Positions 1-64,000 of a DNA stretch of 64,000 nt are shown in pieces (within the stretch, counting starts at the first letter, position 1; the number at the start of each line of letters is the position of its first letter). The DNA comes from Verrucomicrobiales bacterium (GTDB taxonomy: Bacteria > Verrucomicrobiota > Verrucomicrobiia > Methylacidiphilales > JAAUTS01). The notes beneath the pieces were generated by a model. That model was given only the letters and a program-made list of their open reading frames with translations. It ran no database searches and was not told the DNA's origin. Location: NCBI GenBank assembly GCA_031256975.1, contig JAIRPN010000015.1:152648-216647 (forward strand), written 5' to 3'. The translations under genes and the position numbers were made by a program.

Positions 1-729
1 CCGGGACGCAACGGCGATGCCCGCGACTCGGTCAACGATGCCGATTGGCAAACATTGGCCGGAAACGTGCAGTTCGCCATTGTCGGCTGCCGCTTGTTCA
101 AGGACCCGGCGGGAGATTACCAAGGCGACCCCGACGGCTCGACGGCCAAAGTCATCAACCAAGCCGTCAACGCCCTCGCCGCCGCCAACGGCCATGAAGA
201 ATTAAAGGACCCGCCCCTGGCATTCTGGGGCCATTCCGCCGGCGCCAACACCGCCGAGCGTTACGCCAACTATTTCCCCAAGCGCGTCATTAGCGTCGTC
301 TGCATCAAGGGCACTTGGGGGCCGGGCGGCTGGGACAATGCCAAAAAGGAAATCCCCTGGCTGCTGTGCATCGGCAAAAACGACAAACCCGACTGGGTGA
401 AAGCGGCACTGGATAATTACAATATTGGGCAAAAAAACCGCGCCGACTGGGTCCTGGCCCTGAATCCCAAGGAAGGGCACGAGGCAGGCAAAACCAAGCC
501 ACTGGCCTTGGCGTTTCTCGAGGAAACCATCAATCTGCGGCTCGACGACAGCGACAGCTTCGCCGCCACGCCCAAAATCCGCCGGTTGCCCGCTAACAGT
601 GACTGGCTGGGCGACCCCGCGACGCTAAACACCGCCCCTGCCAACAGTTTCACCGGCAAACGCGCCACCGCCACCTGGCTTCCCGGCGAATCCACCGCCA
701 AGGCTTGGGCGGAATATCTCAAGGAATAA
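1..729 (+). CDS. alpha/beta-hydrolase-like protein, 5'-truncated by window edge
   Basis: Frame 1 is open from base 1 with no upstream stop, so the listed ORF 55..729 is probably only the 3' part. It contains GHSAG (G-x-S-x-G nucleophile elbow). Confidence 0.5.
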   Translation, partial: PGRNGDARDSVNDADWQTLAGNVQFAIVGCRLFKDPAGDYQGDPDGSTAKVINQAVNALAAANGHEELKDPPLAFWGHSAGANTAERYANYFPKRVISVVCIKGTWGPGGWDNAKKEIPWLLCIGKNDKPDWVKAALDNYNIGQKNRADWVLALNPKEGHEAGKTKPLALAFLEETINLRLDDSDSFAATPKIRRLPANSDWLGDPATLNTAPANSFTGKRATATWLPGESTAKAWAEYLKE

Positions 730-850
730 AAATATATGAATTTTAGGATCAACCCTCCTTTATTTCCATAAATGAAATTTGTCGTGAACTGAAAAACTTC
801 GGATGGCAAAATTCAAACAATAACCCGAGGAAAATACCGGGCAAACATCT

Positions 851-1777
851 ATGACCTCCCGCAAAGTCTTTTTCTTCCATATTCCCAAAACTGCCGGGAC
901 CTCACTGATTGCCGCACTGTCGGAACAATTTGCTTACCGCAGGATCTGTCCTTTCGCCCACCAGCAGGAACTAAACGGCCAGAATTTTGATGAATTTAAA
1001 AAATGGGATTTTTTCAAGGGACACCTATCCCTGTCCATCCGCGAGTATCTGCCACAGCCCTTCGTATTCACCTTTTTAAGAGACCCGATCGAAAGAACAC
1101 TTTCGGAATACCACTACCTGACCAGTCAACAGTGGGAAGTGGAGGAGGAAATCAAAAACAAAAATTACCGCCCCAGGCCGGGGCATCCGTTTTACATGTA
1201 TCAGGGAATGGATTTCCTGGATTTGGTCAAAAAAAAACCCGCCTACATGAAGGAGCAATTTAATTTTCAGACCGGTTGCCTGGCAGATCTTGCATGGAAC
1301 AGCCAATCCTGGCTTCATGATGACGGGACAACTTCATTGAACAAGGCCCTTGACGAAATCCGGCGGCTGAATTTCGTCGGCTTGGTGGAACAAATGGAAA
1401 TTTCACGCATTTTGTTAAGCTGGCATCTGCAAATCCCCCCTCTTTGCTTCTCGCGGTTATTCAAGGTGAATCAGCACAAACCAGAAGGCGGATGGCAACA
1501 CCAATTCGCGAAGGTAAAACCAGAATTGGCACAACTGGCAGAACTGGATTACAAATTATATGCAGCAGCCAAAACACGCCTGAATAATGAGTGGGAAAAA
1601 TTCTGTAAAATAATAAACATCGACCCACGGAATGCGCCGGATGACGCAGGTTACGCGCAAATCAACACTTTCCTGAACCAACAGGCAAGGAAAGGCGCTT
1701 GGAAACATTCCGATCTGGCAAGCCGCTTGCGGCAATGGGAAAAAGCCATACGAACCTGCCGGAAGAAAATATGGTAA
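851..1777 (+). CDS. sulfotransferase family protein
   Basis: N-terminal FFHIPKTAGTS motif (PAPS-binding loop of the bacterial Sulfotransfer_2/3-type families). About half identical by eye to ORF 30009..30929. AT-richer than its neighbours. Confidence 0.7.
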   Translation: MTSRKVFFFHIPKTAGTSLIAALSEQFAYRRICPFAHQQELNGQNFDEFKKWDFFKGHLSLSIREYLPQPFVFTFLRDPIERTLSEYHYLTSQQWEVEEEIKNKNYRPRPGHPFYMYQGMDFLDLVKKKPAYMKEQFNFQTGCLADLAWNSQSWLHDDGTTSLNKALDEIRRLNFVGLVEQMEISRILLSWHLQIPPLCFSRLFKVNQHKPEGGWQHQFAKVKPELAQLAELDYKLYAAAKTRLNNEWEKFCKIINIDPRNAPDDAGYAQINTFLNQQARKGAWKHSDLASRLRQWEKAIRTCRKKIW

Positions 1778-1870
1778 AAATCCGTTGAATATCGGCAGCT
1801 GCTCATTCTCGATTCGTCATTAACACTTGATAATAATTGCCATCCGGTACCAGCCAATTATTATCCCAAT

Positions 1871-3160
1871 ATGAAACGCCTTCATCTGCTTGCCTGGTGT
1901 TGGCTGTTAGCGTCCGTCCTGCATGCCGCCTCAACGGCGACGCTAATTGCGCCATATGAAATCAAAAACGACAACCTGCAAATGACCCTGCCGAAAGGTT
2001 GCAAACTGGAAGTTGTCAGTGAAAAAGACGGCACACTCACCTGCATCATCGCCAACCAAGTCTTCCAAATCCCTGTCGACAAAACTGACTTTCAGCCAAT
2101 CGCAGCCGCAGATCCAAAATCCGCCAACAATCAACCGGAAGGCGCTGCCAAACCCGCTAACGACAAACCCTCAGCCACGTCCAAGCCAAGTTATTCCACC
2201 GCCACCAACCTCCTTGATCTTCCCGGGGCAACGCTAAATCCGAACGAACTGGCCTATTCCCTGCATTTCATGCATAACGACAAAAATGTTTGCTTCGCCG
2301 TGCCCAAAAATTACGACAAACACGCCGGCAACATTCCGGTCGGTATATATACCTACACGCTGGTCGACGGCACGGTGGCGGAGATTGAAATCATCACCGG
2401 CTGCCTGACCAAGGAACAAGCCGCCGCGATTGGCGAAGAATTGAAAACTCGATATCCCCTTGCCAAGGGAGAACAAATCACAGAATCCTTGAACCATGGA
2501 TTCCCGACGCTGTTTTGGTACGCGGCGGAAAAATCGGCGACGGAAAGATTGCTCGTGTCCTTCAACAATTTTATGCCGGATACCAAAAACCGGTTTCGCT
2601 ACAAACTCAAACTTTCCAACACGCGCGGCGCCGGACGGCTTAATGTTGAGGAGCCGGCGGATTATCTCGACTTGCAGTTTGCCATTAGCGTCCATGAAGT
2701 GCCGCGCGAATTGGCGCTGTCTTTGCAAAAAAGCCAGGCACTCCGGACCGACGCGGAAACCATCGATAAAATCATGCACCTGCGCAAACGCCTGGCGCTA
2801 AAGGCCGTCACCGAGACCAAGCCGAGTAAATGGCTGAGCGTGAGCCTGGGCAACAACGCACCGGAGGTATCGGCCAAAAAATTCTGCATTGCCAACGCCA
2901 AAAATGGCGACGACATGGCGGAAATTCATTGCATGACCGATTGGAGCGAACCGGAAAAAAATCTGTTGTGGATGGAAAACGCCTCCGTCTGGCTCGCTGC
3001 GTCGGACAAATCGAAATTCGCCCAGTCGCAATACATCAGCTTTTCCCCCGGCGTCCTGGAAATCGGCAGAACCACCGCCATACCCCTCGCCAGCTACATG
3101 GATGGCGGCTTATCCGCCGCTTATTTCCCCGTGGCACTAATTACACCGGAACGAAAATAG
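1871..3160 (+). CDS. secreted hypothetical protein
   Basis: 429-aa ORF with an N-terminal hydrophobic signal peptide (MKRLHLLAWCWLLASVLHAAS) and a low-complexity P/A/K/S linker. No recognisable catalytic motif. Confidence 0.6.
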   Translation: MKRLHLLAWCWLLASVLHAASTATLIAPYEIKNDNLQMTLPKGCKLEVVSEKDGTLTCIIANQVFQIPVDKTDFQPIAAADPKSANNQPEGAAKPANDKPSATSKPSYSTATNLLDLPGATLNPNELAYSLHFMHNDKNVCFAVPKNYDKHAGNIPVGIYTYTLVDGTVAEIEIITGCLTKEQAAAIGEELKTRYPLAKGEQITESLNHGFPTLFWYAAEKSATERLLVSFNNFMPDTKNRFRYKLKLSNTRGAGRLNVEEPADYLDLQFAISVHEVPRELALSLQKSQALRTDAETIDKIMHLRKRLALKAVTETKPSKWLSVSLGNNAPEVSAKKFCIANAKNGDDMAEIHCMTDWSEPEKNLLWMENASVWLAASDKSKFAQSQYISFSPGVLEIGRTTAIPLASYMDGGLSAAYFPVALITPERK

Positions 3161-3226
3161 CCCTAACTCACTGGTGCCAAGCCGGGGTTTTTACCAATCA
3201 CCTCTTTATCATAAAATTCACAACTG

Positions 3227-4585
3227 TCATAATTCCCTGATCTTCACGTTCCGAAACCACACTTCGTCGCCGTGGTCTTGCAGGAGAATATAACCCTCGG
3301 CGGCGTTGCCGAAATTGGGCCAGTTTTTGTATTTGCTGCCGGCAACCAGTTTACTCCAGGCATCGTTGTTGCGCTCGTATTCCAGCAGCTTCACGCCGTT
3401 GAGCCAGTGCTCGACGTGATTGCCATTCACGATGATCAATGCGGTGTTGAATTCCTTTTTCTTGAACGGCTTGGAATCCGGCGCGGGAATCAAATCATAC
3501 AACGCGCCGAGTTTGCGGTTGCCGTTCTTGCCGAGTTTGGCGTCGGGATGTTTTTCGTCGTCTAGAATTTGGAATTCGCAGCCGATTGCCGAGCCCGCGC
3601 CCTTGTTGAGTTCGGGATCGACGAAATATTTGACGCCGCTGTTAGCGCCCTCGGTGATTTTGAAATCCACTTTCAGCATGAAATTTTTGTACTTACGGTC
3701 GGTGATAATGTCGCCGCCGTTGGCGGATTCCTTGCCACCACTCTTCATGACTTTCAAAATACCATCGTCGATCACCCAGCCATGATCGGGGAATTTCCCG
3801 CTCTTCGCGCTGCGCCAGCCCGCATTGGTCTTGCCATCCCATAATAATTTCCAGCCTTCCTTTGCTTCGCGCGGCGAGATGGTGTTGGGAATGGCGTTGA
3901 CTTCCGGAACCTCGCTGTTAGCGGCACTGGCAAACTGTTGCACATCCGTCGTGCAAATGCGCAGGTTTTTCCAGCTGACCGTCTTGCCCTCGGCCTTGGC
4001 GTCGTCGTCGATGGCATGTACTTGCAACGCAATGAATCCGGAGGGCGTCTTGTCATCCCACAAATCGGCGCACGGGATGCCGTTCACCCAGGTGCGGATC
4101 GAAGAACCAATGGCTTCAATCCGGGCATGGTTCCATTCATTGTTCTTGAAGGCTTTCTGGGCGGGCGGGTTCACGGTTAGCGGGTAAAGCCAGCCGCGCC
4201 GCGCCTCGTCGTAAATGCCGCCGGTCCAGGCCCGTTTCGACGGGTCGATCTCAAACTGGTAACCATGCACGCGGCCTTTGTTATAATCGGGCAAACTCTC
4301 ACTGCGAATCTGCACGCCGGAGTTCAAACCGTCGTCCACCTTGAAATCAAATTCCAAAATAAAATCGTCGTAATTTTTCTCGGTCGCCAAAAAGGTGTTT
4401 GGCGTGTTCAGCTTGGAAATGCCGACAATGGCGTCGCCCTTGACCACGTATTCCGCCTCGCCGTTGAGCCGTTTCCAGCCTGACAAATCCTTGCCGTTGA
4501 ACAAGGGCTGCCACTGCGGCCCGGCCGCTAACAATGAGCTTGTTGACAATACAATGACCGCTAATGACGGGATGATTTTATTCAT
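3227..4585 (-). CDS. secreted protein with two DUF1080 (3-keto-disaccharide hydrolase-like) domains
   Basis: Signal peptide, then two repeats of the DUF1080 pattern ([11 protein letters not shown] ... [12 protein letters not shown], and a second [11 protein letters not shown] copy). Confidence 0.8.
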
Positions 4586-4611
4586 GGGAATGCTCCGTTG
4601 GATTGATTAAA

Positions 4612-6036
4612 TTAAAGTTTATAGTATTGCTCCCAGGCGCCGCGCGGCGGGATACCGGTCAGCATGGCGTCGGCAAAGGAATTATTGGTGATGCGCTTGC
4701 TGTTAGCGTCGAATTCCAAATCCACATTCAACCGCTGGGCGATCACACCGAGGCAAAACACCTGGCTCAACGGCCCGTTCAATTCGAACGGTGAACGGGT
4801 TTTTTCCTCGCCGCGCACGGCTTGCAAAAAATTGGCAAAATGATTGGAGGGGCTTTTCGGCACCTCAGGCAGTTTCGCCGCCATTTCCTTCGCCTTTTCC
4901 TCGGGAATGATGGTTAGCGGGCTGCCGTGGGTACCGCCCTTGAAAGTCAGGGATTTACTATAAATGATCTTGCCGGGATTCAACTTCGGCGGCGCGTCCT
5001 GTCCGCTAACATTGGTGCTTGGCACGTTCGCCGTTAGCGCCTCGCCGCCATAGCCCTCGGGCAGAGGCGGAAGATTATTCACCCCGTCATACCAGGTGAT
5101 ATCCAGCGGTGGCATCTCACCGCGGGCGGCAAACTTGAATTGGATGGTCGAGGCCATCGGAAAAAAATAATCGTTATGACCGTCAAGCTTGAGTGCCTTG
5201 ACTTGATAAGGCTGGCCAAGTTTCAGGAACTCGTGTACGGTGTCGAGCATGTGCGCACCCCAGTCGCCGAGCGCTCCCATGCCGAAATCATACCAGCAGC
5301 GCCAGTTGCCTTGGTGATATTTGCTGTTGAAATCGTGGAACGGTACGGCCGCTAACCACGAGTCCCAGTCGAGTGTTTCGGGTATCGGCTCCGCCTCGGG
5401 CAGGCGGCTGATGTTCACATCCCACTTGTGCCAGCGGCGCGGCACGTTCATGTGCGCGGTGACGGCAGTAACGTCCTTGATGATGCCGGCATCAAGCCAA
5501 GCCTTGAACTGGAAATAATTGGCCTCCGAATGCCCTTGATTGCCAACCTGCGTCACCACCTGGGGACGTTTCTTCGCCGCCTGGATGAGCAATTCCGCTT
5601 CGTGAAAGGTGCGGGTCATCGGCTTTTCCAAATAGATGTGCTTGCCCAACGCTAATGACAACATGGCAATCGGAAAATGCGCGTGGTCCGGCACCGCAAC
5701 GCTAACAGCATCGATTTGACCGCCCATTTCGTCAAACATCTTGCGGAAATCCTTAAATTGTTTCGCGTCGGGAAATGCCGCCATCATCTTCTGCGTTTGC
5801 CTGGCGCCCATGTCCACATCGCACAGAGCCACAATGTTGGCCAGTCCGGTCTTGGCAAACTCGGTGATGATTTGTTCGCCGCGATTGCCTATGCCGATGC
5901 AGGCCAGATTGACCTTGCCATTAGCGCTTGTGGCAACCGGTTCCTGCGCCAACGCCAACGGGGAAGTCGCCCGGTATAATGAATAACCCGCCGAGACCAA
6001 GCCGACGGTTTTAAGAAAATTTCTGCGGTCGAGCAT
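4612..6036 (-). CDS. Gfo/Idh/MocA family oxidoreductase with Tat signal
   Basis: Twin-arginine leader MLDRRNFLKTVGL when started at the internal ATG at 6036 (ORF track extends to 6075). Rossmann motif ACIGIGNRG. Paired with the DUF1080 gene downstream. Confidence 0.8.
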   Translation of the reverse strand: MLDRRNFLKTVGLVSAGYSLYRATSPLALAQEPVATSANGKVNLACIGIGNRGEQIITEFAKTGLANIVALCDVDMGARQTQKMMAAFPDAKQFKDFRKMFDEMGGQIDAVSVAVPDHAHFPIAMLSLALGKHIYLEKPMTRTFHEAELLIQAAKKRPQVVTQVGNQGHSEANYFQFKAWLDAGIIKDVTAVTAHMNVPRRWHKWDVNISRLPEAEPIPETLDWDSWLAAVPFHDFNSKYHQGNWRCWYDFGMGALGDWGAHMLDTVHEFLKLGQPYQVKALKLDGHNDYFFPMASTIQFKFAARGEMPPLDITWYDGVNNLPPLPEGYGGEALTANVPSTNVSGQDAPPKLNPGKIIYSKSLTFKGGTHGSPLTIIPEEKAKEMAAKLPEVPKSPSNHFANFLQAVRGEEKTRSPFELNGPLSQVFCLGVIAQRLNVDLEFDANSKRITNNSFADAMLTGIPPRGAWEQYYKL

Positions 6037-6135
6037 AACGTTTAATCGCCTGAAAGTTTCAATTGCGATCAACAACCATTACCTGCTCCAAAAAATTTGT
6101 CCATCCCCGATCTTGTGTTTGATTAATGCCGACTC

Positions 6136-6594
6136 ATGAGCGGCAAATCCGGAAAAATCGAGGCGCTGATCGCCAAGTACCAAAGCTTCGGCTGGCGGGC
6201 GAATTATCTCTGCTACTTCGATCTTTTCAACCGGCAGGAATATTACGACGCCCACGACGTGCTCGAGGAACTCTGGCTCAAGGACGGCAAACTCAGCATC
6301 AACTTCGCCTTCTACAAGGGCCTGATCCAGTGCACCGGCGCCTTCGTGCACATGCAAAAACATTACGCCGAGCCCTTGCACCGCGCCCACAGCCAGCGAT
6401 TGCGCCCCGCCTACCGGCTACTGCGGCTGTGCTGGCAGAACATGCAATTTTATCCCGACATCCACGAACAACTCGACCTACGCGACGTGCGCCGCCTGTG
6501 CGTGTTCTACGGGCACGAATTGCAAAAAAGCCAGTACCGTGAAAATCCCTGGTCGCCGATCGGCGCACCGCAACTGCATTTGCTGGCAAAGTAA
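6136..6594 (+). CDS. DUF309 domain protein
   Basis: FNRQEYYDAHDVLEELW motif, characteristic of DUF309. Confidence 0.65.
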   Translation: MSGKSGKIEALIAKYQSFGWRANYLCYFDLFNRQEYYDAHDVLEELWLKDGKLSINFAFYKGLIQCTGAFVHMQKHYAEPLHRAHSQRLRPAYRLLRLCWQNMQFYPDIHEQLDLRDVRRLCVFYGHELQKSQYRENPWSPIGAPQLHLLAK

Positions 6595-6714
6595 AGTTTG
6601 GTATACTACAAAACCCGCCATTAGCGTCCCGGCGACACACGCAATCCCGCTTATTCCTCATCAAATTTCAAAAATCGCCTTGCGGTTGGCGAGCTTTCCG
6701 AGAAAATAACCCGC

Positions 6715-7692
6715 GTGTCTGGATCAACATTTGGAAAACAATTGCAAATCTTCACCGGTTCCGCCAACAAGGAACTCGCGCAAGCCATCGCCGGTTTCGT
6801 CGGCGTGCGGCTCGGTGACGCCACAGTAACCTGCTTCCCCGATGGCGAAAGCTTCGTCAAGTTCGAGGACAACATTCGCGGCAACGATGTGTTCATCGTG
6901 CAGCCCACCTGCCCGCCCACCAACCATCATCTGATGGAACTTTTCATCATGATCGACGCCGCCAAGCGCGCCAGCGCCGCGCGCATCACCGCCGTCATCC
7001 CCTTCTTCGGCTACGCCCGCCAGGACCGCAAGGACCAGCCGCGTGTGCCGATCACCGCGAAACTCGTCGCTAACCTTCTTACCACCGCCGGAGCAGATCG
7101 CGTGCTAACCATGGACTTGCACGCCCAGCAAATCCAAGGTTTCTTCGACATCCCGGTCGATCACCTGTACGCCGCGCCGGTGTTTTATAAATACCTCTCG
7201 ACCAAAAAAGTCGAGAATCTCACCGTGGTCACCCCTGACGTCGGCGGCATGAAAATGGCCGTCGCCTATTCCCAGGTGCTCAACGCTGGTATCGCCATCG
7301 TCGCCAAACGCCGCATCAGCGCCACCGAAACCGAGGCGATCAATATCGTCGGCGAAGTCGAGGGCCGCGACATCCTGCTGGTCGACGACATGACCGAGAC
7401 TGCCGGCACGCTAACCTCGGCCGCGAAAATTCTCACCGCTAACGGCGCCAAGAGCATCTACGCCGCCGTCTCCCACGCCATCCTCAACGAAAAGGCCGAG
7501 GAGCGGTTGAAGAATTCCCCGATTCAGGAACTGATCACCACCAACAGCACCCCGGTGCAGCAGATCGAAGGCGTGAAGATCACCGTCCTTAGCGTTGCTG
7601 AATTGTTAGGCGAGGCGATCAAGCGCATCCACTACGGCGAATCCGTCTCCTCGCTGTTCAACGTCGGCAACGGCAAGCGCATGGGATTCTGA
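6715..7692 (+). CDS. prs: ribose-phosphate pyrophosphokinase
   Basis: Full-length match in pattern to PRPP synthetase (IFTGSANKELAQAIA, FGYARQDRK, DLHAQQIQGFF, PRPP-binding loop VDDMTETAGT). Confidence 0.95.
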   Translation: MSGSTFGKQLQIFTGSANKELAQAIAGFVGVRLGDATVTCFPDGESFVKFEDNIRGNDVFIVQPTCPPTNHHLMELFIMIDAAKRASAARITAVIPFFGYARQDRKDQPRVPITAKLVANLLTTAGADRVLTMDLHAQQIQGFFDIPVDHLYAAPVFYKYLSTKKVENLTVVTPDVGGMKMAVAYSQVLNAGIAIVAKRRISATETEAINIVGEVEGRDILLVDDMTETAGTLTSAAKILTANGAKSIYAAVSHAILNEKAEERLKNSPIQELITTNSTPVQQIEGVKITVLSVAELLGEAIKRIHYGESVSSLFNVGNGKRMGF

Positions 7693-7831
7693 TTGATTGG
7701 GGGGATGGACCGGAAACATAAATTGCCTTTTTTAGGAAAGGGCACGATCTGTTCCATGCCGGGTTCAGCGGACATCTTCAGCCTCTTGTTCCACTCAGGA
7801 AAATGAAGCCCAAGCCTCATATTCACTTCAA

Positions 7832-8779
7832 ATGTCATTCCGATTTGCCCTAGCGCTGCGCTACCAACAATGGCAGTCGCGCCGTCCGGTCACGTTCAAT
7901 GAGAAAGTGCGCTACAAGATGGCGCGCGACGGCAGCGCCTTGGCGACGCTGCTTAACGACAAAGCGCGTGTGAAAGAATATGTGCGCGAGCGCGTCGGCA
8001 GTGACGCACTGCCCGCATGTTATGGCATTTATGAACACGCGGCGCAAATAGATTGGGACGCCTTGCCGCGCGAATTCGCACTCAAGGTCAATCACGGTTC
8101 GGGCGGCGTCATCGTGGTTGCCGATGTCGCCAATGCCGGCGCTTTGCCGGTGCTGTCGCAAAAAAAATCGCTTCAATGGAGACGTTATGTCGTGCATCCC
8201 GACCGGTTTGAGAGAGCGCACGCCGGCAAACTGCTTGATGGCTGGCTGTGCCGGCGTTATGCGCAAAACCCGCGCAGGCCGATTGAACTTGCCTATCGCC
8301 ACATTCCGCCGCGCATCGTCGCCGAGGAATTTTTGCCTCACGTCACCAACGAACAACGCACGCTGCCGGCGCAGATCATGGTGCATTGCATCCACGGCGA
8401 ACCGGCGGAATATGTGCTCACACACCGCGCGGGTGACTTTGGCGAAACCGGCCAGCGCCGCTATCTTGTGGATGAATGGAATAACGGCTCGAGGGAATGG
8501 AACATCGCCGTGGACAGCGCACAGCAAATCACGCAACAATGCCGGCTGCTTTCACGCGGCACCGACATGGTGCGCGTGGACTGGCACTTGACGACGCGCG
8601 GCATTGTTTTCAACGAAATGACCAACTATCCCGCGGCCGGCACCATACCCTTCACCGGACATGCGTTTCTTGCGCCGCATGAACTCGACCGCAGGCTCGG
8701 CGCGCAGTGGCAGGTACCCGCCTCATATGCCGGAAACAAAGATACCGGATTGATTCAACCATCCCGGCATTTGAAATGA
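7832..8779 (+). CDS. ATP-grasp fold amidoligase family protein (TupA-like)
   Basis: N-terminal FNEKVRYKM...DKARVKEYV... and ALKVNHGSGGV pattern typical of TupA-like ATP-grasp proteins. GC-rich. Its stop overlaps the next gene's start (ATGA at 8776-8779). Confidence 0.6.
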   Translation: MSFRFALALRYQQWQSRRPVTFNEKVRYKMARDGSALATLLNDKARVKEYVRERVGSDALPACYGIYEHAAQIDWDALPREFALKVNHGSGGVIVVADVANAGALPVLSQKKSLQWRRYVVHPDRFERAHAGKLLDGWLCRRYAQNPRRPIELAYRHIPPRIVAEEFLPHVTNEQRTLPAQIMVHCIHGEPAEYVLTHRAGDFGETGQRRYLVDEWNNGSREWNIAVDSAQQITQQCRLLSRGTDMVRVDWHLTTRGIVFNEMTNYPAAGTIPFTGHAFLAPHELDRRLGAQWQVPASYAGNKDTGLIQPSRHLK

Positions 8780-10023
8780 AAAAATTGCTGCGCCTTGCCA
8801 TCGGCGCGCGCGCCGATTTCTCCATGCGTGTCGAGCTTATGGACATGCTCAACCAACGGCTTTGGCGGCGCACCGAAGGGCTGCTGGCGTGTTATCGCAG
8901 TTGTCGCACGCGCAAACTGCGATGCCAGTCGCTCATCGCCGTCACCGGCTCGCTCGGCAAAACCACCGCGACCCGCGCGCTCATGTGCGCGCTCAACCGG
9001 CAAACACCGGCCTGGATACACGAGGCCGACAACTGTTTCGCGCTCGTCGGCCTCAACATGCTGCGGCAATGTTTCCAGCCTTACGCCATCGTTGAAGTCG
9101 GCATCGGCAACGTCGGACAAATGGAACGCTACGCCAGGATGTTGCAACCGGACATCGTGGTGCTTACGGCGCTCGGCACCGATCATAGCAGGAATTTTGG
9201 CGACACGGGAAAACTCTGGCAGGAAAAACTGCGCCTGGTACAAAGCCTGCGCCCGGGCGGCGTTGCCGTGCTCAATGGCGACGACGAAAATGTGTTGCGT
9301 TTGGCGAAAGCCAGTGGCGGCATTAAAACGATTACCTACGGATTTTCAGCAAACTGCGATGTACACGCGAGGGATGTTGAAGTCACGCCAAATGGCACTT
9401 CATTTACCCTTGCAGGACGGCGCATACAAACCCGGCTCATTGGGAGCGAATCCGTGCGCGCGCTCCTTGTTGCCATCGCCGTTGGACGCCATGCCGGCAT
9501 TTCCTTGGATACCCTGCTCGAACGCCTCGCCACACTCACGCCGACACCGGGACGCATGCAGCCGATGTCCTTGGTCAACGGCGCCGTTGCAATATGCGAT
9601 GACTTCAAAGCCAGCGTTGAAACCGTGCGTGCCTCGCTTGCCGTGTTCGCGCAAATGCAAGCCGGACGCCGCATCGTCGTGCTCGGCGAAATCTTTCACC
9701 CGCCGCGCCCGCGCATCGCCAAATATCAGGACATCGCAAAACTCGCCGCTGAAACGGTCGGCCGCATCATCCTCATCGGCAAACGCGCGCAACTCTACAA
9801 GCGCGGCCTGGGTGATATACCGGTCAGTTCGGCAAACACCGTCGAAGAAGCCGCCGCGTTATTGCGCGCGGAACTGCAAGCCGGCGACGCGGTGTTGATC
9901 AAGGGGCGAGGCGAACACAAACTTTCACGCATCGCCCTTATGCTCGCCGGACGTAACGTGCAATGCCGCCTAGCCTTTTGCAAATACGAAAATGTGCTCT
10001 GCTCCGTTTGCCCAAAGCTATAA
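8776..10023 (+). CDS. Mur ligase family protein (MurF-like, lacking the N-terminal domain) with Cys-rich C-terminal tail
   Basis: P-loop AVTGSLGKTT, Mur-ligase middle and C-terminal domain pattern (LTALGTDH, PGRMQ, IKGRGEHKL). Start chosen at the ATG overlapping the upstream stop (ORF track start 8707). The tail is CRLAFCKYENVLCSVCPKL. Confidence 0.75.
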   Translation: MKKLLRLAIGARADFSMRVELMDMLNQRLWRRTEGLLACYRSCRTRKLRCQSLIAVTGSLGKTTATRALMCALNRQTPAWIHEADNCFALVGLNMLRQCFQPYAIVEVGIGNVGQMERYARMLQPDIVVLTALGTDHSRNFGDTGKLWQEKLRLVQSLRPGGVAVLNGDDENVLRLAKASGGIKTITYGFSANCDVHARDVEVTPNGTSFTLAGRRIQTRLIGSESVRALLVAIAVGRHAGISLDTLLERLATLTPTPGRMQPMSLVNGAVAICDDFKASVETVRASLAVFAQMQAGRRIVVLGEIFHPPRPRIAKYQDIAKLAAETVGRIILIGKRAQLYKRGLGDIPVSSANTVEEAAALLRAELQAGDAVLIKGRGEHKLSRIALMLAGRNVQCRLAFCKYENVLCSVCPKL

Positions 10024-10075
10024 GATTGACGATTTACGCCGCTGATGATGAACTTGCCATAAGCGGTTTTGCTGC

Positions 10076-10510
10076 ATGAAAAAAACTTTCCAAGACTTCA
10101 CCATTAGCGACGACAAGAAGCTGCTTCAATTCGATAAGATCATCGCCATGCTGCGGAACACCTATTGGGCCCGGCACCGGCCCGAAGAAGTGATCCGCCG
10201 CGCCAGCAAAAATTCCCTCTGCTTCGGCATTTACACCGCCCATGGCGAGCAAGTCGGCTTCGCCCGCGCGGTGACCGACCGGGCCACGGTTTACTGGCTC
10301 TGCGACGTGGTCATTGCGGAAACCCGGCGGAAGCAAGGCCTGGGCAAAGCCCTGGTGCAATTCATCACCGGCCACCCCAAATTGCAATCCATGACCGGCA
10401 TCCTCAGAACCGAGGACGCCCACGGCCTCTACGCGCAATACGGTTTCCTGCGCAATACCACCTTCATGCGCAGAGCCGTGGCACCCGCCAACGACCCGTT
10501 TCACCATTAG
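10076..10510 (+). CDS. GNAT family N-acetyltransferase
   Basis: 144-aa protein with acetyl-CoA binding motif RRKQGLGKALV. Confidence 0.75.
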   Translation: MKKTFQDFTISDDKKLLQFDKIIAMLRNTYWARHRPEEVIRRASKNSLCFGIYTAHGEQVGFARAVTDRATVYWLCDVVIAETRRKQGLGKALVQFITGHPKLQSMTGILRTEDAHGLYAQYGFLRNTTFMRRAVAPANDPFHH

Positions 10511-10590
10511 CGGCCGCCGCTTCTTTCCGCAGGTTCCGCGGTTAAATTTGCCTTCCTCCTTCCACCCTCTGCCGTTATACTTTTCCGCTT

Positions 10591-12231
10591 ATGGCCACCC
10601 CTGCATTTCATTACCAAAAGATGTTCCCCCTCGGAACCGATAAAACCGAATACCGACTGCTAACTAAGGACTTCGTCACCGTTGAAACCTGCGGCGACAA
10701 GGAACTGCTGCGCGTACAGCCCGAGGCGCTGAGTTATCTCGCGAATCAAGCCTTCAAGGAAGTCGCTTTCTATCTGCGCCCCGCGCACTTGAAACAGGTC
10801 GCCGCCATCCTCGACGATCCCGAGGCTTCCGAGAACGACCGCAACGTGGCGCTCACCATGCTGCGCAACGCCGAGGTTTCCTCCCACGGCATCCTGCCTT
10901 TCTGCCAGGACACCGGCACCGCCATCATCATGGGCAAAAAAGGCCAGCAAATCTGGACCGGCGCCGATGACGAGGAATATCTCTCCCACGGTGTGTACAA
11001 AACTTACACCGAGGAAAACCTGCGTTATTCGCAAAACGCCCCGTTGACCATGTGGGACGAAAAAAACACCGGCACGAATTTGCCCGCGCAGATCGACCTC
11101 TATGCCACCAAGGGCGCGGAATACAGCTTCCTGTTCGTCGCCAAGGGCGGTGGTTCGGCCAACAAGACTTATCTGTACCAGGAAACCCGCGCCACCGTGG
11201 TGCCGGGCGTGCTGGAAAAATTCCTCACCGAGAAAATGCTCACTCTCGGCACCGCCGCCTGCCCGCCCTACCACTTGACTTTCGTCATTGGCGGCACCTC
11301 GGCGGAGACCAACCTGAAGACGGTGAAGCTCGCCTCGACCAAGTATTACGACGAATTGCCGACCCAAGGCAATGAACACGGCCAGGCTTTCCGCGATTTG
11401 GAAATGGAAGCCAAGATGCTGGAAGCCGCGCGCAACTGCGGTTTTGGCGCGCAGTTCGGCGGCAAATACTACGCCCTCGATGTCCGCGTCGTCCGCCTGC
11501 CGCGCCACGGCGCCTCCTGCCCGATCGGTATCGGCGTGTCCTGTTCCGCCGACCGCAACGTCAAGGCCAAGATCAACCGCGACGGCGTCTGGCTGGAGCA
11601 GCTTGAACACAATCCGAGCCAGTTCATCCCGGAAAAATACCGCCAGCTCGACGCTAACGCCAAGGCGGTCAAAATCGACCTGAACAAGCCGATGAAAGAA
11701 ATTCTCGCGGAGCTCGACAAATATCCGGTGACCACTCCGCTAAGCCTGAGTGGTACCATCATCGTCGGTCGCGACATCGCACACGCCAAACTCAAGGAAC
11801 GCCTCGACCAGACCGGCGAACTGCCGCAGTACTTCAAGGATCATCCGGTTTATTACGCCGGTCCGGCGAAAACGCCGACCGGCCTGCCCTCGGGGTCCTT
11901 CGGTCCGACCACGGCGGGCCGCATGGACAGCTACGTCGACCTGTTCCAAAAACATGGCGGCTCCATGGTCATGATCGCCAAGGGCAACCGCAGCAAGCAG
12001 GTCACCGACGCCTGCCACAAATACGGCGGCTTCTACCTTGGCTCCATCGGCGGCCCGGCAGCGATTCTCGCGAAGGAAAACATCAAGAAAGTCGAAACCG
12101 TCGAATTCCCTGAGCTCGGCATGGAAGCGGTGTGGAAAATCGAGGTGGAGAATTTCCCCGCCTTCATCCTGGTCGACAACAAAGGCAACGATTTCTTCCA
12201 GCAAATCAACGCCTGCGGTTGCGGACATTGA
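10591..12231 (+). CDS. fumA: class I (Fe-S) fumarate hydratase
   Basis: 546 aa. Class I fumarase hallmarks ([24 protein letters not shown]-terminal beta-subunit-like domain GPTTAGRMD). Confidence 0.9.
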
Positions 12232-12244
12232 CCCATAACATTCC

Positions 12245-12275
12245 GTCGCTAATGGCAGGGTTCGCCATTAGCGAC
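12245..12275 (+). terminator. hairpin made of an inverted pair of the CGCTAATGGC motif, downstream of fumA
   Basis: GTCGCTAATGGC-aggg ttc-GCCATTAGCGAC, starting 14 nt after the fumA stop. No strong T-run follows. Confidence 0.5.
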
Positions 12276-12291
12276 CCCAACCGAAATTTTC

Positions 12292-12639
12292 ATGAGTCAC
12301 CTTGATGAGTTGTGGAGGATGTTTAACCTCCACGTTTTTCCCAGCCTGTATTTTCTGCTTCACCTGGTCATCAATATATTCATCTTCCTGGCAGCTTCCC
12401 GACGGAAAGCTCTCGGCCTGCTGATCATTGGCTACGGTTCCCTGTTGTTAACCCTGGGTTCTTTTGTGGGAACCCTCCAATATTACCTGTACAACAATTC
12501 CGGTTATTCGTCGCTGGCACAGATATTCACCTTGGTGAGAACAGGATCGTTAATCGGGCTGATTATTGTCTGTATCGGTTGGATCATGGTCGCGCAAAAA
12601 CGTCCAGCCGCTCCTCCGTTGCCACGCAATCAAGTCTGA
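12292..12639 (+). CDS. small integral membrane protein (hypothetical)
   Basis: 115-aa ORF with 3-4 hydrophobic spans. AT-richer. Its 3' end overlaps the convergent gene. Confidence 0.45.
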   Translation: MSHLDELWRMFNLHVFPSLYFLLHLVINIFIFLAASRRKALGLLIIGYGSLLLTLGSFVGTLQYYLYNNSGYSSLAQIFTLVRTGSLIGLIIVCIGWIMVAQKRPAAPPLPRNQV

Positions 12640-13150
12640 CGTCGTGTCCCTCGGCGGGAATCCGTTGCGCTTGCTGGCAGGAAAAGAACACGCCCATGGT
12701 TCGCGCCTTCGTCATTAGCGCCAATAACCGGTCATAATAACCCTTCCCACGCCCCAGCCGGTGGCCATTGGCGTCAAACGCCAAACCCGGGACCAGGATC
12801 AAATCCGCCGCTAATGGCGAACTTTCCCCGTGCGGTTCCAAAATTCCGAACGCTCCTGCCTGAAAATCCCCGCGAGAATGCACCACGCACAATTCCAATT
12901 CCCCACCCTTCATCCGTGGATACATCACATCCTTCCCCACCATCAGCGCCGCATCAAGCAGCGATGAAATGTCCGGCTCCGATGCCAACGGTGAAAACAA
13001 GGCCACCGACCCGGCTTCCCGCCACGCCAATGACGAAGTGATGCGGCCGACAATCCCAGTCGAGGCGGCTATGCGGATTTCAGCGCCAATGGCGAACAAT
13101 TTCTCCCGCATCTCCCGCCGCATAAGCCTCTTCTGTTCCGCCACATCCAT
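12584..13150 (-). CDS. 5-formyltetrahydrofolate cyclo-ligase
   Basis: LVPGLAFDANGHRLGRGKGYYDR motif typical of MTHFS/YgfA. Confidence 0.85.
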   Translation of the reverse strand: MDVAEQKRLMRREMREKLFAIGAEIRIAASTGIVGRITSSLAWREAGSVALFSPLASEPDISSLLDAALMVGKDVMYPRMKGGELELCVVHSRGDFQAGAFGILEPHGESSPLAADLILVPGLAFDANGHRLGRGKGYYDRLLALMTKARTMGVFFSCQQAQRIPAEGHDVRLDCVATEERLDVFARP

Positions 13151-13164
13151 AAATTTTCGATTCG

Positions 13165-14100
13165 GTGTTTGAACCTGCCACCAAAACGGTTACCATATTA
13201 TACAAGACAATGACAGCGGCAAAAAGCAGTCAGGAAAAGCCCCCCACCTGGAAAAATCGAAACTTTATCACCAAGGTTTTGATCCCGTCCCTGCTGCAAC
13301 CCAAGGAAGGCAAACGCCGCGACCGCGCGCCCATCTTCCCCAAGCTCGCTAACGACGAAGTCGCCATCACCTGGATCGGCCACGCCTCATTCCTGATTCA
13401 AACGCCAAAGCACAATATTCTCATCGATCCGAATTGGGCCAATTGGATGTCTGTCATTCGCCGCTTGCGACATGCCGGAATGGACATCTCGCATTTGCCG
13501 GAAATTGACTTGGTGCTGATCACCCACGCCCACTTCGACCATCTCAATAAACGTTCATTGAAAAAAGTCGCCGCGCGACAGCCCATCGTCGTGCCGGAGG
13601 GTGTCGGCGGATTGGTCCATAACCTCGGTTTCGATGCCGTGCACGAGATGGACCGTTGGGACACCTGGGAATTCAAGAAACTGAAAATCATCTTCACCCC
13701 GGCCAAGCATTGGGGCGCGCGGATGTTAGTGGACACCCATCGCAAATGCGGCGGTTACATCATCGAGTACGAAGGACGGCGCATTTATCATTGCGGCGAC
13801 AGCACCTATTTCGACGGTTTCAAGGAAATCGGCAAGCGTTACGCGCCGGAAATCGCGCTAATGCCCATCGGCGCCTACCAGCCGCCAAGCGGACGCGATC
13901 ACCACATCGGGCCCGAACAGGCAATCAAGGCCTTCCAGGAATTGAAATCCAGGATTTTCATCCCGATGCATTTCGGTACCTACCGCCTCAGCTTCGAACC
14001 CATGGCCGAACCGCCGCAACGTTTGATGAAAGCCGCCCTGCGCGAGGGCATCGTCAACAAAATCCGCATCCTGACCGAGGGCAAGCCGCAGGTGTTTTAG
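13165..14100 (+). CDS. MBL-fold metallo-hydrolase
   Basis: THAHFDHL metal-binding motif. The start is uncertain: ATG at 13210 is an alternative, because 13165 lies only 14 nt from the divergent gene. Confidence 0.75.
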   Translation: MFEPATKTVTILYKTMTAAKSSQEKPPTWKNRNFITKVLIPSLLQPKEGKRRDRAPIFPKLANDEVAITWIGHASFLIQTPKHNILIDPNWANWMSVIRRLRHAGMDISHLPEIDLVLITHAHFDHLNKRSLKKVAARQPIVVPEGVGGLVHNLGFDAVHEMDRWDTWEFKKLKIIFTPAKHWGARMLVDTHRKCGGYIIEYEGRRIYHCGDSTYFDGFKEIGKRYAPEIALMPIGAYQPPSGRDHHIGPEQAIKAFQELKSRIFIPMHFGTYRLSFEPMAEPPQRLMKAALREGIVNKIRILTEGKPQVF

Positions 14101-14130
14101 CAAAAAATCGAAAACGCCGACTCTCCTTTA

Positions 14131-14207
14131 CCGCTCACCCTGAGCCTGTCGAAGGGCAATCACATCCTGTGAGTATAGTCATGCTTCGACAAGCTCAGCA
14201 TGAGCGG
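14131..14207. repeat. REP/MITE-like imperfect inverted repeat in a convergent intergenic region
   Basis: CCGCTCACCCTGAGCCTGTCGAAGG (14131-14155) versus the reverse complement of CTTCGACAAGCTCAGCATGAGCGG (14184-14207). It belongs to the widely dispersed 'CTGAGCCTGTCGAAGG' repeat type that generates spurious ORFs such as ...HPEPVEGQ...LRQAQHER... Confidence 0.6.
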
Positions 14208-14228
14208 TATGGAGATTTTCAAAAAAGT

Positions 14229-15584
14229 TTAGTAAACCAACGCCACCCGAGCACCCAGTACCAGCGCGTCCGGGGTGCTGGTGCCGTAGGGATCAAAGAT
14301 GTATTGGACGTTCGGCTGGATGAAAAAGAATTTGTTCAACTGCACGCGGTAGCCGATTTCAAACACCTTTTCCGAACTGGGGTCATCCTGGCCCGCGGCA
14401 ATTTGCTGTTGCGCATAATCACGGCTGAACCAGCCGCAACTGGCGCCAACCATGACAATGTCTTTATCCCGCGAGGGAATCAATCCCTTGTAAAATAATC
14501 CGCCGGCCACTTGGTAGGGCATCAGGCTGACATTCTGCTGCGGTGCCAAGTCAAACAAAGCCCAAATACTCAGTCCCTTGTCCGTTCCCGGCTCGGCTTG
14601 GTAAATCATCTGGTCGGCATGCCAATACAAGGCGTAGGAAGTGTCGTAAGTCTCCGTGCTGGTGAATTGCGGGATATCCCATAATGCAATATAACCGCCC
14701 ATCCAGTAATGTCCCTGCAGGCCGCTAACCGTGATTTGGCCATTAGCGGCCTTGGTTTCACTTCTGGCAAAAGTCGGAGTCCAACCAACCTGGGCGATCA
14801 TGGTCACTCCGTCCTGTCCACGGATGCTGAAATCCAAGCCATGTTTGTTGCGGATGTAAATCCGGTCATCCGCCTGATAAACACCGAAACTGGCATTCCA
14901 TTGTTTGTCCAGGTCGGTATAACGCACCCGCCCACCCCACACCGAACCGGGGTAACAGGAAAACGCGCTGGTAGTGGTCAGACTTTTCGGCGTGCCGTCC
15001 ACACTGTTTGACATGTACAACCCGTAGATTGGCGAAGTGGCAAAATCATCCCCCATCGCCACGCGACCCGCCTTGAGTGACAGGCTGTCGCTGAACAATT
15101 TTTGCTCAACCGCGATGGATTGCAGCATGAGCGCCTGGGAACCGAACACTTGTTGCGCGGTGAAAAAATTGCCGATGTATTTCTCGGAAAGATTGTCGCC
15201 GTTACGGTCAACAGCGCGAATCAAGATGCTGCCTCCCTGCCAGCCGGTCAGTTTTTGCATGTCCAGTTTCATGCCAAACTCAATGCTGTTGACGTAAGTC
15301 AATCCCTGGCTGCGACCGCCGGTCGGGTTGCCCGCGGTATCGCTTTCCGTACTGAGAAAGAAATCAACCCCGTTGTCCTCCAGTGTGGTGCGCACGCCGA
15401 ACCAGTCGCCCAAGGCACGGTCACCGTGCCACCAGCCGTCAAAGGTGTAATCGCTGTTGGCGACGTGTTCCGCCACCACTTTGTCGGTGGCGGTGCAATC
15501 CACCGCCGTATCGGCAAAAACCGTCTCCCTCGCAAGTAATCCAATCGACGCTAACAACAACAGGCGGCCGTTTTTTGAACCCAT
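14229..15584 (-). CDS. carbohydrate-selective porin, OprB family
   Basis: Signal peptide plus the OprB-like N-terminal pattern (GDRALGDWFGVRTTLEDNGV) and a C-terminal aromatic beta-barrel end (ARVALVY). Confidence 0.7.
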   Translation of the reverse strand: MGSKNGRLLLLASIGLLARETVFADTAVDCTATDKVVAEHVANSDYTFDGWWHGDRALGDWFGVRTTLEDNGVDFFLSTESDTAGNPTGGRSQGLTYVNSIEFGMKLDMQKLTGWQGGSILIRAVDRNGDNLSEKYIGNFFTAQQVFGSQALMLQSIAVEQKLFSDSLSLKAGRVAMGDDFATSPIYGLYMSNSVDGTPKSLTTTSAFSCYPGSVWGGRVRYTDLDKQWNASFGVYQADDRIYIRNKHGLDFSIRGQDGVTMIAQVGWTPTFARSETKAANGQITVSGLQGHYWMGGYIALWDIPQFTSTETYDTSYALYWHADQMIYQAEPGTDKGLSIWALFDLAPQQNVSLMPYQVAGGLFYKGLIPSRDKDIVMVGASCGWFSRDYAQQQIAAGQDDPSSEKVFEIGYRVQLNKFFFIQPNVQYIFDPYGTSTPDALVLGARVALVY

Positions 15585-15661
15585 GCTGGGAATATAGTTG
15601 CAACCCCGATTGTTAGTAAACTGTTTTCGGCGTGCCGGTGGAAATTCATGGCAATAAAAAA

Positions 15662-15690
15662 CCGCTAACGACGAAGTTCATCGTTAGCGG
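15662..15690 (-). terminator. rho-independent terminator of tsf, built from an inverted CGCTAAC pair
   Basis: On the minus strand: CCGCTAACGAtgaacttcgTCGTTAGCGG followed by TTTTTTATT, 19 nt after the tsf stop. Confidence 0.65.
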
Positions 15691-15708
15691 CTTGAAATAT
15701 TTATCAGC

Positions 15709-16302
15709 TTATTCGCCGACCGCGAAGCGGGCGAAGCGCTTGATGCGCATGTTCTCGCCGATCTCGCCGATCTTTTCGTTCAGCAATTCCTGGATGGTCT
15801 TGTTCTGGTCCTTGATGTAAGGCTGTTCGAGCAGGCAGATGGTGGAGTAATACTTGTCGATCTTGCCGTCGACGATCTTCTGCACCACGTTCTCGGGCTT
15901 GCCCTTGACCTGCGCGGCGGCGATTTCGCGTTCCTTGCTGATCAGGTCGCCGGGTACTTCCTCGCGGCTCAGGTAGAGCGGATGCGCGGCGGCGATCTGC
16001 AGGGTGATGTCCTTGACGAACTCGCGGAAGTTGTCGTTCTTGGCGACGAAGTCGGTTTCGCAATTGACTTCGATCAGCACGCCGACCTTGCCACCGAGGT
16101 GGATGTAGCTGGCGATGACGCCTTCCTTGGCGTCACGGCCGGCCTTCTTGGCGGCGCTCAAACCGAGCTTCTTGCGCAAAACCTTTTCCGCTTCCTCGAG
16201 GTTGCCCTTGGCTTCCTCGAGCGCGCGCTTGCATTCCATCATGCCCGCGTTGGTCATTTCGCGGAGTTGTTTGACCAGTTGTGAATCAATCGGAGTAGAC
16301 AT
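15709..16302 (-). CDS. tsf: translation elongation factor Ts (short form)
   Basis: LVKQLREMTNAGMMECKRAL N-terminal UBA-like motif. Lies downstream of rpsB in the conserved order. Confidence 0.95.
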   Translation of the reverse strand: MSTPIDSQLVKQLREMTNAGMMECKRALEEAKGNLEEAEKVLRKKLGLSAAKKAGRDAKEGVIASYIHLGGKVGVLIEVNCETDFVAKNDNFREFVKDITLQIAAAHPLYLSREEVPGDLISKEREIAAAQVKGKPENVVQKIVDGKIDKYYSTICLLEQPYIKDQNKTIQELLNEKIGEIGENMRIKRFARFAVGE

Positions 16303-16330
16303 GGCTTGCTAAATTCTGGTTGGTTGAAAA

Positions 16331-17098
16331 TCAGGCGCTGACCGCGTCAAGGCTTTCGTTCTTTTCGGATTTGTCCGCCTTGCCGGACTTGCGGCCGCCA
16401 TCCTTCTTGTCGGTCACGTTGACCGCGCCTTCGGCCACCGCGGCGCCAAGGGCGTCGACGATGATGCGGATGGAGCGAATGGCGTCGTCATTGCCGGCGA
16501 TCGGGTAAGCGACACCGGTCGGATCGGCGTTGGTGTCGGTGATGGCCACGATCGGGATGTTCAAGCGGGTGGATTCCTGCTGGGCGATGTATTCGCGGGT
16601 GATGTCCACGATGACGATCGCGTCAGGGAAACGGGTCATGTCCTTGATACCGTCGAGGTTCTTGTGGATCTTGGCGGCTTCACGGCGCAGGGCGGAGGCT
16701 TCCTGCTTGTTCAGCTTGGCCATCTTGCCGCTGGTCTCGAGTTCATCAATCTCGCGCATGCGGGCGATGCTCTTGCGGATGGTGCTTAAATTGGTCAGGG
16801 TGCCGCCGAGCCAACGCTCGGTGACATAAAACGCGCCGGATTTTTCCGCAGCGGTCTTGACGGCTTCCTGGGCGGCTTTTTTGCAACCGACGAACAGGAC
16901 CTTGCCACCCTTGGCGGCGACGTTCTTCAGGAAATTGGCCGCGTCGCTGAGTTGCTCCGAAGTCTTGCTGAGGTTGATGATATGAATGCCGTTGCGGGCT
17001 TCATAAATAAAGGGCTTCATTTTCGGGTTCCACTTGTCGGTACGGTGACCAAAGTGCACGCCGGCTTCCAATAATGTTTTCGGGTCGATTTTCGACAT
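16331..17098 (-). CDS. rpsB: 30S ribosomal protein S2
   Basis: LLEAGVHFGHRTDKWNPKM... canonical S2 sequence. Confidence 0.95.
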   Translation of the reverse strand: MSKIDPKTLLEAGVHFGHRTDKWNPKMKPFIYEARNGIHIINLSKTSEQLSDAANFLKNVAAKGGKVLFVGCKKAAQEAVKTAAEKSGAFYVTERWLGGTLTNLSTIRKSIARMREIDELETSGKMAKLNKQEASALRREAAKIHKNLDGIKDMTRFPDAIVIVDITREYIAQQESTRLNIPIVAITDTNADPTGVAYPIAGNDDAIRSIRIIVDALGAAVAEGAVNVTDKKDGGRKSGKADKSEKNESLDAVSA

Positions 17099-17357
17099 AT
17101 CAATTTCCTGATTTATGACCCGCTAACTGCGGGCTTCGCTTTCTAGCGAATAATTTTTTGTTGTTGTGCCCTTGCGGGCGTTTTTCCCTGAAACCTTTCA
17201 GAGAAGGGGAAAAGGCTACAGACGCCGAAGTTTTTCACAAGTACAAAGTAAAAATCCAATGACCACGAATGCCGGTTTTTCCTGCTTTGTCCACTTTTCC
17301 CGGATTTTCAGGCTTTTGTAACTACCTCGCCATTAGCGAATAACCGAAAATATCCTG

Positions 17358-17385
17358 TTGACTGTGTTAGTTTTTACTGTACATT
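17358..17385 (+). promoter_or_regulatory. candidate sigma70-type promoter (TTGACT-16 nt-TACATT)
   Basis: Hexamers read directly from the sequence. The -10 lies only 9 nt from the ATG at 17395, which would imply a nearly leaderless mRNA, so this is a weak call. Confidence 0.3.
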
Positions 17386-17394
17386 CCGTAATAA

Positions 17395-18084
17395 ATGAAA
17401 GCGCAACTCATCGCCATTGGCATTTTCGGAGTCGTCATTAGCGCCTCACAGGCCCAATTGACGCCCACCCAGCATACGACCCTGGTCGACGAAATGCGCC
17501 AAATCAGTTCCCTGCGCATCGCCTATAATCAGGGCTGGCAGCCGCCCGGCGACACCAAATCCTGGGCCATGGACTGCTCCAACACCAGCCGCTACATCTA
17601 CAAGACCGTTTTCGGCCTGAACCTGCCCCGCACCGCTTCGGACCAATATTACGCCCTGAAACAAGTCGGCCGTATTACTTACGCGCCACGGCTCGCCAAT
17701 GGCAAAGTTGACAGCCAAGCCTTGCTCGGCGAACTCCGTTCCGGCGACCTGCTGTTCTGGCAATGGACCTACGACATCGACCGCGACCCGCCGATCACCC
17801 ACGTGATGGTTTACCTCGGCCGCACCGCCGATGGCACGCCGAAGATGGCCGGTTCCGCCAGCAGTTCCAAGGGAGAAACCACCAACAGCGGCGGCGTCAA
17901 CGTTTACGTTTTCGACCCGAACGCCAACATGGGCGGCGTGAAAGATTTCCTCGGCGACTACGTCCGCCGCGGCGAATTCGTCGGTTTCGGCCGCGTCATC
18001 AAACAGGAACCGATCACCGGCTCTCAAACCGCCGACAACACCAGTTACCGCCAGACCGTTCCCGCCGCGATGCGCGTCAATTGA
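17395..18084 (+). CDS. NlpC/P60 (C40) family peptidase-like secreted protein
   Basis: Signal peptide. Cys motif WAMDCSNTSRYIY and downstream HVMVYLG are consistent with the C40 catalytic Cys/His arrangement. Confidence 0.6.
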   Translation: MKAQLIAIGIFGVVISASQAQLTPTQHTTLVDEMRQISSLRIAYNQGWQPPGDTKSWAMDCSNTSRYIYKTVFGLNLPRTASDQYYALKQVGRITYAPRLANGKVDSQALLGELRSGDLLFWQWTYDIDRDPPITHVMVYLGRTADGTPKMAGSASSSKGETTNSGGVNVYVFDPNANMGGVKDFLGDYVRRGEFVGFGRVIKQEPITGSQTADNTSYRQTVPAAMRVN

Positions 18085-18162
18085 CCCGCTAACCGTCATC
18101 CGTCGCATGTCTCCCGGCTTGTCACCAGCGCCGGCAAGCCCTAGGCTTTTTCACCGATTCAC

Positions 18163-19170
18163 ATGAAATACCTCGTCACAGGCGCCGCCGGCTTTATCGG
18201 TTACCACGTTGCGGAACAACTCCTCAACGTCAACCACGAAGTCACCGGCCTCGACAACCTGAACGACTATTACGACCCCGCGCTCAAGCATGCCCGCCTC
18301 AACCGCCTGGCACATCACGTCAATTTCCGTTTCGAAAAAACCGACCTCGCCGACCAGACCGCCGTTAGCGCCCTGTTCAAGCGCGGCGAATTCCAGCGCG
18401 TCATCCACCTCGCCGCTCAGGCCGGTGTGCGTTATTCGCTGCAAAATCCGCATGCCTACGCTAATAGCAATCTGCTAGGCTTTCTCAATCTTCTCGAAGC
18501 CTGTCGCCATTATCCGGTCGGGCATTTGGTCTTTGCCAGCTCCAGCTCGGTTTACGGCCTCAACAGCAAAACCCCTTTCGCCGTTGGCGACCCGGTCGAC
18601 CATCCCGTCAGCCTCTACGCCGCGACCAAAAAATCCAACGAGATGATGGCCCACGCTTACAGCCATCTGTACCACATCCCGACCACCGGCCTGCGTTTCT
18701 TCACCGTCTACGGCCCGTGGGGACGGCCCGACATGGCGCCCTGGCTGTTCACCAAGGCAATCCTGGCAGGCGAGCCGATCAAGGTTTTCAACCATGGCAA
18801 AATGCGCCGCGATTTCACCTACATCGACGACATTGTCAGCGGCGTGATTAAAATCTCCGACGTGATCCCCGCCGCTAACAGCGAATGGGATTCCGCCAAT
18901 CCCGACCCCGCCACCAGCTCCGCGCCCTATCGCTTGCACAACATCGGCAACAACCAGCCCGTCGAATTGTCACGCTTCATCGCCGCAGTTGAAAGCGCGC
19001 TGGGCAAAAAAGCGGCCTGCGAATACCTGCCCATGCAGCCCGGCGACGTGGTCGAGACCGCCGCCAACATCGACTCGCTAACCGCCGCCACCGGCTTCAA
19101 GCCGCTAACCACCATCGAGGACGGCATGAAAAAATTCTGCGACTGGTACCGCGGATTTTATAAGCAATAA
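18163..19170 (+). CDS. NAD-dependent epimerase/dehydratase, UDP-glucuronate 4-epimerase-like
   Basis: VTGAAGFIG Rossmann motif, YAATK catalytic motif, LDNLNDYYDP pattern typical of the CapI/LpsL-type epimerases. Confidence 0.8.
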   Translation: MKYLVTGAAGFIGYHVAEQLLNVNHEVTGLDNLNDYYDPALKHARLNRLAHHVNFRFEKTDLADQTAVSALFKRGEFQRVIHLAAQAGVRYSLQNPHAYANSNLLGFLNLLEACRHYPVGHLVFASSSSVYGLNSKTPFAVGDPVDHPVSLYAATKKSNEMMAHAYSHLYHIPTTGLRFFTVYGPWGRPDMAPWLFTKAILAGEPIKVFNHGKMRRDFTYIDDIVSGVIKISDVIPAANSEWDSANPDPATSSAPYRLHNIGNNQPVELSRFIAAVESALGKKAACEYLPMQPGDVVETAANIDSLTAATGFKPLTTIEDGMKKFCDWYRGFYKQ

Positions 19171-19242
19171 AACCGCCGCCACCCGCAAGCGTTGTCGTGA
19201 TAAACCATCGACAAGCCGCCAACGACAATCTTTAATTACCCG

Positions 19243-20457
19243 GTGCCCGACAAACCCTTAGAACGGCTAGAAAAATTCGCCATCGACGTGATTCTGGAAC
19301 GTCGCTACGGCAAACGCGCCGCCATGTTGCGCGGCGTGCTGCGGGCCTTGTCATCGGTGTACAGTCGCATCATGCGCCTGCGCTGGTGGCTCTACGAAAA
19401 ACGACTGGCCCGCTGGCACTCGGTTGGCTGTTTCACCATTAGCGTCGGCAACCTGACCGTCGGCGGCACCGGCAAGACGCCGATCGTCGAGCAATTCGCC
19501 CGCTCCCTGACCCAGGAAGGCCGCCGCGTCGCCATTCTCAGTCGCGGTTACAAAAGTCTCCCGCGCCCGATGATGCAACGTATCTGGAACCGCCTCACCT
19601 TCCGTTCCAATTATATTCCGCCGCGCGTGGTTAGCGACGGCCGTTCCCTGTTGCTGGATTCCGGCCGCGCCGGGGACGAACCCTTCATGCTCGCCTCCAA
19701 CCTGCACGACGTAGTGGTGGTGGTCGACAAGGACCGCGTCAAAAGCGCCTTGTACGCCATCAAGCATTTCAACGTCGACACCTTGCTGCTCGACGACGGC
19801 TACCAATACCTGCCGTTGAAAGAACGCCTCAATGTCACCTTGGTTGACCGCCATGCGCCGTTCGGCAACGAATACGTTCTGCCGCGCGGGACTTTGCGCG
19901 AACCGCATGACCATTTGAAGCGCGCCGACGTGATCTTCATCACCAAGTGCGACGGCTCCGACATTAGCGAATTGAAGGAACGCATCCGCGAATTCAACAA
20001 GCACGCCGAGATGATCGAGTGTGTGCACAAAACACTTTACTTGCAGGACCTGTACACCAACGAACGCCGTCCGCTCAGTTATTTACAGGATCGCGATGTC
20101 GGCGCCGTCAGCGGCATCGCCGTGCCCGAGAGCTTCGAGGGCGCCTTGCGCAACCTCGGCGCCAACATCATTTACACCCGCAGTTACGCCGACCACCACC
20201 GTTACACCGACCAGGAAGTCACCAACGCCATCAACCGCACCCGCACCCGCGGCGGCCACGCGCTCATCACCACGGAAAAAGACGCCGTGCGTTTTCCGCG
20301 CGTCAACCGCCAGGATTTGCCGGTGTATTTCCTGAGGGTCGAAATCCAACTGATCAACACCAAGGAAACCCTGCACGACTGTCTCGTCCGCATCAGCGGC
20401 ATCCGCGACCCCCGCTGGATCAAGAAACCGAGCCTGAGTTCGGTGGCGGACTTTTAA
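19243..20457 (+). CDS. lpxK: tetraacyldisaccharide 4'-kinase
   Basis: ISVGNLTVGGTGKTP Walker-A context and overall length typical of LpxK. Confidence 0.85.
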   Translation: MPDKPLERLEKFAIDVILERRYGKRAAMLRGVLRALSSVYSRIMRLRWWLYEKRLARWHSVGCFTISVGNLTVGGTGKTPIVEQFARSLTQEGRRVAILSRGYKSLPRPMMQRIWNRLTFRSNYIPPRVVSDGRSLLLDSGRAGDEPFMLASNLHDVVVVVDKDRVKSALYAIKHFNVDTLLLDDGYQYLPLKERLNVTLVDRHAPFGNEYVLPRGTLREPHDHLKRADVIFITKCDGSDISELKERIREFNKHAEMIECVHKTLYLQDLYTNERRPLSYLQDRDVGAVSGIAVPESFEGALRNLGANIIYTRSYADHHRYTDQEVTNAINRTRTRGGHALITTEKDAVRFPRVNRQDLPVYFLRVEIQLINTKETLHDCLVRISGIRDPRWIKKPSLSSVADF

Positions 20458-20475
20458 TGTCTTTGATTAAGCTTT

Positions 20476-20907
20476 ATGAATAATGTAATGAAAGGATGGT
20501 TCTTTTGGTTCGGCATACCCACAGCCATAGGCCTCCTCGTTGCATTGATTTTGCCCATGTTTTGTATCAATAGAATGGGATCTCCTGAACTACTAGCAAA
20601 TGTCTTGGTATCAAATTTAAAAACTGCAACCAAAGCGTATATCAAAGACTGCCATCAATCTCCATCGATGGAAAACAAGGTATTTTATGAACAGATTACT
20701 GGAAATAATCTTCAAAAAATCGAATACATGGAATTCACCAGTAAGGACATTAACGCTAATGGTGAAATTGTTGATTCTTGGCAATCACCTATCAAAATTA
20801 TTACCAATCAAGACCTCAGCATTATTTTTGTTTCCGCAGACAAAGATAAAAAATTCGGCACGAAAGATGACATAAGCTCCGAGCCCTTGCCAATCAATTT
20901 AAATTAA
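20476..20907 (+). CDS. membrane-anchored hypothetical protein with pseudopilin-like C-terminus
   Basis: AT-rich 143-aa ORF with an N-terminal TM helix. The C-terminal DSWQSPIKI...SADKDKKFGTKDDI resembles GspG-type pseudopilin ends, but no prepilin cleavage motif is seen. Confidence 0.45.
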   Translation: MNNVMKGWFFWFGIPTAIGLLVALILPMFCINRMGSPELLANVLVSNLKTATKAYIKDCHQSPSMENKVFYEQITGNNLQKIEYMEFTSKDINANGEIVDSWQSPIKIITNQDLSIIFVSADKDKKFGTKDDISSEPLPINLN

Positions 20908-20937
20908 ACTCCAGCTTTTACGATTCCTCTGCAAAAT

Positions 20938-22197
20938 ATGCAACCCGACCACAAATCCCTCTGGCGACTGCTCATCGCGCAAACCCAAGTCGTTTTCAAT
21001 GACAATGCCTCCAAGCTTGCGCTGATCAGCCTTGCTCCGCTGGTACTCAGCACCACCGGGGCCAACTGGGTCACCGATCTGCTGGCCACTTTGCTGGTGC
21101 TACCCTTTGTGATTTTCTCGCCGCTCTGCGGCTGGCTGGCCGACCGTTATCCGAAACAACTGGTGCTCAAGTACGCGTTGTATTTGCAAAGCCTGCTGAT
21201 GTTCCTGATGATCTTCGCGCTGTGGCTGCACTCGTTGTATTTTGCCATCGTGGTGTTTTTCCTGCTGGCTTTGCAGGCTTGTATTTTTTCCCCGGCCAAA
21301 CAAGGCGCGCTGAAGGAAATCGTCGGTTCCGCGCATTTGACTCACGCGGTCGGCTGGATGGAATCGCTGACCATTTTCGGCATCCTGCTCGGGGGACTGG
21401 CGGGAGCGGGATTGTTCACCTGGCTCGACGGGTTGTTCAGCAATCACTGGCACGGCGCTGCGGGCTGTTTCATCGGCCTGACCCTCGGGTGCATTCTGTC
21501 GGTTTTTGTTTTCGGCAACGCCAAGACCGCGGGTTCGCAAAGCAGCGACCCGTTCAGCTGGTCGCTGTTCTGGAATCATTTCCGCGACATCGCCTATCTC
21601 TGGCGCATGCACAAACTGTTCCTGCCCGCACTCGGTATCGCTTACTTTTATTCGCTCGGCGGCTTGTTGTATCTGGTCATGGTTAGCGTCGGCCGCTTCC
21701 TGTATCCCGACAGCAGCAAGGCCGGTTTCATCAGCGGCGAATACCTGGCCATCATGGGTGGCGGCATCATTCTTGGCGCCCTGCTGGTGATCTGGATTGC
21801 CAAGCACCGCCCGGTGATGGGACTGGTGCCGGTCGGCGGACTCGGCATGGCGGCTTCGCTGTTGGCGCTGGCCCTGCTTTATCCGGCCGGATGGCCTTAC
21901 CTTGGCTCACTGTTAGTGTTAGGAATTTTCTCTAGCCTGTTCATCGTGCCATTGAACACCTTTTTGCAGGACAATGCCGCCGAGGACCGGCGCAGCCGTG
22001 TCATTGCCGCCACCAATTTGCTACTGAATCTCGGCGGGATTGTCGCGGTCGCCTTTCACGCCTTGCTGGAAAACATCCTGAAATTGCAGTTAAAAATGCA
22101 GTTTCTCTCGCTATTTGTCACCATGTTGGCCATTGGTGTGGGTACCTGTTTCTTTTTGGGCAAGCAGGTGCCGGTTCTGTTCAAGAAAACGAACTGA
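20938..22197 (+). CDS. MFS transporter (LplT-like)
   Basis: About 12 hydrophobic spans. Loop motif GWLADRYPKQ is typical of MFS TM2-3. Confidence 0.75.
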   Translation: MQPDHKSLWRLLIAQTQVVFNDNASKLALISLAPLVLSTTGANWVTDLLATLLVLPFVIFSPLCGWLADRYPKQLVLKYALYLQSLLMFLMIFALWLHSLYFAIVVFFLLALQACIFSPAKQGALKEIVGSAHLTHAVGWMESLTIFGILLGGLAGAGLFTWLDGLFSNHWHGAAGCFIGLTLGCILSVFVFGNAKTAGSQSSDPFSWSLFWNHFRDIAYLWRMHKLFLPALGIAYFYSLGGLLYLVMVSVGRFLYPDSSKAGFISGEYLAIMGGGIILGALLVIWIAKHRPVMGLVPVGGLGMAASLLALALLYPAGWPYLGSLLVLGIFSSLFIVPLNTFLQDNAAEDRRSRVIAATNLLLNLGGIVAVAFHALLENILKLQLKMQFLSLFVTMLAIGVGTCFFLGKQVPVLFKKTN

Positions 22198-22249
22198 GCG
22201 GGTTTCCTTCTGGCTGGACAAAGGTGTCTTACACCTCCATTTTTGACGG

Positions 22250-23452
22250 ATGATTATTCGTCCGAAGATTCGCGGTTTCATCTGCGTGACCGCCCATCCG
22301 CAAGGCTGTGCGACGCACGTGCGGGAACAAATCGATTACGTGAAGTCCAAGGGAACGCTAACAGCGGGACCGAAACGCGTGCTGGTGATCGGTTCCTCGA
22401 CCGGTTACGGGCTGGCTTCGCGCATCACCGCCGCCTTCGGCTGCGGGGCGAAAACCATCGGCGTATTTTTTGAAAAAGCGGCCGAGGGAGAAAAACTTGG
22501 CACTGCCGGCTGGTATAATTCAGTCGCCTTCGAACAGGCCGCTAACCGTGAAGGCCTTTATGCCAAGAGTTTCAATGGCGATGCCTTCTCCGATGAGCTT
22601 AAAACCAAAGTGGTCGAACAGATCAGGAAGGATTGGGGCCAGGTTGACCAGGTGATTTACAGTCTGGCCTCACCCCGTCGCACCAATCCGCGTACCGGCG
22701 AATCGGTGAAGTCCTGCCTAAAACCAATCGGCACGGTTTATAAATCCCGCACGCTCGACACGGACAAGGCCCAAGTCCTGGATGTCAGCATCGAACCCGC
22801 CACCGAACAGGAAATTGCCGATACCATCAAGGTCATGGGTGGCGAGGATTGGATTTGGTGGATGGAAGCCTTGGAACAGGCCGGCGTATTGGCACCCGGT
22901 TGCACCACCCTGGCCTATTCCTACATCGGGCCGGAAATCACCCACGCGGTGTACACCAACGGCACCATCGGCGCGGCAAAGAAGGACCTGGAACAGGCGG
23001 CGGCCAAACTCAATGCCAAGCTCGCCGTTAGCGGCGGTTATGCGCATGTTTCTGTCAACAAGGCATTGGTCACCCAGGCCAGCTCGGCGATTCCGGTCGT
23101 GCCGTTGTACATTTCCATCCTGTACAAAATCATGAAGGAAAAGGGCCTGCACGAAGGTTGCATTGAGCAAATGCAGCGCCTGTATGCCGATCACCTCGCC
23201 AACGGCAAGCAGCCGGTGCTCGACGCTAACGGTCGCATCCGCATCGATGACTGGGAAATGAAACCGGAAATCCAAGCCGCTGTTGCCGCCATCTGGCCAA
23301 CCGTCACCACCGAGAATCTGAAACAATTGACCGATTTCGAAGGCTACCAAAAGGAATTCCTGAAATTGTTCGGCTTTGGTCTGTCCGGTGTCGATTACGA
23401 AGCCGACAGCAATCCGGCACAGGTCGACGGCAAAGATGCGGTGTTGAATTGA
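22250..23452 (+). CDS. fabV: trans-2-enoyl-ACP/CoA reductase
   Basis: N-terminus [20 protein letters not shown] and [12 protein letters not shown] are diagnostic of FabV/TER. Confidence 0.9.
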
Positions 23453-23464
23453 TTCCGTCACCGC

Positions 23465-24148
23465 ATGAAAAAATACCTGCTGCTTTGGGATATTGACGGC
23501 ACACTGGTCACTACCGGCAAGGCGGGCGAGATTGCCATGGCCCAGTCGACGGAACGCGCCTTCGGAATCAAGTCCGACTTGTCGAAGGTTGATTTCCGCG
23601 GCCGTACCGACACCTGGATTGGCATGCAATTGTTCAAGCAACTCGGGCTGGAACCGACGCCCGAGCACCTGCATGAGTTTCACGAGGCCTATTTGTCCTG
23701 CCTGAAAGAACAACTGCCGTTGAACCATGGCAAAATATTTCCCGGCATTCTGGAAATTCTGGAACAAGCCGCCAACCGAGAAAATTGCGTCAACGCACTA
23801 CTGACCGGCAATCTTGCGCGGGGAGCCGAGTTGAAACTTTCGCATTATTCGGTCTGGCATTATTTCGAGTTTGGCGCATTTTCCGACGACTCGCCTGTTC
23901 GCAACGAACTCGGCCCGGTGGCACTCAAGCGTGCCTTGGAAAAAACCGGCCAGCCATTCTCACCGGAGAATGTTTATATCATCGGCGACACTCCGCACGA
24001 TATTGCCTGCGGCAAGGCAATCGGCGCGAAGACCATCTCGGTCGCCACCGGCGGTTACAGCAAGGAAGAATTGCTCGGGCACGAACCGACCGCTTATTTT
24101 GACGATTTCAGCCATCCGGAAAAATTCTTCGAATTGCTCGGACGCTAA
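23465..24148 (+). CDS. HAD family hydrolase
   Basis: DIDGTLV motif I and GDTPHD motif IV. Confidence 0.8.
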   Translation: MKKYLLLWDIDGTLVTTGKAGEIAMAQSTERAFGIKSDLSKVDFRGRTDTWIGMQLFKQLGLEPTPEHLHEFHEAYLSCLKEQLPLNHGKIFPGILEILEQAANRENCVNALLTGNLARGAELKLSHYSVWHYFEFGAFSDDSPVRNELGPVALKRALEKTGQPFSPENVYIIGDTPHDIACGKAIGAKTISVATGGYSKEELLGHEPTAYFDDFSHPEKFFELLGR

Positions 24149-24162
24149 CGCTAATAGCGAAC

Positions 24163-24981
24163 TTACAATTTAACCGCGACCAGAATCAGCCGCTGCCACC
24201 ACCAGATGGTCTTGCCGTCTTCCTCGGCAAGCCGGAACAAACGCCGAGCCGAGCCGGGCGCGGTGGCGATTAGCGTCCGTACCGCTACGCGGTTCTCCGC
24301 GCAGGTTCCGGCGGTGTTGAAATACCACTCGAGATCCGGCTGCTTCATCGTCTGGATTTCACTGTGCACCACACGCAACCCGGCATGCCCGCAAAGATGA
24401 GCCCATTTCAACGGAGTGATCAGGCGATTGTGGCTCGGGTCGCGTAATTTCTCCACCTGGTGCATCCATTCCTCGGCCTCCGGTTCCCCGTCTTCAACCG
24501 TGCCGTCGATCAGCAAAAAATGGCCACCCTTTTTCAATACCCGTGCCGCTTCCATCACGAATGAGGCCGGACAACTGAAATGATGCGCCGCAATGCGGCA
24601 GGTCACCAAATCAAAACTGGCATCAGGATAAGGCAGCTCTTCCGCCGGATGCTGATTGACGCTAATGGTGAGATTTTCATCCTTGGCGGTCTGTTGCACC
24701 CGTTCGAGCATGGCGGCCGAAATATCCGCCATGGTCACATCCAATCCCAATCTGGCAAAATAGAACCCCGTGTGCCCCCCGCCGGTGGCGACATCAAGCA
24801 GCTTCTGTCCACGCTGCGGCTTGAGCACGTTTAGCGTCGAACGCAAATCATCCGTATTCTGCAAAATGTGAGATTTGCCATAGTTCGCGCTTTGCTTGTC
24901 GAACTGTCGTTGCGCCACCCCCTGGATCGGATCGAGCTCTTTCACGAAACTCAATATATCACAACACCATGTGGAAGTCAT
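24163..24981 (-). CDS. class I SAM-dependent methyltransferase
   Basis: LLDVATGGGHTG (motif I). Last gene of the minus-strand glycan operon. Confidence 0.8.
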   Translation of the reverse strand: MTSTWCCDILSFVKELDPIQGVAQRQFDKQSANYGKSHILQNTDDLRSTLNVLKPQRGQKLLDVATGGGHTGFYFARLGLDVTMADISAAMLERVQQTAKDENLTISVNQHPAEELPYPDASFDLVTCRIAAHHFSCPASFVMEAARVLKKGGHFLLIDGTVEDGEPEAEEWMHQVEKLRDPSHNRLITPLKWAHLCGHAGLRVVHSEIQTMKQPDLEWYFNTAGTCAENRVAVRTLIATAPGSARRLFRLAEEDGKTIWWWQRLILVAVKL

Positions 24982-24989
24982 GATTTACG

Positions 24990-26078
24990 CTACCTGACCT
25001 CCGCAATCAACAACGTCTCGGCCAAAATCGCCCCGTCAATTGGCTTCACAATCTTAAACTTATATCCCAAATTCCAGCTTTCTATCATTGGTTTGATATC
25101 AAAAAAATCACTCCAATTATGATAAATGCTGAGCACCAATACCGGCTTTTGTGTTTTAATTGTGTTGACCGCCCCTTTGAGGAATTCTTGCTCAAATCCT
25201 TCTATGTCAACCTTGATTAATCCAACCTGTATACCATTCTGTACAACATAATTGTCCAGAGTGTCCATATCGACCTTCTCCCTAACCGCCCGAGCAAAAT
25301 TATCCTTGCTAATGCAACTCGATGAGCCGTTAACAACGATTTCGACGCTTTCTTTTCGGGAACCTAAGGCCAACGGCACTATTTTCGCATTTTTGATTTT
25401 GTTTAATTCAAGGGTCTTTTGCATCAACTGCCTTTGTCCTGCAACCGCCTCGAAGGAATATACTGTACGATTCGTGTAGGGGGAAAGCACCAGAACCGAG
25501 TCCCCGATGAATCCGCCAATGTCCAAGATGTCTTTATCCTTTAGTTTTTCCGGGTTTTGTACATGCGCCAATCCATGTTTATAAAAAAAGACACTGGGCT
25601 CAAAGTGTCTGACCGGTAAATAATATTCACCATAACAAAACAATTTTTCTGCTAAATCCACTATGTTTGCATAGAATTCATCGTTCAAATCGGACAATAA
25701 TTTTTGCTCCTGCACCGTATAAACATCTTTTCCCTTTACCGGTAATTCTTGAACTTCCCTTATGCGGTTTATAATGCGACTGACCGTAAACTTGCTCCGG
25801 GTATCAAGCCCTTCGGTCAATAATCGGAATTTTTCCGGAAATTCAGGCGTAGAGAAACCTTGGTAGAATCTCCGCAATCGCGCTTTTTCAAAACCGCCAT
25901 GGTAACAATATTTGTATGTTCGTTTAAATGAATAAGCAATTCTCGCGAAAGATTTCCTGATATAAAATCGATTTGTTGTCTTTTTATAGACAGGCACGCC
26001 CAGTAAATACCCCTTGATTTTATACTCAAGATATTTGTTGTGGTACAGAATAGAAGCGATTTGTCGCAGTATATTCAT
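24990..26078 (-). CDS. FkbM family methyltransferase
   Basis: DIGGFIGDS and LIKVDIEGFE motifs. AT-rich. Confidence 0.7.
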   Translation of the reverse strand: MNILRQIASILYHNKYLEYKIKGYLLGVPVYKKTTNRFYIRKSFARIAYSFKRTYKYCYHGGFEKARLRRFYQGFSTPEFPEKFRLLTEGLDTRSKFTVSRIINRIREVQELPVKGKDVYTVQEQKLLSDLNDEFYANIVDLAEKLFCYGEYYLPVRHFEPSVFFYKHGLAHVQNPEKLKDKDILDIGGFIGDSVLVLSPYTNRTVYSFEAVAGQRQLMQKTLELNKIKNAKIVPLALGSRKESVEIVVNGSSSCISKDNFARAVREKVDMDTLDNYVVQNGIQVGLIKVDIEGFEQEFLKGAVNTIKTQKPVLVLSIYHNWSDFFDIKPMIESWNLGYKFKIVKPIDGAILAETLLIAEVR

Positions 26079-26143
26079 AATCCTATCTACTATTTTTAAT
26101 TATGCAGAAAATATAGTCACATCTATCAAATACAAATCAAATA

Positions 26144-27070
26144 TCATCTATCTGTATCAATTAGTGTAATCCCAAACAGGATTAATCGGTAAATATTTTG
26201 TTTTGGGCAGATCTTAACCCTGAAAAACTGCTGTTTTTTCCGTTTCCTCAATAAAATGCGTTCCACTCGATTTTGCACCACGTCCTCAACATCAATCCCC
26301 CTCCTTATCCCAGCGTCAACCATTGCTACAATGTGCCAATACAAAGCTTTATTGGCATTATCAAATAGCGAAATACCACCTTTATGAATACGATATTTGT
26401 ATAATGGCAGATCAATAAAAACCAGATTCCCCACTTCCTCCATTTTATAGTACAAATCTTGATCCACGGCTCTTTTAAATTTGGCATCAATACCTGAAGT
26501 ACACCGGTATTTGGCCGTCTTGAAAGTGGCAAAATGAGTCACAATCGGCGCACTGTCTCTGAGCATCAAGTAATTTTCATCCGGTTTTAATGCCCGCTGA
26601 TGGGTGGTTTGTTTTTTAATATCAAGCAGTTCATTGCATCTGTAAAAACGGGAAGAGATTAAACTCGCTTCCGGTTGCTGGTAATGGGCTTCCATCATGA
26701 TTTGTAACGCATCCGGGGTCAACGCATCGTCAGGATCCAAAAAGCCACACACCGCTCCTTCAGCCAATTCTGCGCATCTTCGTTTGGTGGCGCCGCAGCC
26801 TTGATTCTTTTCCTGGCGGTATAACCTGATTTTATATCCTTGGCTGATATAACGCTTGATGATCTCCACCGAATCATCGGTGGAGGCATCGTCCACGATC
26901 ACCATTTCCCAATCCTGATAGGTTTGCGCAATCACACTGTCAATTGCTTCGGAAAGGTATCTTCCATTGTTATAGCTAGCCACCAGGACTGAAAACAAAC
27001 CATCTTTCATCTCATCATAATCAATTGGGCATTCCGTCCGCCTACCGGTTACCAAATTTTTTGCTGCCAC
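26144..27070 (-). CDS. glycosyltransferase family 2
   Basis: FSVLVASYNNGRYLSEAIDSVIAQTYQDWEMVIVDDASTDDS (GT-A DxD context). An alternative start at 27010 would remove the overlap with the upstream gene. Confidence 0.85.
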   Translation of the reverse strand: MAAKNLVTGRRTECPIDYDEMKDGLFSVLVASYNNGRYLSEAIDSVIAQTYQDWEMVIVDDASTDDSVEIIKRYISQGYKIRLYRQEKNQGCGATKRRCAELAEGAVCGFLDPDDALTPDALQIMMEAHYQQPEASLISSRFYRCNELLDIKKQTTHQRALKPDENYLMLRDSAPIVTHFATFKTAKYRCTSGIDAKFKRAVDQDLYYKMEEVGNLVFIDLPLYKYRIHKGGISLFDNANKALYWHIVAMVDAGIRRGIDVEDVVQNRVERILLRKRKKQQFFRVKICPKQNIYRLILFGITLIDTDR

Positions 27071-27843
27071 ATCACATTCCCGCTCGCGATCGCCAGTGAT
27101 CGCGAAAACAGCCTAACCATTCTGCGATAAAGATATTGGGGAAGCCCTCTGTGCCAGTAACGGTCACCCAGGCGCTTCAGACGACCCGCAAAACCATTCT
27201 GTTTGTCACCGCGCGTGCCAATGGAGCTGATCTCAGCAGCTTCACGCAAGCCAACACAGTAAGGCACCAGGGCTCTGACAGGCACAATCCTCAATTCCTG
27301 AAACCTCAGCCAATGATCAGCCACAATCCACACGGGGAATAACTTGTCCAACATGTGCCGTGCCGCCTGTCGTGTGATAAAATAGCCGTGTGCGTTCCAG
27401 CATAATCCATAGGTCTCGGCCAATTTCCGATCGCCGGTCAACGAAACCTGCGATCTTTTCAAATACTTCGGCACATGGTTCAACAAAACCACCATTTCCT
27501 GCCCGGCGGGATAACGACTCTCCAGTTGTTCAAGTATCGTGTTCAAATCAGGCGACAACTCCGCGTCATCTTCCAAAATCAACGCATGGGGAATATTTTC
27601 ATCCACCATTTTCCGGTAAATCCCCAAGTGACTCAAGGCGCAGCCAATTTCCGCCCCTGTCATTTTTTCGCGTTCACGAACAGCCTTATCGCCATTATAT
27701 TGCTCCTTGAGTTGAAGCTCGCTCATCTTTCTGCCATCGACCGCCGGAAAAATTTCAAAAGGAATATCCAAAGTACGAAGTTGCTGCGCCATCGCTTCAC
27801 GCCGATCAACGGCTGACTCAAGATTAATTACAAAACAACTCAT
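27049..27843 (-). CDS. glycosyltransferase family 25 (LOS/LPS beta-1,4-galactosyltransferase-like)
   Basis: N-terminus FVINLESAVDRREAMAQQL...FPAVDG is typical of GT25. Confidence 0.85.
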   Translation of the reverse strand: MSCFVINLESAVDRREAMAQQLRTLDIPFEIFPAVDGRKMSELQLKEQYNGDKAVREREKMTGAEIGCALSHLGIYRKMVDENIPHALILEDDAELSPDLNTILEQLESRYPAGQEMVVLLNHVPKYLKRSQVSLTGDRKLAETYGLCWNAHGYFITRQAARHMLDKLFPVWIVADHWLRFQELRIVPVRALVPYCVGLREAAEISSIGTRGDKQNGFAGRLKRLGDRYWHRGLPQYLYRRMVRLFSRSLAIASGNVMWQQKIW

Positions 27844-28044
27844 GGATCCGCCCTCCTATATATAGCTTATCATTGTCACAATTGCCGCAAACACCTTCTG
27901 CTCGCTGGATACAATTTTATTTCCCCTTGCCCCTTGTATTCCATCATATAAGCCTGTCACTAACCTGAATCGCTGGCCTCCCCAGAGGCAACAATAAAGA
28001 GACTTGCTGAATTTAACAAAAGAAAACACAATCATTAACTTCAC

Positions 28045-29886
28045 ATGCTTAACCAGCTTAAGTTTTTGGCCTTAAAAAACCTGTTCGTTAAAAATTACAC
28101 GCGGATGTGGCCGTTTTTTCGCCCATACCGATGGATGGCCCTGTTGGGAGTGGCCCTAACCATGGTCGTTGGGGCATCCGATGGGGCAATGGTCGGGTTT
28201 CTGGGCCTGTTCATCAATAAAATCACCGACAAACCGCTAACGGCAAAACTCGAATTGGTACGGCCCATGATTGACTGGCTCAATTCATTCGACAGCAAGC
28301 AATTCGCCATGGCGATTCCCTACATGATCGTCAGCTTTGTCTTTGTGATCGGCTGCATTACCTATGCCTCAAACTGCATCAATTCCTGGGTCGGTAATCG
28401 CGTAACCATGGACATCAAGAAACGCCTGTATCAAAAACTGCTTTCCATGAACGCGATGTATTTTGATACCAATTCCTCCGGCAATGTCCTGTTTCGCTTC
28501 AATACCGACGCCGAGGCCGCCTCGTCCGGATTGATTGACAACCTGAAAATGTTTCTCACCCGCCTGTCAACTTCACTTGCGTTGATAGCCGCCATGATTG
28601 CCGTGTCGTGGAAACTCTCGTCCATTGCCCTTGTCGTATTGGTTTTTGTATTTCTACCCCTGGGGATCGCGCGCAAACACATGAAACGGATCATGAGTAA
28701 AAGCATTGCTTCCATTACCGGGGTGATCACCGCTTACAATGAAACTTTCGCGGGCAATAAAACCATTGCCGCTTACAACCTGCAGGAGCCCCAGACCCGC
28801 AAATTCAACACCCTGGTCGACGGCGTGTTCAAATTCGCGGTGAAAATGGTGCGCAACACCAACTGGCTTTCGCCCTGCATGCATTTTATCTCCGCAATCG
28901 GCATCGCGCTGGTGGTCGGATTCGGCGGCAACATGATCGTGCATGACGTCATTAGCGTCGGCGCCTTTTTCACTTTTGGCACCGCCATGATCATGCTTTA
29001 CACCCCGCTCAAGGGTATCGGCAATAATTTCGTCTCCCTGCAATATTCCTTCATGGCCATTGAGCGCTTGCACGAGATTCTGGATCTCAAACCGCAGATT
29101 GAGGACGCCAACGACGCCATCAAGTTGCAGGGAGTCCATAATATCATTGAATTCCATGGCGTCTGTTTTGAATACCGTCCCAATGCCCCGATTCTCAAAA
29201 ACATCACCCTTAGCGCCAAAGTCGGCGAAATGGTCGCCTTGGTCGGCAATTCGGGCGGGGGAAAGACTACCGTTGTCAATTTGCTGCCCCGCTTTTACGA
29301 AATCAAATCGGGTTCCATTCGCATTGACGGCACTGACATCCGCAAATTCACCCTGCATTCCCTGCGCCAGCAGATCGGCGTGGTGTTTCAGGATAATTTC
29401 CTATTCAGCGGCACCATTCGCGAGAATGTCATGCTTGGAAATCCCAACGCGGACGAGGAAGCCGTATATCGCGCGTTAAAACACGCCCATCTCTCGGAGT
29501 TCATCGCCAACCTGGAAAAGGGAATCGATACTGAAATCGGTGAACGCGGTATCCTTCTCTCCGGCGGCCAAAAGCAGCGCATCGCCATCGCCCGCGCCTT
29601 TCTCAAGAACGCCCCCATCCTGATTCTCGATGAAGCCACCAGCGCCCTCGACAACAAATCCGAAGCCGTGGTTCAAGCCGCCATCAACGACCTGATGAAA
29701 GGCCGCACCGTCTTCGTCATCGCCCACCGCCTCAGCACCGTCCAAAATGCGGATAAAATCATCGTCCTGAATCAGGGTGAAATCGTTGAAGAGGGTAAAC
29801 ACCAAATCCTCTTGGAAAAGAAAGGTGTTTACGCTTCGCTGCACCAAGCCCAATTCAAAAGTCAAACTACCACACACAATCCATAA
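28045..29886 (+). CDS. ABC transporter permease/ATPase, MsbA-like exporter
   Basis: Six-TM domain plus an NBD with GNSGGGKTT (Walker A), LSGGQKQR signature and ILILDEATSALD (Walker B). Confidence 0.85.
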   Translation: MLNQLKFLALKNLFVKNYTRMWPFFRPYRWMALLGVALTMVVGASDGAMVGFLGLFINKITDKPLTAKLELVRPMIDWLNSFDSKQFAMAIPYMIVSFVFVIGCITYASNCINSWVGNRVTMDIKKRLYQKLLSMNAMYFDTNSSGNVLFRFNTDAEAASSGLIDNLKMFLTRLSTSLALIAAMIAVSWKLSSIALVVLVFVFLPLGIARKHMKRIMSKSIASITGVITAYNETFAGNKTIAAYNLQEPQTRKFNTLVDGVFKFAVKMVRNTNWLSPCMHFISAIGIALVVGFGGNMIVHDVISVGAFFTFGTAMIMLYTPLKGIGNNFVSLQYSFMAIERLHEILDLKPQIEDANDAIKLQGVHNIIEFHGVCFEYRPNAPILKNITLSAKVGEMVALVGNSGGGKTTVVNLLPRFYEIKSGSIRIDGTDIRKFTLHSLRQQIGVVFQDNFLFSGTIRENVMLGNPNADEEAVYRALKHAHLSEFIANLEKGIDTEIGERGILLSGGQKQRIAIARAFLKNAPILILDEATSALDNKSEAVVQAAINDLMKGRTVFVIAHRLSTVQNADKIIVLNQGEIVEEGKHQILLEKKGVYASLHQAQFKSQTTTHNP

Positions 29887-30008
29887 CCACACCTGTTTAT
29901 ACCAATCGCCACATATAGATGCGGCGACGAACCTCAAGACGCGCCGTGTTGATCATGAAACAACCGGGATCAAAGTACAATCAGTCAAATTGTCGGCTTG
30001 CAAGATTC

Positions 30009-30929
30009 TTACCATATTTTCTTGCGAAAAGTCCTCGCCTTTCTTTCCAACTGACGTAAGTGACTTGCCAAATATGCTCTCCAATCTTTATTTTCTGCGC
30101 GCTGATTTAAAAAAGCTTCTATTTGCATATAGCCTGATTCATCCAATTTCCGCCGCGAATCCATTTTAATTTCCCCACAGAATTCTTCCCACTCCCTAGT
30201 CAACCGTTCCTTTGCTACAGCATACAAACTCTGATCCATACGGGCTATTTGTATTAATTCGGATTCCATATCGACCAATTCCTGCCTCCATCCTCCCTTC
30301 GGCCTATTCTGGTTAACTTTATACAGTTGTGGAAAACTAAGCAGCGGGATTTGCAGGCGCCAACTTAACAAGATAAGAGAAATATCCATATGTTCCACCA
30401 GACCCACAAAATCAATCTTCTTCATGTTTGCAAGGGCAATTCTCAGGGTATTCATATTCTCTTTATCCCTGTCAATCCAAGCTTCTCCCTTGCCGGCCAG
30501 CCAACCGGTTTGAAAATTTAATCTTTCCATGATATAATCAGGACGTTTCCCAACCGCTTCTTTAAAATTTATTTGTTCATAAACCCGCATAGGGCGAACA
30601 CACCAGTTTGTACATTTCTTCTCTTGGATTTCCTCTTCGATTTCCTGGCGTTGTGCGGTGACGTAATGATACTCAGACAATGCCCGCTCAACCGGATTTC
30701 TCAAAAATGTAAAAACAAACAATCGGGGTATTTGTCTACAAATGGATAATGGCAAATGCCCCCTGAAGAAATCCCATTGTTTCAATTTGGATATATCATT
30801 TGCCTCAAGCTCCTCTCGGTGGGCATACGGACAAATCCTTTCATGGGGAAATCTCTGCATCATTGCCACTGTCACAGAAGTCCCAGCCGTCTTTGGTATA
30901 TGAAAAAAAAATATCTTTTTGGAAATCAT
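30009..30929 (-). CDS. sulfotransferase family protein (paralog of 851..1777)
   Basis: FFHIPKTAGTS motif. Collinear similarity with the 308-aa ORF, including the C-terminal ...RKKIW. Confidence 0.7.
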   Translation of the reverse strand: MISKKIFFFHIPKTAGTSVTVAMMQRFPHERICPYAHREELEANDISKLKQWDFFRGHLPLSICRQIPRLFVFTFLRNPVERALSEYHYVTAQRQEIEEEIQEKKCTNWCVRPMRVYEQINFKEAVGKRPDYIMERLNFQTGWLAGKGEAWIDRDKENMNTLRIALANMKKIDFVGLVEHMDISLILLSWRLQIPLLSFPQLYKVNQNRPKGGWRQELVDMESELIQIARMDQSLYAVAKERLTREWEEFCGEIKMDSRRKLDESGYMQIEAFLNQRAENKDWRAYLASHLRQLERKARTFRKKIW

Positions 30930-30948
30930 AAGACGTCACACAAATCAA

Positions 30949-31956
30949 TTAATCTCCCGATTTATTCCATATTCTTTTTCGATATCCCCTGATTGCCCGC
31001 TCCAATTTTCTTAGCCCTCCGACTTTCAGCGGCTTGCTCTTCATGTTCACAACCCGACATTTTTCCAATTTGCAACGATTTTCATCCAATGAAAACCACG
31101 CCGAATAACCCCAGGCTCCTTTGAGTTTTTTCTTCTTCACCGGTTCAAGCAAGGTGTCTATTTCTTTCCAATATTCCCGACAATCAGCTGACAATTGTTT
31201 CTCATGTCGACGGTGGCATGCCAGCGCCCCCCTGAAAACCAGTATTTCACTAACCTCGGCAAACCTTCTCCACAAGTCCCAGTCGCCGCATAATTTAAGA
31301 TCCGTCCTAACTCCACCAACTTCATCCCATATTTTTTTGGTCCAAAATGTTCCTTCTTGCATGATAAACGGCATCAGTCGTCCATCATAATATCCTTTGC
31401 GCAAATGTTCACGGGATACGGCGGCAACCGCTTGTGTCATTACATAGGTTCCATCCTCGGCAATGCAACACGGGTAACCAGTCATCACCTCGGCGACCCC
31501 GGTTTCGTAGATCATCCGGAAAGCAGTTTGCACCGAGCCAGGCAGCAACAAGTCATCGGAATTGATCCAGGTCATTAATATTTTCCCCTCATTCCCAGCC
31601 ACTTGTTTCTGCAAATAATTCATCCCTTTCTGAATTGCATCGTACATGGTAACATCTTTTTCTGAGGAAAATGAAAAGTGTACCGGTGCGCAATTTTCAA
31701 ACTTAGCGTCCAGCTCAAACCGCGCCTTCCATTTTTTTAATGCTTCGACAGTGCCATCTTTGGATAAACCGTCCTGGATGTGATAGTAAATTTCAAAATC
31801 TCCCTGTTGAGTGATCACACTTAGGATGGTTTGATCAATGAATTTTATGGAATTTCTGCAGGGTGTAACAATCAGCAATTTATTTTTCATCGGGTTCATT
31901 GCCGGCACAGGCGTGCCAGCATTGGTTTTATCTGTACAACATAAAGAAAAAACCAT
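30949..31956 (-). CDS. glycosyltransferase family 2-like
   Basis: LLIVTPCRNSIKFIDQTILSVITQ GT-A N-terminus and a DD-containing INSDDLL motif. The likely start is the ATG at 31899 (MNPMKNK). Confidence 0.65.
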   Translation of the reverse strand: MVFSLCCTDKTNAGTPVPAMNPMKNKLLIVTPCRNSIKFIDQTILSVITQQGDFEIYYHIQDGLSKDGTVEALKKWKARFELDAKFENCAPVHFSFSSEKDVTMYDAIQKGMNYLQKQVAGNEGKILMTWINSDDLLLPGSVQTAFRMIYETGVAEVMTGYPCCIAEDGTYVMTQAVAAVSREHLRKGYYDGRLMPFIMQEGTFWTKKIWDEVGGVRTDLKLCGDWDLWRRFAEVSEILVFRGALACHRRHEKQLSADCREYWKEIDTLLEPVKKKKLKGAWGYSAWFSLDENRCKLEKCRVVNMKSKPLKVGGLRKLERAIRGYRKRIWNKSGD

Positions 31957-32211
31957 GGAATACCAAACCTATCTTGATAATTACCAACATCCATTCCTGA
32001 TAAAACTGCTCGGGTTTGGTATACATTCATCATTTTCAAAAGCGCTGCCATATCAAGCTGGATGCCGAACAGAAGGACTTTGGAGTATAAATTCCGCAGG
32101 AAAATCCAAGATCAGTTTGCCCGATATTATCGCTTCTTATTCGATATTGATTATTCCCATACTCATGTTTTCTAAGCTTTTCAAGCCAAACACACTGGTC
32201 ATAGTCATAGC

Positions 32212-33318
32212 TTGATGAGTCACGATTCCTCCCTGATCGCGTTGGTGGACTGGAACCGAGGTGGACACAATGAAACAAACTTGCGCGAGCACGCCGCGGC
32301 TTTGGTGTCGCTGGGTTGCCGGGTGGCGGTGTTAAGCCCGTATCCGCTACGATTCGATTCACCATTCATCACCTCCCTCCATTTCGCGCCGCGCATCCGG
32401 TCCGCAGCGCCGGCTTCCTGGAAATTATCCTTGGAATTATGGCGTTTGCAGCGGAAAATACGTCATCTCATCAGGCAGGCGGAACAGCACTTCAATCAAC
32501 CTTGCAAATTGGTGTTCTTCAGTTGTCTGTATGCCTACGAGTCACGGCATATCCATGCCGCTGTCACCGCGTTGTCCCAACCCTGGAGCGGGTTATACCT
32601 GCACGTGACAGGCGATGCGCGACAATACTTCCCGCCCACTTTCAAAACTCTGGCAGCGCTGGATGAACAGGCGGAGGGCTTATTTTTTCCGGACGTCACC
32701 AATGCCGAAACTGCCACAACCTTGCTGGCGCAAAAACTCAGGGACTTCGCCGGAAAGCGTCCCCTGATCTCCCTGACCGGTTATTTACAACCAAGCAAAG
32801 GGATGATGCCATTAATCGACTTGGCGCTTAAGGATGACCTGTCGGACTATGCCTTCGCCTTCGTCGGTGAATTGTGCCGCGCCAATTTTTCTTCTGATCA
32901 ATTGGCAAAAATCACCATTGCGGAAAAACAATCTCCCAATAGCTTTTTTCACTTTCACCGCCTGCCGAATGAAGCCTCTTACAACGCAGTCATCCAAGCC
33001 AGTGATATCCTGTACGCCGCCTATATTGATTTTCCCCATAGCAGCAACACTTTGACAAAAGCCGCAATTTTTGAAAAACCCGTGATTGTCAGCCGGCATC
33101 ATCTGATGGAAAGACGAATCCGGGAGTTCCGGTTGGGTGAAGTAGTAACACAAAATGATACCACCTCAATTGTACAGGCGATTCACCGCATAACCGCAGA
33201 TTATCCACAATGGCTTGTACAACAACAACCGCGTTGGAAAGAATACCGGGAAGCACATTCCCAAACCGCCCTCAGGCAATCATTCCGCCAACTGCTGGAA
33301 ATTTACGATATCCGGTAA
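32212..33318 (+). CDS. hypothetical protein, possible GT-B-fold glycosyltransferase
   Basis: 368-aa ORF. The C-terminal half (FEKPVIVSRHHLMERRIREFRLGEVV) resembles the GT1/GT4 nucleotide-sugar binding region. Weak call. Confidence 0.4.
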   Translation: MMSHDSSLIALVDWNRGGHNETNLREHAAALVSLGCRVAVLSPYPLRFDSPFITSLHFAPRIRSAAPASWKLSLELWRLQRKIRHLIRQAEQHFNQPCKLVFFSCLYAYESRHIHAAVTALSQPWSGLYLHVTGDARQYFPPTFKTLAALDEQAEGLFFPDVTNAETATTLLAQKLRDFAGKRPLISLTGYLQPSKGMMPLIDLALKDDLSDYAFAFVGELCRANFSSDQLAKITIAEKQSPNSFFHFHRLPNEASYNAVIQASDILYAAYIDFPHSSNTLTKAAIFEKPVIVSRHHLMERRIREFRLGEVVTQNDTTSIVQAIHRITADYPQWLVQQQPRWKEYREAHSQTALRQSFRQLLEIYDIR

Positions 33319-33330
33319 AAGAACAGCGAG

Positions 33331-34239
33331 TCACTGCCAGAACAGGCTTTTTCTCAACAAACGGCCATGTTTCCAGATAAATTTCCCGCGCAGTTCGCGG
33401 TAGGATTTAATGTGCTTGGGTAACGGATTCGGGACAGTGGCCAGCTCTTGGTCCAGCATCGCGAAAACTTCGCTACCAATATTTAACCGTTGCTTGTAAA
33501 AATTAAAAGCAATCCAATGCTGAATCTGCTCTTTATACCGCTCGTCAGCCGACCTGTTTTCCGTCAGGCCCCAGTTATTCTTTTCGTGAATGCGGTATTC
33601 AACCAAGTCCCTGGCAAGATAATACTTCCGTCCGCCCAACAATGAACTCCCGAGCAATAACGAATAATCCGCCTGGATCGGGTAATTCCAAGATTCCCCC
33701 AGTTCCTTCAGTTTTAGTAATTTAGCCAGCCTGGTCTTCAGCGAAACACAGGAAGTCACATTGCCAATCCAGCAAGCGGACCGGGCGCGAAAATAAAAAT
33801 AGGTCAGCAATGTGGTATAACCGTAGTCATAATCGCCGGGAGGAGACAACCAAATCGGGTTCTCCGCCTGACCTCCCAACGCTTGGAACCGGCAAAAAAC
33901 CAAATCGACCTTGGGATTGGCCTGATAAACTGCCGCCAAGGATTGCAAATAATCAGGCTTGTAACGATCATCCGCATCGAGCAGGCAAACAACCTCCCCG
34001 TTCGCAGCCTGGATTCCGGCATCAATTGCCAAAAACTGGCCGCCATTCTTCTGGCTGATGATTTTTACCAGCGGGTTGTTCCCATAATTTTGCTGCAGCA
34101 ACCACAAGGAATCATCCGTCGAACCGTCATCCACCACAATAACCTCCGCAGGCGGCAGGGTTTGCCGCAACACGCTGTCGATGCACTCCCGCAAATAGGA
34201 GGCATAGTTGTAGTTGTTAATTAAAACCGAGAACTTCAT
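33331..34239 (-). CDS. glycosyltransferase family 2
   Basis: MKFSVLINNYNYASYLRECIDSVLRQT...VIVVDDGSTDDS. Start placed at the ATG at 34239, which forms an ATGA overlap with the upstream stop. Confidence 0.85.
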   Translation of the reverse strand: MKFSVLINNYNYASYLRECIDSVLRQTLPPAEVIVVDDGSTDDSLWLLQQNYGNNPLVKIISQKNGGQFLAIDAGIQAANGEVVCLLDADDRYKPDYLQSLAAVYQANPKVDLVFCRFQALGGQAENPIWLSPPGDYDYGYTTLLTYFYFRARSACWIGNVTSCVSLKTRLAKLLKLKELGESWNYPIQADYSLLLGSSLLGGRKYYLARDLVEYRIHEKNNWGLTENRSADERYKEQIQHWIAFNFYKQRLNIGSEVFAMLDQELATVPNPLPKHIKSYRELRGKFIWKHGRLLRKSLFWQ

Positions 34240-35258
34240 GGTTGCTGGGGTTTGCGGTCGACAATCAACCGGCCACACAAACTGATCCGGCAGGCACCAC
34301 AGGCGCTATTCTTTCTGTAGGTCAACAACCAGCGTAACAATTTGGTTAACTTTGCCTTCAAGCGGAAACATTTGGCCACGAGCATTTTTTTGCCAAACCC
34401 CCGCATCTCTCTGCCCCATGGGGTTTGCTCCAAAACCTTCCAGTACTCCATCGACCAGTCATGCTTCATGCCCATATTCCAGGGTTTTTTGTGGCTGGTG
34501 AAATGGGCGATCTTGGGTGCCTGCCTGATTTCCCGCCATTGTTGCAGGTCCGGCTGCAGGTCGCCCGATTTAAACAACGGTTTTTGTCCGGTCTGAATAT
34601 TCCAGCGCGGATGCAAGATGTGGACATCCTCACAAAAGACAATGTTCAGAATATCCTGATCGGCAAAACGTTCATGCAATTCCGGCTTCCTCGCCAGACT
34701 GAGACATTGTTTGATATAATTCCGTTCGCGCCAACGGCGCAGGTTCATCATCAAGACCCCGGAATTAAAATAGTGACGGACCTCGTTGTAGCGCTGCAGA
34801 TTTTCCCGGTCGACATAACAATCAACAATGGCGGAAATCCCTGCTTCAGACATCGCCATATCCCACAGCCCGGCAATGTCACCCAAAGCCACCACATCGC
34901 AATCCAAGTACAAGCAGCGTTCCAGTTCCCTGAATACATCCGGAATCAATAAACGGTAATAAGCGGCGGCAGTGATATATTCAGGCCCCAATTCACCGTA
35001 AGCCTGAACCAGGCTGCTGTTCACTATCACGAAGTCACCCTTGGCTCCAAACTGGTTGATAACAAGCATCAGCTTGTCACGAGCACCCTCGGAAAGACTG
35101 TTGATCCCTTGTAGAAAATGGAAATGAAACCGTCCGGGATCAGCAGCATGTTGTAAAATCGACCAGACAGCCACCCCGACAGGGGCAGCGTAGTTTTCGT
35201 CCGGCGAAAAAACAATATGCATCGTCTCTTTCATGTCGCAGTACTTCAATGTCAACAT
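34236..35258 (-). CDS. glycosyltransferase family 8 (RfaI/RfaJ-like LPS glycosyltransferase)
   Basis: YLDCDVVALGD (DxD) and NSGVLMMNLRRWRE motifs. Confidence 0.85.
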   Translation of the reverse strand: MLTLKYCDMKETMHIVFSPDENYAAPVGVAVWSILQHAADPGRFHFHFLQGINSLSEGARDKLMLVINQFGAKGDFVIVNSSLVQAYGELGPEYITAAAYYRLLIPDVFRELERCLYLDCDVVALGDIAGLWDMAMSEAGISAIVDCYVDRENLQRYNEVRHYFNSGVLMMNLRRWRERNYIKQCLSLARKPELHERFADQDILNIVFCEDVHILHPRWNIQTGQKPLFKSGDLQPDLQQWREIRQAPKIAHFTSHKKPWNMGMKHDWSMEYWKVLEQTPWGREMRGFGKKMLVAKCFRLKAKLTKLLRWLLTYRKNSACGACRISLCGRLIVDRKPQQP

Positions 35259-35289
35259 TCATACTCCTGCCCCCCCCAGACATTTTATA

Positions 35290-36315
35290 TTAACGCTTCT
35301 TTTTGCCACTTGGCATAATATTTATGCAAGTTATTCCCAAGAAAACCAATCGATAAATTCCACGTTTGGGGGTTATTTTTATCAATAGCAGATGACGGAT
35401 TACGTCATGCCATCTGGCAATCCGGTTTTTAGCAACGGCCTTCGCCAAGGCTGCCGTGATATTTTCATCCGATCCTCTCCACGGACTGTGACGAAAACTA
35501 TCCCAGTATGCCATCGCCAACCGGTGCTTCATGTCAAACAGCCACGGCTTCCGTTTCCGCCCGCTGTAATGGGCAATCCCCGGCCTCTCTTCGACTTCAC
35601 GCCACTGCGCATTACCGGATTTTATACTGCATAACTTGCATAAAAGTTCTTGCCCGGTCTGGATATTCCAACGCGGATGCAACAGCAATAAATCATTGCT
35701 GAACACCAAATTGAGCACGTCCTGATCGGAATAGCGTTCGGTAAATTTCGGAACCTCCATCAATTTCAGGCACTCTTCCACATAATGACGTTCACGGCAT
35801 TTTCGAAGATTCATGTACAAAACCCCGGAATTAAAGTAATACCGGATCTGTTCATACTTGCCCAGTCCGCGCCCCTCCACATGCCAGTCCCGCACAACAC
35901 CGACCGCCACTTGCGAGATGTCCTCCTGCCAGAGCAAAGCGAGATCATCCAAGGCCACCAAATCACAATCCAGGTAAATGCAACGGTCCAGTTCTGGCAA
36001 TAAGTCCGGGATCAAGATGCGGTAAAACGCATTGGCAGGGAGATAATGCCCGGTTGTCTTTCCCTCCAGAATCGGACGCTCCACCAAAACATCGTCGAGA
36101 CCAGCATTATAGCTGGCGGCAATATCACGGAGTTGCCGTATATTTTCAGTCGAAAGACTCTGCCGGTCACGCAAAAGATAAAAATGAAAGTTCTGGGGCT
36201 GCCCGGATGCACGCAGAATCGATAAAATCGCCACTCCGGCATGTACCGTGTAAGCATCATCTGGCGCCATTACCACGGCTATCTTTCCCGTCACCGGCCG
36301 TTCTGCTGTGTTCAT
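35290..36315 (-). CDS. glycosyltransferase family 8 (tandem paralog)
   Basis: YLDCDLVALDD and NSGVLYMNLRKCRE motifs. Collinear with 34236..35258. Confidence 0.85.
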   Translation of the reverse strand: MNTAERPVTGKIAVVMAPDDAYTVHAGVAILSILRASGQPQNFHFYLLRDRQSLSTENIRQLRDIAASYNAGLDDVLVERPILEGKTTGHYLPANAFYRILIPDLLPELDRCIYLDCDLVALDDLALLWQEDISQVAVGVVRDWHVEGRGLGKYEQIRYYFNSGVLYMNLRKCRERHYVEECLKLMEVPKFTERYSDQDVLNLVFSNDLLLLHPRWNIQTGQELLCKLCSIKSGNAQWREVEERPGIAHYSGRKRKPWLFDMKHRLAMAYWDSFRHSPWRGSDENITAALAKAVAKNRIARWHDVIRHLLLIKITPKRGIYRLVFLGITCINIMPSGKKKR

Positions 36316-37082
36316 TCTTTGGCGGAATTTCTATATTCGTAAAGCTTGGCATATTTTATAAACGTCGAAAACGCGGAAAAATAAGCCAGGTAAAAACCGG
36401 GAAATCCATCTAGGATTCCCAGTCGTAAAAAATACGCCCGGAAAAAACGCCAACAGGCATGCACCACGATTGACAATGCCGAAACTTTTTTGCCGTTTTG
36501 TTTCGCCCGTTGCAAAAAAAAGTCAGTAAAAAAATTGATTTTCCCGACATGACTGGAAATGGATTCGTGCGAATAATGCAGCAGATCGACCGTGAAACGG
36601 ATGGTTTGCCCATCGACCACAAAACAATCATGTTCCTCGGTGCCGCCCAGCCTGCCTTCGCCGTTTCTGAACAAGCGCAAAACCCTGTCCGGGTAATTAT
36701 CCCCATGCCTGATCCATCGCTGCATGAACCACAAACGACGGGAAAACCAAACGCCATTCACATGATCATTGGCATTATCCATGAACCGGAAAATCGCTGT
36801 TTTTAACTCTGGCGACACCACTTCATCGGCATCCAGACTCAATATCCAGGGTTGTGTCGCCTTGCCCAACGCGACACTTTTCTGGTCGCGCAAATTTTGA
36901 AACGGATGCTCGCTGACCACGGCCCCGAAAGATTTCGCCACCATCTCCGTGTCATCGGCACAATCATTGATCACCACCACGATTTCCGCAACCCAGTCCG
37001 CAACGCTGCCCAAAGATTGGGGTAAACGCTTCCCCTCGTTTCTGGCAATCATGACCAGTGAAATCGGCAACCTCTTGCTCAT
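36312..37082 (-). CDS. glycosyltransferase family 2 (WaaE/KdtX-like LPS core GT)
   Basis: ISLVMIARNEGKRLPQSL...LSLDADE pattern. 4-nt overlaps with both neighbours. Confidence 0.8.
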   Translation of the reverse strand: MSKRLPISLVMIARNEGKRLPQSLGSVADWVAEIVVVINDCADDTEMVAKSFGAVVSEHPFQNLRDQKSVALGKATQPWILSLDADEVVSPELKTAIFRFMDNANDHVNGVWFSRRLWFMQRWIRHGDNYPDRVLRLFRNGEGRLGGTEEHDCFVVDGQTIRFTVDLLHYSHESISSHVGKINFFTDFFLQRAKQNGKKVSALSIVVHACWRFFRAYFLRLGILDGFPGFYLAYFSAFSTFIKYAKLYEYRNSAKE

Positions 37083-38110
37083 ACCACCACTTCCTGCATC
37101 TTTTTGGCAAAGATCGCCCGCTCAACCGCTTCCATCGCCTGTTCCGGCTTGATGGAAGCCATGCAAGGTGACTGGTTATAGCATACGTGTGACTTCTTGG
37201 AGCATTCACACTCTTTCCCACGGATAGTTGTGTGCGGTTCGCCAACCGGCGCCCATCTCAAATAATCACTTGGCGCAAAAAAGGAAAGCGTGGGCGTTTG
37301 CAGGCCAACCGCAAAATGCAGCGGCCCGGTGTCCGCGCTCACGAACAGCTTCGCCCGCTGCAATATCGCCAAAAATAATTCCAAGTCATAAACAGGCGGA
37401 AGACAAGTAATACCCAAGTCCGGATTGGCAAGCGCCCGCAACGAGAGCTGCTCACGCTCACTGATGCCCGCCGAAAACATAAGGCGCAATCCCCTGCTTG
37501 CGGCTTTGATCGAAAATTCGCGCCAATATTCCAACGGCCATTCCTTTTTCAATTGCACCGAGGAGATGTGACACAGAATTGTGCCTTCCGGCAACAGTTC
37601 AGCCGCCTTCGCTTTCAAATCCGGGTTGGTATAAATTTCCAAACGCGTGTCCCTTGATCCGGTACCCATGCCCATGGCATCCAGAATCATCAGCTCGCGC
37701 AACCCCTCATAGTAAAGATCATAGTCTGGTTGTTCGGTCGTGTGATGATAACACCAGGATCGGCCCAAAAACCCGCGTGGTGCTTCCAATCCCCAACGCT
37801 CCTTGGCGCCGATCATGAAACTGGTCCAGGCGCCGCGGTCGTTACCAACAAAATCCAGCGATAAATCAAATTTCTCCGCACGCAACTGAGTCAACAACGG
37901 CATGGTCTTTTTTAGCTGCATCCTGCCCCGCTGGCGCGGGAAGCCCCAAACTTTGTCCAGCCAAGGAACATACTTCAACAGGGGCACGGCCTCTTCCGGT
38001 ATTAAAACATGCAATTCAGCCTGCGGAAACCGCTGCCTCAAGGCACGCAACATGGGTGTCGACACCACCACATCGCCCAGATATTTAAATTTGATGACTA
38101 ATATTTTCAA
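37079..38110 (-). CDS. glycosyltransferase family 9 (heptosyltransferase-like)
   Basis: MKILVIKFKYLGDVVVSTPMLRALRQRFPQAELHVL, the canonical GT9 N-terminus. Confidence 0.85.
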   Translation of the reverse strand: MKILVIKFKYLGDVVVSTPMLRALRQRFPQAELHVLIPEEAVPLLKYVPWLDKVWGFPRQRGRMQLKKTMPLLTQLRAEKFDLSLDFVGNDRGAWTSFMIGAKERWGLEAPRGFLGRSWCYHHTTEQPDYDLYYEGLRELMILDAMGMGTGSRDTRLEIYTNPDLKAKAAELLPEGTILCHISSVQLKKEWPLEYWREFSIKAASRGLRLMFSAGISEREQLSLRALANPDLGITCLPPVYDLELFLAILQRAKLFVSADTGPLHFAVGLQTPTLSFFAPSDYLRWAPVGEPHTTIRGKECECSKKSHVCYNQSPCMASIKPEQAMEAVERAIFAKKMQEVVV

Positions 38111-38145
38111 GTCTGTGCCGTTTTAAGTCGTATCTTGCCAAAAAT

Positions 38146-39213
38146 TTGGTAAAAGACAGCATAAATTCATCTATGGGGTCAGCGGACTTTTATCAGTGCA
38201 CCAGGCACAGTCGTAAAGTTTTTGTCGCGGACCTCGGCTTTTTGGGGGATACTGTCCATCTTTTCCCTGCCTTGCGGGAAATTCGCGACGCCTATCCGCA
38301 GGCCGAACTGCATGTCATGTCCTCCACCCATGTCATGGACCTGTTGCGCCTGCTTCCCTGGATTGACCGTGCCTGGGGTTACCCACGGTTTCCCAAATCC
38401 CCCCCCTGGCACAAAACATTGCCGATTATCAGGGCCTTGCGCCGGGAGAAATTCGATACTGTCATCAACCTGAACGGCTCCAACCGTTCAAGTTTTCTCA
38501 CCCGTTCCACCGGAGCCCGCCACCGCTTGGGCCGCATTCCGCAAACACCAGGCGGCGCGCTGTGGCCATGGTGCTTCACCCATACGGTTTCTGTTCCCTA
38601 TAACTCGGTGGAATCCTTCCGCCAGCGCTGGCTTTGCCTGCAACAGAGCGGTTTCCCGGTTAGCGTGCCGCGCTTTGATGTGACCATCCCGGCGGATGTC
38701 CGACAATCGGTTGACAAATTGCTCGACCATCAAGGCGGCTTCATTCATATCAGCCCGTTCACTACGCAGAACCACCGCGAACCACATCCGCAGGACTTGA
38801 TTGATTTTCTAAATACCCTGGCCAAGGAAACGCCGGCTGAAAAAGTCGTTATTAGCTGCGCCCCCAATCAACGGGAAACTTCGAAACTCGCGGAGATTCT
38901 GTCCGGTTTACAACAACCGCCATGGAAAATTTTCCAAGGCACGCTAACCACCATCCAAACCTGCGCCCTGATCGATCGGGCACGCGTGCACTTGGGCGGC
39001 GATTCCGGAGCCGTGCACATCGCCACCATGCTGGGAATCCCCAACCTGGCCTGGTTTCACGAAGGCTCGCGCCAATCAAACTGGCTGCCTCGCGCCGCCA
39101 ACGACCAGATCCTGTTTGTGCCGCGAGACGACAGCGGATTTTTGCGGGTCAATCCCGCCCGGTTGATTGAAGGCGTCCTCGCCAACCGCCAAGCGACACT
39201 CAATTCGACCTGA
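38146..39213 (+). CDS. glycosyltransferase family 9 (heptosyltransferase-like)
   Basis: VFVADLGFLGDTVHLFPALREIRDAYPQAELHVM and C-terminal GGDSGAVHIA. The start may be the ATG at 38173. Confidence 0.8.
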   Translation: MVKDSINSSMGSADFYQCTRHSRKVFVADLGFLGDTVHLFPALREIRDAYPQAELHVMSSTHVMDLLRLLPWIDRAWGYPRFPKSPPWHKTLPIIRALRREKFDTVINLNGSNRSSFLTRSTGARHRLGRIPQTPGGALWPWCFTHTVSVPYNSVESFRQRWLCLQQSGFPVSVPRFDVTIPADVRQSVDKLLDHQGGFIHISPFTTQNHREPHPQDLIDFLNTLAKETPAEKVVISCAPNQRETSKLAEILSGLQQPPWKIFQGTLTTIQTCALIDRARVHLGGDSGAVHIATMLGIPNLAWFHEGSRQSNWLPRAANDQILFVPRDDSGFLRVNPARLIEGVLANRQATLNST

Positions 39214-40264
39214 TCTGACGGTCATACCGCGCCGCGGTTGCCACCCATGCCGCATGGTCCAAATACCAGCGGATGGTTTTCCTGATTCCCTCGTCAAAAC
39301 CAACCTGCGGGCTCCAACCCAATTCCCGGCGGGCTTTTTCAGTATTCATCGCATAACGGAAATCGTGCCCGGGACGATCCTCCACAAACCGAATCAATTC
39401 GCGACGGTTCTGACCCGGTGCCAACGGTGAAAGTTGATCCAGCACATCACAGATTTTTTGCACCACTGACAAATTGGAGACTTCCTGACCGCCGCCAAAA
39501 TGATAACTCTCCCCCACGCGCCCTTTCGCCATTAGCGCCAGCAGGCCTGCCGCATAATCATCGACGTAAATCCAGTCGCGAATGTTGGCCCCATTTCCAT
39601 AAATCGGCAGGGATTTTCCCGCTTGCGCGTTGAGGATCATCAACGGAATCAATTTTTCCGGCAATTGGCGCGGGCCGTAATTGTTGCTGCAATGGCTCAC
39701 CATGAGTGGCAGGCCGTGGGTCTTGTGAAAACTCCAGGCAAAATGATCGGCCGCCGCCTTCGATGCCGCGTAGGGATTCGACGGGGCATAACGCGAAATC
39801 TCGGTAAACGCTTCGCCATTAGCGTCAAGGGAACCGTACACCTCATCGGTGGAAATCTGTACCACGCGAAAATCCCGGCGCCGCAGTTCGGGCAATTCCC
39901 GGTAATACGCCAGCGCGGATTCCAGCAGGCTGACCACGCCGGCCACATTGGTTTGTACAAACGGGGCGGGTCTGTCGATGGAACGGTCAACGTGCGATTC
40001 GGCGGCAAAGTTCAATACCGTGTCGATTTGATGTTCGCGCAAAATTTTCGCCGTTAGCGAAACGTCACCGATTTCCCCATGGACAAACACATATCGCGGA
40101 TCATCAAGGCCGGATAAATTATCCTGCCGCCCGGCATAGGTCAGCGCGTCCAGGTTTACCAGCTTCGCTAATGGCCAACTTTTTTGCACCAACGCGGCAC
40201 GGATAAAATTCGAACCGATAAAGCCGCAGCCGCCGGTAACCAGGATGTTCTTTCCGCCAATCAC
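39200..40264 (-). CDS. rfbB: dTDP-glucose 4,6-dehydratase
   Basis: VTGGCGFIGSNF, STDEVYG and YAASKAAADH motifs. The GTG start overlaps the msbA-like stop (GTGA). Confidence 0.9.
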   Translation of the reverse strand: MIGGKNILVTGGCGFIGSNFIRAALVQKSWPLAKLVNLDALTYAGRQDNLSGLDDPRYVFVHGEIGDVSLTAKILREHQIDTVLNFAAESHVDRSIDRPAPFVQTNVAGVVSLLESALAYYRELPELRRRDFRVVQISTDEVYGSLDANGEAFTEISRYAPSNPYAASKAAADHFAWSFHKTHGLPLMVSHCSNNYGPRQLPEKLIPLMILNAQAGKSLPIYGNGANIRDWIYVDDYAAGLLALMAKGRVGESYHFGGGQEVSNLSVVQKICDVLDQLSPLAPGQNRRELIRFVEDRPGHDFRYAMNTEKARRELGWSPQVGFDEGIRKTIRWYLDHAAWVATAARYDRQIRSN

Positions 40265-42159
40265 AGTTTGATTCCCTGCCGTGCCGCCATCTTGGCAAAA
40301 CGTCCGCCTTGTTTCAACAACTCATCAAATCCACCCTGCTCGACAATTTCACCCCGTTCCAACACGACAACCTGGTCGCAGGATTTCAAAGTGGAAAGCC
40401 GGTGCGCGATCATCACCACCGTGCGATGCGCCGACAATTCATCGATTGCCTTCTGTACCTCGGCCTCGGCCTGCGAATCCAGCGCCGCGGTCGCCTCATC
40501 CAAAATCAGGATCGGCGCATTGCGGATGAAGGCGCGGGCGATCGACAAACGCTGCCGCTGCCCGCCCGACAATCTTACACCGCGTTCGCCGACAATGGTG
40601 TCGTAACCCTGCGGCATGCTGGTGATGAAGTCATGGGCATGCGCCGCTTTGGCGGCGGCGATAATCTCCTCGCGCGTGGCGTCCGCCTTGCCGAGCGAGA
40701 TATTCGCGCCGATGGTGTCGTCAAACAACAGCACCTCCTGCCCGACCAGCGCCATCTGCGTGCGCAGGCTGTTGTGGGTCAATTGCCGCAAATCATGGCC
40801 ATCAATTTTGACCGCACCGTTCTTCGGATCGTAAAAGCGGAACAACAAGCTGATCAAGGTGCTCTTGCCCGAGCCGCTTTCCCCGGCAATGCCGATCTTC
40901 GTTCCTTTCTTGATGGTCAGATTGATCTTGCGCAATACCGGCAAATCCGCGCGTCCGTAGGAAAAATCCACCTGTTCCAGCGCGATCGCTTGGTTGAAAT
41001 CCGGCAAGGCCGCGGCCTCCGGCAGTTCCGGCGTGTCGGAACGCTCCTGCAGGGTTTGCTGTAAACGTTCGACGCCAACGCGCGCTTTTTGCAGCACCAA
41101 ATTGATGTTCGCCAGGCTCTTGATCGGGTTGGCCATCATCGCCATGCCCATGGCGAAGGTAATCAACTGCGGAATTTCCGTGCCCGAGAAAAACACATAG
41201 AGCAGCACCACGCTGACGCCAATCACGCTCATCACTTCCAGCAGCGGATTCATCATCACCTCGGCACGGTTGCGGCGCATGCTGGCGGAAATCAGCCGGG
41301 TACGGAAATCGCGGTAACGCTTCTGGATGAAACTCTCCAGGCTGAAAGCCTTGACCATGCGCATGTTGGCGATGGCCTCGACCAAAAAGCTGCCGAATTT
41401 CACCTCGGTATCCACCTGCGAGCGCGCCGCCGTTAGCGTCTTTTTGCCCAGAATGCGCACCGGCAGGATGAACGGGATCATGATGACCGTGGCGATCAGC
41501 GTCAATTTCCAGTCGACATACAACATCGCGGTTAGCGACCCGACAATCGCCGCCGGCTGCTTGATCAAATCGGCCACGCCGACACGGAAAAACGTGTACA
41601 CCGACAACGTGTCGCCGTTGATCCGCTGCATGATGTCGCCGGTCTTTGAGCGGTCGAAATAATCAATCGACAGCAAGTTGATCCGCTGCAACACGAATTG
41701 CTGCATGTCGTAATGGCAGCGCTCACTGACCCATTGCAGGCAGTAGCCGTTCAAATAACTGCAGGCTCCGCGAACCAGGGTTACCAACGGCAACAATAGC
41801 ACGCAACCCAAGGCCTGCTTCCACGTCATCGACTGCCCGACCTTTGGCAACCATTCATCAACCAGCCGGTCGAGTTCCGCCCGGGCCTCGCCCTTGAGAT
41901 GATCCATTTGCTGGCGCCATTCGCTCTTGACCGCCGGTGAAGAGGGCGCTGCCGTTGCCGTCGCCACCTGCGCCGGGTGCGACAAATCGGGCGTCATCCG
42001 CTCGGCCATGGTTTTCACCCCAAACAGCACCACGCCGGAACACAGGCCGAACAACACCCCAAACAGCACTCCGCCGAAAAAACGCAGCCGGTATTTCTTC
42101 AGGAACGGCCAGCCAAACCGGAAAGCAAAAAAAATCGAATTCATGGACTCAGCCCCCAC
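40261..42159 (-). CDS. msbA: ABC transporter permease/ATPase, lipid A exporter-like
   Basis: TMD plus an NBD with GESGSGKST, LSGGQRQR and ILILDEATAALD. The probable start is the ATG at 42144 (MNSIFF). The symbol is by family resemblance only. Confidence 0.75.
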   Translation of the reverse strand: MGAESMNSIFFAFRFGWPFLKKYRLRFFGGVLFGVLFGLCSGVVLFGVKTMAERMTPDLSHPAQVATATAAPSSPAVKSEWRQQMDHLKGEARAELDRLVDEWLPKVGQSMTWKQALGCVLLLPLVTLVRGACSYLNGYCLQWVSERCHYDMQQFVLQRINLLSIDYFDRSKTGDIMQRINGDTLSVYTFFRVGVADLIKQPAAIVGSLTAMLYVDWKLTLIATVIMIPFILPVRILGKKTLTAARSQVDTEVKFGSFLVEAIANMRMVKAFSLESFIQKRYRDFRTRLISASMRRNRAEVMMNPLLEVMSVIGVSVVLLYVFFSGTEIPQLITFAMGMAMMANPIKSLANINLVLQKARVGVERLQQTLQERSDTPELPEAAALPDFNQAIALEQVDFSYGRADLPVLRKINLTIKKGTKIGIAGESGSGKSTLISLLFRFYDPKNGAVKIDGHDLRQLTHNSLRTQMALVGQEVLLFDDTIGANISLGKADATREEIIAAAKAAHAHDFITSMPQGYDTIVGERGVRLSGGQRQRLSIARAFIRNAPILILDEATAALDSQAEAEVQKAIDELSAHRTVVMIAHRLSTLKSCDQVVVLERGEIVEQGGFDELLKQGGRFAKMAARQGIKL

Positions 42160-42186
42160 ATATAGCAGAGCCGCGATTTTATTTCA

Positions 42187-42846
42187 TCATAAACCCAAGA
42201 AAGCTCGCACGGCCTGCTCCAGATTGCGTGAAACCACCGGCAATTCGGCATCGGCATCCACTTCCACCAGCAGCCTCTCCCCGCGATAATAATCCAGGAT
42301 TGGCCCGGTCTGGGCATGGAATACCTTCAGGCGCTGCTTGATGGTTTCCGGATTATCATCGGCCCGGCGATGCAATTTGCCGCCACACTCATCGCAAATC
42401 CCGGCCTGTTTCGGCGGGTTATACTTGAGGTGATAGGTTTTTTGGCAATGGGTGCAAATCAGGCGGCCGGAAAGGCGCTCGATCACCGAGACATCCGGCA
42501 CTTTCAGGAAAATCGCCGCGGTCAATTTTTGCCCGCGCTCCTGCAGGATGCGGCTCAGGATTTCAGTCTGCGGCAGGGTGCGCGGAAAACCATCGAGAAT
42601 AAAACCATGGTTAGCGTCGGGTTTTTCCAGCCGGCGACGCAACAATTGTTCGGTCATTTCATCGGTGCCGAGCAAGCCTTGGTCGAGCAACTTCTTCGCC
42701 GCCAGCCCCAGCGGCGTGCCCAGCGCCATTTCGTCGCGGTATAAATCCCCCGTGGAAATATGCAGGATGCCGAGCCGTTCGCTCATCAAATCCGCATGCG
42801 TGCCCTTGCCCGAACCCGGGCTGCCGATGAATACGAAATTTCGCAT
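42187..42846 (-). CDS. adk: adenylate kinase (zinc-lid type)
   Basis: GSPGSGKGT P-loop and Cys4 lid CTHCQ...CDECG. Start set at the ATG at 42846 (MRNFVFIG). Confidence 0.95.
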   Translation of the reverse strand: MRNFVFIGSPGSGKGTHADLMSERLGILHISTGDLYRDEMALGTPLGLAAKKLLDQGLLGTDEMTEQLLRRRLEKPDANHGFILDGFPRTLPQTEILSRILQERGQKLTAAIFLKVPDVSVIERLSGRLICTHCQKTYHLKYNPPKQAGICDECGGKLHRRADDNPETIKQRLKVFHAQTGPILDYYRGERLLVEVDADAELPVVSRNLEQAVRAFLGL

Positions 42847-42930
42847 GGGCGCAAACCTTAACGGATTTCCTCGCACTGTACAATGAAAACAGACTTTGCC
42901 TCGCCATTAGCGCCCTGATATTCTCAGCCC

Positions 42931-44070
42931 ATGGAAATCCTCGTGGTAGTCTTGTTGATCCTCGTGCTGCTGTCATTGGCGGGAGTGCTGTGGCTGGTCT
43001 CGCGGTTGGCGCCCAGCCTGCAAAGCAGCCAGGGACAGCAACTCGCCGAACTGCGCGAATTGCTGCAAAAAAGCCTCGGCGACCAGAAAAGTGATTTCCG
43101 CGACTTCAATTCCGCTAACAGCGAACTGTTACGCAAAAGCATCCAGGACGCCCTGACCAACCAGTCGCTGGTGATGGAGAAGCGTTTCGAATCCCTGCAA
43201 AACCAGACCGAGCAGCGCCTGCAGGAAATCCGCGCCAACGTCGAACGCCGTCTGCAGGAAAACCTGGAACAAAACTTCTCCGCATTCAAGGACATGACCA
43301 AGAGCCTTGGCGATTTGAAATCCAGCGCCGACCAGATGTTGAAAGTCAGCCAGCAGGTCGGCGAACTCAACCAGATCCTCGGTTCGCCGAAATTGCAGGG
43401 CAACTTCGGCGAGGCCGAACTGGAACGGCTGTTGGCAGACATTCTTCCGCAAGGCGCCTACGAATTGCAGCCCCGCCTGGCGGAAGGCTGCCAGCCCGAC
43501 GCCACCATCCGCATCAAGGACCTGCGCTTGTGCATCGACTCCAAATTCCCCAAGGACCGCATCGCCGCGCTGCTCGACGCCGCTAACGACGAAGTGAGCA
43601 AGGAAACCGCGCGCAAGGAACTCGCCTCCGTCATCAAGCTAATGGCCAGTGACATTTCGAAAAAATATGTCCGTCCCGAACTCGGCACCACCGACCAGGC
43701 CTTCCTGTTCGTGCCAAGTGAAAGCCTGTATTACGAGATCCTGAAACTGCCCGAACTCACCGAGCATTGTCGCAAGGTCAAGGTTAGCGTCGTTTCGCCG
43801 AACACCCTGGCCTCCACGCTTTATGCCGTGGCACTGGCCTTCCGCGGTTACGAAATGCAGGAAAACGCCAAGGCCCTGTTGCGCAGCATTCAGGACATGG
43901 ACAAGCACTTCCAGAACTTTCGCAAGGACTTCGCCAACATCGGCCAACGCATCCGCCAGGCGCAGGACGACTACGAAAAGGCCGGCCGTGATCTTGACCG
44001 CTTCGACAAGACCATCACCAAGCTCCGCGACGGCGAAAGCCAGCTCGGGTTGGAAGAAAAACCGGATTAA
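42931..44070 (+). CDS. rmuC: DNA recombination protein RmuC
   Basis: N-terminal TM helix, long coiled-coil, then the RmuC nuclease-like C-terminal domain (FLFVPSESLYYE...VSPNTL). Confidence 0.85.
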   Translation: MEILVVVLLILVLLSLAGVLWLVSRLAPSLQSSQGQQLAELRELLQKSLGDQKSDFRDFNSANSELLRKSIQDALTNQSLVMEKRFESLQNQTEQRLQEIRANVERRLQENLEQNFSAFKDMTKSLGDLKSSADQMLKVSQQVGELNQILGSPKLQGNFGEAELERLLADILPQGAYELQPRLAEGCQPDATIRIKDLRLCIDSKFPKDRIAALLDAANDEVSKETARKELASVIKLMASDISKKYVRPELGTTDQAFLFVPSESLYYEILKLPELTEHCRKVKVSVVSPNTLASTLYAVALAFRGYEMQENAKALLRSIQDMDKHFQNFRKDFANIGQRIRQAQDDYEKAGRDLDRFDKTITKLRDGESQLGLEEKPD

Positions 44071-44554
44071 ACGCAGAGACGCGGAGAACGCGGAGTTTTA
44101 TTTTGCCAGCCGCGTTTTCAAATCCGCGATGAAAGCGTCCCGGTCCTTTGGTGAAACCAGCGTGAGGATTTTACCGTTGGTGCCGGTGACTTTGACGCGC
44201 TTGATCGACAGTGCGGGAGAGCTGAGCGGATTGTAAGTTTTCCCGGCGTCATGAATTTTCTCCAGCGGAATGGTTTGCTTGATTAGCCCACACTTGATGA
44301 TTAGCGCCTGATTTGTCAACGTGTAATGGCACGGCACCGCCAGCAAGGCAATGACAACACCAACAAGCAAGCCGCTCAGCATCAAGATTTTGTCACCAAT
44401 ACAGGCACCGCTAATGATCAGCGCTGCCGGCACTCCCGCCAAAATGAGTGCCAGCCACCAGTCTACTGCGGAATAATATCTCTTTTCCATTTTCCCTTCG
44501 CCATTAGCGGTTAATTTCAAAAAAACTCCGCGTCCTCCGCGCCTCTGCGGTGAA
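44071..44554 (-). mobile_element. inverted-repeat-bounded single-gene cassette (PH-domain passenger)
   Basis: Arms are at 44071-44100 (ACGCAGAGACGCGGAGAACGCGGAGTTTTA) and 44521-44554 (reverse complement TTCACCGCAGAGGCGCGGAGGACGCGGAGTTTTT). The same arms flank 51304-51743. The cassette fills the rmuC/tpl intergenic space exactly. Confidence 0.6.
44098..44490 (-). CDS. membrane protein with bacterial PH domain (bPH/DUF1200-like)
   Basis: Start taken at MEKRYY (ATG at 44490). Two TM helices, then YTLTNQALIIKCGLIKQTIPLEKI...SPALSIKRVKV...LVSPKDRDAFIADL, typical of bacterial PH-domain proteins. The stop lies inside the repeat arm. Confidence 0.65.
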   Translation of the reverse strand: MEKRYYSAVDWWLALILAGVPAALIISGACIGDKILMLSGLLVGVVIALLAVPCHYTLTNQALIIKCGLIKQTIPLEKIHDAGKTYNPLSSPALSIKRVKVTGTNGKILTLVSPKDRDAFIADLKTRLAK

Positions 44555-44560
44555 AGATTC

Positions 44561-46072
44561 TTACAAACTATCGCCGAAATCCTGGCGGAACTTGGCGGCG
44601 AGTTTTTGCGGCCAGTCGCTGTTGGCGGCGAGTCTGCCGTTGAAGAAACGCAGCACCGGCGGTTCCTCGACGAAATGAATGCCACCGATGAGCCCGCGAT
44701 TCTGATAGAGCCAGTTCAAACGGTCGGCGACATATTGCGTCTGCGACAGCGTGAACACGCGACGCGGGAACGCTAACCGCAATAATTCCGCGTCAGCCAT
44801 CACGTCATTGCCGTTAGCGTCGCGCACGCTGGAAACGGTGCCGCGCTCCATGCCGCGCGCGCCGGAGGCGATGAAAAATGCCGCCGCCAAGGCTCCCGCC
44901 GGATAGTCCTTCTGCTCCACGTGCGGCAGGAAGTTCATCGCATCGACATGGCAACCCAGGCCGCCCGCCGGTGTGACCACAGGAATGCCGTATTCTTCCA
45001 GCTTGCGAACCAGGTACTCGATGAATGACGGGCTTTGCGAAATGACATTCTCGTCGGTGGTCTCGCGCAAGCCGACGGCCATGGATTCGATTTCACGGAC
45101 GCTAATGCCGCCGTAGGTGAGAAATCCTTCGTACAGCACGACAAGGTTTTTCATCTGGTCGAAATACTCCTTGCGATTGGTGCAAATGCCGCCGCCGCGC
45201 GAGGAGCTGACCTTGCGTGCCGAGAAGTACACGATGTCGGCGAGGTCGCACATTTCGCGCAGGATGACGCTAATGCTGGAATCCTTGAATTCGTCCTCGC
45301 GCTGTTTGACAAAGTAGGCGTTTTCACCGATCAGGCTGGCATCCAGGATCAGCATGATCTTGTGTTCGTCGGCGATCTTGCGCACCTCCCGCATATTGGC
45401 GATGGAGAACGGCTGGCCGCCGATCAGGTTAGTCGAGGCTTCCATGCGGATGAACGGAATCTTCGCCGTACCATGCTTCGCGATTAGCGCCTTCAACTTG
45501 TTGATGTCGATATTGCCCTTGAACGGATTGACACTCTTGACCTGCAAGGCGTCGTCGGTGAGAATTTCCACAATCTTACCGCCATTGCGGTCAATGTGCG
45601 CCAATGTGGTGGTGAAGTGGTAATTCATCGGAACCACGCTGTCGGGTTTCACGAAGGTTTGCGACAGGATATTCTCGCAGGCGCGCCCCTGATGCGCGGG
45701 CAACAGGTACTTTTTACCAAACACTTCCTCAACGGCCGATTGCAGGCGGTAGAAACTCTGCGACCCGGCATAGGCGTCGTCCGCCTGCAGCATCGCTGCG
45801 GTCTGGTTATCGCTCATCGCATTGGTGCCGGAATCGGTCAACATGTCCAGATAGACATCCTTCGTCCCCAGCTGGAAGGTATTAAACCCGGCCTCCTGAA
45901 TCGCCGCTAACCGCCGCTCGACGGGAACCAGGTTAAGTTTTTGCACGACACGGACTTTGTGCAATTCCAATGGAATATCCTCGCCGCTAAAAAACTTAAC
46001 GGCACGCTTGGGGGTAGGTGCTACTTTCATGTTAAAGGGATCAATTTTCTTGATCGCGGCTACTAATGTCAA
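44561..46072 (-). CDS. beta-eliminating lyase, tyrosine phenol-lyase/tryptophanase family
   Basis: LTDSGTNAMSD, AYAGS, PAHQGRACE and the PLP-Lys region SARKV. The DSGTNAMSD motif is closer to TPL than to TnaA. An alternative start is the ATG at 46030. Confidence 0.85.
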   Translation of the reverse strand: MTLVAAIKKIDPFNMKVAPTPKRAVKFFSGEDIPLELHKVRVVQKLNLVPVERRLAAIQEAGFNTFQLGTKDVYLDMLTDSGTNAMSDNQTAAMLQADDAYAGSQSFYRLQSAVEEVFGKKYLLPAHQGRACENILSQTFVKPDSVVPMNYHFTTTLAHIDRNGGKIVEILTDDALQVKSVNPFKGNIDINKLKALIAKHGTAKIPFIRMEASTNLIGGQPFSIANMREVRKIADEHKIMLILDASLIGENAYFVKQREDEFKDSSISVILREMCDLADIVYFSARKVSSSRGGGICTNRKEYFDQMKNLVVLYEGFLTYGGISVREIESMAVGLRETTDENVISQSPSFIEYLVRKLEEYGIPVVTPAGGLGCHVDAMNFLPHVEQKDYPAGALAAAFFIASGARGMERGTVSSVRDANGNDVMADAELLRLAFPRRVFTLSQTQYVADRLNWLYQNRGLIGGIHFVEEPPVLRFFNGRLAANSDWPQKLAAKFRQDFGDSL

Positions 46073-46152
46073 GTTGTTTACAATAAATGACAGATTGGCA
46101 AAAATCCGGCAATTTTCCTTACTATCCCCGTCGTTAGCGGCTAAATTTCCCC

Positions 46153-46965
46153 GTGCCTGAATTACCAGAAGTCGAAACCACCCGTCGCGGCATTGAACCG
46201 CACTTGAGCGGGCAGCATATCCTGAGCGTTAGCGTGCGCCAGACGCAATTACGTTGGCCAATTCCGGCCGAAATCATCCGTCTGAAAAACCAGCTGGTCA
46301 TTAGCGTCGGTCGCCGAGCCAAATACCTGCTGGTCGAGCTGCCCAAGGGCTGGATCATCATCCACCTCGGCATGAGCGGCACGATCCGCGTGCTGCCGGA
46401 AAAATTGCCGGCCGGAAAACACGACCACGTCGATCTCCACCTCTCCAGTGGCAAAGTATTGCGCTATACCGACCCGCGCCGCTTCGGTTGTTGGTTGTGG
46501 ACCATCAACGCACCCGCTAACCACAAGCTTCTGGCCAATCTCGGCCCCGAGCCACTAACCACGAACTTTTCCGCAGAATACCTGTTTCGCCAATCACGCG
46601 GCAAAAACACCTTGGTCAAACCTTGGCTGATGGACAACAAAGTCGTGGTCGGCGTCGGCAATATCTACGCCAGCGAATCATTATTCCGCGCAGGCATCTC
46701 GCCCAAGCGTCGCGCCAAGTCGCTAACCCCGGACGAATGCAAAAAAATCGTCATTAGCGTCAAAAAAGTGCTGGAACTGGCGATCAAAAACGGCGGCACC
46801 ACCATCAGTGACTTCCTCAGCGCCGAAGGCAAACCCGGTTATTTCGCCCAAAAACTGAAAGTCTACGACCGCGTCGGAGAGCCCTGTCAAAAATGCGGCA
46901 ACCCGGTTCAAAAACTGACCCAAGCCCAGCGCAGCACCTTTTTCTGCGCCCATTGCCAACGCTAA
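46153..46965 (+). CDS. mutM: formamidopyrimidine-DNA glycosylase
   Basis: N-terminal (M)[13 protein letters not shown]2TH region, C-terminal zinf finger CQKCGNPV...FFCAHCQ. GTG start. Confidence 0.95.
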
Positions 46966-46978
46966 AGGTGTTGTGTTA

Positions 46979-47680
46979 TTAAAACGGGATTTCGTCATCG
47001 GCCGGGTCGTCGCCACCGGCAACCTTTCCCGGAAAGGCATCTTCGGCGCAAACAAAATCCGGATATAGCCAAATATGCGAAAATGCCGCGCCCCAGATTC
47101 TCAGAAATGTCAGGTAAATCTGCCTTGCCCATTTGTCACCTGACTTGCAGGCAAAGATCTTTTCCATGTCAAAAAACTTTTCCCCGTGCAGAATTTCCAA
47201 ATCATAGTCGAGGGAATTTTCCTCGGTATTGACATTCAGCCCGCCTCCCAGCGTGTAAAGTGCAAGTTCAGGATTTCCATGCGGAAATTGCACCTGATAA
47301 AGCACGTCGGAATAATTTTCCTCCGTCAGCAACTTAAGATCAAGCAATTGTAAATTCACCATCAGCGTCCACCAGCGGCGACCATTGATGTCGCGCGGGA
47401 AATCGGCGATAAACATATCAAAATGCCGGTCATAATGAACAAAGGGAATCTGCAACGCGACAACACCTTCTTGCTCACGCACATAAACCGGTCGACAATG
47501 GCCACGAATCATTGCCAATGTCGGAGTTAACGGCAATTCGGCATTCTCAGGCCGAATACACTCAATCTCATACTCAAGCGTCGGCTTTCTTTCCCAAGCC
47601 GCCACGGGCGGAATGGAAATGAATTTCCCGGTGGAGTTCTTTCGCATCTTGCCAATGATGCGGTGAAATTCATTTCTCAT
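46979..47680 (-). CDS. hypothetical protein 'B' (233 aa) ending in an SSB-like acidic tip ...GGDDPADDEIPF
   Basis: Start set at the ATG at 47680, which forms an ATGA overlap with the stop of gene A (ORF track extends to 47785). AT-richer than its flanks. No family recognised. Shares an EG..ALQIP... core with gene A. Confidence 0.65.
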   Translation of the reverse strand: MRNEFHRIIGKMRKNSTGKFISIPPVAAWERKPTLEYEIECIRPENAELPLTPTLAMIRGHCRPVYVREQEGVVALQIPFVHYDRHFDMFIADFPRDINGRRWWTLMVNLQLLDLKLLTEENYSDVLYQVQFPHGNPELALYTLGGGLNVNTEENSLDYDLEILHGEKFFDMEKIFACKSGDKWARQIYLTFLRIWGAAFSHIWLYPDFVCAEDAFPGKVAGGDDPADDEIPF

Positions 47681-48162
47681 GATTGCTCCTCGCCATTGGC
47701 ATCCAAAACGAAAACTATTTCTGCCAATACTTTGAGTACTTCGTTGTAGATGGCAAAAAATATGCAGTCGGGAATCGTCCCGCAATGCATGTGTTCAACA
47801 CGAAAATCCACCGAATTGTTTACTTCATTAGCCTCCAGGTGACCGATCGTAATTGCTCTTTGCAATAGCCTAATCAGGTTCTGGAAAAAATCTCCATCCC
47901 TGCTTTTACCTTGCACTAGTTCGAGACGGTATACCAGCAAGTGTAAATTCCGATGTTTATCATCGTCAAACTCAGCTGCGAGCAGCATATAACCATCCCC
48001 TTTGAAAGTTAACGGAATTTGTAATGCGGGCTTCCCCTCCACGCTAACCACGAACACCTCAATCTGCCGTTTCTCAAACCAATCTCTCGCCTGCCGTACC
48101 CCTGCTGTTAGTGTCACTCCGTTTTTTGTCATGGCGCTAATGATGACAAGCGTGAGGGACAT
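47677..48162 (-). CDS. hypothetical protein 'A' (161 aa), paralogous core with gene B
   Basis: ORF translationally coupled to B. An alternative start is the ATG at 48132. No recognisable family motif. Confidence 0.6.
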   Translation of the reverse strand: MSLTLVIISAMTKNGVTLTAGVRQARDWFEKRQIEVFVVSVEGKPALQIPLTFKGDGYMLLAAEFDDDKHRNLHLLVYRLELVQGKSRDGDFFQNLIRLLQRAITIGHLEANEVNNSVDFRVEHMHCGTIPDCIFFAIYNEVLKVLAEIVFVLDANGEEQS

Positions 48163-48220
48163 TTGCGGGGATTCTGCAAAAGGACTGTATTTGTCCCTAC
48201 TGTCTTGCTACTACTTGAAT

Positions 48221-48880
48221 ATGGACTACAAATTTGAGCCTTGGATTGGCGAAAATTACAAAAACAGCCATCTCCGTACTATGTTCGTTGGCGAATCCCA
48301 TTACGGCGAAGATACCAAGAAATATCGCGAGCGAACCACAAATATTGTCATGCAAGATGTAGTCAAAAACATTCAGGGAAGACACTGGGGAAAGTGCCCT
48401 TTTTTTGGCAACATGTACAAGGCTATGCAAAATGAAAGCGTTCCTCAGTTAAGAACCCGACCGAATTGTAATAAAATTTGGCAAAATTTTTGGTGCGACA
48501 TTATCTTTTGTAATTATCTGCAAACCGAAAGTTTAGGAGGTCCAAGAGGACGTTCAAAACCAGAATCAACTGATTATGAGGGAGCAGCCGAATACTTGTG
48601 GAAGCTTATTGATGACTACAAACCTCGTTTGATTATTTTTTGGAGCAAAGGCAGGATAGCTTGGCATTTTTATAAATGGATAAACGAACAAAAAGCCAGC
48701 AAACTAAAAAATTTTGAGTGGCATCCTGCAGGGGAAGAAGAAAAATGGACGGATTGCCATCACTTCACCAAGCCGTTTCTTTTTTCGATTCTGAAATGCA
48801 ATCACCCTTCGGGAAGAGGCTTCGGCAAACATGAATATGAACGTATTGAAGAATTCAAAAAAACTTTGGCTCGCTGTTAG
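48221..48880 (+). CDS. hypothetical protein 'C' (219 aa), uracil-DNA-glycosylase-superfamily-like motifs
   Basis: Start set at MDYKFEPW, because the upstream part of ORF 48002.. overlaps gene A on the other strand. Four collinear UDG-like motifs: MFVGESHYG (compare GExPG), IIFCNYLQ...PRGRSKP, PRLIIFWSKGRIAW, and CNHPSGRG (compare HPS). Confidence 0.6.
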   Translation: MDYKFEPWIGENYKNSHLRTMFVGESHYGEDTKKYRERTTNIVMQDVVKNIQGRHWGKCPFFGNMYKAMQNESVPQLRTRPNCNKIWQNFWCDIIFCNYLQTESLGGPRGRSKPESTDYEGAAEYLWKLIDDYKPRLIIFWSKGRIAWHFYKWINEQKASKLKNFEWHPAGEEEKWTDCHHFTKPFLFSILKCNHPSGRGFGKHEYERIEEFKKTLARC

Positions 48881-48906
48881 CCCTCTTCAACCTTAGCGTT
48901 AAGGAC

Positions 48907-49920
48907 ATGGCTCGTCCCTCTCCCTTAAAGAGACCTTCACAACAACTCATCACTCGGCCGCCGCTAGACCGGATGCAACGGATTTTTGCGGCACTAAAAG
49001 CGGGCAATGTGTGCGGGCGCTCGTCATTAGCGGCGGAGATCGAGGTAACGGAGAAGACCATTCAACGCGATATTGATTTTATGCGCGAGCGGTTGAATAT
49101 GCCGATTGCTTATAACCGGGCAAAGCAAAGCTACGAGTTTTCCGAGCCGATTGAAAACTTTCCAATGATTGAGTTGAGCGAATCGGAGCTGGTCGCAGTG
49201 TTCGTCGCGCAGAAGGCATTGGCGCAGTATCGTGGAACGCCGTTTGAGCATTCCCTGCGCGCGGCTTTCGAGAAGCTGACCTCCAATTTGCACGGGAAAA
49301 TCTCACTGTCGTGGGATGACTTGGACTCGCGGTTGTCCTTCCGCAATTTCGAGGCTTCGCCGCTGGATTTGAAAACCTTTCAGGCAGTCGGCGCGGCAGT
49401 CAGGAACGGCGTGTTGCTGGAATTTGATTACAAAAAGTCCGAATCGACAACCTATCAGCGCCGGGTCATCGAGCCGTATCACCTCGGCTGCGTGCAAAAC
49501 CGCTGGTATTGTTTCGGCGAGGATACCGCCAAGCGCGGCGAGATTCGCGTGTTCGTGTTGTCGCGCATGAAAAACGCCAGGTCCGGTGACCGCAAATTCA
49601 AGGCGGTACGAAAATTTTCCATCGAAAAGTATCTGCAAAACAGCTTTGGCGTCTTTAGCGGCAAGGAATCGCACAGGGTCTGCCTGTGGTTTGACGCCTT
49701 CGCCGCGCAATATGTCCGCGAACGCGCCTGGCATCCCAGCCAAAAAATCCGGGAACTCGCCAATGGTGAACTGGAATTGAGCCTGCAATTGTCCGACCTC
49801 GCGGAGATCGAGCAATGGATTCTCAGCTGGGGAGCCCACGCCAAGGCCCTGGCTCCCAGGGCGCTAATCACAAGGTTGCGGGAAACCATCCGCAAACAAG
49901 GCAACTATTACGGCTGTTGA
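48907..49920 (+). CDS. HTH-WYL-WCX transcriptional regulator (BrxR/CapW/PafBC-like architecture)
   Basis: N-terminal DeoR/HTH_11-like region (RMQRIFAALKAG...EKTIQRDIDFMRE), central WYL-type domain (RRVIEPYHLGCVQNRWYCFG...IRVFVLSRM) and a C-terminal WCX-like extension. Starts 26 nt after gene C. Confidence 0.85.
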   Translation: MARPSPLKRPSQQLITRPPLDRMQRIFAALKAGNVCGRSSLAAEIEVTEKTIQRDIDFMRERLNMPIAYNRAKQSYEFSEPIENFPMIELSESELVAVFVAQKALAQYRGTPFEHSLRAAFEKLTSNLHGKISLSWDDLDSRLSFRNFEASPLDLKTFQAVGAAVRNGVLLEFDYKKSESTTYQRRVIEPYHLGCVQNRWYCFGEDTAKRGEIRVFVLSRMKNARSGDRKFKAVRKFSIEKYLQNSFGVFSGKESHRVCLWFDAFAAQYVRERAWHPSQKIRELANGELELSLQLSDLAEIEQWILSWGAHAKALAPRALITRLRETIRKQGNYYGC

Positions 49921-49930
49921 CGGTTGAATC

Positions 49931-50143
49931 GGTTGCAAAACGCCCTGTTCCCCCTTCGGTTAAGGGTTGCAACCTGTTTGATAAAGGCTTTGTCAGGCTT
50001 GGTTATGAGCTGGTTCAGGCTTGATAAGCCTTTTATCAAGTCCGTTAAGCCTTGGTTCAATCCCAACAAGATCTTTGTCCAAGTCGGACAAAGCTTACTT
50101 CAAACTCGCCAAGGCCTTGTTCAAGCTTGAACCAAGGCTTAAC
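49931..50143. other. 213-nt element of three consecutive hairpin domains (candidate structured ncRNA or protein-binding array)
   Basis: SL1 pairs GGTTGCAA (49931-38) with TTGCAACC (49967-74) and encloses CCCTTcggttAAGGG. SL2 pairs TTGATAAAGGCTT (49978-90) with AAGCCTTTTATCAA (50026-39). SL3 is a perfect 17-bp IR, GTTAAGCCTTGGTTCAA (50044-60) with TTGAACCAAGGCTTAAC (50127-43), enclosing CTTTGTCCaagtcGGACAAAG and the palindrome GTTCAAGCTTGAAC. Confidence 0.55.
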
Positions 50144-50268
50144 CAGGCAGGAAAACCGGAAAAACCCTCCATCTTCCCCTTTGTCACGGTCAAAAAACGT
50201 TAAATTACCGTGAAATATTTTGTTTTCTTTCCACCTCGAACCCCTAATCTTTTCGCATTCACAAGCAC

Positions 50269-51303
50269 ATGAAAAAGAGCACCAAATCCAAAAAGGCCTA
50301 TGCCGCGGCCGGCGTAGACATTGACCTCGGCAACAAAGTTAAGTCCGGCATCGGCGCCCGCATCGCCTCGACCCACCGCAAAGAGGTCCTGAGCAAAATC
50401 GGCGGCTTCGGTGGCCTGTTCCGCGCGGATTTCAAGGGTTACAAGGAACCGGTGCTGGTCAGTAGCGTGGACGGCGTCGGCACCAAGCTGAAAATCGCCA
50501 CCATGCTCAACCGCCACGACACCATCGGCCAGGACTTGGTCAATCATTGCGTGAACGACATCGCCGTGGTCGGTGCGGAACCGCTGTTTTTCCTCGATTA
50601 CGTCGGCACTGGCAAACTTGAGCCGAAGACTTTCAATCAAATCCTCAGCGGCCTGGCCGTGGCTTGTAAAGAAGCCGGCTGCGCCCTCATCGGTGGTGAA
50701 ACCGCACAGATGCCCGGCATTTACCAAGGCGGGGATTATGATTTGGTCGGTTGCATTGTCGGCGTGGTGGATCGTAAGAAAGCCATCGACGGCTCAAAGA
50801 TCAAAAAAGGCGACGTGATCATCGGGTTCCCGTCCTCCGGCCTGCACACCAATGGCTACAGCCTGGCGCGTGAAATTTTGTTCAACAAACTCGGCCTCCC
50901 GGTGCAAACCCCGCTGCCCGGCAGCAAACAGTCGCTCGGCGAAGCCTTGCTGATGCCGCACATCAATTACCAGCCCTTGCTGAAGAAACTCAGCAAGAAA
51001 GTCACCTTCAAGGGCCTGTCGCACATCACCGGCGGCGGCTTCGTCGACAACATTCCGCGCATCCTGCCGAAGAACGTCGATGCCGTCATCCACGTTGGCA
51101 CTTGGCCGACCCTGCCGGTTTTCGAATTACTCGAACAAAAAGGCGGCGTCGCGCGCGAGGAACTCTACCAAGTGTTCAATATGGGCATTGGCATGGTCGC
51201 CATCGTCAGCTCCAAGGACGCCCCAAAAGTTCTGGAACACAGCAAGTCCTACATCATCGGCCAGATCGAAAAAGGCAGCTGCAAGGTGCAGTTGAAGTTT
51301 TAG
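50269..51303 (+). CDS. purM: phosphoribosylformylglycinamidine cyclo-ligase (AIR synthetase)
   Basis: YAAAGVDIDLGN, DGVGTKL and GGETAQMPG motifs. Confidence 0.95.
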   Translation: MKKSTKSKKAYAAAGVDIDLGNKVKSGIGARIASTHRKEVLSKIGGFGGLFRADFKGYKEPVLVSSVDGVGTKLKIATMLNRHDTIGQDLVNHCVNDIAVVGAEPLFFLDYVGTGKLEPKTFNQILSGLAVACKEAGCALIGGETAQMPGIYQGGDYDLVGCIVGVVDRKKAIDGSKIKKGDVIIGFPSSGLHTNGYSLAREILFNKLGLPVQTPLPGSKQSLGEALLMPHINYQPLLKKLSKKVTFKGLSHITGGGFVDNIPRILPKNVDAVIHVGTWPTLPVFELLEQKGGVAREELYQVFNMGIGMVAIVSSKDAPKVLEHSKSYIIGQIEKGSCKVQLKF

Positions 51304-51743
51304 TTCACCGCAGAGGCGCGGAGACGCGGAGTTTTATTGGATGGAGCAACTGACAGGACAGATTATTGCTTCGGCGATTGAAGTTCATCGTCATTTAGGA
51401 CCTGGGCTTCTGGAATCGACTTACGAAGAATGTTTGGCCCGAGAATTTGAACTGAAAGAGCTTCCGTTCAACCGCCAAGTGACCTTGCCAGTTACATACA
51501 AAGGACAATCTCTCGATTGTGGTTACCGCATGGATTTTGTGGTAAATGATAAGATTATCCTCGAACTAAAGGCTGTCGAAAAATTTGAACCCATTCATCA
51601 AGCCCAGTTGCTTACTTACTTGAAATTATCAAACAGACAACTCGGGTTGCTCATTAATTTTAACGTCCCCTTGTTAAAACAAGGCATCAAACGAATAGCC
51701 AACAACTATCAAACCTCTGCGTCCTCCGCGCCTCTGCGGTGAA
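51304..51743 (+). mobile_element. inverted-repeat-bounded single-gene cassette (GxxExxY passenger) inserted between purM and purH
   Basis: Arms are TTCACCGCAGAGGCGCGGAGACGCGGAGTTTTA (51304-36) and AAACCTCTGCGTCCTCCGCGCCTCTGCGGTGAA (51711-43). The cassette begins 1 nt after the purM stop and ends 10 nt before the purH ATG. Confidence 0.65.
51341..51742 (+). CDS. GxxExxY protein (PD-(D/E)XK-like small protein family)
   Basis: GPGLLESTYEECL (G-x-x-E-x-x-Y) and DFVVNDKIILELKAV, typical of the family. The last 10 codons (...TSASSAPLR) are encoded by the repeat arm. Confidence 0.85.
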   Translation: MEQLTGQIIASAIEVHRHLGPGLLESTYEECLAREFELKELPFNRQVTLPVTYKGQSLDCGYRMDFVVNDKIILELKAVEKFEPIHQAQLLTYLKLSNRQLGLLINFNVPLLKQGIKRIANNYQTSASSAPLR

Positions 51744-51753
51744 CAATAAATTT

Positions 51754-53286
51754 ATGATTAAAAATGCCCTCCTCTCCGTATCCGACAAAACCGGACTCTT
51801 GGAATTTGCCAAATTCCTGGTCTCCAAGAAAGTTCACCTGATCTCCACCGGCGGCACTGCCAAGCTGTTGCAGGAAAACGGCCTGCCGGTGCAGGAAATC
51901 TCGGATTACACCGGGTTCCCTGAAATGATGGACGGCCGCGTCAAAACCTTGCACCCGAAGGTGCATGGCGGTTTGCTGCATTTGCGCGATAACCCGGAAC
52001 ATGTCAAACAGGCGGGCGCGCATAACATCGAGCCGATCGATCTGGTGGTCGTCAATTTGTATCCCTTCGAGCAGACCCTTGCCAAGCCCGGCGTCAGTCA
52101 TGAGGTGTTGATTGAAAATATCGACATCGGCGGCCCAAGCATGCTGCGCAGCGCGTCGAAGAACTATCGCAGCGTCACCGTTATCGTCGATCCCGCCGAT
52201 TACGCCAAGGTGCAGAAGGAACTCGAGGCTAACGGCGAAACCTCGTCCGTCACTCGCGAAAAACTCGCCGCCAAGGTGTTCCGTCACACTGCCTATTACG
52301 ATTCACTAATCGCAAAATATCTGACCGGTAAAGCCGAGTCGGAAAATCCGGTACTGCAGGAAAGCGTCACCCTCAGCGGCCGCCTCGCCCAGCCTTTGCG
52401 CTACGGCGAAAACCCGATCCAAAAGGCCGGTCTCTACGGCGATTTCCACAAACATTTCCACCAGATCCACGGCAAGGAATTGTCCTACAACAATATCATC
52501 GACATTAGCGCCGCGGTGAATTTGATCCGCGAATTCGACACGCTAACACTGGCGATCCTCAAACACACCAACCCCTGCGGTGTCGGTTCGGGCAAGGACT
52601 TGCGCGAGGCCTGGGATCATGCCTATGCCACCGACAAACAAGCCCCCTTCGGCGGCATCATCGTGATGAACCGCACCCTGGATCTACCGGTTGCACAGGC
52701 TATCTCCGAAATCTTCAGCGAAGTAATTATCGCGCCGGAATTCGCTCCTGACGCCAAGGAATTGCTGATGAAGAAAAAGAATCTGCGCCTGATCGAAAAT
52801 AAATACCAATCGACTGGCGCTAATTATGATTTTCACTCCGTGCTCGGCGGCATCGTCGCGCAGGAAAGCGACAGCGCACCGGATGATGAATCCCAATGGA
52901 AAGTCGTCACCAAGCGTCAGCCCACCAACGACGAACTCGCTGCCTTACGCTTCGGTTGGAAAGTGGTCAAGCACGTCAAATCCAACGCCATCGTCTACGC
53001 CGCTAACGGCCAAACCATCGGTATCGGTGCCGGACAAATGTCACGTGTGGATTCCTCAAAGATCGCCGTCTGGAAAGCGGGCGAAGCCAAATTGTCGCTC
53101 AAGGGCAGCATCATCGCCAGCGACGCCTTCTTCCCCTTTGCTGACGGCATCCAGGCCGCCGCTGAAGCGGGGGCCATTGCCGCCATCCAGCCGGGTGGCA
53201 GCGTGCGCGACGCCGAGGTCATCGAGGCCGCCGACAAGGCCGGCATGGCAATGATCTTCACCGGCCGCCGCCACTTCCGTCATTGA
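51754..53286 (+). CDS. purH: bifunctional AICAR transformylase / IMP cyclohydrolase
   Basis: [16 protein letters not shown]-terminus, GRVKTLHP, and a C-terminal GGSVRD...[12 protein letters not shown] at 51754 preferred over the GTG at 51739. Confidence 0.95.
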
Positions 53287-53302
53287 TTTTACCATCAACA
53301 AT

Positions 53303-53337
53303 CAGGCACTAACGGTGAGACCCACCGTTAGCGCCTG
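53303..53337. terminator. bidirectional hairpin between purH and the convergent gene, built on the CTAACGGTG/CACCGTTAG motif
   Basis: CAGGCACTAACGGTG-agacc-CACCGTTAGCGCCTG, a 15-bp stem with one mismatch. Confidence 0.55.
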
Positions 53338-53352
53338 AACTGTTTTAAGTCT

Positions 53353-53814
53353 TCAAGCCTTTCCACCAAACGAGCAGTAATCATCCAAATCTATCAAGTC
53401 GAACCAAGTATTGATATCCTCGCGGGCCGGGCCGAATTTTTTCACCTCATTGGCGAAAAATTCCATCGTCTCCGCATCGCTGTCAGGACCACGGTGCAAA
53501 TGATATTCGCTCCACGCGATAATCTCCCACGGCTGGCGCTGATGCTTGGCATTCGCCTGAATCCAGGCCAACAATTCACTATCGCTAAGCCCCTTGGCGA
53601 TTTCCTTGGTCAATGCTTCATGATCGATGCCGGTGAAGTTGAAAAAATGCCGGTCCATGCCGGCGCCTTTGTAATGATATTCGCCCAGTTTGCCCGCCAA
53701 TGACGCGCGTCCCTTGTCAAGGATGCGCGGCAGCAGGACGTAGCCGCCCAGCTTGATGCGGGGACTGCGCGGCGGGCGTTGGGTCAGGTCGAAGAAAAAC
53801 AGATCGGTGCTCAT
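53353..53814 (-). CDS. DUF5069 domain protein
   Basis: RPPRSPRIKLGGYVLLPRILDKGRA N-terminal pattern, characteristic of DUF5069. Confidence 0.6.
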   Translation of the reverse strand: MSTDLFFFDLTQRPPRSPRIKLGGYVLLPRILDKGRASLAGKLGEYHYKGAGMDRHFFNFTGIDHEALTKEIAKGLSDSELLAWIQANAKHQRQPWEIIAWSEYHLHRGPDSDAETMEFFANEVKKFGPAREDINTWFDLIDLDDYCSFGGKA

Positions 53815-53835
53815 GGCCGGTTTCGTGGTTGGCGG

Positions 53836-54591
53836 TCAATATTGTCCGCCGGAAACCAGCAGCGTTTGCCCGGTGATCCAGCCGGCCTCATCCGAGGCCA
53901 GGAACACCGCCACCTTGCCGATATCGTCCGGCTGTCCGATGCGGCCCAACGGAGTCTGTGCCGCGATCATTTTATGAAAATCCGTGCCGATAAATCCGGC
54001 GCTGTGCACCCCTTCGGTTTCGATCATGCCCGGATTGAGCGAATTGACGCGGATTTTCTTCGGTCCAAGTTCCTTGGCCAGCGCCTTGCTGACCGCGTCC
54101 ACCGCCCCCTTGGTGGCGCTGTAAACCGAGGCTGTCGCGACCGGATGTACCCCGGCAACCGAACTGATGTTGATCACCGCGCCGCCATCGGCGGGGAAAT
54201 GCTCCACGGCCTTCTGGGTGGTGAGAATCAGGCCGAGCACATTCAAGTCAAACTGCTTGTGGAAATGCTCGGCGGTGACATTTTCCAACGGGGCGAATTC
54301 GTAAATCCCGGCGTTGTTGACCAGGATGTCGACTTTGCCAAACGCCTTTTTGGTCTCGTCGAACAAACGGTTGATATCCGCCTGCTTCGAGACATCCCCC
54401 TGCACCGCCACGGCTTTTCCGCCGGCCTTGATAATTTTCCCGACCACCTTGTCCGCCCCCGCCTTGCTGGAGGCATAGTTAACCACCACGGACGCGCCGG
54501 CTTCGGCCAGACGCTCGGCAATGGAGGCGCCGATGCCTTTTGATGCGCCGGTAACCACGGCGACTTTTCCTGCCAGTTTGTTGCTGCTCAT
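53836..54591 (-). CDS. SDR family oxidoreductase (FabG-like)
   Basis: TGASKGIG cofactor motif, NNAG, and YSATKGAV catalytic motif. Confidence 0.85.
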   Translation of the reverse strand: MSSNKLAGKVAVVTGASKGIGASIAERLAEAGASVVVNYASSKAGADKVVGKIIKAGGKAVAVQGDVSKQADINRLFDETKKAFGKVDILVNNAGIYEFAPLENVTAEHFHKQFDLNVLGLILTTQKAVEHFPADGGAVINISSVAGVHPVATASVYSATKGAVDAVSKALAKELGPKKIRVNSLNPGMIETEGVHSAGFIGTDFHKMIAAQTPLGRIGQPDDIGKVAVFLASDEAGWITGQTLLVSGGQY

Positions 54592-54791
54592 AATTTTACT
54601 CCCTCTGTTGTTTGTTTCCCCATCTGTTCGATATTCATCGAACAGATCGACAGCGTAGTTGCGTTTGTCATTTTGTCAAACGGCGGACGATGAAATTTCC
54701 ACCGGTTTTCTGTTGCTTCCAGAGCCCCAAATACTTGCGCGGCGAAAATATTGCTTATTAGTCTCGTTGCGCTACACTGTTAGCTCAATTT

Positions 54792-56291
54792 ATGAAATCC
54801 AAATCGGACATCGGACTTATCGGCTTGGCTGTTATGGGCCAAAACCTTGCTCTTAATATTGCGGATCACGGGTTCCAAATCTCTGTTTATAACCGTACCA
54901 CGGCGAAAACCGACGAATTTGTTGCCGGGCATCCCGGCACGCCCGGCGGTTTGGTGGGCACCAAGACCCTGGAGGAATTTGTCTCGTCATTGGCGACTCC
55001 GCGCAAAATCGTCATCCTGGTGCAGGCCGGCAAGGCCACCGATGCGGTGATCGACGGTTTGGTGCCGTTGCTGCAACAGGGCGACATCATCATCGACGGC
55101 GGCAACTCCCTCTACGAAGATACCATCCGCCGCGAAAAAGATTTGAAGGCCAAAGGCCTGCGCTTCGTCGGTTCCGGCGTTAGCGGCGGCGAAGAAGGTG
55201 CCCGTTTCGGCCCAAGTTTGATGCCCGGCGGCGATCTCGAATCGTGGAAGGAACTCGAACCGATCTGGAAGGCTGTCGCGGCCAAGGTTGATGCCGCCAC
55301 CGGCAAGCCGATCGAAGGGGCCGCTCCCGGCAAGCCCGTCCAAGGCGGCGTGCCCTGCACCACCTACATCGGACCCAACGGCGCTGGTCACTACGTCAAG
55401 ATGGTGCACAACGGCATCGAGTACGGCGACATGCAGTTGATCTGCGAAGCCTACAACATCCTGCGCCACGGCGTCGGCCTCAGCGTTAGCGAACTGCACG
55501 ATGTTTTTACCGAATGGAACAACGGCGATCTCGATTCATTCCTGATTGAAATCACCGGCAAGATTCTCGGTTTCAAGGACCCGGTTACCGGCGCTCCCGC
55601 CGTGGACGTAATCCTCGATCGTGCCGGACAAAAAGGCACCGGCAAATGGACCATCAACTCCGCATTGGACATGGGCATCCCGGCTTCGACCATGTCGGAA
55701 GCCGTGTTCGCCCGCTGCTTGTCGGCGTTGAAGGACGAGCGCGTCGCCGCCGCCAAGGTGCTCAAGGGACCCGCTAACAGCCAGTTCGAAGGTAACAAGG
55801 CCGAATTGATCCAGGCCGTGCGCGATTCATTGTACGCTTCGAAGATTTGTTCCTACGCCCAAGGCTTCGCGCTGATGCGCGCCGCGTCGGAACAGTACAA
55901 CTGGAACCTGAACTACGGCGAGATCGCCATGATCTTCCGTGGCGGTTGCATCATCCGCGCCCGCTTTCTGCAGCGCATCAAGGACGCCTTCGACAAGAAC
56001 GCCAAATTGCCGAACCTGCTGCTCGATCCTTACTTCAAGGACATCATCGAGAAGACCCAGCATAACTGGCGCCGCATCGTCTCGCAGGCCGCGCTGACCG
56101 GCATCCCGGTTCCGGCCTACAGCGCGTCGTTAGCGTACTTTGACAGCTACCGCAGCGAACGCCTGCCCGCCAACCTGCTGCAAGCGCAACGCGACTACTT
56201 CGGCTCACACACCTACGAACGTGTGGACCAGCCGCGCGGCAAGTTCTTCCACCTCGACTGGGTGGGCGACAAACAGCAGCATGACGCCTGA
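54792..56291 (+). CDS. gnd: 6-phosphogluconate dehydrogenase, decarboxylating
   Basis: [28 protein letters not shown], and C-terminal [17 protein letters not shown]. Confidence 0.9.
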
Positions 56292-56829
56292 TCCTTCAGC
56301 TTCACTAAAAAAGCGCGACGCCCAACCGTCGCGCTTTTTTCTTGTGATGGGGGTGAGCGGTTGCGGCAAAAGTACCCTGGCCCGCGCGCTGGCGGAAAAG
56401 TTTTCCGGCATTTATCTGGAGGGTGATGATTTTCATTCTGCTGCCAACAAGGAAAAGATGTCCGCTGGAATCCCGCTCGATGACCAAGACCGAAGTTCGT
56501 GGTTGGCCTCGCTCAACACCGAGTTAAAAAAACACGCTAATGGCGAAACACCTGTTTTTCTCGCCGGTTCCGCGTTGAAACGGACTTACCGTGACCAGCT
56601 CACCGGAGGTTTACCGGCACCGCTAACGGTGATTTATCTCAAGGGTTCTTTCGAATTGATCCGTTCGCGGTTAGCGTCCCGCAGCGGGCATTTCATGCCT
56701 CCCGCCTTGTTGCAATCCCAGTTCGATATTCTGGAAGAACCTGAGGCGGCATTGGTGCTGGATGTCTCCACCCCGCTTGCCGGGCTGGTGCGGCAGGCCT
56801 GCTCGTTTATAGGCGGTAATGACCGATGA
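56281..56829 (+). CDS. gluconokinase
   Basis: Start at ATG 56281, an 11-nt overlap with gnd. [11 protein letters not shown]-loop followed by GDDFHS...NKEKM, typical of GntK/IdnK. Confidence 0.8.
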
Positions 56830-57397
56830 TCTTATATTGGAACAGCACGCCGGAATCTTCCTGCGCCCCGTTGCCAATGTTGTGGATCATCAATGGTTCG
56901 CCGTTGGCGGATTTTTTATTTGAGACAATGCCGATGTGCGGCAGGAACCCGTTCGGATTCAGGTTCCATGCCGCGATGTCCCCCGCCAGATAATCACGTC
57001 CGTCGGCGCTAATGGCGACAGCGTTGCCACGCCGGGTGAAATAAGCCATCAGATTCGGCACGCGCCGATGATCGATATTAGCGTCAGGATTTTTCAAGCC
57101 CCAGCGCTGAGGATATTTGCTGAAATTTTTTACCATGTCGTCATGCACCAGTTTTTGCAAATCGATACCCTGCCCGCGCAGGGCGCGCACGACGACATCG
57201 GCGCAGACTCCCGTTTCGGGCGGCACGTCGCCGTTCGGATAAGCCAAGCTGCGGTAGGCGGGGTCGTAAGTCAAAGTGACACCGACTTGCTTGCGCGCGT
57301 CGACCACCAGACGGTCCGCATCGACGCCCAACGGTTCCGCTAACAATGAGGCGCAAAACACCGCTGCTAACGACCAAATTGCCAATGCAGTTTTCAT
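56807..57397 (-). CDS. DUF1287 domain protein (secreted)
   Basis: Signal peptide from MKTALAIW. TLTYDPAYRSLAYPNGDVP...GVCADVV pattern of DUF1287. Its start lies 1 nt after the LysR gene stop. Confidence 0.7.
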   Translation of the reverse strand: MKTALAIWSLAAVFCASLLAEPLGVDADRLVVDARKQVGVTLTYDPAYRSLAYPNGDVPPETGVCADVVVRALRGQGIDLQKLVHDDMVKNFSKYPQRWGLKNPDANIDHRRVPNLMAYFTRRGNAVAISADGRDYLAGDIAAWNLNPNGFLPHIGIVSNKKSANGEPLMIHNIGNGAQEDSGVLFQYKIIGHYRL

Positions 57398-57398
57398 C

Positions 57399-58280
57399 TC
57401 AGCTATTCTCAAATTGCTTGGCGCGCAGTTTCAACTCTTCCAGGAATTGCGCCGGAACCTCGGGCAATTTTCCTTTCCACAAGGCCGCCACCGGCAGTTG
57501 CGGGAAACGCTTCAATTCCAATACCCGGACATTGTCGGGAATCACCGCCAATGGCGAAGCCACCACCAAACCCGCGCCCAAGCCATAGGAGACATAACGC
57601 GCCACCAGGTCGGTCGAGTTCACCTCGATGCTCACCGGCCAGTGCAACTTGCGTTGTTGCAATTCCCCCATGAACAGGCGGGTCAACAACTCCCGGCCCG
57701 GCAATGACACCAGGCGCAACTGTCCCGCCGCGCCCGCCTTGAGCGCCTCATTGGCGGATTGCCAGGAGGACTCGCGCGGCACCAGCAGGAGCTGCGGCAA
57801 ACTCGCCAGTTTCAACATATGAATTCCCGATGGCGCCTTGCCGTCCTGCACCACGATCGCCACGTCCACCTCCCCGCGCTCCAGCAAAGTCTGCGCCTGA
57901 TTGCTGTCCGCTTCGCTCAACTGTAATTGCAGCTTGGGAAACTTTCGCTCCATCTGCTGCAGCAATGCGGGCAGATGATCCCGCATCAATTGCGTCGGTC
58001 CCGCCAGACGCAGTCGCTTGGCCAATTTCCCCGTCAGCGTATCCTTGACGTCGCCGAGCTGACCGAAGAAGGGTTGGATGAATTCAAACAACAGACGCCC
58101 GCCGTCGGTCAATGCGAAGGGCTTCCGCTCAAACAACTTCAAGCCCAGCTCCTCTTCCAGCTGGATCAACTGGGCGCTAACGGCAGGTTGTTGCACGCCG
58201 TATGGAATATGACGGCAGGCGTTGGAAACACCCTGGTATTTGGCCACATAGTAGAATAATTCAAGATGGTGCGTGTTCAT
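57399..58280 (-). CDS. LysR family transcriptional regulator
   Basis: N-terminal HTH (LELFYYVAKYQGVSNACRHIPYGVQQPAVSAQLIQLEEELG) plus a LysR substrate-binding domain. Confidence 0.85.
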   Translation of the reverse strand: MNTHHLELFYYVAKYQGVSNACRHIPYGVQQPAVSAQLIQLEEELGLKLFERKPFALTDGGRLLFEFIQPFFGQLGDVKDTLTGKLAKRLRLAGPTQLMRDHLPALLQQMERKFPKLQLQLSEADSNQAQTLLERGEVDVAIVVQDGKAPSGIHMLKLASLPQLLLVPRESSWQSANEALKAGAAGQLRLVSLPGRELLTRLFMGELQQRKLHWPVSIEVNSTDLVARYVSYGLGAGLVVASPLAVIPDNVRVLELKRFPQLPVAALWKGKLPEVPAQFLEELKLRAKQFENS

Positions 58281-58301
58281 ATCATTGATATATTCAATGA
58301 T
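58281..58301. promoter_or_regulatory. 21-bp palindrome ATCATTGA-N5-TCAATGAT (LysR T-N11-A type box)
   Basis: Perfect 8-bp arms abutting the LysR start codon, in the divergent intergenic region shared with the acyltransferase gene. Confidence 0.55.
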
Positions 58302-58354
58302 ATCTAGTTTATTATCGATTTCAAGAATAAATCAGGGCGTGGCATTTTATAGCC

Positions 58355-59179
58355 ATGAACAACAAGAACGAATTAGTGGAGTTGCTGATGAACCTGGTGG
58401 AAACAAGCCTGCGCTGCTGCGCCAAATGGCATTACCGCCTCACCGTGCGCGGTGTGGAAAACATTCCGGCGCAGGGCGGGGTGCTGCTGCTGCCAAATCA
58501 TGTCAGCTATGTGGACGCGGTCATCCTGTCATTGGCATCGCCGCGACGGATTCGTTTCGTGTCGGACGAGGCCTTTTTCAACAAACCGGTGCTGGGCTGG
58601 ATCCTGCGTTACTTCGGCGGCATTCCGATTTCCCCGCGCCGCGCGAAGGAAGGCATCCAGGCAACCGCGGCGGCGCTAAGTGCGGGCGAAGTGGTTTGCC
58701 TGTTCCCCGAAGGCAGGTTAACCCTTAACGGTGAGTTGAACGAACTTCGTGCCGGATTCCAGCTAATCGCCAAACATGCGGATTGCCAAAGCGTCGTCGC
58801 CCGCATGGACGGATTGTGGGGCTCGGTCTTTTCCTACTACGGCGGCCGTTTGTTCACCAAGCTGCCGCACCGCTTGGTGCGTCGCGTCACCGTTTCCTTC
58901 TCCGTGCCGCTAACGGCGAACCAAACCAGCATTGACCGGGTAACCAAGGAAATGCACTTGCTGCAAGACCTCGCCCCAAAGACCCGCTTCGTCAAAAAAA
59001 GCTGTGTCAATTTGCTGTTTGCCGCCTGTTCCGCTTTGGCCATTAGCGTTTTCTACACGCTAACCATGAAAGACCCGGCGCAAACCGGCCTGCTTTTCGC
59101 CATCGGCGGACTGCTTACCCTTGCCGTGGTAATGGCATTGAACCGGATCCGCCGTTGCGCGTTGCGGCACCTGTCCTGA
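58355..59179 (+). CDS. lysophospholipid/1-acyl-glycerol-3-phosphate acyltransferase family protein (PlsC-like)
   Basis: NHVSYVDAV (H-x4-D) and FPEGRLT motifs, with C-terminal TM helices. Confidence 0.8.
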   Translation: MNNKNELVELLMNLVETSLRCCAKWHYRLTVRGVENIPAQGGVLLLPNHVSYVDAVILSLASPRRIRFVSDEAFFNKPVLGWILRYFGGIPISPRRAKEGIQATAAALSAGEVVCLFPEGRLTLNGELNELRAGFQLIAKHADCQSVVARMDGLWGSVFSYYGGRLFTKLPHRLVRRVTVSFSVPLTANQTSIDRVTKEMHLLQDLAPKTRFVKKSCVNLLFAACSALAISVFYTLTMKDPAQTGLLFAIGGLLTLAVVMALNRIRRCALRHLS

Positions 59180-59265
59180 TTCCCCGCACCAAAAATACAG
59201 GCGGCAGGCTGACCAGCACCCCAGGAATCAGCTGACCCCATTCATGTTTGACGGAATCCGTTGGG

Positions 59266-59469
59266 TTAAAAATCAAACAAATCCTTAATGGAGATCCTCA
59301 AAGCTTTGGCAATCCGCTCGCAGCCTTCAATTGAAGGGGCATTAATGCCACGTTCTATAAAACTGATAAATTCAACCGAATAATCGGTCTTTTCCGCAAA
59401 ACCCTCCTGCGTAAAACCCCGTTCTTTCCGTAGCATGGCAATGCGTTTCCCCAATCGTTTTTTTATCAC
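59266..59469 (-). CDS. XRE family helix-turn-helix regulator
   Basis: 67 aa. LRKERGFTQEGFAEKTDYSVEFISFIERG HTH_3 pattern. GTG start. Confidence 0.85.
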   Translation of the reverse strand: MIKKRLGKRIAMLRKERGFTQEGFAEKTDYSVEFISFIERGINAPSIEGCERIAKALRISIKDLFDF

Positions 59470-59519
59470 GTAGTTAAACTACGTTTTTTAATTGCCAAGA
59501 CCACGTAGCCAGACTACGT
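59468..59519. promoter_or_regulatory. two operator-like palindromes ACGTAG-N5-CTACGT
   Basis: ACGTAGttaaaCTACGT (59468-84, overlapping the XRE start codon) and ACGTAGccagaCTACGT (59503-19), with centres 35 bp apart. They lie between the XRE gene and the divergent methyltransferase. Confidence 0.6.
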
Positions 59520-59522
59520 TTA

Positions 59523-60581
59523 ATGGCGATTTTTACCAACCGTGAAAAGGAATCAAAAATGAATGGCAACATCCCCTGCTGTCTGTGCGGCAAGTCGGAA
59601 ATTTCATTATTATCGGAACGGGATCGGCACGGAAAGCCGCTAACCACGGTGATTTGCACCGGTTGCGGCTTGGTGCGGCATCATCCGCTGCCAACCCCTG
59701 AAGAAGTGCGGCAGTATTACGAAAAGGATTACCGGCTGGATTACAAAAAGACACTTGCACCAAAACCAAGGCATATTTATCGCGCGGGTTTGGTGGCCGC
59801 GCAGCGGGTGAAGGCAATGAACGCATGGTTATCCGAGGCGCGCCATGTGCTGGATATCGGCGCCGGGGGCGGCGAGCTTTGTTATATGATGCAGGGCGCC
59901 AACCGCCAAGTCACCGGTATTGAGCCAAATCGCGGTTACGCGCTTCACGCGAAAGAAAAGCTGGGGATAAACATGGTCGTCGGTGATTATCAGACTTCTC
60001 CATTAGCGCCCAGTTCATTCGATTTAATCACCATGTTTCATGTGCTGGAACATATTCTGGAACCGTCGAAAATTTTACTCCAAGCCCGTGACTGGCTGAG
60101 ACCGGAAGGTCATTTGATCGTGGAAGTGCCCAATGTCGAGGCCTTGTGCGGATCGCCGAAAAACCGTTTCCATTTCGCCCATATTTATAATTTCAACCTG
60201 GCCACACTTGAGTCGCTCGGACAACGCGCGGGATTTTTCGTCAGAAACAGATATGTCGCCAATGACGGCGGCATTATCCGGGTGGTATTCCAAAAGACCT
60301 CGAAACTTTCGGAATTGGCGCCCGACCTGGGCTCCAATGCGAAAGGAATCGAATCCTTACTGCAAAATCACACGCCGTTGCGGCATTTGTTCAGCCATTA
60401 CCCGTATCTGCGTTTGTGGCGGAAAATCTTGCGCGGTTTTGACGAATGGACGACCGTCAGATCCACCGCTAATGGCGAGACTTTGCTGGGGTCAATCAAG
60501 CAGCAGCTTGAACAAACGGAACGTTTTCTGAACCGGCCCATGTCCGTCATCCGATCGGAACTGAGTCCGACCCGCCAATAA
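59523..60581 (+). CDS. class I SAM-dependent methyltransferase with N-terminal Cys4 zinc-ribbon
   Basis: CCLCG...CTGCG zinc-ribbon, VLDIGAGGGE motif I, and FDLITMFHVLEH. Confidence 0.8.
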   Translation: MAIFTNREKESKMNGNIPCCLCGKSEISLLSERDRHGKPLTTVICTGCGLVRHHPLPTPEEVRQYYEKDYRLDYKKTLAPKPRHIYRAGLVAAQRVKAMNAWLSEARHVLDIGAGGGELCYMMQGANRQVTGIEPNRGYALHAKEKLGINMVVGDYQTSPLAPSSFDLITMFHVLEHILEPSKILLQARDWLRPEGHLIVEVPNVEALCGSPKNRFHFAHIYNFNLATLESLGQRAGFFVRNRYVANDGGIIRVVFQKTSKLSELAPDLGSNAKGIESLLQNHTPLRHLFSHYPYLRLWRKILRGFDEWTTVRSTANGETLLGSIKQQLEQTERFLNRPMSVIRSELSPTRQ

Positions 60582-60619
60582 AAAAGCCGCTAATGACGAG
60601 TTCGTCATTAGCGGCTTTT
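60582..60619. terminator. perfect 18-bp-arm bidirectional terminator built from the CGCTAATGACG motif
   Basis: AAAAGCCGCTAATGACGA-gt-TCGTCATTAGCGGCTTTT, with an A-run and T-run on the two sides. It lies between the convergent methyltransferase and sodA genes. Confidence 0.8.
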
Positions 60620-60638
60620 GGTTGTTAGCTAAAGCTGA

Positions 60639-61250
60639 TTATTTCGCGGCGGCGTAGAGCTTGCCGATTTCGTCCCAGTTGAGAACATTCCAGATCGCCT
60701 TCAAATAATCGGGGCGGCGGTTCTGGTATTTCAAATAGTAGGCATGCTCCCAAACGTCGACACCGAAGACCGGTTTGTGGCCATCCATCAACGGGCTGTC
60801 TTGATTCGGCGAGGAAACCACCGCGAGTTTGCCGCCGCCATCCACGATCAGCCAGGACCAACCGCTGCCGAAACGTCCGGCACCGGCTTTTTCGATGGCT
60901 TCTTTCAAAGCATCGAAGCTGCCAAAAGTGGAGTTGATATCCTCGTCGAGTTTGCCGGTCGGAGCCTTGGCACCACCCGGGGTCAGGGTTTTCCAAAACA
61001 GGCTGTGGTTGGCGTGGCCGCCGCCGTTGTTGCGCACTGCGGTGCGAATCGCTTCCGGCACGGCGCTGAGGTTGGAGATCAAAGCTTCAACCGGCTGTTT
61101 GGCGAGGTCGGCGTTGTTTTCCAAAGCCTTGTTCAGGTTGTTGACATAGGCCGCGTGATGTTTGTCGTGATGGATTTCCATCGTCTGCGCATCGATGTGC
61201 GGTTCCAGCGCGTTAAAAGCGTAGCCAAGGGGAGGTAAAGTATAAGCCAT
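60639..61250 (-). CDS. sodA: superoxide dismutase, Mn-type
   Basis: [13 protein letters not shown] and [18 protein letters not shown] match the Mn-SOD pattern rather than the Fe-SOD pattern. Confidence 0.9.
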
Positions 61251-61489
61251 AATTTTCCTTTCGTTGTTGAAGTTTTAAACTAATCCATCAGGCGCACTTC
61301 GCAAGAGTTTAATTAGGAAACCCAGGCCACAAGGCTTCAAAGGTCACAAGATTTAACAAATTCGGCACCGAGAACAAACGTGTAAGAAGCTTATTTCAAG
61401 CTTCAAAACTTCGTGCTTTGACGGCTTCACGACCTGAGTTCCGTTTATTACCTAGCCAATCCCTCCGCTTCGCGCATAATGGATCGTCT

Positions 61490-62311
61490 ATGTCGCAACG
61501 CCTGCTCTACGAATCCCATATGCACACACCCCTGTGCAAGCATGCCGAAGGACTGCCCGGTGAGTATGCGGCGCGGGCGGAACAGCGCGGGCTGAAGGGC
61601 ATCATCGTGACCTGCCATAGCCCGATGCCGGATCATTTTTCCGAGTCGGTACGCATGCGGCCCGATCAATTTAACGAATATCTGGCGCTAATCGCCAAAA
61701 CCGCCGACGAATGGCGCGGGCGTGTCGAGGTGTTGCCGGGCATGGAAAGCGATTATTTCCCCGGCATGGAAAGCTGGCTGGAAAAACTGCACCAACGGGC
61801 GCCGTTCCATTATATCCTCGGCTCGGTGCATCCGCAGATCAAGGAATACGCCGCCAAGTATTTCAACGGCGACTGGCATGAGTTTCACAAAGGATATTAC
61901 AACCAGTTGGCCTTGGCGGCGGAAACCGGCCTGTTCGATTCGCTCGCGCACCCCGACATCGTGAAGAACCAAGGCTCGGAATTCTGGAATGTCGACACGC
62001 TAATGCCGGATATCTGCCGTGCGCTCGACCGTATCGCCAAGGCCGGTATCGCGATGGAACTCAACACCTCGGGTTTGCTGAAAGTCGTGAAGGAAATGAA
62101 TCCCACGCCGGCTATCATCCGCGAAATCCAAAAACGCGGCATCCCGATGACCCTCGGCGCCGACGCACACGAACCGCGCCGCGTCGCTGACAAATACGAG
62201 GAAGGGCTGCGCCTGTTGCAGGATTGCGGATTCAACAAAGTCAGCCTGTTCCTCAACCGCCAGCGTCAGGATATCGCCATTAGCGACGCACTCGCCAGCC
62301 TTCGCCATTAG
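61490..62311 (+). CDS. PHP-family histidinol-phosphatase (HisJ-like)
   Basis: Start at ATG 61490 (MSQRLLYESHMHTPLCKHA). PHP metal-binding H-x-H, and GSVH, with a later GADAH motif. Confidence 0.7.
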   Translation: MSQRLLYESHMHTPLCKHAEGLPGEYAARAEQRGLKGIIVTCHSPMPDHFSESVRMRPDQFNEYLALIAKTADEWRGRVEVLPGMESDYFPGMESWLEKLHQRAPFHYILGSVHPQIKEYAAKYFNGDWHEFHKGYYNQLALAAETGLFDSLAHPDIVKNQGSEFWNVDTLMPDICRALDRIAKAGIAMELNTSGLLKVVKEMNPTPAIIREIQKRGIPMTLGADAHEPRRVADKYEEGLRLLQDCGFNKVSLFLNRQRQDIAISDALASLRH

Positions 62312-62379
62312 CGGCAGCCTTGGTAAAAACGATTTATTATAATTGCAATTATTGATTGTTTTTACATGCTCATAGCTTT

Positions 62380-63378
62380 ATGAGAAAAGTAACCCTATTC
62401 ACCGGACAATGGGCTGACCTTCCGCTGGAAGTGCTCGCGCAAAAAGCAAAAAATTTCGGCTACGACGGACTCGAACTCGCCTGTTGGGGCGACCATTTTG
62501 AAGTTCCCCGCGCTAACAGTGAACCCGGTTACACCGGCGAAAAGCTGGCCCTGCTCAAGGGTTGCGGCATGAACGTCTGGTCGATTTCCAACCACTTGCT
62601 CGGCCAGGCCGTCAGTGACCGCATCGACGAACGCCATAAAGCCATCCTGCCGCCGCATGTTTGGGGCGACGGCAAGCCCGAGGGTGTGAATGAACGCGCC
62701 GCGCAGGAGATGGTCGAGACCGCCAAGGCGGCGAAGAAACTCGGCGTTGGCGTGGTCAACGGTTTCACCGGCAGCCCGATTTGGCATTTGCTGTATTCCT
62801 TCCCACCGGTGCCGCCGCAAATGATTGACGACGGTTTTGCCAAGTTCGCCAAGCAATGGAAATCGATCCTCGACGAATTCCAGAAGTTGGGCGTTAAATT
62901 TGCGTTAGAGGTCCATCCGACCGAAATCGCCTTCGACATCGCCAGCGCCCAACGCGCGCTGGAAGCGTTGGACAACCATCCCGCCTTCGGCTTCAACTAC
63001 GATCCGAGCCACCTCGGTTATCAGGGCGTCGATTACGTCGCCTTCCTGCGCAAGTTCCGCAACCGCATCTTCCACGTCCACATGAAGGACGTGCACTGGT
63101 CAAAAACCCCCACCGAGGCTGGCGTGTTCGGCGGTCACACCAATTTCGGCGACCCGCGCCGCTATTGGGAATTCCGCTCGCTCGGCCGCGGTTCGGTCAA
63201 TTTCGAGGAAATCATCCGCGTGTTGAACGAAATCAATTATCAGGGCCCACTGTCAGTCGAATGGGAAGACATCGGCATGGATCGCGAGCACGGCGCCACC
63301 GAGTCCGCCGCGTTTGTGAAACGGCTCGACTTCGCGCCGTCAAAGGTCGCCTTTGACGCGGCGTTTGAGAAAAAATAA
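62380..63378 (+). CDS. sugar phosphate isomerase/epimerase (xylose isomerase-like TIM barrel)
   Basis: Start at ATG 62380. [14 protein letters not shown]..., [12 protein letters not shown] and SVEWED patterns of the AP_endonuc_2/TIM-barrel family. Confidence 0.8.
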
Positions 63379-63389
63379 TTCACTGCAGG

Positions 63390-63422
63390 CGCTAATGACG
63401 AGATCGTCAACCGTCATTAGCG
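63390..63422 (+). terminator. hairpin from an inverted CGCTAATGACG pair
   Basis: CGCTAATGACG-agatcgtcaac-CGTCATTAGCG, starting 12 nt after the stop of the TIM-barrel gene. Confidence 0.5.
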
Positions 63423-63455
63423 TCCATCCCATTTCAAGCAAACAGGAACACACTT

Positions 63456-64000
63456 ATGTCAAATAACGTATTGAAAATCGGCATGGTTGGCGGCGGTGGC
63501 GGCGCGTTTATCGCCCAGCCGCACCAACGGGCAATCCACATGGACGGCACGCGGCGCGTGGTCGCGGCGGCCCTGAATCCCGATGCCAAGCGCGCCATTA
63601 GCGAGGCAAACGCCTGGCCTTATCCGCTCAAGGGTTATGAATCCTACGACCAGATGTTGTCCGAGCAAAAAAACCTGCCCAAGGAAGAACGGCTCGACTA
63701 CGTATTGATTGTCACCCCAAATTTCGTGCACTTTGACCCGGCATTCAAGGCCGTCGAACTCGGCATCCCCGTCATGTGCGAAAAACCCCTGTGCATGACC
63801 CTGGAGGAAGCCGACAAACTGGTCGCCGCCGTTAGCGCCAAAAAAGTGCCTTTCGCCGTCGCGCACACCTACCTCGGCCACTGGACCACCTTGTTCAGCC
63901 GGCACATCATCCGCAGCGGCCTGCTCGGCGACATCCGCTGGGTGGATTCCTCCTACATCCAGGGCTGGCTCGCCACCAAGTTGGAGGACTCCGACAACCA
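63456..64000 (+). CDS. Gfo/Idh/MocA family oxidoreductase, 3'-truncated by window edge
   Basis: Not in the ORF track because no stop is reached. ATG at 63456 gives MSNNVLKIGMVGGGGGAFIAQPH... with a Rossmann motif and a later CEKPL motif. The frame is open to base 64000. Confidence 0.8.
   Translation, partial: MSNNVLKIGMVGGGGGAFIAQPHQRAIHMDGTRRVVAAALNPDAKRAISEANAWPYPLKGYESYDQMLSEQKNLPKEERLDYVLIVTPNFVHFDPAFKAVELGIPVMCEKPLCMTLEEADKLVAAVSAKKVPFAVAHTYLGHWTTLFSRHIIRSGLLGDIRWVDSSYIQGWLATKLEDSDN

Follow-up and report, generated by a model that had tools for sequence, protein, structure and literature searches.

What is the short word TTAGCG, with its complement CGCTAA, doing at such high density in the genome of an uncultured member of the Verrucomicrobiales, of which one 64,000-nt stretch from a MAG (hereafter the window; GC content 53.4%) was analyzed? 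The core occurs 66 times as TTAGCG and 74 times as CGCTAA on the plus strand, 140 copies in 64 kb, and 126 copies (60+66) take the form RTTAGCG/CGCTAAY, 47 (29+18) the form CATTAGCG/CGCTAATG, and 33 (23+10) the form G[CT]CATTAGCG or its reverse complement. The counts of the core, of CATTAGCG and of the 10-mer given in a first-pass annotation of this DNA were thus reproduced to the digit. That annotation had read the word as resembling a DNA-uptake signal, and the present analysis supports this reading, every sequence-level prediction that could be tested having been borne out. In our judgment there is about an even chance that the word TCGCCRTTAGCGnC acts as a DNA-uptake specificity signal specific to this uncultured lineage, where it originated independently.

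The enrichment was compared with several background models, a check proposed at the outset, and it held under Markov models of orders 0 to 3 (M0-M3) and under synonymous-codon shuffling. The Markov models predict 17 to 33 copies of TTAGCG, 1.2 to 2.3 copies of CATTAGCG, and 0.1 to 0.2 copies each of GCCATTAGCG and GTCATTAGCG, which were observed 20 and 13 times, respectively; the 8-mer and 10-mer extensions lie 20 to more than 100-fold above expectation. The top outlier words in the window at k = 6, 7, and 8 were TTAGCG and its extensions, with z of 18.6, 21.3, and 29.1. Models of order 4 or higher come near the observed count (104.8 for TTAGCG under M4) because their sub-words consist of motif copies. 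When the protein and the per-gene codon usage were held fixed, the coding sequences were found to contain 115 copies of TTAGCG in comparison to 25.8±4.7 expected, 33 of CATTAGCG in comparison to 2.6, and 21 of G[CT]CATTAGCG in comparison to 0.9. Shuffles of synonymous codons and of codon order gave 18 to 26 copies of TTAGCG, and the codon-aware nulls were exceeded by z = 19 to 38, in agreement with the earlier view that selection acts at the level of DNA rather than protein.

The 10-mer core proposed previously stands as a motif but not in its length, for the conserved word covers 14 positions, from -6 to +7 relative to TTAGCG. Information is about zero beyond these positions; no longer dispersed repeat surrounds the copies, and the word is therefore not a REP or MITE. 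It is asymmetric, with information graded over 12 to 14 bases, TC[G/a][C/t][C/g]R-TTAGCG-nC, the consensus being T (68%), C (70%), G/a (70/28%), C/t (53/31%), C/g (57/24%), R (G 49%, A 41%), TTAGCG, n, and C (61%). The full word recurs about 2 times per kb in native genes and terminators. One-off transition variants after a correct flank were about 6-fold enriched (TTGGCG 14, TCAGCG 4).

Most copies (82%) lie inside genes and 18% (24 to 26 copies) are intergenic. The genic copies, described before as falling in different reading frames, fill all four frames that are free of stops, with 33 as xTT-AGC-G, 14 as TTA-GCG, 34 as xCG-CTA-A, and 32 as xxC-GCT-AA, a tally based on crude ORF calls of which two were later corrected, and the two stop-containing frames hold 3 copies, all at gene ends. 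The motif contains 34 of the 84 CTA codons and 14 of the 142 TTA codons. Density was 4.97 per kb in non-coding DNA in comparison to 1.94 per kb in coding DNA, a 2.6-fold difference (p = 7e-5).

The results also showed that the four atypical segments named as sparse in or devoid of copies (Table 1) carry 1 copy in 15.4 kb, versus 139 in the remaining 48.6 kb (binomial p = 1e-15), the bulk of the motif-poor 15.4 kb being a low-GC glycosyltransferase cluster. Among the positions where the encoded protein is compatible with the word, 112 of 579 (19.3%) carry it in core genes and 1 of 143 (0.7%) in island genes (p = 1e-10). The motif-poor segments are putatively acquired DNA; prs and the fumarase gene adjoin in the related locus L001, so that about 7700-10590 was inserted in the window lineage (or deleted in L001). 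Zero copies were counted in tsf-rpsB and in purM, as had been stated.

Inverted pairs in terminators, another feature noted at first pass, are present as terminator-type hairpins, of which there are five or six at gene 3' ends. The arm order of the intergenic inverted pairs is uniformly CGCTAA...TTAGCG, and T/A runs flank two of them. Close-range pairs are not in overall excess (19 gaps no longer than 60 nt versus 21 expected), and the terminator pairs are significant only given the small intergenic space.

Table 1. Motif-poor segments, inverted pairs and other sites in the 64-kb window
Feature	Positions	Strand	Details
Motif-free segment	730..1860		GC 0.45; sulfotransferase-family gene
Motif-free segment, normal GC	7700..10080		GC 0.58; TupA-like ATP-grasp and Mur-ligase-like genes
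Inverted pair GTCGCTAATGGC-AGGGTTC-GCCATTAGCGAC	12245..12275		12-bp hairpin, MFE -21.2 kcal/mol; just 3' of class I fumarate hydratase gene (10591-12231, +)
tsf terminator, inverted pair CCGCTAACGA...TCGTTAGCGG	15656..15690	-	followed by TTTTTT on the - strand
Intergenic copy upstream of rpsB	17121..17126	-	
Motif-free low-GC segment	24990..28200		GC 0.44; FkbM methyltransferase, GT2 and GT25 glycosyltransferases
Low-GC glycosyltransferase/sulfotransferase/heptosyltransferase cluster	29900..38600		GC 0.48; 1 copy in 8.7 kb
fpg (formamidopyrimidine-DNA glycosylase)	46153..46965	+	densest gene: 6 copies, 7.4 per kb
Hairpin, 17 bp	53302..53338		between purH (51739-53286, +) and convergent DUF5069 gene; arms are a perfect copy (TTAGCG at 53328) and a decayed copy (TTAGTG)
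Inverted pair, CGCTAA 56621 and TTAGCG 56671	56621..56676		long, imperfect hairpin; between convergent 6-phosphogluconate dehydrogenase and DUF1287 genes
Bidirectional terminator AAAAAA-GCCGCTAATGACGA-GT-TCGTCATTAGCGGC-TTTT	60580..60619		MFE -30.1 kcal/mol; between convergent genes 59523-60581 (+) and sodA/B-type 60639-61250 (-)
Inverted pair GGCGCTAATGACG...CGTCATTAGCGTC	63388..63424		hairpin 3' of gene 62356-63378 (+)

A comparison with related genomes, suggested together with the original claim, recovered the same architecture in sister species, while the letters there form a two-letter dialect and not the identical word. The architecture is shared, as TCACCG-TCAGCG-nC, by three or more related species with 79-85% RpsB identity, and the loci L001, L081, L082, and L085 (fumarase 86%, RpsB 79-85% identical) carry this sister dialect at 3.8 to 6.7 core copies per kb. 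The two dialects are mutually exclusive, flanked copies of TTAGCG versus TCAGCG numbering 54 versus 4 in the window and 0 versus 22 in L001, and they differ at two separated positions, -4 (A in the sister dialect, G in the window) and +1 (C and T, respectively). The orthologous tsf terminator and rpsB-upstream site are each spelled in their own dialect, both being made of TCAGCG in L085 (the latter in a small hairpin), and the conspecific contig L214 has a conventional terminator with one motif copy at tsf and the one-off TTGGCG upstream of rpsB. Most sites are not conserved in position between orthologues and are made by synonymous choices, e.g., GCT-AAC versus GCC-AAT, which indicates continuous turnover. 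A comparable word was absent from more distant Verrucomicrobiota with RpsB identity of 74% or less (L083, L084, L086-L089) and from a dozen fumarase loci. Set beside the DUS and USS, the sister-species dialects are the most uptake-sequence-like feature of all.

If the word serves DNA uptake, a DNA receptor of the competence apparatus, located at the surface or in the periplasm, with a type IV (pseudo)pilin-type protein as the most plausible candidate, would bind double-stranded DNA bearing the asymmetric 12-14-bp word in either orientation, and word-bearing fragments would be preferentially taken up. Homologous recombination of conspecific fragments would spread new copies, and this molecular drive would be countered by protein and codon constraints until the word stood at about one fifth of the protein-compatible positions in long-resident DNA and at more in non-coding DNA. 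Inverted pairs would come to serve as terminator stems, DNA gained recently would have no copies, and a shift of receptor preference (from A to G at -4 and from C to T at +1) in the lineage of the window may have caused copies to be replaced by the new dialect. Competence, the receptor, and the effect on uptake are the part of this reading that we infer; the genes of the 64-kb window include no competence, pilus, or DNA-uptake genes, and the literature searched described natural transformation for no member of the Verrucomicrobiota and contained no counterpart of this word. Words so frequent in native DNA and with a two-letter variant in close relatives have so far been reported solely as uptake signals, in the Neisseria and Haemophilus families. 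Dialects aside, these features would result from any process by which a DNA word is driven into resident sequence, and the pattern is therefore a signature rather than a demonstration; repair-linked conversion and selection for a chromosomal binding site are examples of such processes.

We regard it as evenly balanced whether the candidate signal plays the part that the DUS plays in Neisseriaceae and the USS in Pasteurellaceae. The DUS consists of GCCGTCTGAA and 12-mer dialects, with the minor pilin ComP as receptor, and the USS is of the AAGTGCGGT and ACAAGCGGT types. Similar to the USS, the verrucomicrobial word has the majority of its copies inside genes, a comparable density, strand symmetry, terminator inverted pairs, and, across sister clades, two dialects that are close to each other; it differs in its unrelated sequence, its phylum, and its lack of AT-rich, helically phased flanks (information about zero beyond +7). 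Similar to the DUS (PMC1852404; bioRxiv 10.1101/2025.10.24.684340), it is a short asymmetric word whose core is strongly conserved and whose flanks are less so, present about 1-2 times per kb, equal on both strands, intragenic in all stop-free frames, enriched between genes with inverted pairs as terminator stems there, depleted from horizontally acquired DNA, and split into species-group dialects 1-3 letters apart. Observed/expected ratios of DUS 10-mers are 15-65, the range into which the excess of the verrucomicrobial word also falls. Predicted terminators hold about half of the DUES (bioRxiv 10.1101/2025.10.24.684340), in comparison to the 18% of verrucomicrobial copies that are intergenic. 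Its sequence is unrelated to the DUS and has no CTG core, and its host belongs to Verrucomicrobiota rather than Betaproteobacteria.

It seems to us rather unlikely, though worth serious attention, that the word is hyper-abundant for reasons other than uptake, as HIP1 of cyanobacteria may be, owing to an abundant nucleoid-associated or "architectural" protein or to repair or modification which turns near-matches into matches, in which case the dialect switch would be a changed specificity of that protein. Any drive or selection at the DNA level would be expected to fill four frames, treat both strands alike, leave islands depleted, and give rise to dialects; competence genes are absent from the 64 kb of the window, and the C versus T difference at +1 may be a product of methylated-C deamination. 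HIP1, the highly iterated palindrome GCGATCGC, contains a methyltransferase site and has a function that is unknown or debated; like the present word it is hyper-abundant, short, intragenic in several frames, and lineage-variable. HIP-type elements and typical methyltransferase sites are short palindromes, HIP1 being a perfect one of 8 bp, whereas the verrucomicrobial word is non-palindromic and spans 12-14 bp with graded information. Deamination alone does not explain dialects which differ at -4 as well as +1, and since the two dialects mostly occupy non-homologous positions, the window copies are not simply decayed TCAGCG sites. Moreover, the enrichment of the 8- to 10-mers far exceeds what very-short-patch-type repair is known to achieve, and we know of no nucleoid protein that requires about 2 exact intragenic sites per kb.

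Very improbable is a polar signal of the Chi or KOPS kind, which proteins such as RecBCD/AddAB or FtsK would recognize and which would label DNA as self and direct recombination or segregation. Chi (GCTGGTGG in E. coli, AGCGG in B. subtilis) is likewise dense, tolerated inside genes, over-represented in core DNA, depleted in foreign DNA, and lineage-specific; the core of the present word contains AGCG, with the B. subtilis pentamer in 32% of copies, and the most stringent flank matches in the window are weakly asymmetric (47 on the plus strand versus 27 on the minus strand, p = 0.027 uncorrected). GC skew is negative over the whole window, which places it within one replichore, yet the 66 versus 74 division of the core (p = 0.55) confirms the lack of polarity claimed earlier, and the G-rich strand is not consistently favored in L001, L081, L082, and L085 either, these data covering 64 kb in the window dialect and 44 kb in that of the sister species, short of replichore scale. 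Chi is co-oriented with replication, measures 5-8 nt, and does not form paired terminator stems; a 14-bp footprint, inverted pairs in terminators, and about 2-7 copies per kb would be atypical of Chi and KOPS alike.

That the word is a side effect of bias in codons, dipeptides, or oligonucleotides, or consists of copies of a longer REP/MITE-type repeat, is exceedingly improbable: the near agreement of the Markov models of order 4 or higher would favor it, but these are trained on the motif's own sub-words, and the codon shuffles, the about equal use of four frames and both strands, and the flanks lacking information refute it. REP/BIME elements share with the word a dispersed distribution and, for some copies, hairpins between genes, whereas REPs are imperfect palindromes of 20-40 nt restricted to intergenic DNA and 82% of the verrucomicrobial copies lie singly inside genes, 14 nt long and set in random flanks, no copy needing a TRF-type or long-repeat structure as explanation.

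The chance that a modified C in TCAGCG was miscalled as T in a long-read assembly, the window being truly of the sister dialect, is negligible: one core position does differ between the dialects as C to T and a 323-kb metagenomic contig is the source of the window, but the dialects also differ at -4, and the artefact is refuted by L214, an independent JGI assembly from another sample (97-98.6% identical) with TTAGCG at the window's sites, and by L001, which encodes Asn (AAT/AAC) and not Asp at GCT-AAC sites, so that the A is genuine.

The copy counts of the first-pass annotation were reproduced to the digit, with 66 occurrences of TTAGCG and 74 of CGCTAA on the + strand (140 copies), and the longer forms RTTAGCG/CGCTAAY, CATTAGCG/CGCTAATG and G[CT]CATTAGCG plus its complement were found 126, 47 and 33 times in the window, respectively. 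The GC content of the window is 53.4%, and the density of the core is 2.19/kb, or 1.8/kb if at least 5 of the 7 flank positions are required to match. The excess, first judged against a uniform model, was upheld by higher-order backgrounds: Markov models of order 0 to 3 predicted 17 to 33 copies of TTAGCG in comparison to the 140 observed, 1.2 to 2.3 copies of CATTAGCG, and 0.1 to 0.2 copies each of GCCATTAGCG and GTCATTAGCG, which were observed 20 and 13 times, respectively. The word and its extensions were the top outliers of the entire window at k = 6, 7 and 8, and the 8-10-mers lay 20 to more than 100 times above expectation under these Markov models and under codon shuffling. Models of order 4 or higher come near the observed counts, an agreement which is circular because the sub-words used for training are dominated by the motif itself; gene-aware null models were therefore used, in which synonymous codons were shuffled within each gene while the protein and its codon usage were kept. 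Under this shuffle, 25.8±4.7 copies of TTAGCG were expected in coding sequence in comparison to 115 observed, 2.6 in comparison to 33 for CATTAGCG, and 0.9 in comparison to 21 for the 10-mer G[CT]CATTAGCG; shuffling of codon order gave expectations that were lower still. The maximum z-score per 13 kb reached similar values in a few of the 117 control loci, so that this statistic alone does not discriminate the window from the controls, and it is the dispersed four-frame pattern which does. The motif finding holds up: its statistics are overwhelming, and its pattern follows phylogeny.

Alignment of all 140 copies in one orientation gave a word of 14 positions, TCGCCRTTAGCGnC, numbered from -6 to +7: T (68%) at -6, C (70%) at -5, G or a (70% and 28%) at -4, C or t (53% and 31%) at -3, C or g (57% and 24%) at -2 and R (G 49%, A 41%) at -1, then TTAGCG, any base at +6 and C (61%) at +7. 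The 10-mer core proposed in the first-pass annotation is thus enriched as claimed, but is too short as the full length of the word, which has 14 conserved positions. Just beyond these positions the information content of the flank logo falls to about 0 bits, so the copies are not pieces of some longer REP or MITE element, and the word is non-palindromic and not self-complementary. The only other core variants enriched (about 6 times) behind the correct flank were TTGGCG with 14 copies and TCAGCG with 4; both are transition one-offs, as expected if mutation creates and destroys sites. As the annotation had noticed, the copies lie within genes in different reading frames, all four stop-free frames being used to a similar extent, namely xTT-AGC-G (33 copies, read as Ile/Val-Ser), TTA-GCG (14, Leu-Ala), xCG-CTA-A (34, Leu) and xxC-GCT-AA (32, Ala-Asn), and the frames which create TAG or TAA account for 3 copies, located at gene ends. 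The use of otherwise uncommon Leu codons was borne out for CTA, since, of 84 CTA codons, 34 owe their presence solely to the motif.

Strand polarity was absent as first described (66 copies on the + strand in comparison to 74 on the - strand, p=0.55), GC skew being negative over the full window; the strictest flank filter alone gave a nominal asymmetry of 47 to 27 (p=0.027, uncorrected), and no consistent strand bias was seen in the related loci (64 kb of window and 44 kb of relatives examined). With respect to transcription, TTAGCG was found 48 times on the coding strand and 66 times on the template strand, and an RNA-level signal was rejected on these counts. The copies showed no regular spacing in native DNA, the spacing being random with a CV of 1.05. 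At least one copy was present in 39 of the 61 window genes, and tsf, rpsB and purM had 0 copies each, in agreement with the initial reading. The densest gene was the DNA-repair gene fpg (46153-46965), with 6 copies or 7.4/kb, and rmuC had 2.6/kb; the density in fpg, a single gene only, recalls the debated genome-maintenance bias of the uptake signals of Neisseriaceae (DUS) and Pasteurellaceae (USS). Two ORFs on the - strand, 63459-63905 and 10034-10507, had no Pfam match and, when translated, resemble GC-rich DNA read in antisense; neither is likely to be a gene, and a few frame assignments of the motif are uncertain for this reason.

The depletion in compositionally atypical segments was confirmed, with 1 copy in the 15.4 kb of segments 730-1860, 7700-10080, 24990-28200 and 29900-38600 in comparison to 139 copies in the remaining 48.6 kb (binomial p=1e-15). 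Composition is not the cause, as shown by the protein-compatible positions, i.e., those at which synonymous codons could supply the word without altering the protein: in the core the word is carried by 112 of 579 (19.3%), in comparison to 1 of 143 (0.7%) in the islands (Fisher p=1e-10). Three of the four segments are low in GC and encode sulfotransferases, an FkbM-type methyltransferase and glycosyltransferases of families GT2, GT8, GT9 and GT25, and they are probably a locus for LPS or polysaccharide, a type of cluster often exchanged horizontally. The low-GC cluster at 24990-38110 (GC 0.40-0.52) is split at 28045-29886 by an ABC-transporter gene in which the motif has its normal density. The fourth segment, 7700-10080, has normal GC (0.58) and carries TupA-like ATP-grasp and Mur-ligase-like genes. 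The genes prs and fumarase are neighbours in L001, a locus from a related genome (1791-1871), and lie about 2.9 kb apart in the window (7700-10590), which indicates an insertion in the window lineage or a deletion in L001. From 7700 no copy occurs before 10104, where the doubtful antisense ORF lies, although GC is normal, and the motif thus flags an island which composition alone would miss. Two further low-GC genes were observed. A small PD-(D/E)XK (PDDEXK_3) nuclease gene at 51341-51742, with GC 0.44 and 0 copies, follows purM in the purine operon and extends over the start of purH, and it has the look of a selfish or defence gene that was inserted there. At 48002-49920, a low-GC (0.42) ORF with a weak UDG-superfamily match adjoins a WYL/WCX-domain regulator, and the two could form a small module for defence or repair.

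Of the copies, 82% are intragenic, and the density was 4.97/kb in non-coding in comparison to 1.94/kb in coding DNA (p=7e-5). The inverted pairs which had been noticed in terminators were recovered as strong hairpins, five or six in number, at the 3' ends of genes: the five intergenic pairs have one common arm order, CGCTAA ... TTAGCG, and one arm of the sixth hairpin-forming pair has decayed. A within-species polymorphism was observed at the tsf terminator between the window (15683-15685) and L214, a conspecific contig (1755-1799). In L214, the tsf end has a 44-nt terminator of the conventional GC-hairpin/T-run type, and one motif copy comes after it; the window is without those 44 nt, and the new junction creates the second, inverted copy. 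Scans of the window for tRNA genes and Rfam families gave no matches.

Coordinates of hairpins formed by inverted motif pairs, and start coordinates of all core copies, in the window
Feature	Position	Location or context
Hairpin	12245-12275	3' of fumarase
Hairpin	15662-15690	3' of tsf; then T6 on - strand
Hairpin	53302-53338	3' of purH
Hairpin	56621-56676	Gene 3' end
Hairpin	60586-60615	Between convergent genes; flanks A6 and T4
Hairpin	63388-63424	Gene 3' end
TTAGCG, + strand	290, 1907, 2685, 3642, 3918, 4177, 4703, 4914, 5034, 5921, 6621, 7589, 10104, 10507, 12268, 12715, 14743, 15684, 17333, 17438, 18365, 19439, 19631, 19964, 21683, 23028, 24270, 24831, 28952, 29210, 31703, 38660, 39532, 39819, 40054, 41433, 41532, 42611, 42907, 43784, 44301, 44504, 44814, 45484, 46134, 46229, 46301, 46754, 48893, 49027, 49655, 52505, 53328, 55180, 55486, 56130, 56671, 57078, 59043, 60003, 60608, 62280, 62308, 63417, 63598, 63832	
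CGCTAA on + strand (motif on - strand)	591, 623, 1941, 2155, 2232, 2796, 4526, 4559, 5004, 5350, 5650, 5700, 7068, 7409, 7437, 11652, 11738, 12247, 12809, 13347, 13856, 14723, 15549, 15663, 17121, 18087, 18459, 18873, 19076, 19103, 20754, 22356, 22540, 23224, 24143, 24149, 24660, 28235, 38942, 40166, 43113, 43581, 44409, 44771, 45100, 45268, 45905, 45985, 46515, 46721, 46960, 48042, 48135, 49862, 52541, 52818, 53001, 53583, 55772, 56535, 56621, 57007, 57338, 58175, 58674, 58908, 59058, 59638, 60467, 60588, 61686, 61998, 62511, 63390	

The conspecific contig L214 (3.2 kb, from another JGI sample) is 97-98.6% identical to the window and carries TTAGCG at the same sites; upstream of rpsB it has TTGGCG where the window has TTAGCG, and motif sites turn over within the species. 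Four loci from close relatives were compared, L001 (13.5 kb, fumarase 86% identical to the window), L081 (7.3 kb, RpsB 85%), L085 (4.1 kb, RpsB 80%) and L082 (18.9 kb, RpsB 79%), which represent at least three species since the three RpsB sequences differ. Enrichment of TTAGCG was absent in all four, and all four were enriched for TCACCG-TCAGCG-nC in an identical architecture, with 3.8-6.7 core copies/kb and 8-10-mers such as ACCGTCAG, CGTCAGCG and TCACCGTCAG at 7 to about 100 times expectation. The dialect of the window differs from that of the sisters at -4 (G in comparison to A), +1 (T in comparison to C) and -1 (R in comparison to G). The two dialects are mutually exclusive: correctly flanked TTAGCG and TCAGCG numbered 54 and 4 in the window, 0 and 22 in L001, and 0 and 21 in L082, respectively. 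Orthologous sites are each written in their own dialect, as at the tsf terminator (CCGCTAACGATGAACTTCGTCGTTAGCGG in the window, AACCGCTGACGGTGAAACTCACTGTCAGCGGTT in L085) and upstream of rpsB (...CCCGCAGTTAGCGGGTCATAAAT and ...CCCGCTGACCATCAGCGGGTCATAAAT, respectively). In the prs and fumarase orthologues (82-83% nucleotide identity), the majority of sites are not common to the window and L001 and arise from synonymous choices, e.g., GCT-AAC in the window and GCC-AAT in L001, and just two or three coincide and show dialect substitution. TTAGCG is probably the derived dialect, given that the nearest relative, L081, and two further ones have TCAGCG. No comparable word was found in L083, L084 and L086-L089 (RpsB 72-74% identical) or in the dozen further Verrucomicrobiota screened for over-represented words, and TTAGCG was not enriched in any of 80 fumarase loci; the fumarase protein is too conserved, and these loci are mostly from other phyla and serve as negative controls, only L001 being a close relative. 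A scan of JGI metagenome contigs for strict inverted pairs in the window dialect gave 4 isolated hairpins with no surrounding enrichment, a weak result as the source contig was missed too, and a single 14-mer scan of viral contigs gave 120 single chance matches, none enriched, from which we learned that collection scans for the word need about 20 or more specified bases.

The Pfam annotation of the window comprises common housekeeping genes (prs, fumarase, tsf-rpsB, lpxK, a fabV-type enoyl reductase, adk, rmuC, fpg, purM, purH, gnd and sod), together with genes of families frequent in the Planctomycetes-Verrucomicrobia-Chlamydiae (PVC) group, e.g., 3-keto-disaccharide hydrolase and GFO/IDH/MocA. 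The window RpsB is 100% identical to NCBI MDR0533991.1, '30S ribosomal protein S2 [Verrucomicrobiales bacterium]' from a MAG, where it is encoded on a contig of 323 kb, and the best protein matches are Verrucomicrobiales MAGs. None of the 61 genes in the 64-kb window encodes competence machinery (type IV pilus/secretin, ComEA, ComEC or DprA) or a receptor. Directly 3' of tsf, L085 (3732-4100) encodes a protein that begins with a prepilin-type N-terminus (NHGFSLIEIVFSLALL) and is truncated at the contig edge; in the window an OprB-family porin takes this place. This unspecific feature says no more than that the clade has pilin-like proteins.

Uptake sequences have been described as confined to two proteobacterial families (PMC13020248; bioRxiv 10.1101/2025.10.24.684340; 2025-2026). 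The signature features of DUS and USS (PMC1852404; PMC13020248; bioRxiv 10.1101/2025.10.24.684340), on some of which the annotation had based its suggestion, are each seen here: density, occurrence on both strands, use of several frames, intergenic and terminator excess, island depletion and dialects. The motif shares the short-word abundance of the class (9-12 nt, about 1/kb). DUS proper, however, derives from GCCGTCTGAA, has an essential CTG core, a Neisseriaceae host and the ComP receptor, and the motif consensus is unrelated and without CTG; USS proper has the core AAGTGCGGT or ACAAGCGGT with AT-rich flanks in Pasteurellaceae, from which the motif consensus differs, with no information beyond +7. 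Judged by sequence, the motif resembles DUS and USS in each testable respect and is a member of neither sequence family, its host being verrucomicrobial, and what would be new is the same phenomenon in another phylum, with another sequence, two dialects and presumably another receptor.

We propose that the word may be a DNA-uptake specificity signal kept by biased uptake and homologous recombination, a reading to which we give about an even chance. It is suggested by an asymmetric 12-14-bp word at about 2 copies/kb with 20 to more than 100-fold enrichment of 8-10-mers and strand symmetry, by its presence in all stop-free frames, paid for with rare codons, by the intergenic excess with inverted pairs as terminator stems, and by absence from acquired DNA and few-letter dialects in sister species. 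Biased uptake with homologous recombination would act as a molecular drive opposed by coding constraints, and where the dialect changed, the preference of the receptor would have shifted. More tentatively, at a little under an even chance, the uncultured verrucomicrobial clade (family or genus level) could be naturally competent and tell self from foreign DNA by its own uptake signal and a non-ComP receptor; uptake sequences would then have evolved independently in a third system, the first outside Proteobacteria, with two dialects already as a would-be exchange barrier between sister species. Our literature searches found no report of natural transformation or uptake sequences in Verrucomicrobiota and no description of the word or a verrucomicrobial equivalent, the search for the word itself giving primer noise only.

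The main rival is a HIP1-like hyper-abundant word of other function, maintained by sequence-specific repair or modification or by an abundant protein that binds the chromosome, and its expected sequence signature is almost that of an uptake signal. We regard it as unlikely, though deserving of weight; what speaks against it is the length, asymmetry and graded information of the word, in comparison to the perfect palindrome of about 8 bp in HIP1, together with dialects that differ at two positions apart from each other and sites that mostly lack a positional counterpart in the other dialect. A polar signal like Chi or KOPS is very improbable, as these are strongly co-oriented with replication whereas the motif is unpolar at the scale of the window (66 to 74) and in the related loci. 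Codon or dipeptide bias and REP or MITE elements are scarcely credible, being refuted by the frames, the flank logo and the codon shuffles, and REP and MITE copies share a unit of more than 20 nt and are mostly extragenic, unlike a motif of 14 positions with predominantly intragenic copies. A sequencing artefact, whether from assembly or from methylation-induced base calling, has a negligible chance, refuted by TTAGCG at the same sites in L214 and by the window-L001 orthologue comparison.

If the uptake-signal reading is true, a third system, unrelated in sequence and from another phylum, would mean that sequence-biased DNA uptake evolves repeatedly, and it would provide an independent test for the debate on molecular drive and selection. 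The word would also be a bioinformatic marker of natural competence in an uncultured, environmentally widespread phylum, and a barcode for contig binning and for spotting horizontally acquired DNA in these MAGs, motif-free segments marking islands in the window. A genetic tool for a hard-to-manipulate phylum would follow from adding the motif to transforming DNA. If the word is not an uptake signal, an asymmetric 14-mer at a fifth of permissible positions which changes dialect between species is a still unexplained genome-wide constraint.

Several other repeated words were observed. The palindrome TGTACA is about 3.3 times over-represented in the window (42 strand-counts in comparison to 12.6 expected), with 21 sites (e.g., 9360, 10994, 23106, 23121, 33171 and 33216), 8 of which fall in the atypical segments, unlike the motif. 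TGTACA is enriched in L082 and L087 too, and TGCGCA in several related loci, and both could be methylation- or repair-related words. Besides its TCAGCG dialect, L081 (7.3 kb) has a second repeated word, CTCCGCGTCTC / TCCGCGTCTC, with 5 copies in comparison to about 0 expected. In two Paludibacter MAG loci, L024 and L028, CATATAAG occurs in 21 copies in 12 kb and CCGGAGGG in 12 copies in 13 kb, with very high z-scores, and these words are unrelated to the motif finding.

Follow-up and report, generated by a model that had tools for sequence, protein, structure and literature searches.

Two unrelated small genes of a Verrucomicrobiales bacterium are enclosed by copies of the same inverted repeat, and each unit sits a few bases, at most, behind the stop codon of a co-oriented gene in the window, the 64,000-nt stretch of contig JAIRPN010000015.1 that was analysed. 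The question raised by this locus is whether such units are mobile cassettes that live on host transcription, as an earlier inspection of the DNA (here the sequence-only reading) had proposed, and what would move them. The explanation favoured here, with a probability of roughly 0.6, is that they belong to a widespread class of small inverted-repeat elements, whose native cargo and mobiliser is likely to be the GxxExxY nuclease, and that they behave as selfish cassettes expressed by read-through.

The two arm pairs and the genes they enclose

The window holds four copies of one arm of ~30 nt, arranged as two inverted pairs (44067-44554 and 51304-51743), and an inverted-repeat search recovered both of them where they had been described. 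The arms start with TTCAC(C) and finish with GTGAA; they are built from TTCAC and three heptamers of the form C[G/A]C[A/G][G/A]AG at a spacing of 8-9 nt, with TTCAC...GTGAA as the outer cap. A 27-mer of the arm, searched with up to 3 mismatches, matched only at these sites (expected number 0, from 100 shuffles), and a 14-mer of its core recovered all four arms with no other meaningful match; the arms are non-random and common to both loci.

Regarding copy 1, its arms (44067-44102, TTAAACGCAGAGACGCGGAGAACGCGGAGTTTTATT, and 44519-44554, TTCACCGCAGAGGCGCGGAGGACGCGGAGTTTTTTT on the minus strand) are 86% complementary and separated by 416 nt. They stand between two convergent genes: rmuC (42931-44070, plus strand; Pfam RmuC, E = 1.8e-54), whose stop codon TAA (44068-44070) falls within the rmuC-side arm, and a gene of the tryptophanase/tyrosine phenol-lyase family, here called tpl (44561-46030, minus strand; PF01212, Beta_elim_lyase, E = 2.2e-52), whose stop codon occupies 44561-44563; a 100% match in a Verrucomicrobiales MAG carries the name tryptophanase. 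The enclosed gene (44098-44490, minus strand), which has tpl upstream and in the same orientation, encodes a 130-aa membrane protein with a bPH_4 domain at residues 54-127 (PF06713, 70.2 bits with a cut-off of 22.9, E = 1.6e-19), and its 5′ leader (44491-44518, minus strand) has one copy of a motif over-represented genome-wide, CGCTAATG/CATTAGCG.

As for copy 2, its arms lie at about 51304-51335 (TTCACCGCAGAGGCGCGGAGACGCGGAGTTTT) and 51715-51743 (CTCTGCGTCCTCCGCGCCTCTGCGGTGAA), both given on the plus strand, and are 90% complementary; the left one touches the TAG stop codon (51301-51303) of purM (50269-51303, plus strand; AIRS and AIRS_C domains), and the right one ends 10 nt before the ATG of purH (51754-53286, plus strand). 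The passenger (51341-51742, plus strand), followed by the co-oriented purH, encodes a 133-aa GxxExxY protein of PD-(D/E)XK fold that matches TIGR04256 over model positions 1-115 of 116 (158.5 bits, cut-off 35, E = 7.7e-47) and PF13366, PDDEXK_3 (154.1 bits, cut-off 22, E = 2.5e-45). Its ORF runs on through the right arm, from which it obtains the C-terminal tail ...TSASSAPLR and its stop codon, the TGA (51740-51742) of the terminal GGTGAA; the last GGAG of the left arm, 9 nt before the ATG, could serve as a Shine-Dalgarno sequence. Residues G22, E25, Y28, D65, E75, K77, Q89 and Y93 do not vary when sequences from four phyla are aligned, and with its PD-(D/E)XK core (D...E-x-K) and G-x-x-E-x-x-Y motif intact the protein is a predicted nuclease. 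A weak similarity to Cas4 was also noted. The exact protein was not on record in a look-up, the PDB had no sequence match for it, and AlphaFold on the single sequence gave a pLDDT of 43, too low for use.

The distance from the upstream stop codon to the arm, 0 nt for purM and 6 nt for tpl, bears out the claim that the arm begins just behind it. The distal arm had been described as the more diverged one and as the place of the passenger's stop codon: the former does not hold for copy 2, whose distal arm has just one G/A difference and one 1-nt bulge; the latter is correct for copy 2, and in copy 1 the bPH stop codon sits at the inner edge of the distal arm.

A promoter scan found no promoter-like site on the sense strand of either unit and this, together with the spacing of a few bases, agrees with the proposed promoterless unit behind a co-oriented gene; for the GxxExxY cassette, the best reading of the sequence is that it would be expressed by read-through from the purM-purH transcript. 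The suggestion that the arms pair around the ORF in the mRNA also stands as a prediction: both MFE and centroid RNA folds have the arms paired over ~29 bp, with z = -6.3 and -3.3. An excess of G·U over A·C on the sense strand would point to selection on the RNA; a hand count in the oriented cassettes gave 11 versus 5, and 80 hairpins had no bias, in a test that is itself biased by the choice of loci. An identity as intrinsic (Rho-independent) terminators was considered for the arms and judged unlikely, the T-run being before the stem and the A-run after it (for instance, TTTTTTCACC...GGTGAAAAAAA in locus L082); a terminator scan gave no match at the arms.

A search of the about 60 long ORFs of the window gave no match to a transposase, integrase or recombinase family, which upholds the corresponding statement of the sequence-only reading. 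Promoterless single-gene units with imperfect inverted repeats recall the gene cassettes of integrons; however, the arms here are on both sides of the gene instead of forming a single 3′ attC, the units are solitary between housekeeping genes, and the window is devoid of intI or any other integrase, attI and a cassette array. Because the anatomy differs in these respects, the integron reading is contradicted and has almost no credibility.

Presence, loss and inversion among relatives

The sequence-only reading had proposed to look for empty sites and target-site duplications in relatives, and the junction between purM and purH answered on both points. The window, L211, L214 and L220/L221 carry the unit, and L212/L213 lack it, with purH starting 5 nt after the purM stop codon (TGA-AAACC-ATG). 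Of the relatives, four have a filled junction and one has a precisely empty one; L215 has instead a 77-nt spacer with an arm-like mini-hairpin. Arms and gene are present or absent together, and filled versus empty junctions display no target-site duplication, direct repeat or other transposition footprint at their boundaries. Where purM and purH share 97.5% identity, the passenger shares 73%; within the cassette, the arms and the first ~45 nt keep 93-98% identity, and the interior keeps 63-77%. The tree of the relatives is ambiguous, and a single gain with subsequent losses accounts for this distribution as well as repeated gains would. A metagenome scan with PurM was of no use for empty sites because its best matches were 62% identical and without synteny.

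At the tpl/rmuC locus, the syntenic relative L209 has the bPH ORF inverted with both arms in place, and the arms are 92% conserved versus 71% for the ORF. Judged from the sequences of both loci, the unit is polymorphic among relatives, being gained or lost, swapped, and flipped. An empty site had also been suggested for this junction, and none was obtained through tpl homologues, the nearest relatives (~85% identical in amino acids) being non-syntenic. The bPH gene adjoins tpl in three lineages, and the exact bPH protein is on record only in the same context; no bPH genes were seen inside arms elsewhere. In one lineage, L210, known from an 830-nt contig that ends inside tpl, bPH and tpl adjoin without an intervening arm, and higBA is directly upstream. 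Because bPH in L210 stands beside tpl with no arm on the readable side, this gene is not a proven passenger, and it looks like a resident gene that was bracketed by arms and flipped later; for the same reason, arms and enclosed gene need not travel together. The claim that unrelated passengers share the same arms is thus right insofar as both bPH and GxxExxY are enclosed, but the adjacency of bPH and tpl, and L210, make it weak evidence for a general cassette chassis.

The opposite orientation of bPH in the window and in L209, between arms that stay fixed, could also be the trace of a phase-variable switch, in which a site-specific invertase flips bPH between the arms and so alters its expression, and in both orientations the gene is downstream of a co-oriented one. 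Against such a switch, the neighbourhood contains no invertase, the segment has no promoter-like element inside or next to it, the arms do not allow the breakpoints to be located within them, and the orientations are fixed differences between genomes that are only about 76% identical, not variants within a population; the three records of the source species share one orientation. We regard it as very unlikely.

The arms and the GxxExxY gene in other genomes

Outside the source genome, the exact 18-mer CACCGCAGAGGCGCGGAG of the arm occurs in >118 loci (at least, as loci were selected by the exact 18-mer among the matches listed) from well over ten bacterial phyla, including Acidobacteriota, Bacteroidota, Planctomycetota, Chloroflexota, Cyanobacteria, Gemmatimonadota, Proteobacteria, Spirochaetota, Verrucomicrobiota and others; TT is conserved before it, and (N0-3)CGCAGAG after it. 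An inverted partner, mostly 10-260 nt away, was found for 74 of 126 arms, a frequency that is biased because the loci were picked by the exact 18-mer and among the matches listed. Most of these pairs are hairpins without a passenger located downstream of genes, and when both flanking ORFs could be oriented (63 hairpins) they were co-oriented in 41 cases, convergent in 21 and divergent in 1. The loops are unrelated across genomes while the arms are conserved, and near-identical hairpins form families at separate loci within a genome, as for L086/L100 with 95% identity. Rfam has no family matching the arms of the window or those of 20 other loci, and the long arm sequences searched in the full-text literature occur in no paper. 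The arms are a barely described repeat family that spans many bacterial phyla, in which short hairpins make up the majority of copies and a minority has one small gene in the loop. A sequence of ~30 nt kept across phyla around unrelated loops implies a conserved factor that recognises it.

Because most pairs in other genomes have no passenger, the arms are not specific to cassettes. The sequence-only reading had named two observations that would count against its model, arms confined to the two loci with no polymorphic empty sites in relatives, and single arms that are ordinary REP terminators with no relation to passengers: the passenger-less hairpins of other genomes correspond to half of this, and a polymorphic empty site does exist. 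The cassette model survives accordingly in a reduced form, with a unit that is defined by arms, co-oriented with its neighbours and polymorphic, but without arms reserved for cassettes and with a bPH gene that is probably resident.

As for the GxxExxY genes, they are reported as multi-copy per genome, and their family is very large, with 22,084 clusters at 50% identity. Three of them are found among the at least 118 arm-selected loci, all with arms on both sides: those of Prosthecobacter and Anaerolineaceae are between an inverted pair, and that of a Spirochaete has arm copies in the same orientation. When close homologues were taken from a protein search alone, three of four were bracketed by arms that co-vary, namely those of Bacteroides at radA (CACAGAG-type arms), Sphingomonas at fabD|fabG (CGCGAAG-type arms) and Bernardetia at ade, and the fourth, from Gemmatirosa, has a complete hairpin after the gene. 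Arm-bracketed genes were seen in Bacteroidota, Proteobacteria, Chloroflexota and Verrucomicrobiota, and GxxExxY, beside housekeeping genes such as fabD, fabG, radA and ade, is co-oriented with both neighbours in nine of nine independent loci. More distant homologues bear different flanking repeats, which suggests that arms and gene co-evolve. The GxxExxY profile found nothing in viral contigs, and the full-text literature on 'GxxExxY' amounts to almost nothing, with mentions that do not deal with repeats. The PD-(D/E)XK nuclease is probably the native cargo of the arm family, and its link to a conserved inverted repeat gives this large uncharacterised family a concrete, testable biology.

The same data have to be weighed for another reading, in which the arms are REP-like palindromes that serve the host as 3′-end stabilisers or operon insulators, and small selfish genes, occasionally also resident ones, lodge in their harmless loops with no dedicated mobilisation. 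Because most pairs are gene-less, and no GxxExxY remnants were found in the loops, which are lineage-specific, the basic element may be the hairpin, in the service of the host, with the nuclease gene lodging in it; the hairpins follow genes and have co-oriented or convergent ORFs on their two sides, as REPs do (PMC3733652), and the arm-free adjacency of bPH and tpl in L210 also fits. However, every close GxxExxY homologue examined adjoins such arms, as an inverted pair in five of the seven other loci (the remaining two being the Spirochaete and Gemmatirosa), the more distant homologues point to co-evolution with their own repeats, and arms and gene come and go jointly at the purM|purH junction. 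Moreover, conservation of ~30 nt across phyla is unexpected for a purely structural element, REPs being mostly lineage-specific. On balance, a host-serving palindrome seems a rather improbable account. The converse derivation, with hairpins arising from GxxExxY cassettes by simple deletion, in the manner of MITEs, was rejected, the loops being free of remnants.

It is also conceivable that the units are non-autonomous elements of the MITE type that depend on a conventional transposase from elsewhere in the genome, with GxxExxY and bPH as mere cargo. Terminal inverted repeats of ~30 bp and families of near-identical hairpins within a genome (L086/L100) would suit this origin, and the portion of the genome inspected is 64 kb. 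Still, the comparison of filled and empty sites gave no target-site duplication, the about 60 ORFs of the window include no transposase or integrase, and an arm spread across phyla would need an equally widespread transposase, and none was seen to adjoin the arms over about 800 kb of loci that contain them, where the only recurrent neighbour is GxxExxY. This origin is accordingly considered unlikely.

A possible mechanism and its likeness to known systems

In the explanation favoured here, widespread inverted-repeat elements with GxxExxY as cargo and mobiliser, copy 2 would be the canonical form: it fills a purM/purH spacer that is otherwise 5 nt long, and the purM-purH transcript would supply its expression. 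At the RNA level, the arms would form the helix of ~29 bp and loop the passenger out, as the intervening sequences (IVS) of 23S rRNA do; going by the Coxiella IVS, RNase III probably acts on this helix, which would also rejoin the stop and start codons of the host genes. At the DNA level, the arms may act as recombination substrates, with outcomes that correspond to those seen in relatives: the complete unit is gained or precisely lost, one passenger allele takes the place of another while the ends are conserved, and the enclosed segment is inverted. Copy 1 would be derived, with the same arms around a resident bPH; because rmuC and tpl are convergent, either orientation of bPH receives read-through transcription. 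The mobilising activity need not be missing, because what recurs as cargo is a predicted nuclease of the PD-(D/E)XK fold, and this enzyme would be the most likely mobiliser or maintainer of arms and hairpins, in analogy to RAYTs and REPINs or to a free-standing homing endonuclease.

Among known systems, the arm units are best read as resembling the 23S-rRNA intervening sequences and the REPIN/RAYT systems. The Coxiella IVS is 444 nt long, with a 28-bp terminal stem (one mismatch and one bulge) and one small sense ORF (PMC4990558). Copy 2 is comparable to the IVS of Leptospira, Coxiella, Xanthomonas and Brucella, with its 440 nt, a stem of ~29 bp with one G·U and one bulge, and one sense ORF; IVS are likewise inside a host transcription unit, sporadic among relatives, and regarded as selfish. 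In contrast, the arm units are in intercistronic spacers and not in helix 9, 25 or 45 of 23S rRNA (Rfam identified no rRNA at the two units), their cargo is PDDEXK_3 or bPH_4 and not the S23p four-helix-bundle protein, and excision by RNase III, proven for IVS, is inferred for them.

The REP/REPIN-RAYT systems share with the arm family inverted doublets that form hairpins of about 80-300 nt downstream of genes, with unidirectional or convergent ORFs, and many passenger-less copies alongside a nuclease-type gene flanked by the repeats (PMC3116915, PMC3337134, PMC3733652). On the other hand, the arms lack the terminal GTAG or CGTC tag, and the flanked gene encodes a PD-(D/E)XK protein of ~125 aa and not an HUH/Y1 transposase, a family absent from the window ORFs. 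RAYTs are single-copy whereas GxxExxY is reported as multi-copy, and many phyla have the arm sequence in common, in contrast to REPINs, which are specific to lineages and inherited vertically.

The free-standing homing endonuclease genes of T-even phages (seg/mob) are similar in that a small nuclease gene is placed precisely between conserved genes, with presence or absence in close relatives, clean boundaries and a divergence faster than that of the flanks. They differ in having one cognate locus each, whereas GxxExxY occurs at many (purM|purH, fabD|fabG, radA, ade), and the GxxExxY units bring their own inverted repeats along with their predicted nuclease. MITEs and small insertion sequences also have terminal inverted repeats, a small size and dispersed copies per genome; the arm units differ in that no target-site duplication was seen, and in their marked tendency to lie immediately behind stop codons, which is unusual.

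A bolder proposal, which we advance tentatively and hold to be less probable than the general one, is that GxxExxY and its heptamer arms make up an unrecognised minimal autonomous element of ~440 bp present in many phyla. The nuclease would recognise the arm hairpin and copy its gene into hairpins, or maintain them, as a RAYT/REPIN-like system built on a PD-(D/E)XK enzyme, and the helix would spare the host operons: because it would be cut or looped out of transcripts, the unit could sit harmlessly between essential, translationally coupled genes. If so, protein-coding operons would have in it an intervening sequence of their own, and one explanation would serve for the small selfish genes found in essential operons (purM-purH, fabD-fabG) without polar damage; the link between GxxExxY and the arms would also join two puzzles, the ORF-bearing intervening sequences of 23S rRNA and the REP-like hairpins.

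Finally, the arms have a consequence for annotation: they get translated at the termini of predicted proteins, as with the arm-encoded head or tail peptides present in some predicted members of the GxxExxY family, and they may break assemblies.

The two arm-bracketed units of the window

The sequence-only reading held that two loci carry the same arms, each bracketing a gene between housekeeping genes, and the repeat search, the k-mer scans and the domain hits agree with it. Regarding copy 1, its arms (44067-44102 and 44519-44554) form a local inverted repeat of 36 nt, 86% complementary and 416 nt apart, and enclose the minus-strand gene of a bPH_4 membrane protein of 130 aa (44098-44490); the neighbours are rmuC, whose stop codon lies inside one arm, and a gene of the tryptophanase/tyrosine phenol-lyase family (tpl), whose stop codon is 6 nt from the other. 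As for copy 2, the arms (51295-51323 and 51724-51752, a local inverted repeat, 90% complementary) enclose the plus-strand gene of a GxxExxY/PDDEXK_3 protein of 133 aa (51341-51742) between purM and purH, with the purM stop codon directly against the arm (0-nt gap).

Each arm has TTCAC(C) and then three heptamers C(G/A)C(A/G)(G/A)AG, at a spacing of 8-9 nt. Scanning the window with an arm 27-mer at up to three mismatches matched only 44526-44552 and 51715-51741, with 0 matches in 100 shuffles, and a 14-mer core recovered all four arms. The statement that the window is devoid of transposase and integrase was borne out: neither these nor recombinase families occur among about 60 long ORFs of the 64 kb covered here, out of a 323-kb contig of a Verrucomicrobiales MAG.

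Turnover at purM-purH and the resident bPH gene

Five further relatives were reached via PurH homologues. The arm-GxxExxY-arm junction of the window recurs in L211, a locus of the same species (PurH 97.5% identical in amino acids), in L214 (85%) and in a second clade, L220/L221 (81%); L212/L213 (88%) have an empty junction (...TTT TGA AAACC ATG ATT AAA...) with a 5-nt spacer, and L215 (80%) has a 77-nt spacer with a small hairpin of arm-like CCGCGAAG units. Filled and exactly empty junctions therefore indicate that the unit is gained or lost whole, precisely between stop and start codon, and they support, for the GxxExxY copy, the earlier proposal of a promoterless single-gene mobile unit docked behind stop codons; no target-site duplication is visible between filled and empty junctions. 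The relatives' tree is ambiguous, and these sequences are compatible with a single ancient gain followed by precise losses as well as with gains on several occasions.

Between the window and L211 the passenger is far more diverged (73%) than PurM and PurH (97.5%); at the nucleotide level, identity is 93-98% across the arms plus the initial ~45 nt and 63-77% in the interior, a pattern that fits replacement of the passenger allele by recombination with a paralogue, the conserved ends serving as anchor. In all four purM-purH carriers, and in Sphingomonas, the GxxExxY ORF runs through the 3' arm and stops at the TGA/TAA of a terminal GGTGAA/GGTAA, 2-16 nt upstream of the next gene's start.

Two side observations concern this neighbourhood. 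Upstream of purM, an intergenic region of 350 nt (49920-50269) holds nested long hairpins, e.g., GTTAAGCCTTGGTTCAA...TTGAACCAAGGCTTAAC (50043-50144), with weak miRNA-precursor-like Rfam matches on both strands and no RNA family at threshold; and L215 carries a DUF2283/DUF4258 small mobile gene pair between rmuC and purM (1066-1520).

Regarding copy 1, the identical bPH protein was found only in the window's own gene context. In L209, a syntenic relative with a 64% identical bPH homologue, the order is ABC transporter, adenylate kinase, rmuC, arm, bPH, arm, tpl, and both arm positions are unchanged; compared with the window, the flanks are collinear (76-83%), the bPH ORF is reversed (71%), and the arms are the most conserved part of the alignment (92%). 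The inversion breakpoints are resolved only to within about 35 nt of the arms' inner edges, a region that in L209 also holds a second small palindrome of motif CCGCTAATGG. In L210, an 830-nt contig ending inside tpl, a bPH homologue (59%) adjoins tpl with the stop codons 4 nt apart and, on the tpl side, the only one readable, there is no arm between them; higBA lies directly upstream of bPH (1-385), a small mobile gene pair in the same neighbourhood. Since bPH sits beside tpl in L209, L210 and the window, it is a long-term, resident neighbour of tpl, bracketed by arms in two of three lineages and inverted in one of those two. The mobile-unit proposal is only partly supported for this copy, whose gene is better read as a resident than as a travelling passenger.

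Arm variation was seen in a same-species strain (L120 470-505 against window 44519-44560), with TTCACC to TTCAAC, which pairs better with the other arm (TTAAAC), and GGAG to GGGG. About 150 nt downstream of a non-syntenic tpl gene in a Puniceicoccales relative lies a degenerate hairpin resembling the arms, ACCACGGAGCGCGGAGG ... CGTCGTGGTGAA (L201 9600-9700).

A phylum-spanning arm family and its GxxExxY cargo

Among the matches listed, the exact 18-mer CACCGCAGAGGCGCGGAG occurs in >118 stretches, where 596 Gb of uniform sequence would give about 17 by chance; the carriers are Acidobacteriota, Bacteroidota, Planctomycetota, Chloroflexota, Cyanobacteria, Gemmatimonadota, Nitrospinota, Elusimicrobiota, Spirochaetota, Verrucomicrobiota and several proteobacterial classes. 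Because the flanks are conserved (TT before in nearly all cases, (N0-3)CGCAGAG after), these matches are homologous and not due to chance. A clear inverted partner exists for 74 of 126 arms of the listed loci picked by this 18-mer, with loops mostly of 10-260 nt and a few of 445-1871 nt. By crude ORF calls, the 63 hairpins with both flanking ORFs orientable are 41 co-oriented, 21 convergent and 1 divergent, the same distribution as reported for REPs (PMC3733652). A terminator function is unlikely: with a T-run before the stem and an A-run after, the hairpins are not terminator-shaped, and a terminator scan gave no signal at the arms. Rfam had no family matching the arms, in the window or in 20 arm-bearing loci. 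The loops recur within a genome (L086/L100, 95%), hold no detectable GxxExxY remnants and are unrelated between genomes; therefore the arm, not the whole element, is the part conserved across phyla. In L046, arm hairpins (1040-1440 and 2730-2890) enclose another widespread intergenic repeat (GTCATTGCGAG...), hence different repeat families are nested in each other.

Across the arm-selected loci, roughly 800 kb in total, there are three GxxExxY homologues, all with arms on both sides: in Prosthecobacter (TTTTTTCACCGC...gene...GCGGTGAAAAAAA), in an Anaerolineaceae member, whose complete cassette has extra arm sequences immediately on either side, and in a spirochaete, with the arms in direct, not inverted, orientation. 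A protein-only search of plasmid and chromid records, free of arm-sequence bias, gave eight loci, and inverted arms bracket three of the four closest homologues: Bacteroides finegoldii (neighbours radA and a FAD protein; TTCACCACAGAGGACGCAGAGGACACGGAG / CTCTGTGACCTCTGTGTCCTCTGTGGTGAA), Bernardetia (between ade and manC; CACAGAG type) and Sphingomonas (between fabD and fabG; TTCACGCGAAGGCGCGAGGACGCGAAG / CGCGTCTTCGCGGCTTCGCGTGAA). The heptamers of these arms vary by lineage yet agree on both sides; the fourth, Gemmatirosa, has a complete hairpin downstream of the gene. Distant homologues (38-45% identity) have flanking repeats of other kinds, inverted in Treponema (CACGGATTC) and direct in Fusobacteria, Prevotella and Persicobacter, and in this small sample of sequences repeat and protein look as if they co-evolve. 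The gene is on the same strand as both neighbours in nine of nine independent loci.

The family comprises 22,084 clusters at 50% identity (E<=1e-3), and arm-encoded peptides head or end some predicted members (e.g., ...SSASSPPLR, MHRRGAEDAEG...). In a representative search, the top-scoring relatives (P0251-P0259) are 266-295 aa with two tandem GxxExxY domains, some with arm-encoded C-terminal peptides. Elsewhere GxxExxY is the sole recurrent arm-flanked ORF; other small genes so placed, some of which resemble recR and gatC by their N-terminal sequences, are ordinary genes that have an independent hairpin at either end, and one Planctomycete cassette has an unclassified, possibly decayed, reverse-strand ORF. 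The claim that unrelated passengers share the same arms is true, but a general cargo system explains it less well than does a resident gene, bPH, that became bracketed by arms and was flipped. The phylum-spanning arm family, tightly linked to an uncharacterised nuclease family, is a more interesting result than the shared arms.

Proposed mechanism and known systems

The units are co-oriented with their neighbours, and a promoter-site scan found no sense-strand promoter-like site in them; they would be transcribed by read-through from the host operon. MFE and centroid folds alike predict a long-range arm helix of 29 bp (z = -6.3 and -3.3); it would loop the cargo out for an RNase III cut, by analogy with the Coxiella IVS (444 nt, 28-bp stem; PMC4990558). 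In purM-purH cassettes the passenger's ribosome-binding site may be the final GGAG of the 5' arm, 5-9 nt upstream of the ATG, and an ORF that continues through the 3' arm may couple translation to the downstream gene again. The relatives show units gained or lost, passenger alleles exchanged and an enclosed segment inverted, and in the DNA the arms would be recombination substrates; the GxxExxY protein, with its nuclease core D...ExK...QxxxY and weak Cas4 resemblance, is the strongest candidate for an arm-recognising enzyme.

Among known systems, ORF-bearing 23S rRNA IVSs are nearest in architecture but differ in their defining host site and cargo; REPIN/RAYT is nearest in population structure, but the GTAG/CGTC tag and Y1 transposase of REP/RAYT are absent, and a free-standing homing endonuclease gene is nearest in single-locus behaviour. 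The target-site duplication that defines MITEs was not seen, nor were the attC and IntI of integrons.

Finally, the commonest 8-mer of the window, CATTAGCG/CGCTAATG, has 47 copies against about 2 expected (sites include 44503-44514, 12805-12815, 46749-46759 and 60586-60615), and the hexamer TTAGCG/CGCTAA has 140, where base composition predicts about 27. Copies of this motif type occur on both strands and also within genes, and it might be a genome-wide motif of the uptake-signal or Chi kind; it is dense in L209 too, with a palindrome by the bPH ORF (4411-4443).

Follow-up and report, generated by a model that had tools for sequence, protein, structure and literature searches.

Between mutM and purM of a Verrucomicrobiales bacterium lie four genes, here called A, B, C and D, of which A-B and C-D point away from a common spacer. 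The question raised by this arrangement is whether the four genes form a fixed and still undescribed system for DNA-damage response or phage defence, as proposed in the original prediction, or whether a regulator is accompanied by genes that come and go. The locus appears to be an accessory module, induced by stress or phages, rather than a fixed four-gene system. WYL regulators control defence or damage genes in response to ssDNA (PMC11662680, PMC9186387, PMC10693628), and AT-rich, UDG-like enzymes linked to mobile elements are single-gene phage defences (PMC11078745; bioRxiv 10.1101/2025.10.29.685425). The window, i.e. the whole 64-kb stretch of DNA that was analysed, was compared with related loci from genomes, metagenomes and plasmids.

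Organisation and composition of the locus

The coordinates agreed with the proposed gene order, the ATGA overlap of A and B, the 58-nt spacer and the 26-nt gap between C and D (Table 1). The start of B is called differently by NCBI (208 aa from GTG) and JGI (233 aa). In an Rfam search of 44-53 kb no credible RNA family was found, only two sub-threshold miRNA-model matches on one hairpin.

Table 1 Features of the A-B-C-D locus (positions in the window)
Feature	Position	Strand	Length	Remarks
mutM (flank)	46153-46965			N-terminus PELPEVE; identified by inspecting the translation
Gene B	46979..47680	-	233 aa	From ATG; ORF list
SSB C-terminal tip copy in B	46982..46999	-	six codons	Last six codons, DDEIPF
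Gene A	47677..48162	-	161 aa	ATGA stop/start overlap with B
A/C spacer	48163..48220		58 nt	Divergent control region; read directly from the sequence
-10 of A-B promoter (predicted)	48171..48176	-		CAGAAT; 8 nt before the A start codon; comparison between loci
D-box (predicted operator)	48182..48196	.		GGACTGTATTTGTCC; consensus GGACA-N5-TGTCC with one arm mismatch
Extended -10 of C-D promoter (predicted)	48206..48214	+		TGcTACTAC; comparison between loci
Gene C	48221..48880	+	219 aa	pI 9.05; putative divergent UDG-superfamily protein
Second box-like palindrome	48903..48917	.		GGACATGGCTCGTCC; covers the D start codon
Gene D	48907..49920	+	337 aa	HTH-WYL-WCX transcription factor
purM (flank)				Identified by inspecting the translation

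A, B and C are foreign in composition, while D is native and host-like. GC3 is 0.49, 0.53 and 0.40 in A, B and C, respectively, 0.675 in D and 0.69-0.77 in the flanking genes, and the three genes are thus AT-richer than their surroundings, as had been proposed. The scarcity of the TTAGCG motif, offered as a further sign of acquisition, could not be upheld: 2 copies were counted in the A-C stretch against an expectation of about 4, which is not significant, and other 2-kb bins of the window have none. Up to the mutM stop codon the nucleotide identity to the related locus L001 is 97%, and precisely from there on it is about 65%; mutM has a dS of 0.12, B one of 2.5. The A/B allele differs sharply between strains with nearly identical mutM. 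With dN at 0.23 against the dS of 2.5, B is under purifying selection.

The regulator D and its predicted operator

The assignment of D as a WYL regulator was confirmed with Pfam, where both the WYL domain (PF13280, E 8.4e-14, 51.8 bits, cut-off 21.8) and the WCX domain (PF25583, E 1.4e-17, 64.2 bits, cut-off 23.9) pass their cut-offs. The N-terminal HTH matches are weak (HTH_11, E 3e-3; CggR_N, E 2e-3), each under its cut-off, and the D orthologue of locus L003 reaches 24.7 bits against HTH_11, with a cut-off of 25. The WYL models of PADLOC, which are generic, match D at E 4e-36. The domain order HTH, WYL, WCX is common to D, DriD (Caulobacter), PafBC, SiwR (mycobacteria), CapW and BrxR. The best solved relatives of D are DriD and PafBC, with a similarity of only E about 1e-8; BrxR and CapW gave no score at E 0.01 or better. 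In the HMMER alignment with DriD, R214 is paired with R204, an ssDNA contact, and F216 with W206, while Y201, the tyrosine of the WYL motif, meets Y192 of DriD only after the alignment is shifted by one residue. The DriD contact residues are thus conserved in part only. The WYL domain of D may bind ssDNA, and D may activate rather than repress. More than 329 metagenomic relatives of D were found, and its regulator family is common in Verrucomicrobiota.

The predicted operator of the D family is a conserved 15-bp palindrome, GGACA-N5-TGTCC, which in 50 of 74 homologous loci is found no more than 250 nt upstream of D, against 30 matches in 247 kb of control sequence. Its density upstream of D is about 24 times that elsewhere in the same loci. 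A palindromic operator, and a position adjoining or co-transcribed with the controlled genes, are features that D has in common with the ssDNA-sensing WYL regulators. The DriD site ATACGTCCGTTTCTGGCGCA (PMC9186387) differs from that of the D family. Within the A/C spacer the D-box contains a 14-mer of which the window and L003 have one copy each, in corresponding positions, and the spacer aligns with its L003 equivalent despite flanking genes that are about 30% identical or unrelated. The proposed shared control region is real, since the spacer holds an operator of D's own family.

A simple sigma-70 promoter scan of the spacer gave nothing, and the promoter elements proposed here derive from comparison between loci. 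Between the predicted -10 of the C-D promoter and the C start codon there are 6 nt, which predicts a leaderless mRNA. The same layout, i.e. box, 9 nt, TGn, TAnnnN, 6-7 nt and ATG, is common to the C promoter, to D-box promoters in L027, L039, L060 and L051, and to gene X of L003 (see below); promoters of variable cargo beside D homologues elsewhere show this spacing too. The D family would recognise GGACA-N5-TGTCC, the box would replace the -35 element upstream of an extended -10 at target promoters, and the target mRNAs appear to lack leaders. PafBC and SiwR targets likewise have promoters without a -35; the D-box differs from the sites of the known WYL regulators in its position, about -39 to -25 relative to genes that appear to be leaderless. 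On the other strand, the predicted -10 of A-B aligns with TACAAT of L003 and is followed in both loci by CCCCRCAR and ATG. Here the distance from box to -10 is 9 nt shorter in the window than in L003, and A-B may therefore be regulated differently, for example by repression.

The palindrome over the D start codon recurs in L003, and among the 15 closest D homologues 11 have it. It is a possible autoregulatory site, and such autoregulation of D over its own start would recall driD; a ribosome-binding site together with the conserved MxRP codons could equally account for it. Beyond these two sites at the locus, the 64-kb window contains no further D-box.

Gene C, a candidate UDG-superfamily member

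C was predicted to carry UDG-like motifs. The motifs themselves (GESHYG, CNY and HPSG) held up in profile alignment, while the Pfam UDG model (PF03167) scores C below its cut-off (E 3.4e-4, 21.1 bits, cut-off 24.3). Homologues of C from plasmids score similarly weakly (16.6 and 17.2 bits), which makes three independent weak Pfam UDG matches within the family. When the C-family profile was aligned by hhalign with family-4 UDG and UdgX (E 8.2e-5, probability 61%; PDB 1ui0, 1l9g, 4zbx, 8iir), GESHYG fell on GEGPG, CNY on ITN and HPS on HPA, with N98 and H195 on the catalytic motifs. Motif A is thus GESHYG in place of GE.PG, and the beta-2 Asn and the His of motif B align as well. C differs from family-4 UDG further in that none of the four Fe-S cluster cysteines, which include the N-terminal CxxC, is conserved in its family, the alignment of which begins past the CxxC segment. 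NCBI annotates C as a uracil-DNA glycosylase family protein. PDB searches with C alone and with the C-family profile gave nothing meaningful. The AlphaFold2 models of C (single sequence) and of B (alignment of 3 sequences) both had a pLDDT of 38 and were unusable; the UDG fold of C, which is probably a divergent member of the superfamily, thus rests on weak sequence evidence.

A word-indexed homologue search with C returned only C itself. Outside locus L002, relatives of C were found on plasmids only (86 plasmid records), most of them conjugative or mobilisable, and none in viral contigs or phage genomes. The distant homologues include one on an IncN plasmid, within a block of small hypothetical genes beside a DNA methyltransferase and a helicase, and one on the Aureimonas plasmid pAU20e, which adjoins an SOS-response-associated peptidase, an enzyme acting on abasic sites. 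The plasmid-borne homologues occur without A or B.

A glycosylase fold is not new in defence, as the UDG-like defence glycosylases Brig1 (PMC11078745) and Brig2 (bioRxiv 10.1101/2025.10.29.685425) have already been described. C resembles them, by description, in being a divergent UDG-like protein, AT-rich compared to the host, horizontally mobile and missed by sequence-based defence annotation. It differs in having its own motif A and in being placed under a WYL regulator and paired with A/B, whereas Brig1 and Brig2 act as single genes.

The A/B family and its SSB-like tip

Judged from their sequences, A and B are paralogues in an ultra-rare family, of which about 15 billion proteins yielded four loci. 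The homologues of B are P0003 (66% identity), P0004 (58%) and P0006 (about 30%, E 6e-19), the last being the one new relative obtained when the B profile was run by HMMER against all of 1.84 billion cluster representatives. A is 61% identical to a fragment in L001 and matches P0006, the A/B-type protein of L003, at E 3e-16; A and B compared directly give only E 0.007, via a common ALQIP motif. B starts with a conserved N-terminus, M(R/K)xEFHxIIxKM, which is followed by a beta-rich core and a variable linker, and it ends in an acidic tip; A corresponds to the core of B without the N-terminal extension and without the tail. No relatives of A were found in a word-indexed search, which returned A itself only, or in a metagenome scan with an alignment headed by A. 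B had no matches in Pfam, NCBIfam, PADLOC or PHROG. Relatives of B and P0006 were absent from viral contigs and phage genomes, and those of P0006 also from plasmids.

SSB recruits partner proteins by an acidic tip behind a variable linker. The C-terminus of B reads DDPADDEIPF, and the proposed SSB tail is indeed present, DDEIPF in B corresponding to DDDIPF in E. coli SSB (...DFDDDIPF). The tips of the four family members are DEIPF, DEIPF, DEIPL and DDEIPF. The general form in B and its relatives is D-(D/G/S)-D-E-I-P-F/L, and the linker before it varies in sequence and length and is probably disordered. A relationship of A/B to SSB itself, with its OB fold, was considered and rejected: the family profile aligned by hhalign with E. 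coli SSB over the last six residues only, and no Pfam SSB match was found in A/B at E up to 1. A role as DNA mimic was also considered; the acidity of A and B (pI 5.1-5.3) is only mild and does not discriminate. The copy of A/B in L002 looks decayed, being truncated head-to-head. With the family found at four loci only, its general importance is limited, and so rare a family makes it uncertain whether any general function is under selection.

A proposed variable slot beside the regulator

The four genes do not travel as a fixed set, and the expectation of a conserved system could not be maintained. In L003 the C position is taken by an unrelated protein of 310 aa, X, and A has shrunk to a 14-codon remnant that keeps its start and the ATGA coupling. 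PDB searches with X and with the A/B profile gave at most chance-level matches (GDP-mannose dehydratase, dynactin). None of A, B and C was found in 80 metagenomic loci with D homologues of 45-61% identity, nor in the genome-collection loci L004 (49%) and L005 (72%, cut off upstream of D). A/B-type genes do recur in another genome beside a close D homologue (72% identity), and a B-type gene lies beside the gene in the C or X position in all three loci that cover that side, L001 being too short.

Other genes occupy comparable places elsewhere. In L006 and L011, vWA and ARPP-1 genes lie between the box and D, and behind a box downstream of D were found vWA followed by DUF2130, ARPP-1 followed by DUF932, an SF2 helicase and an M28 peptidase. 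A type I methyltransferase lies directly 3' of D in L010, and Cas7g (L034) and a RES-Xre pair (L060) lie near D, in these three cases with no box demonstrated. The D-box-driven cargo elsewhere (vWA, ARPP-1, SF2 helicase) is of an accessory or conflict type, and variable accessory or defence-type genes also neighbour BrxR and CapW. Most D homologues, e.g. that of L004, sit among housekeeping genes.

It had further been proposed that A, B and C belong to no named defence family, and nothing above threshold in PADLOC, NCBIfam or Pfam contradicts this. PADLOC-DB 2.0.0, which predates Brig1/Brig2, has no model that matches A, B or C, nor X or the C homologue of L002, at E up to 1; P0006 had a chance-level JetB match only (E 0.033).

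Discussion

The best explanation, which we hold tentatively and at somewhat less than even confidence, is a variable cargo slot induced by ssDNA via a native WYL regulator, in which a Brig-like glycosylase effector would be accompanied by an adaptor pair with an SSB tail. C, a horizontally acquired gene, sits between the box promoter and D, which makes co-transcription of C with D probable, and the A-B operon would be transcribed the opposite way from the same box. ssDNA produced by DNA damage, or by the replication of a phage or plasmid, would bind the WYL domain of D, which would then turn on C-D and alter the expression of A-B. We infer for C a glycosylase activity, by which it would excise a base from DNA, most likely a non-canonical or modified one, as Brig1 and Brig2 do; the resulting abasic sites would block replication of the targeted DNA. 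The functions that we infer for A and B are that they would form a complex and that the SSB-like tip of B would dock it on the binders of SSB tails at ssDNA, or alternatively compete with SSB for these proteins. C and A/B may not cooperate, since C occurs on plasmids without A/B, and A/B in L003 with another partner. D could also be a global damage regulator, with the present cargo as one of many targets.

If this explanation is true, the widespread WYL family of Verrucomicrobiota would have a testable regulon, defined by a 15-bp operator, no -35 and apparently leaderless targets. The variable slot between promoter and regulator could be mined for stress or defence genes, as BrxR neighbourhoods were. 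The GESHYG proteins, common to IncN and other plasmids, would join the mobile glycosylases, which may attack modified DNA, as a distinct UDG-like family. A/B suggest that an unrelated fold can acquire the SSB docking tip and, if the tip of B is functional, would open a new route for exploiting or obstructing the SSB interactome.

A somewhat unlikely alternative is that the locus serves DNA repair and not immunity, as an accessory regulon in which D resembles DriD/PafBC, C is a base-excision glycosylase handling a damage product, and A/B are adaptors bringing SSB-interacting repair enzymes to ssDNA gaps. It is supported by the closest solved relatives of D, DriD and PafBC, which are damage-response activators, by promoters that lack a -35 like those of PafBC (PMC9186387), and by the SOS-response-associated peptidase beside the Aureimonas homologue of C. 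The neighbours mutM and rmuC are repair genes, an adjacency to which meaning had been attached. In addition, E. coli Ung is a documented partner of the SSB tail. However, in relatives the module adjoins fumarase or dus, and with three different genomic contexts the mutM neighbourhood is incidental. The window has no D-box before rmuC or mutM, the other D-box cargo is not repair-like, and foreign genes swapped between near-identical strains would be unusual for core repair.

An improbable extension of the cargo-slot explanation is that A/B represent a new class of SSB-tail mimics, a non-OB pair induced by an ssDNA-sensing WYL regulator that would capture or block the SSB interactome. The targets would be RecQ, ExoI, PriA, Ung and similar proteins on replicating foreign DNA, and A/B would be joined by a swappable DNA-modifying effector, C here and X elsewhere. 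The literature searched describes no immune or abortive strategy based on SSB-tail mimicry.

Also improbable is the idea that the genes are remnants of mobile-element establishment or anti-defence functions, captured beside D and serving incoming ssDNA elements instead of the host, in which C and A/B are likened to the ssb and anti-restriction genes of plasmid leading regions. The foreign composition of A, B and C, the plasmid-only distribution of C relatives outside L002 and the tail of B, which recalls plasmid and phage SSBs, would fit. Against it, the surroundings of the 1.9-kb insert contain no integrase, relaxase, repeats or tRNA, the searches of phage and viral collections gave no relatives, B is under purifying selection, and the genes are placed precisely on the operator of a host regulator with host-type promoter spacing.

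It is very unlikely that there is no system at all, with A-B and C as unrelated accessory genes that share an intergenic space in a recombination hotspot beside D. The inconstancy of A and C as partners of B, the truncated L002 copy and the rarity of the family agree with this, but the window and L003 have the box and the two -10 elements in common, although their coding sequences are too diverged for nucleotide alignment, and a B-type gene accompanied the C- or X-position gene wherever that side was covered.

The least probable reading takes C, or X in L003, as a toxic DNA-damaging enzyme that A/B neutralise, either directly or in its consequences; a variable enzyme facing a constant A/B-type gene across a common promoter region and the acidic A and B beside a basic C would suit it, but the SSB tail would have no obvious role, the divergent, non-operonic layout is atypical of toxin-antitoxin pairs, the plasmid homologues of C have no A/B partner, and A/B stays homologous while the fold of its partner changes completely.

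Gene organisation and base composition

The source of the locus is a Verrucomicrobiales metagenome-assembled genome (contig of 323 kb), and the ORF map (see table) agrees with the layout of the four genes A to D in the original prediction. The NCBI call for B is a 208-aa form with an internal GTG start. The long form of B is supported, since the 229-aa homologue P0003 aligns from residue 1.

That A, B and C are richer in AT than their flanks was borne out by the GC3 values (0.49, 0.53 and 0.40, respectively, compared to 0.69–0.77 in rmuC, mutM, purM and purH), while D, with a GC3 of 0.675, looks native by its base composition. The depletion of the motif TTAGCG, which had been taken as a sign of acquisition, could not be upheld: two copies were present compared to the approximately four expected, which is not significant, and other bins of the window contained none.

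Features of the A–B–C–D locus and of related loci
Sequence	Feature	Position	Strand	Remarks
Window	Gene B, 233 aa from ATG	46979-47680	-	ORF map; JGI calls same length
Window	Gene A, 161 aa	47677-48162	-	TGA stop overlaps B ATG
Window	A/C spacer, 58 nt	48163-48220		ORF map
Window	Gene C, 219 aa	48221-48880	+	ORF map
Window	Second box-like palindrome	48903-48917		Over D start codon
Window	Gene D, 337 aa	48907-49920	+	ORF map; 26 nt after C
Window	Flanking genes mutM and purM			Assigned by eye; mutM N-terminus PELPEVE
L001	3' end of A homologue (61 % identity), B homologue (66 %), mutM (97 %)			In this order; mutM convergent
L002	Junction of B homologue (56 %) and C homologue (30 %)	430-460		Abut head to head; dus gene next
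L003	D homologue (72 %); X (310 aa); P0006, then fumarase gene			X in C position; P0006 across spacer
L003	A-position ORF, 14 codons, MSPCPGIISGMEVL	1595-1639		Starts where A starts in window
L086 (E. coli IncN conjugative plasmid CP057089.1)	C homologue	5974-6516		One of two homologues examined
L087 (Aureimonas plasmid pAU20e)	C homologue	4965-5642		One of two homologues examined

Regulator D, its operator and its cargo

In D a WYL domain (E 8e-14), a WCX domain (E 1e-17) and, weakly, an N-terminal HTH were recognised, as expected of the WYL regulator it had been read as. The closest relatives of D with a solved structure are PafBC and Caulobacter DriD (E ~1e-8). DriD contacts ssDNA through R204 and W206 (PMC9186387); in the alignment R214 of D falls on R204 and F216 on W206, while Y201, the tyrosine of the WYL motif, pairs with DriD Y192 only when the printed alignment is moved by one residue. 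Relatives of D are common in metagenomes: at least 329 were found, and 80 loci at 45–61 % identity were fetched.

One exact 14-mer, GACAAATACAGTCC, is present in both the A/C spacer and its L003 counterpart, once per sequence and at the same relative position. A scan of the 250 nt preceding each D homologue showed this 14-mer to be part of a family-wide palindrome, GGACA-N5-TGTCC (D-box). The proposal of a shared control region between A and C was thus supported by a D-family palindrome within the spacer. With at most one arm mismatch allowed, the scan found a D-box in 50 of 74 loci, 37 of these with perfect arms; its median position relative to the D start is -85. As the control, the other 247 kb of these loci, gave 30 matches, the enrichment was about 24-fold. 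In the promoter of the D family itself, the box precedes a TTGCAA-like -35 by about 20 nt.

Perfect boxes elsewhere in the D loci directly precede cargo genes, with constant spacing: box, 9 nt, TGn, TAnnnT, 6–7 nt, ATG. The predicted cargo promoter is of the extended -10 type without a -35, and its position 6–7 nt before the ATG implies leaderless mRNA. The putative promoter of C fits this layout exactly (box 48182-48196, ctactgtct, TGc, TACTAC 48209-48214, ttgaat, ATG 48221), and that of X in L003 also fits (cttaaaatt, TGa, TAGATT, tttctt, ATG). On the A side, CCCCRCAR and the A start codon come after a -10-like CAGAAT (TACAAT in L003), the distance from the box to this -10 being 9 nt shorter in the window than in L003. 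The regulatory link is well supported. The second palindrome, over the D start, is also seen in L003 and in 11 of the 15 closest homologues; it could consist of the ribosome-binding site and conserved MxRP codons. Directly before the D start, TTAGCGTTAAGGAC is identical in the window (48885-48906) and L003 (554-585); as it contains TTAGCG, some copies of this abundant genome motif may belong to translation-initiation regions.

Other D homologues are accompanied by different genes. Between box and D, as in the window, were found a vWA protein (L006) and ARPP-1 with a 108-aa protein (L011), and behind a box downstream of D a vWA protein followed by DUF2130, ARPP-1 followed by DUF932, the N-terminus of an SF2 helicase, and an M28 peptidase. 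Near D but without a demonstrated box were Cas7g (L034), a RES-Xre pair (L060) and, immediately following D, a type I methyltransferase (L010). Based on these genes, D is a native regulator with a variable cargo slot, and the cargo listed is largely of accessory or conflict type. From the D-box and the promoter layout in the metagenomic loci (L006-L085) a candidate regulon can be outlined, its variable cargo being the genes listed above behind a box downstream of D.

Proteins A, B and C

Neither A nor B had a match in Pfam, NCBIfam, PADLOC or PHROGs, and the lack of a PADLOC match agrees with their original placement outside the named defence families. The A/B family is extremely rare. In 5.8 billion clusters, word-indexed searches with A returned A alone and those with B two relatives, to which a full HMMER scan with a B profile (1.84 billion representatives) added a single protein, P0006. 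This protein matches both A (E 3e-16) and B (E 6e-19), which indicates that A and B are paralogues. B-type members have a common N-terminus, M(R/K)xEFHxIIxKM, and end in DEIPF, DEIPF, DEIPL and DDEIPF after a linker varying in length and sequence. The SSB-like tail originally proposed was recovered in B, as the six-residue tip matches DDDIPF of E. coli SSB. The alignment to that protein is confined to this tip, and there was no sign of an OB fold in A/B.

The match of C to Pfam UDG (21.1 bits) was just under the threshold of 24.3. With tblastn, distant homologues of C were found in 86 plasmid records, of which Escherichia accounts for 66. The two examined showed weak UDG matches, and have the motifs KFEPWIG...GESHYGE, (F/Y)xNY and HP(S/C)G in common with C. 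The IncN plasmid homologue is surrounded by small hypothetical genes, in a block that precedes the genes for a DNA methyltransferase and a DEAD-box helicase, and that of pAU20e adjoins an SOS-response-associated peptidase and an HTH regulator. A C-family profile aligned to family 4 UDG and UdgX (PDB sequences) with an hhalign E of 8.2e-5 and a probability of 61 %, with GESHYG opposite GE(G/A)PG, the C-family Asn opposite the one in beta-2 and HPS opposite motif B. The family 4 Fe-S cysteines are absent from C, and its AlphaFold2 model was too poor to be of use (pLDDT 38). Considering the sub-threshold Pfam match, the common motifs, this register and the absent cysteines, C is most aptly described as a family of its own in the UDG superfamily. 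The UDG likeness originally ascribed to C was retained for its motifs, in register with solved UDGs, but not at the level of the Pfam threshold.

Related loci

Besides the window, three loci carry the A/B family: L001, L002 and L003. Nucleotide identity between L001 and the window falls from 97–100 % to ~65 % exactly at the mutM stop codon. Rapid in-place change of B was ruled out by its dS of 2.5, compared to 0.12 in mutM, and its dN/dS of ~0.09; the A-B difference reflects an old allele that recombination has brought in and purifying selection has maintained.

In L003, X is unrelated to C and had no match in Pfam, PADLOC, NCBIfam or PDB and one PHROG match of unknown function. The MSPCPGIISGMEVL ORF keeps the start context of A (which in the window begins MSLTLVIISAM) and an ATGA overlap with the P0006 gene, and appears to be a remnant of A preserving translational coupling. 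In L002 both N-termini, gene A and the entire control region are missing, and it is either a decayed copy, with a deletion killing the locus, or an assembly chimera (a chimeric Logan contig).

As the module occurs in three genomic contexts (mutM, fumarase and dus), the mutM/rmuC neighbourhood, to which significance had been attached, has no special meaning. The four-gene system itself was supported in part only: an A/B-type gene lies beside a D homologue in L003, but C is replaced there by X, A is a remnant, and none of the 80 metagenomic D loci contained A/B, C or a tail-bearing protein. These were also absent from the two D loci of the genome collection, L004 (D 49 %) and L005 (D 72 %, cut off upstream of D). 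With this reservation, the original observation was largely confirmed.

Possible function

The locus is a new variant of WYL-regulated cargo, containing one new UDG-like family (C) and one new, very rare SSB-tail family (A/B). Among ssDNA-sensing WYL regulators, DriD, PafBC and SiwR act in the damage response and CapW and BrxR in defence (PMC9186387, PMC11804915, PMC10693628, PMC11662680), and Brig1 (PMC11078745) and Brig2 (bioRxiv 10.1101/2025.10.29.685425) are divergent, AT-rich, mobile UDG-like enzymes, each a single-gene phage defence. Based on these precedents we tentatively favour an accessory module, which ssDNA would induce through D, in which C would be a base-excising effector and A/B may use their SSB-like tip to gain access to, or to obstruct, the partner proteins of SSB. 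A pure repair role is less likely. Capture of a mobile-element gene set is considerably less probable, and mere co-location of A-B and C slightly less so again. A toxin-immunity pair is the least probable reading.

Other observations in the window

The D-purM intergenic region contains a strongly structured element of ~190 nt (49970-50160; MFE -74.8 kcal/mol, z-score -6.15), in which 17-nt perfectly complementary arms (50044-50060 and 50127-50143) enclose an inner hairpin. No further copies were found in the window and Rfam gave sub-threshold miRNA-model matches only; the element may act as a terminator, encode an sRNA or represent a MITE-like insertion. Between purM and purH lies an AT-rich 133-aa ORF (51341-51742, GC3 0.44), whose stop overlaps the purH start and which may resemble GxxExxY, a PD-(D/E)XK-like family. 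The largest AT-rich stretch, at ~25000-37000 (GC 0.41–0.50 compared to 0.53 overall), has few TTAGCG/CGCTAA copies and is probably another acquired gene cluster.
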